From contig NOWV01000083.1 of assembly GCA_003344405.1 (NCBI GenBank), positions 134,250 to 170,118 on the forward strand: a stretch of 35,869 nt of DNA, read 5' to 3'. The notes under the pieces are model-generated. The model saw only the letters and a program-made list of their open reading frames with translations. It searched no databases and was not told the DNA's origin. Numbering within the stretch: position 1 is the stretch's first letter; each line of letters starts with the position of its first letter. The position numbers were made by a program, and so were the translations under genes. The stretch is from Trichoplax sp. H2. Its lineage: Eukaryota. Of this stretch, positions 1-35,869 are shown piece after piece.

Positions 1-20
1 GATAGAAAATTCAATTTTAC

Positions 21-141
21 CGATTAAATCTTCTTTCTTCGGGTGTCAGGTTTGGATTGCGCTTTCTTTTCCTACGTACTGGTGAAGGTATATCTTCAGA
101 GTTGCATGACGAATTACATGTGTTACTATCTGAAAATCCTG
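21..141 (-). CDS. Possible first coding exon or small ORF of a minus-strand gene leaving the window start; basic NLS-like segment
   Basis: The minus-strand ATG at 141 reads MEDSGFSDSNTCNSSCNSEDIPSPVRRKRKRNPNLTPEERRFNR. It is followed either by TAA or by a cgg|GTAAAA donor at 21. No family recognised. The ORF track does not list it because it is under 60 aa. Confidence 0.3.
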
Positions 142-552
142 AATCTTCCATATTGATTCTTCTTAAAAGCAGCTTTCCATTAACTAACAAAGTTCATAAG
201 GAGTGCTGTCGGTAATGAGTTTAACTGATTGTGTATAAAACCGAAATACTGGCTATTAAGTTGTTAAGCTCTACAAAGTACTTAGACAGTCTTTGAGAAA
301 TTTCGGTGTTGCAGCTTCTATTTAAGTGTTTTTATCCAGCCCAAAAAAGGTTCTATTGCGTCATGCAAGTTACAAGTTATATAAAATGTACGCAGAAGTA
401 AATAGTAAAGAGAATGGCATCATTGGCATATCGTATGTTTACTTCCATACACAGCATTGTACTGAATTCTATTTTTATTTTTTGCATCGTGTTTGAATTT
501 GATTGGTTGATTGATTTCATTTACAGGGTAATGTACAGTACTTTATACCATA

Positions 553-1010
553 ATGTACAGTACACTGTACAGTACAGTACTGTACGTGTATACTTATGGA
601 TTTCTAGAAATATCCTGGAAGTCCAAGCTGCTGTACTGTACAGTGGATTAGACTGCGCTGTCTACACTACAGCATACAGTACAGTACTACTGTATACTGT
701 ACACTGTACAGTACACCAGTAAGAGTGCATTCTTAATGTTGTACTGTACACTGTACAGTACAGTAGCAACGATTTGTCTACCCTCTATGAGAAAATGGCT
801 ATGCTGCCATTGCTGCGTCATATGTGCGCATCCTCCGAATTTTATACGAATTCACAAATAAAAATAAAACATTACATAATCTAGTCCTACTGTACATGCG
901 CGTAGGTAGGATGCAGTAATGGGCGTGTCTGTTGTGTAGCAAGAGGAGCTGCCTTATAGCAGACATTGCTACTGTACTGTACTGTACACTGTACAGTACT
1001 ATACGGTATA
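553..1010. repeat. Strand-switching pentanucleotide microsatellite (GTACA)n/(TGTAC)n forming GTAC-centred palindromes, cluster 1
   Basis: Runs such as gtacagtacactgtacagtacagtactgtac at 553-775 and 970-1010. The unit GTACA and its reverse complement TGTAC alternate. Confidence 0.9.
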
Positions 1011-1685
1011 TCAATCAGTAAAAGCCCTCAAATATTTCTTTCTTTGCTCTATACATTTTGCGAGAACACTTTACAAGTTGGTGACTGCAGGAAAAATCTT
1101 TAATTTAGGTAATAAATCAACCCTGTGAGTAGCTTGTAATACCATAAGTAAGATAAGCCTAATCTCATCGTTTCCGTTTTTTAAATAATAGTATAATACT
1201 TCACCTAAATTACGATAAAAACCGTAGTATCGAATACGCATCCAGAATCTTTGATTGCGGAAGTGCAGCTTTCTTTCTTTCGATATCACTTTAATGTCAG
1301 GCCGTACGAAAGCTTATGAATTTGAAGTCGATCGATAGAAGTTTGACATCATCCGCCTAATTTTAATACTCTACAGTTCTTTACATTGCGTAGTCATTAT
1401 TACTATAACAGTCTAGTATCTGTTATGTATTATTCGTGTTATATTGCGACACTAGGTCAATCACGCTAGACAAGGTTAGACACGTCAAAGTGGCCTTAAT
1501 AAACGCAAAATCGTCTTTTTATTCTGGATTACATTGCCGTTCGTGATATAGATATACAGAATCATCCATGTAGCAAGTTGCATACATAATAGTAACTAGT
1601 TAGACTATTTCGCTATGGACTAGTTAGGCCCATCAGATCAAAATTAGCTAAAAAATGAGACGCCATGATCCGCGTCCGAAAAAGA

Positions 1686-1872
1686 TACAGTGTACAGAGT
1701 GTACACTCACTGTACAGTATACAGTAGTACAGAACAGAATACAGTATTACTGTTACTATAGAACAAAACCACCGTTGCTAAGTTATGAGATAGCAGTTAC
1801 TGTACTGTACAGTGTACAGTATATTCGATCATCCGAAAATATCCAAACTATGTACTGTACAGTACAGTACGC
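1686..1872. repeat. (GTACA)n/(TGTAC)n palindromic microsatellite, cluster 2, about 600 bp 5' of the MVP ATG
   Basis: tgtacagagtgtacactcactgtacagtatacagtagtacag ... tactgtactgtacagtgtacagta ... tgtactgtacagtacagtac. Confidence 0.9.
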
Positions 1873-2465
1873 TATTCATTCTTCGTTCCAGCTAGGACCG
1901 TTTCAACTGCAAACTAAATTAGCAAATAAAAACGATAAAATGCAATAACACAAGCAAAGTATTTCTAATTTACACAGTATTACCCATAGTCTCAGCGGCA
2001 GGGACATTGTAATGCATTGATACGACAGGAATCTGTTAATATACAGCGTAATGAAGTAGGTGATATACTGTACTAGTAGTCGGCGTTGTTTTAATTGCAT
2101 TATTTCAAGAAATGATTGATTTGTACGTATCTACAGGATATGACGTACTGTAGTTAGGCTGTTACACTACGTCTGAATTTAAGCAATTTGTTCTTTGTTG
2201 CCAGCTACGGTATAAGCTCCTATATACTGTATACGCACGCACCGTAAGTTGCATTGCAGCATTTAGGTACGGTAATTAATAGGTAATTGTGGACGACGTA
2301 GAACTCGCTTAAAAGTAAAATGAGTACTGATTAAGGAGTTATTTGTAAATCTTTTGCTAACAGCGGTGTATTTATGAGTATTCATGAGTAAATTGATTAT
2401 ATTTATCAGTAATAAATTGGCACTATAATTGAAGATGCATCTATATGATTCTGGGTTGTAGCAAA

Positions 2466-5400
2466 ATGAGTTCGAAAGGATCTTCACGCTCCTCTGAGGA
2501 AATGAACATCTTTCGTATTGCACCGTATTACTATATTCACGTCATGGATCTGAATACCAACGTGACGCGAGTAGTAAACGGACCAAAGACTTACATACGA
2601 CAGGATAATGAGAAAGTAATTTTTGGACCGGAAAAGATGGTCACAGTACCTCCACGTCATTACTGCATTGTCGAGAGCCCTGTCGTACGTAATAAAGATG
2701 GCAATGTGGTTTTTGATACCTACGGGCAAGCTAAGCTACGACACGCAGATCTTGAAATTCGCTTTTCTCAAGAACCATTTCCGCTTTACCCTGGAGAAGT
2801 TTATAAACAAGCTCCCAAACCGCTTATGGTTGTCGCTGCGAACTCTGCTATTAGACTTAAAGCTATTTTAGATTTTGAAGAAGAGGGAACAAAAGTGAAC
2901 CGTGTAGCAGGGGACGAATGGCTATTTGAAGGGCCAGGTATTTTTTTGGATGCATTGTCATGAAAATATTGATTTTTACATGACTGCACTGTTAATGAGA
3001 ATGGACTTCTATTGACACTCAGGGACTTATATGCCAAGAAAGGAAGTAGAAGTAATCGAACCCGTTCGTGCTACTATAATTCAGCCGAATCAGGCAATCA
3101 AGCTGAGAGCTCGTAAACAAACTACGGTAACGTGTTTATACTTGATAGAATATCTTACATTGTAAACAGGACTATATTTTAGCTAATTAATAAGATATAC
3201 GTAATTGATTAATCGTCAGGATCGAAACGGTGTCGAGCGCGTCACCGGTGAAGAATGGACGGTTAAAAAAGTGGGTGCTTACTTACCCGGTGCATATGAA
3301 GAAGTAATGGGAACATTAGATGCCTACGTCTTGACTGAAAAGGTGCTCGATACAGTTAAACTATGACGCTTTAAAAATGCAACATTCTGGCTACTCTACT
3401 GTATAATTATAATTGAGGCCTAGATCAAGCAAACTGTAGTGGATAGAGAACAAATCTTAAATTCGTTACCACTGTTCATGATTATTATTTATACATTACT
3501 AGAAAGCACTTCACCTGCGTGCTATGCGCACTTTCCGTGATTGCTTCGACATAGAAAGAAAAAATGGTGAGGAATGGCTTGTTACCATGGTTGAATCTGA
3601 AGCTTATATACCTGATGTTTACGAAGAGGTCATACTTACTTTGATTCATACGGAGTTGATATTTATTTTTTAAATTCTTCACCTCTATTGGCTATTTAAA
3701 TAACGGAAAATTTCTTATTCATTAGGTTGTAGGAGTGGTAGATATCACTACCTTAACCAATCGACAGTATGCAGTTATCCTAGATCCCGTCGGCGCCAAC
3801 GGGAAACCACAACTTGGTCAAAAAAAGCTAATCAAAGTTAGTAACTTAATTAATATTGCATGTAAGATCATAATGCAAAGCAAACGATCGGCATAGTTAT
3901 TTAACTTTATATTAATACGCGTATTTGCTTTTTAGGGTGAAAAGTCGTTTTTCTTACAACCAAATGAACGCCTTGAGAGTGGAATTCAAAATGTGTATGT
4001 TCTTGGTGAAGATGAAGGATTGATACTTAAGGCTAAAGAAGAATTTCTTGATACAGAAGATAACAAGACCCCTCGTAAGCCTGGTGATAGGTGGATGATC
4101 CGTGGTCCTATGGAATATGTACCACCAGTTGAGGTTGACGTTGTATCAAAAAGGAAAGCTATTCCTCTGGATGAAAATGAAGGTATTTATGTCCGCGACG
4201 TAAAATCAGGCAAGGTAATATTAGCATAGACTACATATTTTTATATCATTCTTGTATTCGTTATATAAATATCTTTGAACGTCGCTGCGATTTGGTAGCA
4301 AATTCTCGTATTACGCTTAGAGTAATTTAGTTTAAATATCCTACACTTATTTCGCTTGCTCGAAAAATGTTAGGTTAGGTCTATATGCGGCAAAACTTAT
4401 ATGCTTTCTCAAGATGAGGAATTATGGTCTAAAGAATTACCACCAACTGTCGAAGAGTTGTTAATTAGCAATAAAGACCCACTTGCCGACAGAGGAAACT
4501 ATGCAACCAAAACTTCTTCAGCTAAACGTGACAAAACTAAGGTTGTCACGTTCAGAGTGCCACATAATGCGGCGGTACAAATTTATGATTATAAGGAAAA
4601 AAAAGCGAGGTACCGTAATGCTTCGTATTTATATTGATATTAACTTCCGCCAATTAAAGCAATTGCATTCTTTATTACGTAATTTCTTGTTGTATATTTA
4701 GGGTAGTTCTTGGACCAGACTTGGTCATGCTCCGCCCCGACGAACAGTTTACGCAGATTAGCTTATCTGGTGGTAAACCGAAAAGACCTAACCAGATTAA
4801 ATCCTTATGTCTTTTACTGGGGCCGGATTTCTGTACTGATGTGCTTACTATTGAAACAGCAGATCACGCCAGGCTGCAATTACAGTTGGCTTATAATTGG
4901 TAAATCAGTTAAATTTTCTGATTCATTATGTTACACGTTTAGAGAACGCGTTACTAAAGATTTAACAACGATTGTAGGCATTTTGAAATATCTGATAAAA
5001 CTCAAACTAGTTTAGCAAAGCTTTTTGCAGTCCCGGACTTTATTGGAGATGCTTGTAAAGCGATTGCATCAAGAATTCGAGGGGCAGTTGCCAGTGTACA
5101 ATTTGATGATTTCCATAAGGTAATTTTTTTGCATGGGTGAACGTAAAACGTTATCAAAATTTTTAAGAAATTAAGATTTAATGACTCGTGATACGTGATA
5201 GTAATTGTAAGCAATAACGAAATGTTATAGAATTCGGCAAAAATCATCTGTGCTGCAGTTTTTGGATACGATAGCGATCGGAAGCTTGGTAGTCGTTTTA
5301 TCTTTCCTGCTAATAACTTAGCAATTACAAGCATAGATATACAGTCTGCAGAACCAGTAGATCAAAGAACCAGAGATGCCCTTCAAAAATCTGTACAGTT

Positions 5401-6282
5401 AGCTATTGAAATTACAACAAATTCCCAGGAGGCTGCAGCTAGGTATCCTCAGTAACGGCCAAACTTTGTAACTTATTTAGAAGAAACTGATTAAAATCTC
5501 GTCTATATCAGGCATGAAGCTCAAAGACTCGAGCAGGAAGCGAAGGGTCGTTTGGAGCGGCAGAAGATAAGCGATGAGGCGGAAGCTGAGAGATCTAGGA
5601 AAAATCTCTTAGAATTACAGGCTCAAAGGTATTGAAAATACTACTAACCATTAGTAGAATGTTACAAAATCTAACACACACTTTACTATAGCGCTGCTGT
5701 AGAGTCTAGTGGTCAAGCGAAAGCCGAGGCTCAGTCTAGAGCTGAAGCAGCTAGAATTGAGGGCGAAGCCGCAGTTGAACAAGCAAAACTCAAAGCCGAA
5801 GCCCTAAATATCGAAACGGTACTTATATAAAGCGAATACTTCACCTAGAATTAGATATCAAAATGACCATAATTTTTCTGGGATTAAAACTACAGACAGC
5901 TGAACTCGAACGTTTGACTCACGCTCGCGAAGCCGAAATTAAATACGTTAGAGAGCAAAATGAATTGGAAATTTCAAAATCCAAACAAACTGCTATTATC
6001 GAAGTCGAAAAATTCGGAAATATGGTTAAAAGTATTGGCTCTGAAACACTACGTGCAATTGCAGTTGCTGGGCCAGAAAATCAGGTACTTTACAGGATTA
6101 TTAGATTTTTAATTTAATGTCTTTAATTTTCCTACCCTCTTTCATAGGTTAAGCTTCTGCAGTCTCTTGGAATACAATCGACTCTGATTACAGATGGTTC
6201 TAACCCAATTAACCTTTTTAACACTGCATCTGGATTAATCGGTGCAGTTGAACCTCCACTAAAGCGAGAAAAGTTACAGTAG
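2466..6282 (+). CDS. MVP: Major vault protein (MVP), complete gene, 14 coding exons
   Basis: Hand-spliced exons, all GT-AG and phase-consistent: 2466-2938, 3022-3126, 3220-3342, 3503-3628, 3726-3837, 3936-4214, 4374-4609, 4701-4898, 4978-5119, 5231-5441, 5512-5629, 5692-5818, 5896-6093, 6148-6282 (TAG stop). The translation is colinear with vertebrate MVP along its full length. Exon 1 gives [51 protein letters not shown]...RHADLEIRF...PFPLYPGEV...[11 protein letters not shown]. Later exons give [73 protein letters not shown]...[54 protein letters not shown]...[118 protein letters not shown], and the coiled-coil/shoulder-cap region through [27 protein letters not shown]. An in-frame ATG at 2445 is an alternative start. 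Confidence 0.95.
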
Positions 6283-7065
6283 CACTAAAAATTATTGGAA
6301 ATACAAAGTCAGTAATTTCGTTGGAAATAGTTCGATTCGCCATTGTGAATCTACTCTTCATCTTGACTACTCATTAAATTGGCCTTCGGCGTTTAGACCT
6401 TGACTGGTTAATCTAAATATTTTATTTGTATTATTATCAAACCTTAATGGAATTTATGTCACTGCTAGTACAGTACAGCATTAGAATGCTACTTTATTCC
6501 CTCAATTATTCTCTATACGTATATACATTTTAAAACGCCTTTTCGCCAATAGTCAGTATACTTTAAATGATGTAGCTAAATAAGATGATTTCTTTATTCT
6601 TCATTACATAGTAACGTAAGAAAAAGTGCGATCTCTATTAGAAGATAATGTGCTTTGCTTAATATATAATTAGCAGATACGAATCTATCATAATTATAAA
6701 AAGGACCTTTTGTAATAACCATGTAGAAGGTTTTATGATATATTTGATTTTAAAATATTTCTGATGTTAAAGCTTTCAATAGCAAATCTTATACCAATAA
6801 CCATCTGATTATGGTAATTGCATATCATTTACATTATGGCGTCAGTTAAAGCTAGTGATTGCACCCGGGGATACCTATCCGGGTTTTTTATCCGGCTAAA
6901 TGGAGCTAGTAGTATTTTTCACCTATCGCTGAGTATCAAAGATCAAATCTGCACGTACGAAGAAAATCTCTTACCATAAAAGTCTGTGTTTTACTATAAG
7001 AACAGTAGCCCTTAGTAACACAAACAAGTCTTAAAGTCTTATTTTATTGTTATCTTTACAACTAC

Positions 7066-7328
7066 GGTATACTGTACAGTACAGTACAGTATTCCGTTTC
7101 AAAGGCATACTGTACTGTACTGTGCAGTAAGTCGTTTTAATTTACAGTAGTTATAATCTTCCCGCAGCTATTATATATTCGTAATTATACTATGTTATGT
7201 TGATTAAAGTTCTTGTCTACTTAAAAATCTATAACCACTAATTTTAGTCGAATATTCAGTACAGTACAGTAGGCCAGGCCAACCCAGCTTGCAAAAACCT
7301 GGTACTACTGTACAGTACACTGTACAAT
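7066..7328. repeat. (GTACA)n/(TGTAC)n palindromic microsatellite, cluster 3 (two blocks, 7066-7130 and 7257-7328)
   Basis: ggtatactgtacagtacagtacagtattccgtttcaaaggcatactgtactgtactgtgcagta. The inverted halves flank a short spacer. Confidence 0.9.
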
Positions 7329-7398
7329 ATTCATCGCTGAAGCAGCTCTATCTATTCTCTTGCCTCTACTGAACCTAATACCAAGTTTCATAAAGTTT

Positions 7399-7445
7399 GA
7401 TTAAGATTTAAACTACTGTACTGTATAGTAGTTTAAATCTTAATC
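7399..7445. repeat. 47-nt near-perfect hairpin palindrome
   Basis: gattaagatttaaactactgtac|tgtatagtagtttaaatcttaatc. The arms are reverse complements over about 20 nt, around a ctgtactgta centre. Confidence 0.85.
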
Positions 7446-7630
7446 TGTACATATTGGGTGGAAAATCATTGTTTGGAGCTCTGCCCACTATGCCAAGGTG
7501 ATAATAAAAAGTATAGTACATAATAAGCGTATTTGCAGCTTGACAAGTTCTAGCCTGCTGCTGCCTCAATGTACAAACCTTCGACAGGTGTAACTAGCAC
7601 TAGCTTGGTTCGAGACGGAGGGACATTCGG

Positions 7631-7924
7631 CCGGCCTGCAGTACAGTACAAGAGACCAAAGACCGCGCCTGCATCTACGGTACAGTACTGTACTGTACAG
7701 TACAGTAGGTTTTATTGTGCTAGGCCGCCTAGGCGTACTGTACAGTACTGTACAACTGTAGACGTGACTCCCAGGCTAGTGAAATTTTTGTACTGTAGCC
7801 CGTGACTGTACTGTACCGCACAGTAAAAAAAGGTGTCCACTGTTGTACTGTACTGTACAGTAGAATACGATACTACTGAAGTAGTGTACACTGTAGTGAC
7901 TGTACCATGTACTGTACAGTACAT
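7631..7924. repeat. (GTACA)n/(TGTAC)n palindromic microsatellite, cluster 4, the largest 5' of the Mondo gene, interleaved with GC-rich spacers
   Basis: cagtacagtacaag...ggtacagtactgtactgtacagtacagtagg...gcgtactgtacagtactgtacaactgtag...ttgtactgtactgtacagtag...catgtactgtacagtacat. It also contains the palindrome taggccgcctaggcg. Confidence 0.9.
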
Positions 7925-8092
7925 ATCCGATTCAGTCATCAGTTTAGGTCTCAAGGTAAACGGCGAAATCTAATCTTTCACTATTTATTTATGTCGTTGT
8001 ACAGTATGTAGTTTATTCTTTCTGTTTTTATCGCGAAAACAGAAATAAATTTGATTAGCAAATCCGTTAGTAGGAATACGAAAATCTTACAG

Positions 8093-11000
8093 ATGGAACG
8101 AATGATTAATACAAATTTGCGACCAGTAAACTCTAATAATGGCAACTTATCTTCTGGCTACAATTTTGCACGTTTTGGACAAATGCCGAAGCAATACAAC
8201 TTTTTCAATCGCTATACTCTGTCCGATAAGGTTGCCGATGGTGATTCTTTAGCTCAATTACTCGACTGTTTGAGATTGGAATATAGGTATATTGTGATGT
8301 ATATATTCTAATCCAAATTATACCATTTCAAATACAGTATAAGGTATTAAAAAGATTTCAAGGACAACGCCTCAGTACATAATTTGCGGTACTGTACGTG
8401 TAGTAATAAGCAATTTTTGTATTTTAGACAGTACTGTATACTGTACGTATGTCCCGAAAACTTCAGCATGTTCAGTACTTACAAAGGGGCACAGTTTCAT
8501 AATTTACTGTACTGTATTCTATACCGTGGACCGACCGGTTAATTTATTCAGCTCGAAAAATTCATAGAAATATAACATCGACCAATTAATAATTTCCTAA
8601 TTTTTTAGTTAATTATTAAACCTACAACTCTTTTCATTTTAGTTATTATTTAGGCAAATTTGATGTCTGAACGCATTCACTAGAACTGTACAGTACAGTA
8701 CAGTGTACACTGCACAGTATAGCTGTATTTTAACCAGCACGCGAACTGTATCATACTGTGCTTCCTGCTGTACCGTATTGTACAGTACAGTGTTCACCTT
8801 ATGATCACGTATTCAATGCACTAGTTGGTTGCCATGTCATAAACTGCAAGTGTTTTCCTTATAGTTAAGTACAGTAATTGCCATACACTAAGTATTTCAA
8901 AATTATTAATACGCAATTTGCTGTCACAAAATGAATTACTAGCCTAAAATTGCAATGAATTATTATCATTAAAATATACGATGGCTTGTTTCTGACATTA
9001 GCCCCTTCTACAGTATATCGCAAATCCCCAGTTCTCCTATATTTAGTGATATTTAGACTAGTTAATGTAGACTGTACAATGTACAGTCTACATTCGTGGT
9101 ACATTAATTAAGTTAAGTTAACGTTGTCGTGTAGCACATTTATAAACACAAAATATTAACATATCATGAAATCTTTATTATGGACTATTATCGACTGGTT
9201 TGAAACCCCTTTTTTCTTATATTAGTGACACCTTGCTAACTCCGAGATGGAAGAACTTCAAAAGTCAAAATCTAAAATGGGAACAAAAACGGAGATTAAA
9301 CAACATCATTTGGAGAGCCTGGCACATGCAATGTAAGTTGTATTAAAGTTAACCCTCTGATGCTTACAACAGCGCAAAGTTCTTGCAATAATGCTCTTGT
9401 CTCATGCTATACAATTTTCAATAAATATTCAAAATTTTATGACTACATAATTACACTACGATTGTATCATAACCCGAGGTTATTTACTATTTATGCTGCA
9501 ATCGTTAGATAGATTTATTGCGCTATACTGCTTCATTTTCTACGCGTATTAGTCACTTTTGCCGTAACTTATCTTTATGTAAAATAATGTCGTTAGCAAT
9601 GTGTGAAATATCCAATGTACTATTAAGTTCCAAGTAGTATACGAAGTGGTAGATTCAAGACATGCCAACCGATAAAAGATAAAGAAGTACCTTATAGTAC
9701 TAAGCTGCCATATATGCTGCGCTTCGTGAATCGTATCCAACAGTTTATAAATATAATCAGAAGCTGCCAATGATCTTATTGATCTTTTGGATAATGTTCA
9801 TGAAGTTGTTGAACCTGTTTAATTGTAGAATCTTTAGTAAAATGCCACAATCTGTGCGGTATTACATAACCTTGATAACAGTTTTTATGTTGGGACGGAA
9901 GAGAAGAGCACAGTATACTATCAGAAACGTATCTATCGTTGCAGTTTTGATGTGCTACGTTCGACATTACGACTAACAAGGTCTTCCTATTTAACAGTTC
10001 AAAAGCATCGTAACTTGCCATTCTGTAAATTTGCCATCCCTTTCCTTGAAAATATGCATAATAAACCTCAGGTATTGACGTAATAAAAAGCTCTATATTT
10101 AAAGAATTAAAGTAAACCGTTGTACGGATAGCCATGACTACCAATCTATCCTAATTTTAATAATTGATCACTGTATTACATCAAGCAATGACAGGAGCGT
10201 ATCATAAATATTCTTAAATATTTTTCTACATGAAGGCAATCGTAGTAGAAGGTGAACATTGGCGTCGAAGGCTTGATGCCATTGCGTCAGAATATAAACG
10301 ATGGAGATGTTATTTTGGGCAGGTACTTGTATGATCTAGTCGCTAGATTACGAATCTTACCTCTAAAAATGAGATTTTTGTCTTTATTAGCTAATTGTAA
10401 TTTTTGATCTTTTCGAAATTTAGACTGTTACACCTCCTGAAACAGAGACACAAGTCATTCTGGGAAATGTCTGTTATATTTTGTCTACATCATCATATAA
10501 CGTTAAATCGATATCGTTTTATAGATTTTTACCTTATTGCTACGTTTTATGTGCTTATATAGGATGATGAATTATCGCAACAACTGAATGATGCATCCAA
10601 TAAATTGATCAAAGAGCAATTGATAGGGTTAGTCAACTAAGATATTATTTTGTAAGCAATAGGTCTTGAAGCTGCTTCATAATTTGAATACCCACGTTAT
10701 TGCTGAGAATAATCATTTCAGCATTTTCATTGATAATCTTAATTAGGCCAGGGAATGATAGCGAAATATTCCAAAATTCAGCAGATGGTAAGTGTCACAG
10801 TTGCAGATTAGAGGTAGTATAACAGCAGTAAGTTATCGTAACGGGTATTCACTGCTAGTTATTGTAATTTTTAGATTTTTTTTCGTATTGAGTTGTAAGT
10901 CGAGTACTGATTTCGAATCTTTCATTACAGTTTTCATGTTACCAGATACGCTCTTTTCCAGTCTAGCACCTGTAGACGACTTCAATTCTACCGACGAAAG

Positions 11001-13879
11001 ACTTATGGGTAAGAAAGTCTTCGGTAGTTATTATCATGAAGACGTAGCAAAAGAATAATAATAGATTACGTTGTTCTTTAATATAGATACAGCAGATTTA
11101 ATCCAACCAACCCTTGATCAATTGCAGCCGTCTGTTGCAGATTTATTGGCTACGATGGAAGATAACGGTGAGAGCATTATTTCGATATTAAAAAATGCAT
11201 GCTTTAACAATTGACTATTTAATGCGAATTGCAGTTAGCTAAATTTCTTTCCATGTAACCATGTCTTTACGACAAAAACAGATAACTACTTCTTAAAAAA
11301 ATTGGACGAAACTCCTCCGTTTTCCTTTACCGCTCAGCCTCAAGGTTTAGCAGCTACTCAAAATCTGACACAATCCCAAAAAAATAAAGCACCAATTTCA
11401 TATCATCCAATTGACGAGGAGCATTACAAGCATGTAGTGCCAGCAAATGTTGAAATTAATCAAAATGTTACAAACCATGGTCATCAAGAATTAGGGCTTA
11501 TGAATGTTAGTAACTATAACTGCTCTGCCATCGACGCTAATGCTACTGGATCATCCAACTCTATCCAGAATGTACCGCGTGCTGATAATGTTCATTTAGC
11601 TATGCATCAGAACCGCTTTAACCAGCAATCCTATCAATTACATAACATAAGTATGGAATCTACAACTACTTTTATTAAAACATCTAACAATCAGCTATCG
11701 GAATTAGAGAATCAGATACCCCAGGATTCCTTTCATGTATACCCAAACGTCGACAACAGGCAACGTCATCCAAACCTAGGAGCCGGAACTACCAATCATA
11801 ATAATCATCCACCTAAATTAAACAATATTTCAGAAATTCAAACGAGATTTAGACCTAGAGCTCCAGATCAATCTTCGAAATCTCCATCAACTCCTGCCCA
11901 TATTTTGTACAATCCTGTAAATAATCAGCAAGCAATGGTTTCTGAAGGCGCTGTTCCAGAATCTCCTGGCCGCGGATTTAGTAAAGAAAATCAGCCTATT
12001 CCCAGTCAATCAAGTTATACCTTTTGGAATGAACAAACTCAAGATTCTAGTGATAAATTTTTATCGCAACGGCCAGCCGCCGCCAGTCAGGAAAGAATTG
12101 CCGCCAACACCGCTACTGATAATTCTTTCCTAGCTCGATTGCTTACGAATTCAAATTTTACTCAAGAATCGAGACAATATCAACGTCATTCAATCGAGAG
12201 ACACTACGTAGCTAAGCCAGTACCAATTGCGCCTGCTCAAAATAAGGTACAGATGAACAATTCGCCTTCGTTGGGAAATTTACAGTATGACTGGAATCAG
12301 ACGCGAGAATCATCGAAAACCTTAGATAATGTAACTATATCTACTGAATGCTTTGCCATTTTTGGTTGTATTACACCCATAAGGCTTCATCACTTACTAA
12401 TTTACGATTTGCTCAATATTAAGAATGAATCTACGTCTTTGCCGGTTAGCCCTACTCATACTGGCTCCATAGCACACGGTAAGTAAGCAACGCTATAAAC
12501 TTAACTGTTCACCATCTTGCACCCATGTAATCTTTTATTATTGTCCCTTAGTTGTGGAGCCGACTGGATTCGCTAAGATTGAATCGCATAGTGGCTATAT
12601 GAATAGTATTCAGATGACCAGCAAAGCTAATATGAATACATCGTCGGAAAGCCAGACTAAGCCGTCAGTTACTAATGAGGTTGTTTAATTAAACCTTGAG
12701 TTTATAATAGCGAAAATGACAAGCTGCAGGATAAGAGTGTTGTTTTTAGACTATATGGGTAAAATCTTAGATAGTTATAAACATTTCTCATTTAGGAATA
12801 TCGAAGGAGATCGCATCAGTCTTCCGAGCAGAAACGCCGTGGCAATATTAAGGTTTTCGGCCTTTTTTATGATGAAATCACTAGCACAATATAAATCTCG
12901 ATGACGTAACTAATGATTACTATTAATTTATTAGCTAAGATTTGAGAAACTGCAGTCTCTAGTACCATCGTTAACTTCAGTGCACAATGCAAGAAACAGT
13001 AAAGCAACTATTCTTCAAAAATGTCAGTAAGATTAATTTATGAGTATTCTTAGATGAAATATGGCTAAGTAATGGTAACTCTAGTTTTTTTCTATTTTCT
13101 GTCACCTAAATTAGCAATTGATTATTGTAAAACCTTAACCCAAGAAAAACAAGCGATGCAAGCTGAAATTCAGAGACTTAAAAGTAGAATTTTAGAGTTA
13201 AATGAGGGTATTAAGTACGTAAAATTCTATGTTGTGATAACGTAATGTTTTAACGGAGATACTATTACTCATACCAATTTATATACGTTGCATGTATAGT
13301 AAATGTCATCAACAATTACCTGTGACTGGTGCTACTGTTACCCAGCAGCGAGCTGATCAATTACGGCAAAAATTTGACGAATACGTTAAAAAGAGGACTT
13401 TAAGCAATTATAAATTCTGGATTGTATCCTTTTCGCTTAGGATTATACATCTTTCGAGTGGCAATCCCTCAGAATTTACTTTCTTCTGTTTGTTTATATA
13501 TTTTATGTTTACTCTCAAATGTAATCTGTGATTCTTTAACGATATAAAACTGCTACAGTTTAGCATCATTATTAGGCCGTTGTTCGAGTCATATAGCAAC
13601 ACTGCTGTAACATCAAGCTATGATGAATTCTACCGAACAATGCAAGCATGGATGGATCAGCACTGCACTCTTGTTCAATTGAGACCAGGTATGATTGCAT
13701 GACCAGGTAATTGCTATCTGTTTAACATAAAGATTAATGCAAGAACTAATCTGTTTCCTTTCATTTCAGTTGTCATGGCCGCGCTTTGTCAGCTAAGTAC
13801 CGATACGGATATACTATCGAATCCATCATTAGTTCCTGTTCAGGCTGTAGAAGCTGCAAAAAAATTATTAGTTGAAAAT
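8093..13879 (+). CDS. Mondo-family bHLH-leucine-zipper transcription factor (MondoA/ChREBP/MLXIP homolog), complete gene, 16 coding exons
   Basis: Exons, GT-AG and phase-consistent: 8093-8287 (alternative in-frame ATG at 8051), 9226-9340, 9884-9929 (least certain), 10227-10320, 10563-10627, 10747-10787, 10931-11007, 11088-11167, 11345 or 11351-12478, 12552-12678, 12796-12851, 12935-13022, 13115-13214, 13290-13423, 13569-13688, 13770-13879 (TAA). The conserved blocks match the Mondo conserved regions. MCR I-like: SLAQLLDCLRLEY. MCR II: RWKNFKSQNLKWEQKRRLNNIIWRAWHMQ (cf. KWKNFKG...RLNNAIWRAWYIQ). MCR III: AIVVEGEHWRRRLDAIASEYKRWRCYF. MCR IV: FMLPDTLFSSL. MCR V: ADLIQPTLDQLQPSVADLL. Exon 9 is a long Q/N/S/P-rich central exon, the 394-aa ORF in the track. 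The basic region is SHQSSEQKRRGNIK, followed by the HLH (LRFEKLQSLVPSL...ATILQK), the zipper (IDYCKTLTQEKQAMQAEIQRLKSRILELNEGI) and a DCD/WMC-like C-terminus (KCHQQLPVTGATVTQQRADQLRQKFDEYVKKRTLSNYKFWIFSIIIRPLFESY...MQAWMDQHCTLVQLRP...ILSNPSLVPVQAVEAAKKLL). Confidence 0.9.
8390..8800. repeat. (GTACA)n/(TGTAC)n-related repeats scattered in Mondo intron 1
   Basis: Short copies at 8390-8446 and 8505-8520. A long block at 8685-8800: aactgtacagtacagtacagtgtacactgcacagtatagctg...gctgtaccgtattgtacagtacagtg. Confidence 0.8.
9064..9094. repeat. Perfect 14+14 hairpin palindrome in Mondo intron 1
   Basis: aatgtagactgtaca atg tacagtctacatt. Confidence 0.85.
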
Positions 13880-16800
13880 TAATCACAAAGTAAATTTAAA
13901 TTTAATTTGGGATTAATTTTTACGAGTAACTTGTATTCATATAGCTTTGCCACAACAGTCTAGACTATAATCTGGATGATTCAAACCGGTGTTCTAATTA
14001 ATTTAATATTATATATTCATGTAAATATCAATAACATCAATTGTGTGTTGCAGCTTTTAATTTTTTTAATTCTATCTCTTTTGTGTTAATTATTAAGATA
14101 CAAAAATTGATTTAATATAACTAGTGTACCAAATGGACAACAAGTAAAAGATTGTATATATAAAAATATATGTACTGTATATGTACTAGATAACTGGTAC
14201 ATATAAACGTTATAGTCAGTTACTTGCCGCTTAAAGTGGTTATTCGTATTTTTAATAACTAGAGTTAGTCGGTCAAGTCGCTATGCATGATAATATTCAC
14301 AAAGCGTTTACAATGAAATCGATAGTCGATATTTAAAAGTAACTTTCGAATTCAGTATGCATACGGTATTACACAATTGATATGCACGCATCCTCACCCT
14401 ACTATAGCATCGTGGCTGTATACGCGTATATATACGTATGCTGTATTTATGTTACAAGATTTACAATAAATTCTTTCTTTTATCGTTCGGCAAACGGTTG
14501 GGTCGCAATACTATATATAAAACATGCTTAACGTAGACAATAATTTAATATTATAATAGTACTGTGTGCATACTAATGTAAAGTTAACAATGTAGGATCG
14601 TACAATTGTATCTTCAGATTTCGAAATATAATTGAATACGTATAAGAGGAGGTATTTACTGTAGGCTTCAGCTAGAATGCCATGAAATCTGTCAAAGTTT
14701 TTTAGAACTTAAGGTTTTACATAATCTAATTGATTTTCAGTTATAACTTGCGGTTAATATATCGTTACTCTAGAACCTACTATAAATTTATATAATACCG
14801 TGATCATTCGTTTTTCTTTACACTTCACGAAAGCTTCATAAATTGTAATGCTTACCGCATCTATTAGAGAATTGTATCCGAGTTGTTTATTATAAACTCC
14901 GAAATTCTGTTATCTAAAATCCATCCGCTGCATGTTTGCATAGATACAATATGAAATTTATACTTGTAGTAGGCCAACGCGGTAAGGAAATAATTTTAGT
15001 ACAATTCTACATTTCCTTTCTTAATGTACGTATACTGTACATCAGAGTACTTTGCTACTAACATCACCAAATTGAAGTAAATTGCATAACTTAGACAACA
15101 TCGAAAGTAGCCTTTCTTAGGGCTTTGCTTCTAGATGGCTTCTCATCTTTTTTTTGGCGAAAGGAATTACCTGATATACACAATCATCTGAACAAGACTG
15201 ATTCTAGATGTAAGAATCTTGTGACATTATATGTAAAGTACAGTAGAATGAGTTGATAAGTGCGCAATACAAAGTACTGCACTCGGTAATTGCTGCATTA
15301 AGATGATATATGTTTGGGCCATCCCTTAAGATCTATCTAGATCTCTCCGATATTTATGCAAGATTGCAATAGAGACTATCCTAATTCTGAATTTCTTCCG
15401 CATCGTATTCGACAGTGATCGCATCTAATTCTCAATCTAGCGTACGACCACGCATGCTACATATCTATCCAATCTACGGAAGCTGATATCTTATTTGAAC
15501 ACGGTCTCGAATAGTTTAATAATCACATACAATTATATATATTATTAATGTATAAATTGATTTGAATGCACAATGGGGATGAGATAAATCTATTAGTGGT
15601 ATTTTGTAATTGTTAGAAATAATAATTTAATTAGAGCAAGATAATTTAACTGCTTGCCCGATTGTTGGGGCGATCAGCACAATGCGTATATAGAACTGAT
15701 TGCTTTTGTTGATATATTGTGGTAGTTGCCGAATCGGTTATAAAGAAGGTTCATCCGTAAATCAGTGATTTATCTAGCTTATGTTACTAAGTCAGCCAGT
15801 ACCTAATAATTTAATGAAATTCTTTGTTTTGTAAGAAAAGTGTAATAACTTTGTCAGTACACATTTGATAAAGATTTACTTCGAATATTTAGAAGCAAGC
15901 ACCATGATATTTAGGATAGTTTAATCATTGAAGAAATTTTATAATCGGAATCTATCGTTGCCCGCTAAATAATTAGGCGTCTGGATATATAAATTGATTG
16001 TTAAAATAGATGAAAAGGGTCTAAGGCCTGTCCCTTTAGTAGCCTTTAGCACTAAGCGTCAATGCTTGCATTGTACATTGTACAATAACTTTCAGCAGTT
16101 TTGTTGCTCACTGTCAATTGATTAAAACTATTAAAATGATACTGTTTTTAGTACAATAAAATTAACCTCATGTTATTAGATGCTAAAGTTGAACTGTCAT
16201 ATCGGTACTCAATATAAAAACTCAATCCATAAATTAATAAACTTACAATTAAGGTAATAGATATTGATACAGTGTAGTACATAATATAAAATTAAAGTAC
16301 AGTACTGTAAGGGTATATCAGCTGCAGTTATCCCATGCAGCATGTATAAAATGCACAAATAAGTACGAAATCTTCAGTAAGGATATTGCTGATAGAGTCA
16401 ACTTCTTTTAATAAGGTTAGCTGGCATATTTAACGTAAGTTCGCCAAAAAATATGCTGAGTATACTATATATAGACAGATAGATATGCGTATCGATACAC
16501 TAATACTGTACAAATCATTCACATCCACATCTTAAATAACAATCATAATCAACCACACATTAAAAACCAGAGCCCGAACTAGCAGTCGTAATTGCATAAA
16601 GGATCAGACTACTTGTTATATTCGGTTGTTTACGAAATTTTAAGTCGTAAGTATAGCATTCGCATGTATTTGTAGTCTTTTATGAATAGCTATTTATACT
16701 TATATCTCGCGATCGATACGTAATATTCGCGTCTTGTAATTCTTCCAAAACATGTTGAGGCAATCGTCCTGTGACAGATATTGCGTAACATCCTCTCGTG

Positions 16801-17063
16801 AAAGAATCTACGAATTAATATAGCATTTAAGAACCATTTTGCGCAAAAGCAAAACCGCGTATGTTGTTAGAGACTTCAATACGTTATAATCTATACTGTA
16901 CGGTATATACTGTACCCAAAAACTGTATTAGATCTAGTTTAAACCACTAATAAACGCAAAATTGAATTTTTGACATAGAGCTAACATATTCTCATGGTAT
17001 AATAGTTACACAAACGAATTGCTCTTATAGATACTATCTAAAGATCAACAAGTCATTACTAAC

Positions 17064-18546
17064 CTATTCCTTGCCACCTTGCTACCCAGCTATTTTTTGG
17101 ATCAGTCAGTGAAATCATTCTACGAAAAAGGACAAAGTAAGAATATTTATGTGTATGGGCAACAGTAGCATCTACCTCATAATCCTTTTACTGAATAATC
17201 TATGATTAATTATACACAATTAATTAAAGCCTTAATCAACATAGGGCAATAACAATAAATTTACTATTGAATTCGTATATCGAATATTGATATTCTAATA
17301 TTTTCATGGCTTGTTTCATAGCAAAAAAAAGCGTATTATACTTGCAATACTACGTAGCTACTCATCTACAAGATGAGAGCATTAACGTCTTCTACTGCAT
17401 ACTGTACTGCAGATAACAATTTGCAACGGTTCCGCACAAACTCTAATCCTAGTATAGTTACAGTAAGCTACAAGGGTAGTAAATATCTCTTAGTACGCAA
17501 TACTAAGTTTTTGAGATGAAACATCCAAAAATTTAGCAAGCTTATGTAAATAAGCTTTGTACGGCTGAACATTGATAAAACATTTCCATTGATCACGACG
17601 TTAAGAGCCACTTAAAGGATCAAAAAGTAAACATTTATGATAAATATAGAGGTAAAGAAGCGAATTAATGACATTTCCCATCGTATGTACCTTGTCTAGT
17701 ACCAGAATAAAGAAGACGTGCAAATTATGATCGTAATCGCATTAACTGCTATCACATTGCTTAATCTTTCTAGCGTCGTCTTGCAAGACTATAGCACGCT
17801 TGATAAGTGTTTTACTCTAGACGACAGCACTTACTCAGGCATAACACCAACCAACACTGTACATACGCCTATACAGTTTTATCCGTTTACTTTAATTATG
17901 CTGTTCATACGTACACGTATATGATCTTAACAAAAAAATCTTACTGACTTACCCACTAAAGTTTGGACTTGTGCATTCGTAAACACTCTGTCTATCCCCT
18001 TTGAGATGCAGGTACTTATCACAGTTTTCACATCCATCCAACTCAAATTGATCTATGGTCTGATAATTTTACGTATTCATTATAATACAACAAAAAGTTA
18101 AAATAGGCGAAAAGTAATAAAGCTACATGAAAAGAAGTACAGTGTTAGTCCAAGATATGCGTACGTATTGCAAAAGATATTAAGGTAGAAATCTAGGTAT
18201 GAAGTAATAGAACTTGATAATCCTATAGTGCGCGTATTACAAAATTGAGCTGATATTATCATTTTAAATCACAGTATGCTGTTATTGTAAGTCTATTTAT
18301 ATATATATATATACTGTAGTAGTGATGGATCTATCAACAAATTTAAATAATTTCAATACTTGAAATGCTGCTCTTAGTCTCTCACTAACATACGAATACA
18401 TCCATGGCCAACTAGAAAGTCAGGATGAAAGAAGCACGTACAGTATTATTGTACACTTGCCTTCACGAGAGAGCAAACCAAACAAGCCCTTAGATTACGA
18501 ACTTCTCTAGGAACACCATCCATTTGTTCTCGAGCATCTTTTAGTT
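17064..18546 (-). CDS. SPT4: Transcription elongation factor SPT4 (DSIF small subunit) homolog; 5' three exons resolved, 3' terminal exon not resolved
   Basis: Read on the minus strand. Exon 1, 18546-18461: [32 protein letters not shown] (cf. LRACLLCSLVK, the first zinc-ribbon Cys pair). Exon 2, 18059-17952: [36 protein letters not shown] (cf. [39 protein letters not shown]). Exon 3, 17119-17064: (G)[18 protein letters not shown] (cf. IIAMMSPEDSWVSKWQRV). The exon-1 donor is gtgaag|GCAAGT, a GC-AG intron. The C-terminal ~35 codons downstream of 17064 could not be placed unambiguously. Confidence 0.75.
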
Positions 18547-18965
18547 GTTCGTCCATTGATAGGCGTAAAACTTTGAAAAATTTTGGCTAATAAAATTTGA
18601 AAGGTACAGCAGCAGATAAAAAGAAGCTCGGTTTAGTAGCAGCAATATCTGTAAAGTGAGTTAAATCAAATCTTTATAGTAGGGTCTCTACTGTACAGTA
18701 CAGTACACCGTACAATACAGTACAGGACTTTAATATAGTAAATGGTGACACTGTACAGTACTGTACTGTACAGTACTGTATACGGGTACAGTACGTACCG
18801 TACAGTACAGTACGGGTACTGTACTGTATGTCCAGTACAGTACTATACACTGTACACGGTATGCTCAGTACTGTAGGACACTGAAGACAGTAGCACAGCG
18901 GCAGCAGTGCTACTGCCATCACAACTTGCAAGCACAAAAGGAGATTAGAAGACGAAATTACAAAA
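18547..18965. promoter_or_regulatory. Putative bidirectional promoter shared by SPT4 (minus) and the L10K-like gene (plus); almost wholly occupied by a GTACA/TGTAC palindromic microsatellite
   Basis: The two start codons, 18546 on the minus strand and 18966 on the plus strand, lie about 420 bp apart and point away from each other. The 18690-18890 interval between them is almost pure (GTACA)n/(TGTAC)n. Confidence 0.5.
18690..18890. repeat. (GTACA)n/(TGTAC)n palindromic microsatellite, cluster 5, filling the SPT4/L10K divergent promoter
   Basis: ctactgtacagtacagtacaccgtacaatacagtacagg...cactgtacagtactgtactgtacagtactgtatacgggtacagtacgtaccgtacagtacagtacgggtactgtactgtatgtccagtacagtactatacactgtacacgg. 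Confidence 0.9.
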
Positions 18966-19919
18966 ATGCCACAAGGTCCTGTTAGGAAATTATCCAAAGC
19001 GAATAATAGTAAAAAAGTCAAAAGATTAACTAAAACATCGATAAAAAGTGAGTTCTATCTAATCACAATTTGACGCTCTACTGCTTTCATTTTTTGACAG
19101 TGCTGTATAGTAAATGCAAGGAGTAGTTTTACTATGGACTGAGGCGTATACCTGTATCTTTATGCCTATTTCACTCCGTATTTATTGATCATGGCTGTTT
19201 TTAGGGAATGCAAAGCAGCCTAGGAAGGGTACGAAAGTAACTGGTGCTGACAAATTAAGGAAGGTATATGAATTGAAAAATTGGGAGATAATATTCCTGA
19301 ATGAAGCTAGAAATCAATTAATTCTTAAAATTTCTGCATGATCAGTAAAGCTCGTATCCTTAATATGATACACGTCCTACATTATTGGATGCTTATTCAA
19401 CAAATGTACATTACTGCAACAAGCTAATAATATAGTTATTGGGATGACTTGATAAGATTATTCCAATACTGCAAACTTGCCAATAATATGGCATAAAACT
19501 TGATACACTGCAACTGGATGCAGTTGTAATGTAGGAATACGCGTATTTTATAGTAGTAACAACTGTAAGTGAGAACAGGTGATGCAGAATTTCTATACTG
19601 AAATTCTCTACTCAGTCCATTACAGTATATCAATTTATGTAAGAGATCAAATAAATTTAGTGTAATATATCGGATCCGAATACCAATTTACAAATACAGT
19701 ACTTATTCACTTATTCATTAAAATCAACTTACGTGTATCCTTCTAACTGCGTATGATCTTGCATTTCCATCAACACAGACTTTGCAGAAAAACATTAACA
19801 AAAGTATAGAGGAAGACGTTAGACAACGAGCTTCAAAGTATGAAGTCAAACCTTTCTATATCATCCGTAACGATACCACCACGAAGGAAACATTAAAAAA
19901 GAAACCCGAAAGTAAATGA
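18966..19919 (+). CDS. Small lysine-rich protein, probable Leydig-cell-tumor 10 kDa protein / UPF0390 (C19orf53) family homolog
   Basis: Three phase-consistent exons: 18966-19047, 19204-19263, 19779-19919 (TGA). Translation: MPQGPVRKLSKANNSKKVKRLTKTSIK / RNAKQPRKGTKVTGADKLRK / TLQKNINKSIEEDVRQRASKYEVKPFYIIRNDTTTKETLKKKPESK. The N-terminus (M-x-QG), the central PRKG block and the KL.K.L...I.K.IE.DV block parallel human L10K (MAQGQRKFQ...GPRKGGRVIAPKK...QKLKKNLEVGIRKKIEHDV). Family membership is from memory only. Confidence 0.65.
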
Positions 19920-20729
19920 ATTGATCCTCCGAAAGAATATTGGGCAAAAATTTTTACTCAATATAGTACTAGATATTGCTTGCAATATTTAGTCTACTTG
20001 TACGCATTCAAACTAGCTTAAGCCTATCTTGGTATCCAATCGACGTACACCATACAGCACAAGCATCATCAGTGCAAGATGCTGAATTATGAAATACTTC
20101 GACATACGTGTGTGCTTATTTGAGGTATATTCTTTTAAAAGCCATAATGATTGCATTATGATGGTACCTGAATTTGTAAATTTCCGTGAGCTGTCTTAAT
20201 AGGATGTTATGTTTACAATTTTGTAACAAAGCTAATATAATAAAATCTTTAGTCTTTAAACTGCAAGCCACATTGCCATGTCAGCAATGCACATAGTGTA
20301 CAGTATGTTCGTATGAGAACATCAATGACTTTTCTCGCGGATCACACGTACACATATATGTAAACGATGTATGGTAGTGATAATATTTGAGTCAGTAGAT
20401 CTATCCATTAGTATAGCTAACTAACTTCCACATTGATTATAAGTTCAAAAATGCCCTATACTGTATTGTATTGTTAAAATAATGACAACATTAATGTTGA
20501 TTCCATTCTAGGCCGTAAATTATACTTTACAAGTTAAATTGCACAATATCTATGATATTTTATAGCATTTCTAACATTATAAGACGAGCGAATGATAAAC
20601 CTGGATCTAAATTGAAATACTCGTACAGTATACAGTATTATTCATCACCAAAACGTTACGGAGAAAATATGACAGACAGTGTGTGAACTAGTGTAACTAA
20701 TGTAACTGAATCTGAATGATCACAAAGGA

Positions 20730-20945
20730 GTTTAACAGTTTCAGTTCTTAATCAGAACAGTACAAGCTTATTGCTTATAGTGCTTATGAGCTAACAGTTA
20801 GTTTCACTAGTTAATTGAAACTGCACAAGCTTTATTGCTCACAGTATTTGTGAGTAATACGCATGAGTTTAGCCATCCAGTTAGTTTCAGTTATTAATCT
20901 GAATAGTACAAGTTATTGCTTACATTATTTGTGAGCTATACACTT
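20730..20945. repeat. Minisatellite: three diverged tandem copies of a ~60-80 bp unit
   Basis: Units begin agtttcagttcttaatcagaacagtacaagcttattgcttatagtgcttatgagcta / agtttcactagttaattgaaactgcacaagctttattgctcacagtatttgtgagta / agtttcagttattaatctgaatagtacaagttattgcttacattatttgtgagcta. Identity between copies is about 75-80%. Confidence 0.8.
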
Positions 20946-21234
20946 GTTTTACAGAATAAAAAAACTTTTACGTTAATTCAAATAGTTGAACTACCAAACT
21001 AATTATTCCTCCATTACTCAGTAAGGAAAATCAGGACACAGTCAAGAATATAGTAACGGCTACTAGGGCCAAGATTAAATTTGTAACCAGTATAAACTTA
21101 GCTATCGAATGTTATGTGGTTTGTGTTGTATTTACTGCTACTAGTCAACTTTAGTAAATTGCTAGTGAACGAGTCAATATGTACTGTAATTACGGTATTA
21201 AGTTAATATCATTGTTTTGAGCCCTGCAGCTACT

Positions 21235-21335
21235 GTACTGTATGCAGTTTATCTGCACTAATTCCTAGACGTTACAGGTCTGTCATACATACAGCTGTAG
21301 CAATGATGACTATACTGTACAGTACAGTACCGCTC
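21235..21335. repeat. (GTACA)n/(TGTAC)n palindromic microsatellite, small cluster
   Basis: ctactgtactgtatgcag ... ctatactgtacagtacagtaccgc. Confidence 0.75.
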
Positions 21336-22806
21336 TGGCAGTCTCCAAAGTCCAAATACCATACCGACAATATATTTTTAAAAGTAGTGAAAAATAAGTT
21401 ATTGATAAATATTAAACGAAACTTCCGTCGCTGATTATATTCAGACCAGATATGTAACCTAAGATTAATAATTTATTGCATAACCACAAAATTAATATCA
21501 TCACTGGTAGATAATCTGGTATGTTAATTTTGTTAATAATATTAATTTGATTGAAATTGACAATGGTTAAATAACAACCAGCCTAACTAGGAACTTAGTT
21601 TAAAATAGAGACCTTGGATTAGTTTTTATTTTAACTAATCATCACTTCAACAGCTACAATATGTAAAAATAGATTTTTGAGAGAGATTCAATTTTACTTT
21701 AAAACGTGTAGGATCGCAAATTGCCAACACTCGTCGATGCTGCATTGATGCATTAAAAAATATGTCCATAGAACAATGGATTTTCATTGTTTATCTTTAA
21801 GACCGGAAATTAACACGACAGAAAGTAAAATTACAAAGATAATTGAGATATATCACAAAATTTTACAATCAAACCTCTTACAAAAACCTTTAAAAAATAA
21901 GAAAATGTTTAAAGTTCTCGAATCTTTGAACATGTGCAAACTTATACTTCTTATAGCTGATAATCTTTGCTCTTGAGATAGTTGATAAATTAATTGGTAA
22001 CCTATAAAATATTATATTAACTTCGAAATCATCAATAGAGTCAAATACGCAGGTACTGTCAACTTAATCTAAAATCTCAGTCATTATTTAATTATATACT
22101 AACACTGAATATACTCTATTTCTGTTGTGCTACGAATTCTGACTTCTTTATGGTATCGCGATTGGCATATCATAATATGCCCTAGCCATAGCTCACTAAA
22201 ACTTTATACTCCAATATTATTAAACTGGTAAGCGAAGAGATACAACTGCTTTAGAGCCAGAAATTTAATCAATCTCCTAGATTCTGCACTGTATGTGATT
22301 AATCTTCAACAGTCAGTTAAAATATGGGTTGTTATAATTATTATTCCTAAAATATTTTCATTCTTTATTAACAAAACTGATTACAGCTTGGCTGTAAATC
22401 ATCAGTTATTATAATTATAATCATAGGCCTGTTGCGATATCTGATCAGTACAGTACTCTAGACAGACATTTTAATAATATTGTGCTGTTGGTGTTGGTAC
22501 TGTACTTGTTTAGGCGGGGTAACAACAATTCCGACACATTGAAATGTTGCAGTGAGCTCAGACAGACAATGAGCAAATGTAAATAAATATAATAAGCGAC
22601 AGTCAAATAATGTAAAGCAAAAGGTACAGTATAAATAAACAGCAGTACGCGAAGTATACAAAATACTTGCTTTTTGAAACATACTAGCTAAACATCCTGT
22701 CGCTTCGCCGACAGAGATATAGGCAGCTAAATGATTATAATGCAAAATTGCAGTACCACGCAAAGTTCAAAGAAACATTTTATTACTGCTGAAATACAAA
22801 TGCGAG

Positions 22807-22848
22807 ACTGTACTATACAGTATACAGTACTCACAGTATATATTCTAA
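22807..22848. repeat. (GTACA)n/(TGTAC)n palindromic microsatellite, small cluster
   Basis: actgtactatacagtatacagtactcacagtatat. Confidence 0.7.
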
Positions 22849-23009
22849 ATGCAGCACAGTTACTAACTATAATTAATATAATCCATCTAGTACTATATTA
22901 AACCGTGAACAGGAGTAACTGTGACACTAACAAGAAATGAGAGACCATATCAGATCTAAAGAGACGGATAGCGCAAACTTTAAATTCCGATTCATTTTCT
23001 GTCACTGAC

Positions 23010-23440
23010 CGTACATACTGTACAGTACAGTATGTACTAGCATACTGTACTGTACTGTACAGTACATTACAGCGTAAACATGGCTGAAACAACACCTTAT
23101 TTTCTGTTTACGGTACTGAATAAGGTGGTGATCCTTACTACTGTACTGTACTGTACACTGTACACTGTACAGTACAGTACTGTAAAAGAAAATTACTGCC
23201 TGTACTGTACTGTACAGTACTGTAGTCTACAATACTGTACAGTACAGTACTACATGGTTACAGTACTGTATACTGTAGAGGTTTTTTTCTTACCTCTAGG
23301 CTAGCCCATAATGCAGTACAGTACTGTACACACTACACTGTGTACAGTACTGTACTGTACAGTAGAGTACAGTACTGTACACTAATTTTGAATACTGTAC
23401 AGTACATTACACTGAGTTTAGTACTGTAGAGCGAATGCGC
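23010..23440. repeat. (GTACA)n/(TGTAC)n palindromic microsatellite, cluster 6, ending about 240 bp 5' of the Tudor-PHD gene ATG
   Basis: Three dense blocks at 23010-23070, 23140-23280 and 23312-23440, e.g. ctgtactgtactgtacactgtacactgtacagtacagtactgtaaaag...tgtactgtactgtacagtactgtag...atactgtacagtacagtactacatgg. Confidence 0.9.
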
Positions 23441-23678
23441 ATCGCATTTTATTCCTTATTTAACTCGACACTATCACTATTATCAGTGGTCCTGTCCATC
23501 AAGAACATTAAATATCAGTAAAACAGTCATCAGACTCAGCATCAGCTATCAACTAATCGCTAATATCTATATTTTATCTAATTGTGAACATTATATCTCA
23601 AGAGCTTTACTAAAACAGGACGAAGACCTTTTAGCATCGCGCCATATTTCAGGTTTTGTTAACACCGTAGTAAGATGA

Positions 23679-26600
23679 TATGAACCTCAACAAGAAATTT
23701 CCACATGCTATCAATGATGTTATTATCGTCAAATGCCAGAACAATTACTATTATGCGAAAATAAAAAGCATCGACAAACGACGTCGCAAGTGTAAGGTCT
23801 TATTTGATGACAAGTCTACAGATGATCTACCCTTTAGTGATATCTACAGCGGTAAGTTCTTCATTTAACTGCAATATTGCCTCATATTATATGTGCTCAC
23901 TCACTTCATCGCCGACTCCAAATAATTTGTTATAAAAGTTACCACTAAATCCAATGTTCTCAGAAATTGTGTCTCTTTTTACTCGAGAATATTTTGCAGC
24001 GTCGCATGTAGAAAGTACCTTAGCACTGTATTACATTTCAAATTGAGATTATTTTCTATTAATGGTGGATCATTATAAAGCATCTCTTGAATGGTGTGAT
24101 ATTGCTCTACTGTACTATTATGTGCAATATTTTCAATGTAATTCCATCGATTGGTGACATACAGTATTACTTTACGTTAGCAGTGAGTGGATACCAATAA
24201 TTACAGTACTGTACAGCTGCAAGTCTAGTCTTTACTCTCTATTGTCTTTGTCATTTCTATCAGTATCTTTCGAGTTTACAATATATAATTAGACATACGC
24301 ATTCTGTAATACCGTTAGTATCTCATTTTCCTTTTCTACTGTATGCTTTTCAACATGTAATGAATACCGAATAAGTGTGTATAATACTGGTAGAGTAACA
24401 GTAAATATAGGATATGTCGTTTTTACCAATGTTCATGAAACTACTTCGAATCAGACAATTAGACATTTATTTTATTTAATTTTACTATACAGATTGTGAG
24501 TACATAAAACCACCTTTGTAAAAAAGAGTGTCGTACGGTACTGCACGGCTCCATACTGATACTGTACAATCTTTTACAGTACTTCAGTGGGCATGCTGCA
24601 CAGTGCACAGGTATACTGTATACTGTACTGTACGTTCAGTACAGTACAGGTCATCGATAGCCTTTGTGCTCGCATTGATTCAAAGAGAAAGAGTTGTTCA
24701 GTACTGTACACACCGTACGTACTGTACACACCGTACGTACTGTACGGTACTATACGGTTTTGTTCCGTAGATGTGTGGCTGTATTATAAGAGTAGATGCG
24801 TTATATGCATTACCTAGTATAACTACAGCCTTTAGCCTTGAGTGCAGCACATCTTTTTTGTCTTTGCACTATTGCTTGCTAAACAATAGACGTAAAATGC
24901 AGCGTGCTTGTAGACTTGGCTAATTTTATTTCTTTATTTATTAAAAAGTAAAAAAAGTATATACCATATATAATATATACCTGAAATTATTCTATGAAGT
25001 TGAAGATCTTAAAAGCGCTTGTTTGCTATCACATTACTCAGCTTGGAAGAACTGCCAAGTTGATAACTTACAGTAGTGTAGAAAATACAGTACAGTACTG
25101 TACTGTATATTAATTGTGCAAAGTGTACAGTACAGTACACCATACAGTACAGTACTGTGCACTGTACAGTACAGTATTCCTTCTCGGTTACTTCTGGACG
25201 ACCGTCTACAGTACATTTTATTGATATACTGTATTTTGGATTTTACTGTAACGTAAAGCTAGCTCATAGTGATAGTGTGAATTGTATCTGTTCCAGTATC
25301 AATCAGCACCGCTTAATAACAAACTAACGTTAGTATCAGTAATAAAATAACGCATCACACACATCAACTTCTTTATCCTTGACTGCCGGAGTTGTGAGCT
25401 TGCGAGTGACTGATTCCATCATCCATTGTACTATTAGGAATAAATATTACTATTAACTGAATGCGATGTACAGTATTACAATGAATCCACTTAGCATCGG
25501 TGTTCATTCATTAAAGCTAGAATTTTTAGAAGGGCAATTAACTCCAATTTTTGCCGTTACTTCTATAAATTTTTAATGTTGGGGCTGTTGTTGTTCGGAT
25601 TTTCTATTTACTCAAGTTGGCGATACCACTACGGAAATCGTCTGCATCGTTTGTAAGAGTGGCTCTTCTGAATCACCTAACGAGATTGTCTTATGTGATC
25701 GATGCAGTATTGGTAAGTAATAATGATTAATTAAAATTTTAGTGCTATATTCTATTGAAGTCTTCATGCATGCAGCGTAAAAGAGTTTGAAATCATTACA
25801 TGTTTAAACGTTTAATAAACAAGAAAGTATCAATTAATCCTATGGCAATCAATTTTAGCCTATTACAACGTCAATGTAAAAGTATTTACTGTTAGTGTAG
25901 TCAAAAATTTCATTAATCTTAATTAATTAAGTAACAGTACTGGTGCTGATGGGAATACGTACATGCGCGTATATTATGGTATCGCATTATAAAATTATAC
26001 TGCATGATATCTTTTATAAGTTCTAGCGTAAGGTGGTATCAGAATTAGTACAGTACATTAGTTAGTTACCTGTTGCATACAGGTAATAATTTTTTTATTT
26101 ACCATCAATACGTAAAGTCGTAGACTTTGTTCTAATAAATAAAATCTAATAGATAAAAACATTAATTTAAATTTTTAAATACAGTATAGCTGAGTGATTG
26201 AGTTGTAGTGGATGATATGTCACAGATGACATTACGACAATTTGGTCATTTTTTCTATTTAGGATATCATCAACAGTGCCATTCACCACAGATACCAGAA
26301 TCGGTTTTGAAGCCGGACGTTCCGTGGTTATGCCATTATTGTCAGTCGAGTGAAATTTGCCCATATTTTGTAAAAAATCCTTTTACTGACGATAAAGGAG
26401 GAAATTTTAATAATAAGGTAACGTACCATATATGCATCGATATTATATTCAATAATTAACCTCAAGATAACGCACATTACTGTAGGTAAATTAAAATTAC
26501 AGTATAAGTACAAAATTATCCTATATTTCACTTATAATTAGCGAGCGACGGGATTTATATGATATTTTTGTAACAATCAGAAAAAGCCAATAGATAAAAA

Positions 26601-28450
26601 GCTACGAAAGAATCCATTTCCAGATCCTGCTTTAACCTCACCTAAAGATGTTGTGATTGACCCGAAGAAAAGCGCTACTAAGAATACAAGAGTGTCCATA
26701 CGAAAAACCATTAGTAAACGGAAGCGTAAGTGTATATAAAAATTGTCTACTTGCTGCGTATGTATTTAAGGGCATATTGGTTACCGTACAGTATACAACT
26801 ATATATAATAGTTAACGTTGTATAAATGCACCGTATTAAATCAGGACTTCTTCGGAAATATAGTTCTTATCAATTTTTCTAAATTGTCTTTATTCGATTG
26901 GCAAACTCTGTATAGGAGATCTAGACACTGATGAATCTGAACAAGAGACTGCTGAAAATGAAGACGAAGAGGAAGATGGAGATGTTGATTATCAAGATAC
27001 ATTCCGAAAGAGAAGGCGAGCTGCAGTAGTAGCCAGGAAACGTGTCCAAAAATACATGAAGGAAACTGGAGTCGCTAGCGATACTGATACTGAGAATGCA
27101 AATACCAGCAAGAAAAACAACGATGCCGATTTTAATATAAATTCTGTCAATACACACGGTAGTGTAGGGATAGGACTATTAACCGAGAATAGGATTTCAA
27201 GTAGTTTTCCTATGGCATCATCTGGCGGTTTTGGAACTTCTCCAAATCTTAGCTTAAATAATAACTATAGTATGAGCGGAGTACGAATTCAGTCTCCTGT
27301 TATGATGCCTCAAATGAATAGCATGATAAGCGATCATGCCATACATAATAATCCGAATCAAATATTTAATATGGCTAATGGCCTTATGAAATCGCCTCCT
27401 GTTCATTCACCAACTTTAGGAACTTTAACCTCACCCATGGGTAATGATATGCAGACATCACCTACCTTTGTTAATGAAAGCTTTCAGTCATGCAGTAATG
27501 TAAACCAACCATCGTACTATCAGCCTCAGCCGCAAGCGATTAACAATATAGATTATCAATCACAGCCTTTATCTGGTTACAATTCATCTGCCCAAAATTT
27601 TACAAATCCATCGCATATGCAACTATCACCTCAGATGACCCCACAGTACCCAAATCCTTCACACGTTTATTCTCAACATCATTCTCATCACGTGCCTTCA
27701 ATGATTCATAGTCAAGACCCTCATTATCAACATTTTCCTAACTTTCACAATATGCCATCACAAGAAGTAGCTCCGTATGGTGTCTCTCAGTATAATCAGT
27801 ACCATTGGTTAGGTCATCCACAGCAGCCCCAGACAATACAGCACATGCCATCATCTCAGTATGCGGTGTCACCGATACAATCCGTAAGCGGCAGTCTTGG
27901 TATGACTGGACCTGCCAATCAGCAGTTCTCTATAGGACAGCCTGAACAGGCACCATCACAAAAATTGTCACATAGTACTGACCACCAATTATCAACGAAT
28001 AACCTACCTAATGTTACAAATTTTAATGCAAGCAATTCTTTTGCAATTTGCAATGAAACAAAAGATAACATAGATAAATTGAACACTAAGGAAGTACTGT
28101 CAATATCAACTGAAGCCAGTATTTTAGATGTTGCCACCAAGACGCCGACTATACGAGGTCAAAGTAAGAAATCAGATACTGATAGTAGTATTGAAAAGGA
28201 AACAGTTACCAAGGTTACTACAGGAGAACAGTTTGAAACAGCCGAAAATTTAAAACCTCAAGTTAAAGCATATGATATCCCAAAAAATAAACAGAATGAT
28301 AACCATAACTCAGTTGAATTTCACCATCTACAAGAATCAAATTCAGTGAGATATAGAGAAGAACGCGATAAAGATGTATCACACTTAAATACCGAAATAT
28401 TTCAGAAGCAGACATCTGGGAACTTATCTAACGCTACTGAAGGTATTTAA
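23679..28450 (+). CDS. Chromatin-reader protein: Polycomb-like-type Tudor domain + PHD finger + long Q/N/S/P-rich disordered region (core of gene)
   Basis: Exons: 23679-23851, 25608-25708, 26263-26416, 26581-26720, 26916-28450 (TAA) or to a possible donor at 28443. Exon 1, NDVIIVKCQNNYYYAKIKSIDKRRRKCKVLFDDKSTDDLPFSDIYSG, follows the PHF1/MTF2/PHF19 Tudor pattern (DVLARWSDGLFYLGTIKK...C.V.FEDDS...LWKDI). Exons 2-3 encode a C4HC3 PHD finger, CIVCKSGSSESPNEIVLCDRCSIGYHQQCHSPQIP..(n)..WLCHYC, comparable to PCL PHD1 (CCVCRSE...CEKCRHAYHQDCHVP...WVCRQC). Exon 4 is basic (KKPIDKKLRKN...RKTISKRKR). Exon 5 has an acidic start (DTDESEQETAENEDEEEDGD) followed by a ~460-aa low-complexity Q/N/S/P/H-rich region. 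All junction phases agree. Confidence 0.8.
24535..24760. repeat. (GTACA)n/(TGTAC)n palindromic microsatellite plus an 18-mer tandem duplication, in intron 1 of the Tudor-PHD gene
   Basis: ggtatactgtatactgtactgtacgttcagtacagtacagg at 24610-24650. At 24700-24760, gtactgtacacaccgtacgt occurs twice in tandem, followed by actgtacggtactatacgg. Confidence 0.85.
25086..25186. repeat. (GTACA)n/(TGTAC)n palindromic microsatellite, in intron 1 of the Tudor-PHD gene
   Basis: atacagtacagtactgtactgtatattaattgtgcaaagtgtacagtacagtacaccatacagtacagtactgtgcactgtacagtacagtattcc. Confidence 0.9.
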
Positions 28451-28573
28451 ATGGGAGTATTTTTATTGTATTTCTGATGTAGTTTTCACTGGATAATTTA
28501 CACTTATATGGTTTTGGTGTTTAGCAAAATCCATTAAGAATTTCTTTTTCTAAATTGGATTATAATCTTAAAG

Positions 28574-30183
28574 GTAATAGAAACTCTGTCATTAAGGAAT
28601 CATCGGACAACCCTATTAGCAATCCGAATCAGACTGACAAAACGTCGGTAAGAAATCTTGCGTTGATAAATTATTCGGCTTCGAACATTAGAACACAACC
28701 TGGCCTTCCGATATGGCATTGATATCTTAGCTTATTAAAACTACCTATAATTTATTCATCTGTGTTTGTGAATAAACTTACTAGCTTCGTTAATTAAGAT
28801 GCATTTAAGACTCGTAAACATAAATAAATTTTTGCAGTTCTATTGCTGTAATATGATTTCTTAGTTCATAGAAAATAGAAGGATTCTTCATCTACATAAA
28901 GACCTTTCATCATAAAATCTAAACTAGACTGATCAAAGCTGATAAAGTATCCTTTTTACATCTCATGTAATTGCAGATTAATCTGGAAGAAAATCAAATA
29001 TGTCCGAAAACCAAAGTGAAGAAAGATGGGAAAGACGATTCATTTAAGTCCGATGATGGCATTAGTAAGAACGAAAAATCTAAAAACGAAAGCAATGCCG
29101 ATGAAATTAAATCTAAAATAGAAGCGGACGCTTCCTCTAAAAGAAATAAAATGAACGACACAGCAAATTCTAGTGATAAGTCAGCAACAAATGAACCTAA
29201 TCAACAAATTTGTGATTCCACGAAAGATTCTAAAGATGGCTTAAAGCATGCCAAAGAACAGCGAAACCTGGAAGAAGTAGATAATAAGTCAAACAATTAC
29301 GATAAGGATATTCATAGAGGTAATAGCAGAAAATTTTTATAAAGCTTATAAGATGTATGGTATAATACTTGTAAAAGGTGTAGATATACACGTAGATGTT
29401 ATACGTTGGTAGATACGAAATAATAACCTATTATACTAGTACTATCAATACTTAATTTAAAAATCTGGCAAAGTGAAATTCAGAAGGAGTAGGTAGTGCG
29501 GCCTTAATATATGAAAATACGGATAGTACGTATTATTTTTTGAAATATCTGATAGGTGTAAGACATACTGTAAATATGGTTAGTGTGGTACATTAATAAC
29601 AGGTCGTATATTGACAGATCCTGAAACTAATGCTCGTGGTGCATTGGATAACATAAAGTCTACTCCTTGTAGTGGTGACACTGTACGACCCCTTAATGTA
29701 GATGTAGAGCCCCATCGTATGTGTGATAATTGTAATCAACCCGCCTTCTTTCTCTGTTCCGGCTGTAAAACCACATGGTATTGCAGTCAACGGTGCCAGG
29801 CGAGTAAATTCAATAATTCTTTCGCAAATCATCTAGCCTAAGCGCAAGTTAAATTCTTGAATCTATTGTATGTTAGCGCACATGTGTAATTAACTTTACG
29901 TACGCATCAGCATTTCTCTACTACCTGGTAATGCTTTATAGTAGCTATAATAATGCTTATGAGGTAATATTATGCCTTCTTTTAGCATAAAATACATGAA
30001 GTAAAAATATCTTATTTTTCCGATCATATTTCTACGTTTTTCGTAATTACTAAGATTCAGTCTATAAATATCTATTACAATAGTCTTACAGTCGATTTCC
30101 TGATAGATTCTTTTTATATTATTTTAGGAGAAAGCATGGAATGACCATCACTTAAAATGTAAGAGAATACCGTGGCATTTGAC
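28574..30183 (+). CDS. Probable C-terminal exons of the same gene: S/N-rich exon, K/D/S-rich exon and a MYND-type zinc finger split over two exons
   Basis: Exons: 28574-28637 (GNRNSVIKESSDNPISNPNQTDKTS), 28977-29330 (the K/D/S/N-rich 123-aa ORF), 29603-29803 (...HRMCDNCNQPAFFLCSGCKTTWYCSQRCQA), 30131-30183 (KAWNDHHLKCKRIPWHLT*). The last two together read C-x2-C-x7-C-x2-C-x3-WYCS-x2-CQ-x3-W-x2-H-x3-C, a canonical zf-MYND. If the large exon uses donor gaa g|GTATTT at 28443 instead of its TAA, all four downstream junction phases are consistent. Chance agreement of four phases is about 1%. Linkage to the Tudor-PHD gene is inferred, not proven; it could be a separate downstream gene. Confidence 0.55.
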
Positions 30184-31809
30184 ATAGTTCATATGTTCTC
30201 CATATCGACATGGTTAAACAATAATTGCGAACCTCTGAAATATATTCGTTGGCTTCGATAGAAATAATGTATTTCCTTATTATACTGTATTTATTTTAAG
30301 TGTTAAGCTGTATTATTATTATTTATATTACAGTACGGCTAAAACGTCGGTGCTTCACCTTGTAATAAATAAATTGTGGCACTCGTAGAAGTAATGTAAT
30401 ACCACAAATGAATGTAAGAATTTTTTATTACAGTCAGCTACTTCTAGTTATGACTAAGACAACTGTATCGTAACTTGATTAACTACGGCTATAATCTCAT
30501 TTATATTCTGTTACCAGTCCTCTAGAACGGTTTAAAGATAATGATTCTTGAATCGATCTATTGACAGCAATTTCTTATATATTGGCGATTGTTATTGTTA
30601 GTTGCGATTACAATCTGCACCAATGCGTATATAATGTAAATGTATTGTAATCCCTTGGTATACGTCATTGTTTTATGGGACGGGACTCTCTTAGATATAT
30701 TCTTCGCAGTTAATAATATAAGTGGAATATCCACTTACACGTATGATGTTGGGGTTAACATTTTAAAAGTATACTGTTAACAGGACTTGAGAATTAGAAT
30801 ATGATCATTTGGACACGAGTAATATCCAAACTATTCAGTACTAACATGGTCGTTATTTATTCTTGATCAAATCAAATGGCCGCTCTTTGACAAATGATTA
30901 CATCACTGATTTTTTACATTTTATGCATTTTCACTGGTAACTATGAATATAGGGTCTATAAATTTCTTCCGTATCTCATATAAAATTTCGTACATTTTTT
31001 CTTTTAATTTGCACAGAACTACGGAAGTACTCTGCAACGAATAGCTGTTGATTTATACTGTACTGTACGTATTATCATTTAGTATATTCGCTTAATTAAT
31101 AACAGTTAAAAGTTATTATAGTTAATGATATTATTAGCTTGTAAATGTATATGATGCCAGATAGCTCAGTTACTGACAATCATTAATTTTAATTATTGAC
31201 CCGTACCTAGAATTACTTTTGAAATCGTATAATTCCTTTAAATCTGTTCAGTTTATTATACTGTAACTGATGTGATTACTTCGAATATTAACACTAAGTT
31301 GTGTTTGGTCTAAGATAATGCCGATGTCTTATTACTATCCAGACCAATTATGTTCATAAATAAATGAATAATTTATAAGTATGGCTTACAGACAGTAGTT
31401 ATTTTATATTATATACGAGAAAATAACGATTACAATTGAATGTATCATTGACATTAATACAAACATTCGTCTAATAAATAATACGGTAACTACATGTTAA
31501 ATGATATGTAATCGTTCACGTTGGCTGTGATATTGAAAACCTAGGTTCGATTTTGTAGTAATTAAAAACTTAAAAACATTTTCTAACAAGACGATCCACT
31601 CTATAGTAATACTAGTATACAGTATAGAGTAGGTCATGTGTAAAATTTATCAATCGGTGCACTGCTAGTAGAAATGTAGTACCGTTGATAATGCCATCCT
31701 ATCCTCGTCGCCTTATTAACTACTAGTTACTGTAGATCCCTCACTCGTGTACTCCTGAGCTTGAGCACGAAACTACGAGTACCGTTATATTCGTTGTTAC
31801 CAGGTATCT

Positions 31810-31900
31810 TGTACAGTACGTTCTGTACAGTATACTGTACTGTACTGTAACTGTAAGAACTAAAAAGGACTGTACCGTACAGTACAGTCCTGTACGTACT
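31810..31900. repeat. (GTACA)n/(TGTAC)n palindromic microsatellite, cluster 7, about 100 bp 5' of a candidate ATG-containing first exon at 32008-32040
   Basis: cttgtacagtacgttctgtacagtatactgtactgtactgtaactgtaag...ggactgtaccgtacagtacagtcctgtacgtactac. Confidence 0.85.
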
Positions 31901-33649
31901 ACTGCTACAGCCTGTAGATCTGATACGGTAACTACTCGAGTAAAAGAAAGAAAAACACCAACATTGCTACAGTACAGCACCAGTTTCAGGCACGCCACCT
32001 TGGCACATGGCTACAATAATGGAGTCTGGCAGTGAAAATGGTACGTTGCTAACTGTTAGGTTAATTAAATCGTAAATCGACATATTTCGACTTTGAGCAT
32101 ATTTCCAGTTTGATTTCTTCTGACTTTTTTAAATAGTCAAGCCTCGTCTTTTTCAGCTTACAACCGAAATAAAACACTTTGCAACAGTTCAGAATGCATG
32201 GTACCTTGCAGGAGCTGGGCAGTGGGCAACGTGGCCGCGATCGGATTCGAAAATTCGTGAACCACTGTACAATTAATTACAATTTATTATTGAAAAGTAC
32301 AGTCTACATATACATATACATATGTATCTACAAAAAATCCGCGTATGTTGTCATGTCGACAACTACATCGAGATAAAAGTGATGTTTTTGACCTAAATTT
32401 GTTAACATTTACTGTATTTGATATTAATATACAGTACTATACAAATGATGCATCACACGACGAAGATTTTTGTTCTACTGTAGATTGATCCGATTACAAT
32501 ATACGGTACAAAATATATCCAAATCCTCTCTCATTGTAATAATAATAATAATTATTAGTCTCAGAGATTTTTACAACAACGTAAAGATGTTGTAGCATTA
32601 ATTAATAAGCATTTCAAGTTAAAAGTTTATAAATGGACCTCCAATCGTTTACTCTGAGATCATCGCAACAACAACTGTAAAAGGTATGATTTATCTGCCA
32701 ATATTGGCTACTGACGTAAACTCTTTCTTTGAAGTTGCATGAAGCAAATGATTAGTGTAAGCTATAATATATAATTTAAGGAGTCATGGATGTTCCACAT
32801 GATGAAAATCACGACGGTCATCTGAACTTACAGTAAATGATGCATAAATATCTGTAATCGGACCTGATGGGCATCGTGACTTCTTTTAAGTTAATCAGTG
32901 AAAATCATTTAGTATTCTATGGCAAGTTCGTGTTGATATTTATTAACTCTTTTTGCTCAGCTGATAATAATAATCAGCAATTATTCATTTTAGAAATAGC
33001 GTAAACTTTAAGCATTTCCGTTTTGTTACTGTAATCCACTGCTTGTCGCACAACATCGTTAATCTATTTAATCTTTTCCTTTATATCTATCTAGGCTTTC
33101 TCTGAGACCGCTCTCTATGAAATGGATGGCATATGCGTAGACATGCAGCATGCCAAGCTGTGAGTCTGCGTTGTGCATGACCCCTGAAGGAGCTTAAGAT
33201 GTGTAAAATCACAAAAAATAGGATAATAAAATTTTTGATGATAATGGAAATCGAATTAGTTTTATTTTACTCTGCAACAGCCTAAAGTGATTTAAAAAAA
33301 GCTCTTGATTCAAGGTAAGATTGGACTGAAATTGCTGAATGATATGCTGTAGACATCATTGGATTCGGATAAGTGCAGAATCTATGAAGCTGTATGAACT
33401 AAACATAAATCTATGATACTTACTGATTAGTGTTATTGTTAACAATGTCGCAAAGCGATGAGCGGCGGTAAACTACCGTTCTAATACAGGTACACTCCTG
33501 TCTGTATGCAATGTCATCATCTGTAACAAAATAAAGTCAAATACGAAGTTTCTTTCTTCGAAACGATGTAGTAGCCTGATTGACTTCATGAATTTGAATA
33601 AGCTTAGACCAGTGTTAATTGTTCATAATTAGAACAAGTGCACACACTG

Positions 33650-33790
33650 TAGGAAACCGTGAACCGCGTTTCAAAAATCCTCAAAACATGTTCCAAAACC
33701 ATAAAACGCGTTTCCATTTTTGCAAATATACGCCTGAAACGTGAACCACGTTTCATAAAATATCGTTGAACCACGCAACTTTGGCTTAAA
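33650..33790. repeat. Tandem cluster of CpG-containing short inverted repeats with CGTG half-sites (GAAAC-CGTGAACC[A/G]CGTTTCA)
   Basis: ggaaaccgtgaaccgcgtttcaaaaatcctcaaaacatgttccaaaaccataaaacgcgtttccatttttgcaaatatacgcctgaaacgtgaaccacgtttcataaaatatcgttgaaccacgcaacttt. It contains three copies of GAACC(A/G)CG and the inverted pairs GAAACG...CGTTTC. These are CpG islands in an otherwise CpG-poor, AT-rich region. Confidence 0.6.
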
Positions 33791-34775
33791 CATACATGAC
33801 TCCCACTGGTGAGCGGGTGCAGAGTTAGAATTTTCTTTTACCTTTGATATGTGTAAGCAACTGTTAAGAGTAACTTTGGACAAGTAAGGATCATGACTTA
33901 AAAGTTTGATCTACAGTGATACTGAATATATACGCATATACGAAGATTTTATAAAAATTACTTAATATTTACTATAATCTTAAAATACCTCTCTGATCAT
34001 AATAATTGGGTACTTGACAGTTTATCTAATAACCTCATGTAGATTGAAGAAAAGAGGTCTGCTTTATGATTAACGTTTACAATACCAAACGTAATTTGTG
34101 AAGTAGCTACCGAATTATAACGCAGATTCATTTCTAGCGATAAAAATAATCGTTATTATGCTATAACCTGCCCCTCTCTCTGAATAGGGCCAAAATTAAC
34201 GATCTTTTAATATAAGTTGTATAATAACTAATCACGTTCAAGTCGTCAACATAGTAACTGATACATGTTCGTTCGACATCATCGGTATTAAAAATTTATT
34301 TAATATATAAAATGTATATATTTTACAAAAATCTAATAAAAACTTTAGTCTGTTGATGAAATACATATAAAAAGTGCGAATTTAAGTTAATAAATCCAGC
34401 ATCGCATAGTATTATTCCTGCGATACATACGAGCATGAAAACAGAATTTATTTGGTTAGTTCCTACTTCGCTATCATATTGTACACATATGAAAATATCA
34501 CTTTTCATCCGAAAGTTGGAGTAATGCATTCTCGCTTATCTACATTGTCAAAAAATATTTGTGACTAATACATCACTAATCTACTATACGTATTGTGCTT
34601 TTCAAAAATTTTTAATTCCAATCAGTAGTAATTTGCAGTACTGTGATCTTATCTCTACTAACGTTAGCTTTGTAACAATAATTCATGAACAACTATAACA
34701 TTTACATGGTACAAAATGTTGATGAACTAGTAAATTTAAAATAACTGTGTTCAGAATAACCGTGAGATATTCATT

Positions 34776-35869
34776 TCAGATTCGTTTTCTCGTCTCCTTC
34801 GTTTTCTGTGCTTTGTAGTAACCATTTTTCGCCGATACGCTGTTCGCTTTGCACATCACGTAGAATCATCATCGCAACCTTCCAAGCCATTTCGTCTTCA
34901 CTCTGTAAAAACGAAGTGATTATTCGGTCTTAAATACTTGCAATTAGTAATTTTAAAACAGCAATGTCGAACGATTTCATATTAAAAATTTATAATCAGA
35001 TTGCAATATTATAACCTGTTGGTCTGGTGCTCGAGTAATCTTTTGCATCGCCCGTGTTAATCGTGAACCTAGCAAGAAATAAAGGCGTTAGCCGGCTATT
35101 GATGTAGATTAAAAAGTTTATTTCGAATAATTTAACATCCCCAACCAGGTTTCTTCTTTAGCCCAGGTTCAGGCTCAGCTTCAGTGACAAATCTACCATA
35201 CTCGTCAACATAACCAAAAGATAGAGGCCTCAAAGATAACAGTAGACTAACATTAGGACCAGAGAATAGCTAAAGGAAAGTAAATGATCAAAATATACTT
35301 GTGAAGCGTAGCTTCTGCTGCAGAAGGTTCAATTTTTGCAGAACCTTCCACTGCATTATTCTTATTCTCTACCAAGTTCGGCGCAACGTCAGATATATCA
35401 GCAACCCTACGTCCAATGGCTTGCAAACTAATTGCTTCCAGTTCCTCATCATCTTCGTCACTACCTTCCATTATAATCAATTTGACACCCGCTATGATAT
35501 CACTCATTCGTTGTGATGAATTAACCAATTCCGATAAGTACTTGAAATAAAGGCTACTATGCAAAAAGCTTGGTAAAAAAACCTTAAATAAAAGTGAAGA
35601 TAAAATACTAATAAGATGTAAATATTTAAAATATTAATAGTTACTTGATAATTCTGTAAATAAACTACATACCTCCTCAATCATGAAGTAAGTATATTTC
35701 TGAGGTGTTTTAAAACAATCTACTGTAGGCCCAGATTCCTGACAAATGTTATTTTCTATTTCAAAGCGTACAATATCATCAATGCCAAGAGATTTCGTAG
35801 CTTGCAAAGAAAAATATCTGAAGAAAAATAAAGATAATATTATGGCTTCTCTTTCGAAGTGTTTCAGAA
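34776..35869 (-). CDS. Unknown acidic protein, minus strand; 5' end lies beyond the window end
   Basis: Minus-strand exons. The first, >35869-35673: ...RYFSLQATKSLGIDDIVRFEIENNICQESGPTVDCFKTPQKYTYFMIEE|GT. The second, 35541-35299, is the track's 103-aa ORF: YLSELVNSSQRMSDIIAGVKLIIMEGSDEDDEELEAISLQAIGRRVADISDV...ATLHK. The third, 35229-35133: KPLSFGYVDEYGRFVTEAEPEPGLKKKPGWG, ending at TAA or at a weak donor. Two further phase-consistent candidate exons, about 35100-35044 and 34906-34776, give ...TRAMQKITRAPDQQ SEDEMAWKVAMMILRDVQSEQRIGEKWLLQSTENEGDEKTNLK*. I recognise no family. Confidence 0.45.

Follow-up and report, generated by a model that had tools for sequence, protein, structure and literature searches.

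Arrays of the 7-mer TACWGTA near gene 5' ends of Trichoplax sp. H2: probable stacked excision footprints of a TA-targeting DNA transposon

Tc1/mariner-derived MITEs such as Stowaway and mimp target TA and gather in the 5' flanks of genes. For Sleeping Beauty and Tc1, TACAGTA and TACTGTA are the canonical excision footprints, which differ at the ambiguously repaired fourth base, and remobilisation of Sleeping Beauty adds 5 bp per cycle (bioRxiv 10.1101/659086; PMC4378557). Published non-canonical footprints include TATA, TACTA/TAGTA, TACGTA and TACATA/TATGTA (bioRxiv 10.1101/659086). The same 7-mer, TACWGTA (W = A or T), has also been reported near gene 5' ends as a promoter-associated palindromic motif, in germline and ribosomal-protein promoters of C. 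elegans (PMC3575287) and in proteasome promoters of Zygnema (bioRxiv 10.64898/2026.09.09.750301). Those reports concern single sites read as transcription-factor sites and draw no link to transposon footprints, whereas the Trichoplax sequence analysed here contains arrays. Ordinary (GTACA)n or (TACAG)n microsatellites have the same nominal unit, likewise repeated every 5 bp, and TRF detects both them and the present arrays.

In the window, a 35.9-kb stretch of Trichoplax sp. H2 DNA, no other 7-mer is as frequent as TACWGTA, which is present in 211 copies where about 8 would be expected. Of these, 140 fall into 19 clusters of at least three units that together cover 1676 bp (Table 1). For GTAC the count is 341, with an expectation of about 114-135; GTACWGTAC is found 94 times, while Markov simulations of order 1 to 3 yield 0.4-6.3; and TRF recovers the same clusters as period-5 arrays. 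The GTACA/TGTAC clusters of a preliminary description are thus present and far above chance, and they account, as it had proposed, for spurious periodic open reading frames (Y-S-T-V-Q / Y-C-T-V-L). Its picture of GTACA runs that then switch to TGTAC has to be replaced by a palindromic GTAC core with a 1-nt A/T spacer in random order. Between GTAC cores this spacer is A in 55 cases, T in 39, C in 2 and G in 2; over all TACWGTA copies in the window the middle base is A in 105 and T in 106; neighbouring units carry the same base in 41 cases and different bases in 30 (p = 0.24), so that the A/T order is statistically random. Point mutation is a poor source of this 1:1 split, which it would not be expected to yield; C or G at the middle base (about 4%) does not exceed the mismatch rate at most other unit positions. 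Chains of 1, 2, 3, 4 and 5 or more units number 97, 24, 12, 5 and 2, a geometric distribution (p = 0.44) with a maximum of 5, as expected if units were added independently. A G or C completing a GTAC core flanks only 45% of the chain ends, the constant edge being TA, and the clusters are made up of numerous short chains, each starting from a TA of its own, with islands of unrelated sequence separating them. The second commonest unit is TA-CACTG-TA (8 in clusters). The other minor spacers inside clusters include TATA (14), TACTA/TAGTA (9), TACGTA (3) and TACATA/TATGTA (2), and their counts are too small to tell trimmed footprints from random deletions. Single units standing alone show a 2-5-fold enrichment across non-coding DNA (37 against 7-22 expected). 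Self-BLAST similarity between clusters is confined to their motif-rich parts, and the lack of any common non-motif flank indicates that they are not copies of one repeat element.

Table 1. Unit clusters and associated repeats along the window (units are TACWGTA)
Position	Content	Location or remark
534..584	5 units	divergent intergenic region, minus-strand gene (ATG 151) / MVP (ATG 2466)
634..765	9 units	holds 82-bp imperfect palindrome (687-766), non-motif bases included
970..998	4 units	
1713..1746	3 units	about 720-750 bp upstream of MVP ATG
1798..1869	6 units	about 600 bp upstream of MVP ATG
7070..7149	7 units	between MVP 3' end and Mondo 5' end
7260..7317	4 units	
7399..7445	perfect 15+15-nt palindrome arms GATTAAGATTTAAAC / GTTTAAATCTTAATC	around chain TA-CTG-TA-CTG-TA-TA-G-TA
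7642..7862	14 units	230-450 bp upstream of putative Mondo ATG (about 8093)
7886..7922	GTAC-dense, 5 cores	about 170 bp upstream of putative Mondo ATG
8390..8445	3 units	first Mondo intron, between MCR2 exon (8051-8287) and MCR3 exon (9170)
8688..8708	small array, 4 GTAC cores	first Mondo intron
18689..18875	16 units	between SPT4 ATG (18523, minus) and L10K ATG (18966, plus)
21313..21329	3 units	small distal cluster
23016..23064	7 units	upstream of Tudor-PHD-MYND gene (ATG 23680)
23139..23277	16 units	includes three copies of 7-bp variant unit TA-CACTG
23317..23428	11 units	perfect 19-nt inverted repeat at 23314-23357
24160..24213	3 units	intron between Tudor and PHD exons
24560..24646	6 units	intronic
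24702..24744	perfect 18-bp tandem repeat x2.5 (GTACTGTACACACCGTAC)	intronic cluster
25069..25250	14 units	intronic
31812..31899	6 units	near candidate first exon of the preliminary description (32008); cluster of at least three units spans 31812-31884

The 5' bias noted earlier for these clusters is clear from the unit density, which reaches 13-39 per kb in four 5' regions against 2.9-4.0 per kb in distal intergenic DNA (about 0.22 expected) and 0.7 per kb in the MVP gene body, with exons near chance. First introns and the DNA less than 1 kb upstream of six ATGs are particularly rich in units, and about 190 of the 442 bp between SPT4 and L10K are occupied by a single cluster. No cluster overlaps an exon on the approximate exon map, in agreement with the preliminary description; its placing of the remaining clusters in first introns applies to some of them, whereas small clusters and the 37 single units are found throughout non-coding DNA. 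Conservation of presence could be distinguished from conservation of sequence, as had been suggested, at the Tudor-PHD promoter, for which the orthologous region in a relative keeps clusters at the same upstream distance without alignable sequence. The MVP upstream region of a relative (1.4 kb) holds just 2-3 isolated units.

Predicted hairpin energies of the arrays lie at z -3 to -10 relative to dinucleotide shuffles, and strong predicted hairpins are shared with cruciform-forming palindromic repeats, e.g. palindromic AT-rich repeats. Randomising the A/T spacers alone barely shifts the total predicted energy (z = -1.75), indicating that the long palindromes are mostly a consequence of the GTAC-core lattice; unlike in cruciform-forming repeats, palindromy here is a by-product of the self-complementary 4-bp core. 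The nested long palindromes described before do exist, and a few are genuine inverted duplications (687-766, 7070-7129 and 23314-23357), but selection for cruciform formation is not supported as the main reading, since the A/T order adds so little beyond the lattice. Within the cluster at 7070..7149, a 16-nt island is flanked by three A-centred and then two T-centred units, forming a 60-bp near-palindrome. The perfect tandem repeat at 24701-24745 and the perfect inverted repeat at 23314-23357 indicate that processes other than footprint formation also act.

The same architecture was found in an unrelated GC-rich, intron-poor eukaryote, with 89 units in 14 kb against 1.3 expected, a middle base of A in 40 and T in 49 units, and adjacent units that are the same in 22 and different in 26 cases. 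All of these arrays adjoin gene 5' ends; in haplotypes from other samples, whole 5-bp units are gained or lost. In haplotype L137, the flank runs into the array's first TA and is followed there directly by CAGTAAATATCG…, the start of a 231-bp sequence with three direct repeats that, judged by its sequence, resembles an IR/DR transposon end (inverted repeat with internal direct repeats). In haplotype L129, a foreign sequence ending in …CACAGAC, directly followed by TA, adjoins a TA-G(A/T)C-TA array, and its terminus matches this second footprint type. The two contig ends (231 bp and 105 bp, respectively) are putative transposon termini.

Among the alternatives, a palindrome-prone pentanucleotide microsatellite appears unlikely. 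Slippage would have produced (GTACA)n, and the spacers would have been flipped between A and T until orientation was random, through hairpin or cruciform intermediates with A:A or T:T mismatches, template switching or inversion, and subsequent repair. The TRF result and the strong hairpin potential are consistent with such a route, as are the inverted and perfect tandem duplications, which reflect real slippage and fold-back events, the pure (GTACA)n microsatellites of many genomes, and the chemistry of A:A mismatches, which likewise gives W and not S at the spacer. The presumed starting state, a long pure array, is however absent among about 140 chains, and orientation is without any run structure. 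Across 120 public (GTACW)n loci, neighbouring units agree in 1655 cases and differ in 81, about 90% of the arrays are pure and runs reach 19 units, whereas here orientation is random, runs stop at 5 and each locus holds many TA-anchored mini-arrays separated by unrelated islands. The earlier remark that mixed orientation is unusual is borne out by these public loci, and their purity indicates that A/T flipping is not intrinsic to the sequence. Slippage is also unable to create a single unit, although such units are enriched in all non-coding DNA, and it leaves unexplained the transposon-like ends at the L137 and L129 array boundaries. With random A/T spacers and short perfect runs of geometric length, a strand-switching slippage microsatellite is not supported as the main reading.

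Less probable again is a selected cis-regulatory or structural promoter element, or an exaptation of footprints, in which homotypic TACWGTA/GTAC clusters would bind a dimeric factor or form a nucleosome-excluding lattice, with rapid turnover of sites near TSSs. The concentration at 5' ends and in first introns, the share of the SPT4/L10K bidirectional promoter taken up by arrays, the conserved distance at a relative's Tudor-PHD gene and the promoter motif of C. elegans and Zygnema would all suit such an element, but nothing in these data requires it. No factor is known, a relative's MVP upstream region is nearly devoid of units, an enrichment of more than 10 times is seen in distal intergenic DNA and in introns as well, and the recurrence of the architecture in an unrelated GC-rich eukaryote is unexpected under a lineage-specific factor. 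Selection moreover gives no reason for a 5-bp lattice of shared TAs, 1:1 A/T, geometric chains and 5-bp presence/absence polymorphisms, and unit number varies freely among haplotypes. That the clusters are internal repeats of a dispersed mobile element (MITE- or Helitron-associated microsatellites), or assembly or polymerase artefacts at palindromes, is very improbable and already largely refuted. Microsatellite-bearing MITEs are reported for other genomes (PMC8449440), inverted ends of 13 nt, adjoining units, enclose one 214-bp segment (756-979), and short-read contigs of other organisms end inside such arrays; against this, the clusters share no flanks, arrays this short and imperfect, with unique sequence, are easy to assemble, and independent assemblies, both of relatives and of the unrelated organism (several samples), contain similar arrays.

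We consider it probable that the clusters are stacked excision footprints of a cut-and-paste DNA transposon of the Tc1/Sleeping Beauty type (TA-targeting, CAG-terminated), a reading that explains at once why the unit has this sequence and period, why its middle base is A or T, and why there are so many separate mini-arrays. The 7-bp unit TAC(A/T)GTA, with TA on both sides, a CAG/CTG remnant and a gain of 5 bp, is identical to the Sleeping Beauty/Tc1 (IR/DR) footprint, and several published non-canonical forms are also present inside these clusters. Sleeping Beauty footprints are, however, single scars at experimental donor sites, whereas here a stretch of 190 bp can hold up to 16 units, and the 36 kb contain 211, linked through shared TAs, concentrated at promoters and without a source element in the window. 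With Stowaway and mimp the clusters would share TA targeting and a gene-proximal bias; those are the elements themselves, while only putative scars with no shared element body are seen here. Neither a Tc1-like element, nor a transposase remnant, nor a convincing terminal-inverted-repeat element of the form CAGT…ACTG between two TAs was found in the 35.9-kb window or in the small contigs of relatives, and a literature search yielded no published case of footprint arrays. Several further points speak against footprints: TA-CACTG-TA is absent from the eight footprints reported for Sleeping Beauty and thus lies outside the published spectrum, though a 2-bp slippage could yield it; the excess of G at chain flanks (45%) calls for either a target preference or neighbouring units that have decayed; the conserved Tudor-PHD promoter clusters are equally predicted by a functional element; and it is another organism that supplies the evidence for transposon ends.

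Stacked footprints would arise as follows. Insertion of the transposon would duplicate the TA, and excision would leave both TAs and a 3-nt remnant, CAG or CTG, whose middle base stems from an A:A or T:T mismatch resolved either way, so that an empty TA becomes TA-C(A/T)G-TA, exactly 5 bp longer. As this scar offers two TAs, a later insertion and excision within that accessible stretch would add a further CWGTA, with A or T chosen independently. Many germline cycles at TAs in open promoter-proximal chromatin, which may be the cause of the bias towards 5' flanks and first introns, would then build up a (GTACW)n lattice of random orientation in the compact genome of Trichoplax sp. H2, from which palindromes would arise automatically; later on, the arrays would be reshaped by slippage, by tandem duplication of small segments and, now and then, by fold-back (inverted) duplication.

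As a repeat of GTACA switching to its reverse complement TGTAC had been reported in this stretch, we were interested in which unit it is built from and how that unit is arranged. The repeat is real, with counts far over expectation and clusters at the places named in the preliminary description. GTAC was found 341 times (~114-135 expected), GTACWGTAC 94 times (0.4-6.3 in Markov simulations), and TACAGTA/TACTGTA is the top 7-mer of the window with 211 copies against ~8 expected. With TACWGTA (W = A or T) as the unit, 140 units fall into 19 clusters of at least three units, covering 1676 bp in total. The base between neighbouring GTAC cores is A in 55 cases, T in 39, and C or G in two each; as GTAC is self-complementary, the apparent switch from GTACA to TGTAC amounts to A or T at this single spacer base. 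Over all 211 units the middle base is A in 105 and T in 106, and in the 71 adjacent pairs that share a TA, at a spacing of exactly 5 bp, the letter is the same in 41 and different in 30, which is indistinguishable from coin flips. C or G occurs at the middle base in ~4% of cases, as rarely as mismatches at most other unit positions, and the 1:1 ratio of A to T is therefore not explained by point-mutational decay.

Inside the clusters, 140 of 262 spacers between TAs read CWG. Chains of units sharing their TAs number 97, 24, 12, 5 and 2 for lengths of 1, 2, 3, 4 and 5 or more, in agreement with a geometric distribution (p = 0.44), the longest perfect chain having five units. The clusters consist of many short chains starting from different TAs, with islands of unrelated sequence between them. 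Chains end in TA, and the G or C completing a GTAC core flanks only 45% of the ends; this test of the phase (TA versus GTAC) gave an intermediate result because neighbouring units have decayed. For comparison, we collected 120 loci from public metagenome contigs with four GTACW units and a closing GTAC. Most of the contig names point to termite-gut metagenomes, and these contigs are probably host DNA. The control arrays are nearly always strand-pure, with runs of up to 19 units and adjacent units of the same orientation in 1655 cases and of different orientation in 81 (4.7%, compared to 42% in the window). The mixing of A and T in the window is therefore unusual and not intrinsic to the sequence. 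Of the strand-switching microsatellite proposed before, this leaves the mixed orientation standing; a head-to-tail array in one orientation, as made by slippage, is at odds with the 42% of differing neighbours, the maximum chain of five and the geometric lengths.

The locus itself is compact, AT-rich (34% GC) and of animal type. MVP is backed by Vault-domain homologues (closest match a Logan contig, 88% amino-acid identity), SPT4 by similarity to solved SPT4 chains, from which a minus-strand ATG at 18523 follows, and the Tudor/PHD/MYND protein by Pfam; L10K shows a weak match to PF09495 only, and we presume another gene to be Mondo solely from its conserved MCR motifs. The AT-rich long stretches 13900-17700, 20000-22500 and 30000-34700 are without a convincing coding ORF. 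A putative first exon at 32008 has the sequence ATGGCTACAATAATGGAGTCTGGCAGTGAAAATG and GTACGT as its splice donor; on the minus strand, an exon with ATG at 35471 encodes an acidic N-terminus. Outside the GTAC family, a 46-nt AT-rich near-palindrome (91% self-complementary, without the GTAC motif) lies at 13875-13920 just 3' of the Mondo gene, and a 21-bp tandem repeat (three copies, 65% matches) at 33654-33716.

The concentration of clusters in 5' flanks, claimed in the same description, was judged on densities (see table) and distance bins, since a binomial test by group depends on the group starts and is mis-specified. With ATGs as proxy for transcription start sites the bias holds: of the units upstream of seven ATG anchors, 80 are within -500 to -1 and 48 within -1000 to -501, divergent pairs being counted twice. 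The units are, however, not restricted to promoters. Within genes they occur only in introns near the 5' end, namely Mondo intron 1 and the Tudor-to-PHD intron, and 37 isolated single units were counted in non-coding DNA versus 7-22 expected and 5-15 for composition-matched control palindromes.

Unit densities along the window, and positions of mixed arrays and array-derived ORFs
Feature	Position	Units per kb	Source
Divergent gene A / MVP	152-2465	13.4	window
5' of Mondo	6700-8092	21.5	window
SPT4 / L10K	18559-18965	39.3	window
L10K 3' end to Tudor-PHD ATG	19950-23679	13.1	window
Upstream of right-end gene (one unit in ~400 bp)	35472-35869	2.5	window
Distal or 3' intergenic DNA		2.9-4.0	window
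MVP gene body		0.7	window
Chance expectation		~0.22	
Mixed arrays, unrelated eukaryote	L127 9528-10740 = L132 ~3250-4470		ENA ERZ10646505 contig_23290
Spurious array ORFs	3-563 (minus strand)		L126, Tudor-PHD contig of a relative
Spurious array ORFs	18674-19021, 23080-23304 and others		window

Sleeping Beauty, a transposon of the Tc1 family, has two canonical excision footprints, TACAGTA and TACTGTA. It duplicates TA at insertion and upon excision leaves 3-nt CAG overhangs from its two inverted ends; the overhangs anneal, the central mismatch is resolved to A or T, and the visited site has gained exactly 5 bp (bioRxiv 10.1101/659086; PMC4378557). The units of the window share with these footprints the TA on both sides (built into our search pattern for all 211 units), the 3-nt CAG/CTG remnant and the A/T-ambiguous centre. 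Read in the other register, the lattice would be TA-CWG-TA-CWG-TA, a series of chained scars. As a scar carries two TAs, a second visit would add another CWGTA with A or T chosen independently, and geometric chain lengths would follow if each event picked a TA of the region at random. Such a mechanism would account for the 7-mer unit, the 5-bp period, the palindromic GTAC core, the restriction to W instead of S and the random orientation, as well as for TA-bounded chains, many of them short and at different TAs, with geometric lengths. We therefore consider it rather probable that the clusters are stacked excision footprints of a Tc1/Sleeping-Beauty-type transposon.

The main weakness of this explanation is that the source element is absent from the window and from the relatives' contigs, the evidence for transposon ends coming from another organism. 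A tblastn search of the 35.9-kb window with an approximate SB10 transposase as query gave a best E of 2.5, and a scan for terminal inverted repeats of the form TA/CAG…CTG/TA together with an inverted-repeat search of the window returned nothing convincing. The only candidate, and a doubtful one, is a ~214-bp segment at 756-979, bounded by TA/CAGTAGCAAYG … CRTTGCTACTG/TA, with 13-nt inverted ends adjoining units; TAC[AT]GTAGCAATG occurs a third time at 31962-31974, in minus-strand orientation. These could be remnants of a small MITE or due to chance (8 matches versus 2.6 expected when up to 2 mismatches are allowed). Published non-canonical footprints were detected inside the clusters (TATA 14, TACTA/TAGTA 9, TACGTA 3, TACATA/TATGTA 2), too few against the AT-rich background, and the statistical comparison of non-canonical spacers with controls adjoining canonical units had too little power. 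Second in frequency is the unit TA-CACTG-TA (8 in clusters), which is absent from the published list of footprints.

Folding of the clusters is stronger than that of dinucleotide shuffles (z -3 to -10). When the A/T letters were randomised and the lattice was kept, the total energy changed little (-387.7 kcal/mol observed, -373.6 ± 8.1 simulated, z = -1.75), and selection for palindromes was therefore rejected as a main factor; the long near-palindromes are an automatic outcome of the self-complementary core. Genuine inverted duplications that include non-motif bases were found in a few clusters only, at 687-766, 7070-7129 and 23314-23357, plus an odd palindrome at 7399-7445. The repeat at 23314-23357 (perfect, 19 nt, 6-nt loop) includes a non-canonical ACACA and is thus a true fold-back duplication instead of a by-product of the lattice. 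The palindrome at 7399-7445 has perfect 15+15-nt arms (GATTAAGATTTAAAC … GTTTAAATCTTAATC) around the chain TA-CTG-TA-CTG-TA-TA-G-TA, and gives the impression that four footprint-type units were added within a perfect palindrome centred on TA. In an intronic cluster, 24701-24745 is a perfect 18-bp tandem repeat of 2.5 copies (GTACTGTACACACCGTAC), a recent higher-order duplication, showing that the arrays are also subject to slippage or unequal exchange.

Orthologous promoters could be compared for two genes of relatives. At the Tudor-PHD gene (L126, 89% nucleotide identity in exons) 15 units are spread over -260 to -710 relative to the ATG, mirroring the span of -256 to -670 in the window, and no alignment was obtained outside the exons, so that presence of the cluster is kept here and its sequence is not. 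Upstream of MVP, 1.4 kb of a relative's contig (L001) hold no more than three isolated units, and its MVP introns are too diverged from those of the window for a base-level comparison of TA with TACWGTA. Presence is thus kept at one of two promoters, which is predicted by a persistent insertion hot spot and by a functional element alike.

Gene callers render the arrays as spurious Y-S-T-V-Q / Y-C-T-V-L proteins, which are deposited in public protein collections, and a peptide of such an ORF is a useful query for finding other array-bearing genomes. A protein-database search with one of these led to a 23-kb contig from an unrelated, intron-poor eukaryote of 54% GC (L127, L128 and L132). Within 14 kb (L127/L132) it holds 89 TACWGTA units against 1.3 expected, with A in 40 and T in 49 and neighbouring units the same in 22 and different in 26 cases. 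All are intergenic and adjoin gene 5' ends, one array beginning 25 bp from an ATG, and a second unit type, TA-G(A/T)C-TA, is also present. In L127 there are arrays on both sides of a GC-rich island of 430 bp, in the region separating a BART-domain gene from a TPR/Sel1 gene; TAs number 20.8 per 100 bp inside the arrays and 3.1 outside. Other samples yielded contigs of this locus with 96-99.9% identity, which vary by entire 5-bp units. In one of them, L137, GACTGCGAC-TA-CAGTAAATATCGATAG… stands precisely at the first TA, at which TA-CTG-TA-CTG-TA… is read in the other contigs; this boundary sequence (1466-1696, 231 bp) begins TA/CAGTAAATATCG… and carries three direct repeats (AGGGTCTGAnnGATGCTTAG), resembling the IR/DR end of a Tc1-family element. 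In another, L129, everything left of a TA is replaced by foreign sequence ending …CACAGAC and adjoining TA-GTC-TA-GAC-TA-GTC-TA; its residues 1-113 contain GGAGTCAGC repeats and end …GGCGGCTACACAGAC/TA, a terminus that would leave exactly G(A/T)C scars. Both tails, which come from the metagenomes JGI 3300045300 and 3300060432, are probable transposon ends. Assembly chimeras are unlikely, because the repeat shared at the junctions is no longer than 7 bp; BLAST found no further copies of the tails among the loci collected here. In a ~96% identical strain (L133 1637-2564, compared with L132 from 3444 onwards) synteny is lost directly after the array, an ankyrin-repeat gene following in L133 where L132 has the TPR gene, and arrays thus coincide with a structural rearrangement breakpoint.

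A palindromic microsatellite that flips its own orientation would share the A:A mismatch logic with excision scars. It seems unlikely nevertheless, as long pure arrays are not seen, the chains have many separate starting TAs, there is an excess of single units, and the same unit forms strand-pure arrays in most other genomes. We give still less credit to a selected cis-element, which fits the position near gene 5' ends (the ATG-proximal counts), the one conserved promoter at Tudor-PHD, and published reports of TACWGTA promoter motifs from C. elegans and Zygnema, where the evidence is motif enrichment only (PMC3575287; bioRxiv 10.64898/2026.09.09.750301). None of the lattice statistics is explained by it, nor does it account for the arrays of an unrelated organism or for unit numbers that vary freely; a cis-regulatory role could be a secondary exaptation of footprints. 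A repeat carried by a mobile element (MITE or Helitron microsatellite), or an assembly artefact, is essentially excluded: self-BLAST similarity is limited to motif-rich sequence without shared flanks, and a transposable-element carrier was rejected on this ground.

Single excision footprints are textbook knowledge. New here would be their occurrence in arrays that form a promoter-associated, microsatellite-like repeat; in open-access text we found no description of such footprint arrays or of (TACAG)n-type repeats. We tentatively propose, as a possibility that falls somewhat short of an even chance, that TACWGTA promoter lattices record how CAG-terminated Tc1-like elements were inserted at and excised from open-chromatin TAs in the germline, in dozens to hundreds of cycles that became fixed, each scar adding a TA target, and that the process has taken place repeatedly in eukaryotes far apart from each other, namely in this animal with its relatives and in an unrelated, protist-like organism rich in GC. 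Promoter "motifs", palindromes and length variation would then be by-products, and TACWGTA motifs reported elsewhere may be accounted for. Should this be wrong, a repeat with orientation randomised unit by unit that tracks promoters in unrelated eukaryotes still wants an explanation. If true, a class of palindrome-rich, microsatellite-like repeats would originate by repeated transposon excision and not by slippage, and the scars would directly reveal the germline insertion sites of a cut-and-paste transposon (promoters, first introns) as well as the frequency of insertion, recording events that otherwise leave no trace. A promoter-enriched 7-mer could then be a mutational scar instead of a binding site, which bears on the published TACWGTA "cis-elements", and the arrays would bring fast length variation in 5-bp steps and hairpin-prone DNA into core promoters, where they may affect promoter spacing and stability.

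What the first reader, a model, noticed from the sequence alone, without database searches (positions are those of the whole stretch)
8093..13879. Complete Mondo/ChREBP-family glucose-sensing bHLH-Zip gene with all five Mondo conserved regions and a DCD-like tail
A 16-exon model reconstructs MCR I-V (including the RLNNxIWRAW nuclear-export motif and the EG.HWRRR...EYKRWR block), a Q/N/S/P-rich linker, the basic region SEQKRRGNIK, the HLH, the leucine zipper and the C-terminal KFWIFSIIIRPLFESY...WMDQHC dimerisation/cytoplasmic-localisation domain. This is a single-copy invertebrate ortholog of MondoA/ChREBP. It shows the organism is a metazoan and gives a full gene model with unusually small introns (60-250 nt). 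Exon 3 (9884-9929) and the NAGNAG acceptor choice at 11345/11351 are the uncertain parts.
Basis: partly seen in the sequence, partly recalled or inferred. Interest (0 to 1): 0.6.

Follow-up and report, generated by a model that had tools for sequence, protein, structure and literature searches.

The report
Trichoplax Mondo/ChREBP sugar-sensor gene, already annotated
This is the placozoan (Trichoplax) copy of the Mondo/ChREBP sugar-responsive transcription factor gene, which is real and intact but already annotated in GenBank and discussed in the literature, so the only additions here are corrections to the exon model.

Summary
The gene is real. Window 8093-13882 (+) holds an intact, all GT-AG, 18-exon gene for an 871-aa Mondo/ChREBP (MLXIP/MLXIPL) bHLH-Zip protein. 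If one 93-nt segment is kept, the translation is 100% identical to GenBank RDD41124.1, [quoted passage not shown]. Trichoplax Mondo has also been described in print (PMC3177325, PMC3323566). The finding is therefore already known.

The family assignment and the metazoan inference hold. Several details do not:
- "Exon 3" (9884-9929) has no splice sites and breaks the reading frame.
- The exon-10 acceptor is at 11282, not 11345/11351.
- Introns 1 and 2 are 939 and 665 nt, not 60-250 nt.
- RLNNIIWRAW is the 14-3-3 docking helix (MCR III), not the export signal.
- The canonical MCR I motif (HSGxFMxS) occurs nowhere in the window. The gene has MCR II-V plus MCR6, not "all five".

A related placozoan contig (Logan SRR30664516) shows third-codon-position-biased divergence in exons and conserved splice sites. 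It also indicates that 12331-12423 is an intron that the public 902-aa model retains.

The function is inferred by homology, not tested: a glucose-metabolite-gated, 14-3-3-bound, Mlx-partnered E-box/ChoRE activator.

The parts
8093..8286 (+). Exon 1. ATG at 8093 is the first in-frame ATG after the stop at 8009-8011. The 3' end encodes the first half of MCR II (DSLAQLLDCLRLEY). Residues 19-28 (LSSGYNFARF, 8147-8176) are at best a degenerate trace of MCR I.
   Evidence: identical to RDD41124.1; aligned to ChREBP 5f74_B from residue 52 onward; no HSGxF motif.
9226..9332 (+). Exon 2. MCR III core: TPRWKNF...RRLNNIIWRAWHMQ, the 14-3-3 docking helix (9290-9331).
   Evidence: 5f74_B; the 14-3-3-bound ChREBP peptides 4gnt_B/9gcp_B match residues 85-102; invariant columns; PMC3323566.
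9998..10071 (+). Exon 3 (true). MCR III extension FQKHRNLPFCKFAIPF and the start of MCR IV (HNKPQ). It joins directly to exon 2.
   Evidence: Gapless alignment WRAWHMQFQKHRNLPFCKF / WRAWYIQYVQRRKSPVCGF; phase 1 matches.
9884..9929 (+). This is not an exon; it lies inside intron 2.
   Evidence: Flanked by TT/TA. Inserting it, or the GT-AG-consistent 9882-9928, gives stops at aa 121 or 144. It is absent from RDD41124.1.
10236..10322 (+). Exon 4. MCR IV: AIVVEGEHWRRRLDAIASEYKRWRCYFGQ.
   Evidence: Invariant sites W/Y/W/R are present.
10424..10468 (+). Exon 5 (45 nt, TVTPPETETQVILGN), in the variable region. It is in the public model, but its inclusion is not independently verified here.
10563..10627 (+). 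Exon 6, variable linker between MCR IV and MCR6.
10747..10787 (+). Exon 7.
   Evidence: Aligned with conserved GT/AG in the related contig L001.
10931..11008 (+). Exon 8. MCR6, the putative transactivation / G6P motif: FMLPDTLFSSL (10784-10965 spans the junction).
   Evidence: DTLFS invariant; 78% identical and gap-free versus L001; PMC3323566.
11087..11167 (+). Exon 9. MCR V: TADLIQPTLDQLQPSVADLL.
   Evidence: The LQP invariant is present.
11282..12330 (+). Exon 10. N/S/Q-rich linker. Contains an LxxLL nuclear-receptor-box-like motif, FLARLLTN (12127-12150), and conserved islands. The acceptor is at 11282, not at 11345/11351.
   Evidence: 11282-11344 differs from L001 at 1/1/8 sites by codon position. 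The AGs at 11349-50 and 11352-53 are not conserved in L001. Also.
12331..12423 (+). Intron 10 (93 nt, in frame and stop-free). It is retained as coding sequence in the public 902-aa model RDD41124.1.
   Evidence: GC is 0.32, like introns (0.31) and unlike exons (0.39). Versus L001 it is 56% identical with indels, 91 nt long, with GT..AG kept and no codon periodicity (15/12/10). Retaining it in L001 gives 31 stops, while removing it gives an open frame to the shared stop.
12424..12478 (+). Exon 11.
   Evidence: 84% identical and gap-free versus L001.
12552..12679 (+). Exon 12, the linker preceding the basic region.
12796..12852 (+). Exon 13. Basic region EYRRRSHQSSEQKRRGNIK, with the His-Glu-Arg pattern of CACGTG-type E-box binders.
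   Evidence: Pfam HLH; 0/0/12 differences by codon position versus L001.
12935..13022 (+). Exon 14. Helix 1, loop, and the start of helix 2.
13115..13214 (+). Exon 15. End of helix 2 and the leucine zipper (LTQEKQAMQAEIQRLKSRILELNEGI).
13300..13423 (+). Exon 16. Start of the DCD/WMC domain (QQLPVTG...YKFWI).
   Evidence: 87% identical versus L001.
13559..13688 (+). Exon 17. DCD/WMC (FSIIIRPLFESY...AWMDQHCTLVQLRP).
13770..13882 (+). Exon 18. End of the DCD/WMC domain (VVMAALCQLSTDTDILSNP...) and stop TAA at 13880-13882.

Best explanation
Window 8093-13882 (+) is the Trichoplax (Placozoa) ortholog of the Mondo/ChREBP (MLXIP/MLXIPL) gene.

Shown from sequence: it has 18 GT-AG exons and an 871-aa product. 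The N-terminal module carries MCR II, MCR III (the 14-3-3 docking helix), MCR IV, MCR6 and MCR V. A roughly 390-aa N/S/Q-rich linker follows, with one LxxLL-type motif. The C-terminus is a bHLH-leucine-zipper followed by the DCD/WMC domain. The gene is under purifying selection.

Inferred by homology with mammalian MondoA/ChREBP and Drosophila Mondo:
- The protein heterodimerises with Mlx through the zipper and DCD.
- It shuttles between cytoplasm and nucleus under control of the MCR II export signal and 14-3-3 bound to MCR III.
- It is held inactive by contacts between the inhibitory MCR II-IV part and the activating MCR6/MCR V part.
- It is released when hexose phosphates rise.
- It then binds paired CACGTG-like E-boxes (ChoREs) to activate sugar-metabolism genes.

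The canonical MCR I is missing, so the regulatory logic may differ in detail from the mammalian proteins.
For: - Identity to GenBank RDD41124.1 apart from the 93-nt segment.
- PDB ChREBP 5f74_B, E=6.8e-28, gapless across three exon junctions. The 14-3-3-bound ChREBP peptides match residues 85-102.
- Pfam HLH, E=1.3e-12.
- Alignments with arthropod and cnidarian Mondo proteins show MCR II-V, MCR6, bHLHZ and DCD.
- All 24 family-invariant sites listed in PMC3323566 are present, with the right spacing.
- Against a related placozoan contig (L001), structured exons differ at 31/18/122 sites by codon position. All 11 comparable introns keep GT/AG (one acceptor shifted by 3 nt). The same exon structure gives an open frame to the same stop, and bHLHZ-DCD is 90% identical at protein level.
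- Mlx, the obligate partner, was recovered from Trichoplax (PMC3177325).
Against: - No RNA evidence was available here, so the start codon, exon 5 and exon 6 rest on the public annotation and on frame and splice consistency only.
- MCR I, which the literature reports as required for glucose-dependent transactivation in mammals, is not detectable.
- The S/T preceding DTLF in MCR6 is Pro.
- Nothing about glucose responsiveness, 14-3-3 binding or Mlx binding was or could be tested.
Confidence: 0.95

Rival explanations
1. The public 902-aa model is the true product: 12331-12423 is coding, or a regularly retained in-frame intron, rather than a spliced intron.
For: The 93 nt are a multiple of three and free of stops in Trichoplax. 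The MAKER annotation used RNA-seq evidence (PMC6057997) and kept the segment.
Against: Its GC content is intron-like. The 31 encoded residues are hydrophobic and Cys-containing inside a polar linker. GT..AG is conserved in the related contig L001. There the segment is 91 nt, shows no codon periodicity (15/12/10) and has indels, and reading through it creates 31 stops.
Confidence: 0.2
2. The gene is a Mondo ortholog whose regulation has diverged. Without MCR I it may be constitutively regulated or respond to a different cue, rather than being a glucose sensor.
For: No HSGxFMxS anywhere in the window. The N-terminal 50 residues do not align to other Mondo proteins. MCR I is described as required for glucose transactivation. 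The Hydractinia homolog P0006 also lacks MCR I.
Against: MCR II-V and MCR6, and all reported invariant positions, are kept under strong constraint. That is hard to explain unless the sensing module still works. An unannotated upstream exon outside the detectable motif cannot be fully excluded, because a good acceptor, cttacag, sits directly before ATG 8093.
Confidence: 0.25
3. It is a decaying pseudogene or a chance assembly of motif-like ORFs.
Against: The frame is open across 18 GT-AG exons. Divergence from a related species is biased to the third codon position, 31/18/122. The domain order is complete.
Confidence: 0.01
4. It is another bHLH-Zip factor (Mlx, Max, Myc, MITF/TFE) rather than Mondo.
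For: The bHLH-Zip alone also matches MITF, Max and Myc at E of about 1e-5 to 1e-3.
Against: The N-terminal MCR block matches only ChREBP (E=6.8e-28). The DCD with Mondo-invariant sites, the length and the domain order are all Mondo-specific.
Confidence: 0.01

Closest known systems
GenBank RDD41124.1, Carbohydrate-responsive element-binding protein [Trichoplax sp. H2] (EukProt EP00114_P005361); genome of Kamm et al. 2018 (PMC6057997)
   Same: Identical over all 871 residues of the model built here, with the same start, stop and 16 of the 17 introns.
   Different: The public model reads 12331-12423 as coding (+31 aa, 902 aa). Comparative evidence here says this segment is an intron. H1 and H2 genomes are near-identical (PMC6057997), so the window could come from either lineage.
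Trichoplax adhaerens Mondo as used by McFerrin & Atchley 2011/2012 (PMC3177325, PMC3323566)
   Same: Same gene family member in the same genus. Its bHLHZ and DCD were already aligned and discussed there.
   Different: Those papers date the full MCR I-V set only back to cnidarians. They do not state whether the Trichoplax N-terminus was recovered. Here MCR II-V and MCR6 are shown to be present and MCR I absent.
Vertebrate ChREBP (MLXIPL) and MondoA (MLXIP)
   Same: MCR II-V, MCR6, the 14-3-3 helix, bHLH-Zip, DCD/WMC and the domain order. About 50% identity over bHLHZ-DCD. ChREBP residues 85-190 align without gaps apart from one 3-residue insertion. The LxxLL-type motif (LARLLT versus LxQLLT) is as in ChREBP and non-vertebrate Mondo.
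   Different: No MCR I. Pro instead of S/T before DTLF. The N/S/Q-rich linker is unrelated in sequence. This is a single pre-duplication gene; the MondoA/ChREBP split is gnathostome-specific (PMC7003098).
Arthropod and cnidarian Mondo / MLX-interacting proteins (P0002-P0008: Ornithodoros, Nymphon, Hydractinia)
   Same: 33-47% identity over the conserved blocks and the same architecture. The Hydractinia protein likewise lacks MCR I and has PDTLFSS in MCR6.
   Different: Arthropod proteins have a clear IHSGHFMVS (MCR I) and SDTLFS.

Membership tests
Mondo/ChREBP (MLXIP/MLXIPL) | MCR I (HSGxFMxS) | tested here: not met
   No match to HSG.F or a relaxed pattern in six frames of the whole window. 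The N-terminus is unaligned. The nearest string is LSSGYNFARF. This feature is not universal in the family: Tribolium diverges here and Hydractinia P0006 lacks it. Its absence therefore qualifies membership but does not exclude it.
Mondo/ChREBP (MLXIP/MLXIPL) | MCR II (hydrophobic, export-signal-bearing helix, SLTKLFECMSLAYS-type) | tested here: met
   DSLAQLLDCLRLEYS aligns to ChREBP and arthropod MCR II; S52, L53, L56 and S65 are invariant.
Mondo/ChREBP (MLXIP/MLXIPL) | MCR III invariant sites P104/W106/F109, R121/L122/N123/N124/W127/R128, F145/P148 | tested here: met
   TPRWKNF, RLNNIIWR and CKFAIP are all present.
Mondo/ChREBP (MLXIP/MLXIPL) | MCR IV invariant sites W170/Y181/W184/R185 (VxxEY[KH]KWRx[FY][FY]) | tested here: met
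   EGEHWRRR...IASEYKRWRCYF.
Mondo/ChREBP (MLXIP/MLXIPL) | MCR6 [ST]DTLF[ST] motif | tested here: met
   PDTLFSS: the DTLFS core is invariant. The residue before D is Pro rather than S/T, as in Hydractinia.
Mondo/ChREBP (MLXIP/MLXIPL) | MCR V (IQPxLxxLQP, P291 invariant) | tested here: met
   ADLIQPTLDQLQPSV.
Mondo/ChREBP (MLXIP/MLXIPL) | bHLH domain followed by a leucine zipper | tested here: met
   PF00010, E=1.3e-12, 47.8 bits against a cutoff of 20.7. Alignment to MITF/Max/Myc bHLHZ structures extends through the zipper. An L/M/L/L heptad is seen by inspection.
Mondo/ChREBP (MLXIP/MLXIPL) | C-terminal DCD/WMC domain with invariant L735/P736, W801, R812/P813, L819, L822, P832 | tested here: met
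   QQLPVTG; W-x10-RP-x5-L-x2-L-x9-P in AWMDQHCTLVQLRPVVMAALCQLSTDTDILSNP reproduces the published spacing.
Mondo/ChREBP (MLXIP/MLXIPL) | Obligate heterodimer partner Mlx present in the genome | not testable with these tools
   Mlx is not in this window. The literature reports that the Mlx bHLHZ was recovered from Trichoplax (PMC3177325).
Mondo/ChREBP (MLXIP/MLXIPL) | Glucose (hexose-phosphate) dependent nuclear accumulation and transactivation; ChoRE binding | not testable with these tools
   Requires experiments. It is inferred only from conservation of the module.

The most novel reading that the evidence does not exclude
Placozoan Mondo, and perhaps hydrozoan Mondo, represents a minimal sugar-sensing module that works without MCR I and without the S/T preceding DTLF in MCR6. 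That would imply either that MCR I was added later or lost, and is dispensable for the ancestral hexose-phosphate switch, or that the placozoan protein is regulated by a different input. A smaller point: the public 902-aa model carries a retained intron, and the linker holds a few short islands conserved across placozoans, including LARLLT, that are candidates for cofactor docking.
Probability: 0.25. Interest if true: 0.3.

Novelty: already known. Interest (0 to 1): 0.12.

Why it matters
It matters little as a discovery. The gene is annotated in GenBank, and Trichoplax Mondo is already part of published analyses of how the Max/Mlx network evolved.

This check adds three practical things:
- A corrected gene model of 871 aa and 18 exons, with the public model probably retaining one intron.
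- A clear statement that the placozoan protein has MCR II-V and MCR6 but no recognisable MCR I.
- Evidence of purifying selection from a second placozoan lineage.

This could be useful to anyone using Trichoplax to study the origin of animal sugar sensing. It does not open a new question.

Tried and rejected
Rejected.
They are rejected because 11282-11344 is conserved as coding sequence and the downstream AGs are not conserved in L001.
- A search for an MCR I exon anywhere in the window, by regular expressions in six frames and by tblastn of five homolog N-termini, found nothing.
- The look-up of encoding contigs with P0001 returned no record.
- The search for homologous proteins with the N-terminal 279 aa returned nothing, not even P0001. 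This is a limit of the word index, not evidence of absence.
- The exhaustive representative search with exon 1 (64 aa) gave only two irrelevant hits, one of them a tandem-repeat protein. So there is no information on conservation of the first 50 residues.
- The Rfam and tRNA scans of the window were empty.
- I could not identify the species behind Logan sample SRR30664516. No contig covering exons 1-6 of the related placozoan was obtained.
- Structure prediction was not run. It would not change the verdict.

Full report
**What is in the sequence**

The window is AT-rich eukaryotic DNA, about 34% GC. On the + strand between 8093 and 13882, three-frame translation shows a chain of short open segments bounded by AG and GT. 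Joined, they give 18 exons, all GT-AG, a 2616-nt reading frame and an 871-aa product. The exons are 8093-8286, 9226-9332, 9998-10071, 10236-10322, 10424-10468, 10563-10627, 10747-10787, 10931-11008, 11087-11167, 11282-12330, 12424-12478, 12552-12679, 12796-12852, 12935-13022, 13115-13214, 13300-13423, 13559-13688 and 13770-13882. The stop codon TAA is at 13880-13882.

**Is it more than chance, and what is it?**

- Pfam finds an HLH domain at residues 671-724 (E=1.3e-12, 47.8 bits against a cutoff of 20.7).
- Among solved structures the best relative is the ChREBP N-terminal region in complex with 14-3-3 (5f74_B, E=6.8e-28). It aligns to residues 52-154 across three of my exon junctions, with a single 3-residue gap.
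- The short ChREBP peptides crystallised with 14-3-3 (4gnt_B, 6ygj, 9gcp_B) match residues 85-102.
- The C-terminal part matches MITF, Max and Myc bHLH-Zip structures.
- In the large protein collection the top hit is [quoted passage not shown], 902 aa, 97% identity and 100% coverage. MLX-interacting proteins of ticks, a sea spider and Hydractinia follow.
- The Trichoplax protein is GenBank RDD41124.1.
- If 12331-12423 is left in, the window's translation is letter-for-letter identical to it.

The organism is therefore Trichoplax (Placozoa). H1 and H2 genomes are nearly identical (PMC6057997), so I cannot say which of the two. The gene is already annotated.

**Literature**

- They also used the Trichoplax Mondo in their analysis of MCR, bHLHZ and DCD conservation (PMC3323566).
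- Erives and Fritzsch place the MLX/MLXIP duplication after the ctenophore split. They describe the family as absent from choanoflagellates, and they place the MondoA/ChREBP duplication in stem gnathostomes (PMC7003098).

It also makes the finding already known.

**Domain check**

I aligned the product with four Mondo proteins and compared it with the site lists in PMC3323566. The following are present:

| Region | Sequence in this gene |
|---|---|
| MCR II | DSLAQLLDCLRLEYS |
| MCR III | TPRWKNF...RRLNNIIWRAWHMQFQKHRNLPFCKFAIPF |
| MCR IV | HNKPQAIVVEGEHWRRRLDAIASEYKRWRCYF |
| MCR6 | FMLPDTLFSSL |
| MCR V | TADLIQPTLDQLQPSVADLL |
| Basic region | RRRSHQSSEQKRRGNIK |
| HLH and a short zipper | (present) |
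| DCD/WMC | QQLPVTG...KFWIFSIIIRPLFESY...AWMDQHCTLVQLRPVVMAALCQLSTDTDILSNP |

- All 24 positions reported as invariant in the family are present. The DCD positions show exactly the published spacing: W801, then R812/P813 at +11, L819 at +7, L822 at +10 and P832 at +20.
- An LxxLL-type motif, FLARLLTN (12127-12150), corresponds to the LxQLLT "nuclear receptor box" described for ChREBP and non-vertebrate Mondo.
- The canonical MCR I is missing. HSGxFMxS is reported as otherwise invariant. Neither that motif nor relaxed versions occur in any frame of the 35.9-kb window, and tblastn with homolog N-termini finds nothing upstream.
- The Hydractinia homolog also lacks MCR I.
It is the 14-3-3 helix of MCR III; the CRM1 signal is in MCR II.

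**Gene-model corrections**

Inserting it, or the nearest GT-AG version 9882-9928, produces stops at residue 121 or 144. Without it, WRAWHMQ-FQKHRNLPFCKF aligns residue for residue with WRAWYIQ-YVQRRKSPVCGF of ChREBP.
2. *The exon-10 acceptor.* It lies at 11282, as in the public model.
3. *The 93-nt segment 12331-12423.* It behaves as an intron.

Points 2 and 3 rest on a lucky find. Searching with the C-terminal third returned a 376-aa ORF product from a Logan assembly (P0032). Its 3.8-kb contig (L001, sample SRR30664516) is collinear with window 10720-13884 at 65-87% nucleotide identity in exons. It evidently comes from a different placozoan lineage.

*General support for the model from L001*
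- Exons are 78-87% identical and gap-free in the structured parts. Introns are 46-66% identical with indels.
- Differences in structured exons fall 31/18/122 on codon positions 1/2/3. That is the signature of purifying selection in exactly this reading frame.
- All 11 comparable introns keep GT and AG, with one acceptor shifted by 3 nt.

*The 11282 acceptor*
- The stretch 11282-11344 differs at 1/1/8 sites by codon position, so it is coding.

*The 93-nt segment*
- In L001 the equivalent segment is 91 nt long and 56% identical, and shows no codon periodicity (15/12/10).
- Its GC content of 0.32 matches introns (0.31) rather than exons (0.39).
- Splicing L001 on the same 12 exons gives an open frame to the same stop. 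Retaining the 91 nt gives 31 stops.
- The public 902-aa model therefore probably contains a retained intron, and 871 aa is the better product. In Trichoplax the segment is in frame and stop-free, so a retained-intron isoform remains possible. Only RNA data can decide.

*Introns.* Their lengths are 939, 665, 164, 101, 94, 119, 143, 78, 114, 93, 73, 116, 82, 92, 85, 135 and 81 nt. "60-250 nt" therefore fails for the first two.

**How it most likely works**

*Shown here:* an intact, constrained gene with the full Mondo architecture except MCR I.

*Inferred from the family* (PMC3323566; the 14-3-3 complexes):
- The protein pairs with Mlx through the zipper and DCD.
- It cycles between cytoplasm and nucleus under the MCR II export signal and 14-3-3 bound to the MCR III helix.
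- Its activating part (MCR6/MCR V) is masked by the inhibitory part (MCR II-IV) until hexose phosphates rise.
- The His-Glu-Arg basic region then reads CACGTG-type E-boxes in carbohydrate response elements.

Whether this holds without MCR I is unknown. I give about 0.25 to materially different regulation.

**Surroundings**

- Upstream on the same strand is a major vault protein gene, with Vault repeats and the shoulder domain in ORFs between 2445 and 5452.
- Downstream on the + strand, exons at 23674-23865 (Tudor-like, below Pfam cutoff), 26202-26456 (PHD-like, weak) and 29584-29838 (zf-MYND, E=9.6e-07) may belong to one chromatin-reader gene. Whether they do, and whether the long Q/P/S/N-rich ORF at 27056-28450 belongs with them, was not established.
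- Non-coding DNA is peppered with a pentamer repeat built of GTACA and GTACT units. GTACTGTACAGTAC has 41 matches with at most one mismatch, against 0.01 expected. One cluster lies just upstream of the Mondo start and another lies in its first intron.
- No Rfam family or tRNA was found.

**Verdict**

The gene is already known and annotated. Interest is low. The useful residue is a corrected exon model and the note that placozoan Mondo lacks MCR I.

Noticed in passing
window 530-990, 1850, 7070-7920, 8680-8790, 18690-18840, 21310, 23010-23430, 24620-25180, 31810-31900: Clusters of an imperfect pentamer repeat made of GTACA and GTACT units, often forming the palindrome GTACTGTACAGTAC. There are 41 matches with at most one mismatch, against 0.01 expected by shuffling. 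All lie in non-coding DNA, including the roughly 1 kb upstream of the Mondo start codon and its first intron. The origin and any function are unknown.
   Followed up: partly
window 2445-5452 (+), probably extending to about 6100: The upstream neighbour is a major vault protein gene. Pfam matches: Vault_2 E=2.2e-23, Vault E=2.1e-18 and MVP_shoulder E=8e-11, in separate exon ORFs.
   Followed up: partly
window 23674-29838 (+): Downstream exons encode a Tudor-like segment (23674-23865, below the Pfam cutoff), a weak PHD-finger end (26202-26456) and a MYND zinc finger (29584-29838, E=9.6e-07). A 464-aa Q/P/S/N-rich ORF with no Pfam family lies between them at 27056-28450. They may form one chromatin-reader gene; no gene model was built.
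   Followed up: partly
window 12331-12423: The public protein RDD41124.1 (902 aa) reads this 93-nt segment as coding sequence. Comparison with a second placozoan indicates it is an intron, so the deposited model probably has a retained intron.
   Followed up: yes
L001 1-3798 (Logan SRR30664516), collinear with window about 10720-14200: A contig from a different, unidentified placozoan lineage carries the orthologous 3' two-thirds of the gene with the same 12 exons. Protein identity is 90% in bHLHZ-DCD and 44% in the linker. The linker has short conserved islands: MDETPxFSFTAQPQG, LSELxNQxPQDSF, DNSFLARLLTNSN and AKPVPIAPAQNKVQMN.
   Followed up: partly
window 8080-8092: A good acceptor-like sequence (tcttacag) sits immediately before the annotated ATG at 8093. 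An upstream non-coding or coding exon is therefore possible, but none could be identified.
   Followed up: partly
It comes from the mechanical ORF list only and there is no evidence that it is a gene.
   Followed up: no

Follow-up and report, generated by a model that had tools for sequence, protein, structure and literature searches.

The repeat that lies between the divergent Trichoplax genes SPT4 and L10K-like is one local copy of a genome-wide placozoan class of (ACAGT)n arrays. On close inspection it is a degenerate patchwork of short runs in mixed orientation and not a pure microsatellite. Taken as a whole, the evidence inclines us, at a probability of roughly 0.55, to read the array as a non-transcribed upstream platform with a role in openness and in hub or boundary behavior.

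The window analyzed here, meaning the whole stretch of 35,869 nucleotides, is by sequence comparison of placozoan (Trichoplax) origin: its SPT4 is 98–100% identical to Trichoplax proteins, and its DNA is 98.4% identical to the T. adhaerens assembly GCA_000150275.1 (the 2008 Grell assembly), a divergence of about 1.6%. Pfam searches of the concatenated six-frame ORFs confirmed MVP and MYND and nothing else. A homology search with a trimmed 4,921-aa query of concatenated window ORFs returned no matches at E ≤ 1e-5, and Rfam and ARAGORN scans of the whole window returned no ncRNA or tRNA matches.

A pentamer island between two head-to-head genes

A head-to-head SPT4/L10K-like pair with a repeat in between had been predicted, and this arrangement is real. 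The two genes lie on opposite strands less than 1 kb apart, and both models match annotated H2 proteins exactly: SPT4, of 130 aa, has the same sequence as Trichoplax sp. H2 RDD41125.1 and scores 106 bits against Pfam Spt4, and the L10K-like model, with three exons and 93 aa, agrees at 100% identity with TrispH2_005938 and scores 34 bits against PF09495/DUF2462. In T. adhaerens, SPT4 is TRIADDRAFT_28457, located at DS985249.1:2,364,605–2,366,448. In the window, the locus comprises the following features:

16680–18556, minus strand: complete SPT4 coding sequence, 4 exons
18455–18556, minus strand: SPT4 coding exon 1, with its ATG at 18556–18554 and a GT donor at 18454
18557–18692 (136 bp), minus strand: unique SPT4-side flank, with TATAAAG on the minus strand at 18678–18672; identical in the Grell assembly
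18693–18871, no strand: GTACW/(ACAGT)n island with 22 GTAC, 11 GTACWGTAC and 5 ACGG/CCGT; degenerate edges extend to about 18686–18876
18728–18750, no strand: unique 23-bp spacer, ACTTTAATATAGTAAATGGTGAC, dividing the island in two, with the left block short and the right one longer
18754–18780, no strand: the island's best perfect palindrome, with arms of 13 nt and a 1-nt spacer, TACAGTACTGTAC A GTACAGTACTGTA
18872–18965 (94 bp), plus strand: unique L10K-side flank, with an imperfect 18-nt hairpin (18882–18899 / 18904–18921); identical in the Grell assembly
18966–19047, plus strand: L10K-like (DUF2462) coding exon 1, with its ATG at 18966
19205–19263 and 19779–19919 (stop codon included), plus strand: L10K-like exons 2 and 3

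While the L10K-like start codon had been placed correctly at 18966 (plus strand), that of SPT4, given as 18546 (minus strand), was 10 bp off and is actually at 18556; the interval between the two ATGs, claimed to be 420 bp, measures 409 bp (18557–18965). Its CpG content is ordinary. We considered and rejected a conserved SPT4–L10K microsynteny: cnidarian SPT4 has different head-to-head partners, namely eEFSec in Nematostella and an SNF2 helicase in Orbicella. GTACWGTAC sites numbered zero at the cnidarian SPT4 loci. Also rejected as a gene was a 115-aa ORF on the minus strand (18674–19021): it crosses the array, and its 'VQYSTV...' peptides come from translating the repeat.

The start codon of SPT4 is 137 bp away from the island, and that of L10K 95 bp. 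It was said to fill the interval almost entirely, but it spans 179 bp by its GTAC sites and about 190 bp with its degenerate edges, just 44–47% of the interval. In such arrays the palindromic tetramer GTAC recurs at 5-bp spacing in short runs, with A or T at random as the fifth base; in this island 12 neighboring GTAC pairs lie exactly 5 bp apart, and ACAGT/ACTGT occurs 18 times. The description of about 200 bp of 'pure' repeat does not survive either: TRF reports period 5 and 29.6 copies at 18689–18843, where matches reach 69% and indels 15%, no unbroken 5-bp-phased run exceeds five GTACs in 24 bp (18753–18776), the unique spacer interrupts the array, and the units are mixed. The five ACGG/CCGT, against about 0.6 expected, are isolated sites and form no ACGG repeats.

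Palindromic potential is real and modest

In line with the idea of a cruciform-capable repeat, the island is predicted to pair with itself. A single-strand DNA fold of 18680–18885 reached −47.9 kcal/mol, compared with −33.4 ± 3.4 for shuffles (z = −4.2), and we found 35 inverted-repeat pairs, including the perfect palindrome listed above and perfect 18-nt arms 51 nt apart. The idea of a pure palindrome fared less well: the arms are short or imperfect, the longer ones being 79–88% complementary or enclosing loops of 21–56 nt.

Fold energy and inverted repeats are what a structural role would call on: mixed GTACA/GTACT DNA would extrude hairpins or a cruciform under transcription-driven negative supercoiling, producing a nucleosome-free promoter or drawing in structure-specific proteins. 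Short or imperfect arms and long loops disfavor extrusion, however, and the random A/T orientation of neighboring units leaves no long dyads. The Grell allele, moreover, lacks 10 bp within the best palindrome (18754–18780) and another 29 bp of array while the locus is otherwise intact. The self-complementarity of the island is an automatic result of its palindromic GTAC core and need not have been selected. We consider a structural explanation improbable; the palindromic potential is genuine and modest, and a cruciform role is weakly supported.

Sister islands across the window

The SPT4/L10K island is one of 12 GTACW islands in the 36-kb window. The others are:

533–761 and 974–999, no strand: two sister islands in the divergent interval between MVP and an unannotated minus-strand gene at the left end (ATG about 154)
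1802–1870, no strand: sister island, 596 bp 5′ of the MVP ATG (2466)
7074–7120, 7259–7325 and 7641–7922, no strand: three sister islands 5′ of a Mondo-like gene (ATG about 8093; identity by eye)
8375–8512, no strand: sister island, presumably within intron 1 of the Mondo-like gene
23011–23424, no strand: largest sister island, 37 GTAC, 256 bp 5′ of the ATG (23680) of a Tudor/PHD/MYND gene
24500–24750 and 25090–25214, no strand: two sister islands in the first intron, or an alternative promoter, of the Tudor/PHD/MYND gene
31749–31899, no strand: sister island in the unannotated region 29.8–35.9 kb

The window holds 94 GTACWGTAC 9-mers where 0.38 are expected, a count reached by none of 100 shuffles, and the ACTGTAC family supplies the only strongly enriched k-mers. 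GTAC pairs at exactly 5-bp spacing number 98 window-wide; the spacer base is A in 55, T in 39, and C or G in 2 each, and consecutive spacer bases follow one another at random (AA 10, TT 8, AT 8, TA 7). All 12 islands lie in intergenic DNA 5′ of genes, in first introns or in unannotated sequence; gene bodies have none. Expressed as 9-mers per kb, density is 26.9 in the SPT4/L10K interval, 6.6–10.6 in other 5′ intergenic DNA, 4.7–5.2 in first introns, and 0 across about 15.7 kb of gene bodies, ordinary introns included. An island lies 95–596 bp upstream of six of six identified start codons, three of which were placed by eye (random-position probability 0.176). With 12 comparable islands in 36 kb, among them those upstream of the MVP, Mondo-like and Tudor/PHD/MYND genes, the SPT4/L10K locus is not the special 'clean natural test case' that the original prediction had seen in it.

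A published class of placozoan arrays

Wang, Zhang, Meyer & Bao (2010; Biol Direct 5:18, PMC2871265) described (ACAGT)n as the dominant Trichoplax microsatellite, counted 5,624 arrays, 54% of them within 1 kb upstream of genes, noted enrichment at translation genes, and proposed a role as transcription factor binding sites. The SPT4/L10K array agrees with that class in organism group, pentamer, upstream position, housekeeping-type genes and the proposed binding-site role. The two differ in that Wang et al. tallied perfect repeats >12 bp across the genome, without a description of this locus, whereas the array here consists of short degenerate runs of either orientation. In the Grell assembly the island may contain no perfect run >12 bp and hence be absent from their list.

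Two recent studies connect related motifs to chromatin architecture. In the first, the convolutional network Chimaera (NAR 2026, PMC12817080), 'repeating motifs ACGG and ACAGT' drive the predicted T. adhaerens Micro-C patterns, and insulation is attributed to the ACGG motif. Its 'repeating ACAGT' has the same unit and genome as the SPT4/L10K array and is tied to gene starts and contact-map boundaries; it is an association derived from a model and not an experimental result. In the second, Kim et al. (2025; Nature, PMC12221973), whose T. adhaerens ATAC-seq, H3K4me3 and Micro-C data are published as GSE260572, found about a third of genes, chiefly housekeeping ones, in accessible, motif-marked promoter hubs. 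The resemblance would extend to housekeeping promoters with a recurrent placozoan-specific motif and an accessible center, and SPT4 and L10K-like are of the kind that Kim et al. place in their GP1 class. The motif of Kim et al. is Mutator-TIR-like, however, and was later equated by the Chimaera authors with ACGG, not ACAGT (PMC12817080), whereas the SPT4/L10K island is mainly ACAGT with its 5 ACGG/CCGT. Placozoan regulatory elements as a whole lie mainly at promoters and first introns (Najle 2023, PMC10580291). A literature search with the literal 9-mer gave miR-101 and primer matches only; we discarded the miR-101 link as a coincidental sequence match.

Unit turnover at fixed positions

Comparison of the two assemblies shows rapid gain and loss of units in the arrays. 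Of the sequence aligned between the window and the Grell assembly, islands account for 7.6%, yet they contain 42 of its 57 indels. At SPT4/L10K, the window's island counts 22 GTAC and its Grell counterpart 13, a net difference of about 38 bp; the individual differences (+1, −10 and −29 bp) all fall within the array, and the flanks are identical. Each of the eight islands common to the two assemblies has kept its position.

Turnover of this kind would also be produced by neutral sequence. Here the arrays would be slippage-prone repeats or decayed Mutator-type TIRs that arise or insert in open promoter chromatin, do no harm, and mark promoters without function. The concentration of indels in islands and the nine-site difference at SPT4/L10K fit this account, as do the random unit orientation and the short degenerate runs. 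Further points in its favor are the enrichment of ACGG/CCGT (3.3-fold) and TACGG (5.7-fold) in islands, a 41-nt inverted-repeat pair (85%) at 544–584 / 970–1010, and the alternative raised by Kim et al. (PMC12221973) of targeted Mutator integration into the promoters of highly expressed genes. Fast turnover and random orientation are equally expected of neutral slippage-prone sequence, which counts against the platform reading.

Other observations sit poorly with neutrality. All eight shared islands have stayed in place, and arrays are missing from about 15.7 kb of gene bodies, including introns where neutral microsatellites should survive. Pure slippage should give uniform orientation, but the units are mixed. 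As for a transposon origin, self-BLAST, inverted-repeat scans and examination of island edges found no Mutator TIR pair, TSD or shared element body; the scans turned up similarity of 70–88% in repeat units alone, island-to-island matches reached just 70–80%, and there were no high-identity copies. TEs constitute 0.13% of the Trichoplax genome, with just 6 MuDR fragments (Wang et al., PMC2871265), and inserting the network-derived motifs in silico alters Chimaera's predicted contact maps (PMC12817080). On balance we hold a neutral origin to be possible, on the unlikely side.

Core promoters presumably lie in the flanks

The repeat had been proposed as the core promoter of both genes. Three observations run against this: the flanks are unchanged while the array shifts by 38 bp; ACAGT arrays are nearly absent from ESTs (just 14, compared with 5,624 in the genome; PMC2871265); and an ATG at 18825 within the array, followed by an in-frame stop, would constitute a uORF for L10K were the array transcribed. 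Given the identical flanks, the scarcity in ESTs and the uORF, the core promoters and 5′ UTRs of SPT4 and L10K-like are presumed to lie in the unique flanks, with the array upstream of them.

Were the TSS or TSSs instead beyond or inside the array, the transcribed repeat would form a structured 5′ UTR regulating translation or stability. The strong predicted self-pairing would suit such a leader. The EST counts and the uORF that would be imposed on L10K speak against it, as does the TATAAAG on the SPT4 strand immediately outside the array, and we consider transcription of the array very improbable.

A proposed promoter-proximal platform

A promoter-related role of the SPT4/L10K repeat is plausible and agrees with the concentration of ACAGT arrays within 1 kb upstream of genes (PMC2871265). 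In the platform reading that we favor, the island would sit between two separate core promoters as a promoter-proximal, non-transcribed element. Its closely packed GTAC-core sites, neighbors of which at 5-bp spacing would lie on roughly opposite faces of the helix, may be bound multivalently by a putative placozoan factor or may disfavor nucleosomes. Binding or nucleosome exclusion would keep the shared region open and so permit divergent transcription of both housekeeping genes, and the island would add to the boundary (insulation) and promoter-hub behavior reported for Trichoplax promoters. What would matter is the presence of an array and not its exact length or sequence, with copy number loosely constrained. 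The number of GTAC sites differs by roughly 40% between two lineages and no effect of this is evident, which speaks against a dosage-sensitive function.

A more specific proposal, which we think rather unlikely, is that a placozoan-specific pioneer or architectural protein, perhaps derived from a transposase by domestication, uses the GTAC-core arrays as its recognition platform. It would bind the palindromic GTAC sites on alternating faces of the helix, clear away nucleosomes and hold housekeeping promoters together in three-dimensional hubs. Changes in copy number would then tune promoter or hub strength, and if so the 22 versus 13 sites at SPT4/L10K would do this between lineages.

By itself the SPT4/L10K locus adds little: the class, its abundance and its upstream position were published in 2010, and the link to boundaries and hubs in 2025–2026. 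As a place to ask which factor reads the arrays, and whether arrays make promoters open or bring about hubs, the interval has the convenience of being small, with two short housekeeping genes, 409 bp between the start codons, a single island and natural alleles of 22 and 13 sites whose flanks are otherwise identical; thousands of other loci would serve equally well.

Comparison with other promoter architectures

Simple-sequence tracts that exclude nucleosomes or bind factors are familiar at promoters, as in GAGA/(GA)n with GAF in Drosophila and poly(dA:dT) and (TG)n in yeast. GTACW arrays are similar to these tracts in presumably lying upstream of the TSS, in being length-polymorphic, and in their enrichment at constitutive or bidirectional promoters. 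They differ in sequence, with units of 5 bp built around the palindrome GTAC, and in being placozoan-restricted among the loci examined; we know of no protein that binds them. SPT4 and L10K-like, divergent housekeeping genes whose ATGs are separated by 409 bp, also resemble the head-to-head pairs served by bidirectional promoters. Classical vertebrate bidirectional promoters are CpG islands, however, whereas this interval is ordinary in CpG and its gene pairing is not conserved.

SPT4 and an L10K-like gene diverge from a repeat-bearing interval

A search with the SPT4 protein returned a single close match, Trichoplax adhaerens TRIADDRAFT_28457 (next best, 64% identity), and positions 6636-28575 of the window align at 98.4% identity, with 57 gaps, to the SPT4 locus of the 2008 T. 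adhaerens reference (the Grell assembly; GCA_000150275.1, DS985249.1). Judging from these two comparisons, the window is Trichoplax DNA, its source assembly or lineage lying ~1.6% from the 2008 reference.

We assembled SPT4 from the window as a four-exon gene on the minus strand; its product scores 106 bits against Pfam Spt4 and, when the annotated GT donor is used, is 130 aa long and identical to RDD41125.1 of Trichoplax sp. H2. The 93-aa L10K-like product scores 34 bits against PF09495/DUF2462, the family of the Leydig-cell-tumour 10-kDa protein, and matches TrispH2_005938 over its full length at 100% identity. The original prediction of a head-to-head pair therefore stands in that both genes are real and the L10K-like start is at 18966; the SPT4 start had been placed at 18546 and is corrected here, leaving the start codons 409 bp apart.

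Coding exons flanking the interval
18455-18556, minus strand: SPT4 coding exon 1 (start codon 18556-18554)
18966-19047, 19205-19263 and 19779-19919, plus strand: L10K-like exons (start 18966)

The L10K-like/DUF2462 gene is present in the H2 annotation and has no gene call in that of 2008 (9590-9670 of the Grell SPT4 locus, roughly window 18966-19919); it looks like a small gene missed by the reference annotation. SPT4 models differ at the start, with JGI (2008) using the second Met (119 aa) and H2 using 18556 (130 aa). Two donors are possible at the exon 1/intron 1 junction (18455-18460): the annotated GT donor (AGT/GTACAA) inserts 'AS' after LVK, and a GC donor 6 bases upstream (AAG/GCAAGT) yields LVK/TIDQF, gapless against other animal SPT4 proteins. 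Intron 1 carries a short (TA)n run at 18303-18316.

SPT4 is head-to-head with eEFSec in Nematostella and with an SNF2 helicase in Orbicella, and GTACWGTAC has zero sites at either SPT4 locus; on this comparison, both the pairing and the repeat are lineage-specific. In Nematostella vectensis (OW051988.1), ~100 bp (5897-6001 of the extracted locus) separate the SPT4 and selenocysteine elongation factor eEFSec calls.

The island is an impure GTAC pentamer repeat

Each repeat unit consists of GTAC, a palindromic tetramer, and one further base (A 55, T 39, C 2, G 2), that is, (ACAGT)n on either strand. The window contains 94 copies of GTACAGTAC or its complement (0.38 expected), a count that none of 100 shuffles came anywhere near, and 11 of these hits fall between SPT4 and L10K; the GTAC/ACAGT family is the only strongly over-represented k-mer family in the window. 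The shared promoter had been described as almost entirely pure, palindromic, cruciform-capable microsatellite. A repeat is indeed present, but it fills ~45% of the interval and is far from pure: the array found by TRF (18689-18843; period 5, 29.6 copies) has only 69% matches and 15% indels; the island (18693-18871) has 22 GTAC sites, with exact 5-bp spacing in 12 neighbouring pairs and a longest unbroken phased run of five GTACs (24 bp); it is split by a unique 23-bp spacer; and units whose fifth base is A succeed those with T, and the reverse, in random order. Overall, the observation is partly confirmed and its interpretation partly supported.

Folded as single-stranded DNA, the island reaches -47.9 kcal/mol, compared to -33.4 +/- 3.4 for shuffles. 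This self-complementarity arises automatically, because the core is palindromic and unit orientation is mixed. The best perfect palindrome has arms of only 13 nt, longer inverted-repeat arms being imperfect or widely separated, and in the Grell allele the best palindrome lacks 10 bp and the array a further 29 bp. A cruciform role is possible but weakly supported.

A minus-strand ORF (18674-19021) runs through the island, as do plus-strand ORFs 414-722 and 1655-1948 through other GTAC islands; these encode ~100 aa with 'VQYSTV/LYCTV' peptide repeats, and naive ORF finders could mis-call them as genes.

GTAC islands lie upstream of gene starts

The window holds 12 islands, defined by at least five GTAC sites each, which occupy 6.5% of the sequence and contain half of all GTAC sites. 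An island lies 95-596 bp upstream of all six placeable start codons (probability 0.176 for a random position and strand), three of these starts (left-end, Mondo-like and Tudor/PHD/MYND) being based on by-eye ORF reading and weak Pfam hits.

Density of GTACWGTAC in the window (sites per kb)
Between SPT4 and L10K: 26.9
5' intergenic regions elsewhere: 6.6-10.6
Presumed first introns (two): 4.7-5.2
Bodies of the MVP, Mondo-like, SPT4, L10K and Tudor/PHD/MYND genes (~15.7 kb, ordinary introns included): 0

Other genes in the window, all on the plus strand
2466-6300: major vault protein (MVP) gene, complete-looking (Pfam Vault repeats and shoulder domain)
8093-14500: probable Mondo/MLX-interacting-protein-like gene (identity by eye; Pfam weak bZIP/HALZ only)
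9170-9343: Mondo-like exon with '...KWEQKRRLNNIIWRAWHMQ'
11302-12486: Mondo-like long low-complexity exon
13069-13242: Mondo-like leucine-zipper-like exon
23680-29838: Tudor/PHD/MYND gene (Tudor-like first exon)
26202-26456: its PHD finger
27056-28450: its long Q/P/S-rich exon
29584-29838: its C-terminal MYND finger

MVP has zero GTACWGTAC sites over ~3.8 kb, introns included. The 2008 annotation has only a 169-aa fragment in the Mondo-like region. Two islands in the first intron of the Tudor/PHD/MYND gene (24500-25214) could mark an alternative promoter. The sole GTAC-rich gene-body spot in the window is a mini-cluster in SPT4 intron 3 (16891-16927, CTATACTGTACGGTATATACTGTACCC). It holds a TACGGTA motif besides its two GTAC sites, and a portion of the SPT4/L10K island is complementary to it.

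The microsatellite that predominates in T. adhaerens is ACAGT. Its 5,624 perfect arrays (78% of pentanucleotide repeats) lie mostly upstream of genes (54% within 1 kb, 85% within 5 kb), are over-represented at genes for translation and protein modification, and have been proposed to be transcription-factor binding sites (Wang et al., 2010, PMC2871265). Trained on Micro-C maps of T. adhaerens, a neural network picked out 'repeating motifs ACGG and ACAGT' and predicted insulation at gene starts; its authors identify ACGG with the transposon motif described by Kim et al., previously linked to insulation (Chimaera, 2026, PMC12817080). Accessible promoter hubs join roughly a third of genes, chiefly housekeeping ones, and the motif at their loop anchors is similar to Mutator terminal inverted repeats (Kim et al., 2025, PMC12221973); placozoan regulatory elements reside in promoters and first introns (Najle et al., 2023, PMC10580291). 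In light of these studies, the SPT4/L10K repeat is one more instance of a described array class. Published accounts of the phenomenon go back to 2010, so the locus is of low interest and contributes no more than a neat example that has a naturally occurring length variant.

ACGG/CCGT is enriched 3.3-fold in islands, with five copies in the SPT4/L10K island, and the 'repeating ACGG' motif in the literature may belong to the GTAC pentamer family as its G/C-spacer variant. TACGGTA(C), which is GTAC with a G/C fifth base, is ~5-fold enriched at island edges; of the 20 TACGGTA/TACCGTA sites in the window, 9 lie no more than 30 bp from an island.

The array varies while its flanks do not

Between the window and the Grell assembly, the SPT4/L10K interval differs by repeat-unit indels alone (+1, -10 and -29 bp), with no change in either unique flank or either first exon. 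Of the 57 indels in the aligned sequence, 42 fall in islands, which account for 7.6% of its length; the SPT4/L10K island is the most variable of the eight shared islands (22 GTAC sites versus 13 in Grell), all eight of which are found in both assemblies. Such variability, like the random orientation of units, fits the main rival explanation, in which arrays are neutral by-products of slippage or of transposons inserting into open chromatin, but that explanation sits poorly with the strict absence of arrays from gene-body introns and with the retention of every island.

Islands resemble one another through their repeat units alone (70-80% identity in either orientation). A transposon origin of the SPT4/L10K island is not confirmed, because comparison of the islands in the window revealed neither a common element body nor a target-site duplication. 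The most transposon-TIR-like structure in the window is a 41-nt inverted-repeat pair (544-584 and 970-1010; 85% complementary, 385 bp between) with no visible target-site duplication, whose outer ends (TATACCATA... and ...TATACGGTATA) reach past simple GTAC units.

Most likely, we infer, the island serves as a non-transcribed upstream platform, with a separate core promoter in the unique flank on either side. Several clues point this way: firstly, ACAGT arrays are nearly absent from ESTs (only 14; Wang et al., 2010, PMC2871265); secondly, if the array were transcribed, its ATG at 18825 would give L10K a uORF; thirdly, the array differs between the two assemblies and the flanks do not; and lastly, a TATAAAG lies just outside the array on the SPT4 strand (18678-18672), weak evidence given how common this motif is in the AT-rich DNA of the window. 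On such a platform, dense GTAC sites, placed by their 5-bp spacing on roughly opposite helix faces, would be bound multivalently by a putative factor or would disfavour nucleosomes; either could keep the shared region open and add to boundary or hub behaviour.

We could assign no gene to the right of the Tudor/PHD/MYND gene (29839-35869), and within the window nothing downstream of the island at 31749-31899 was identified as a gene. This part also contains a 21-bp tandem repeat in three copies (33654-33716) and, on the minus strand, a candidate ORF (35253-35564) with an acidic 'MEGSDEDDEELEAISLQ...' stretch.
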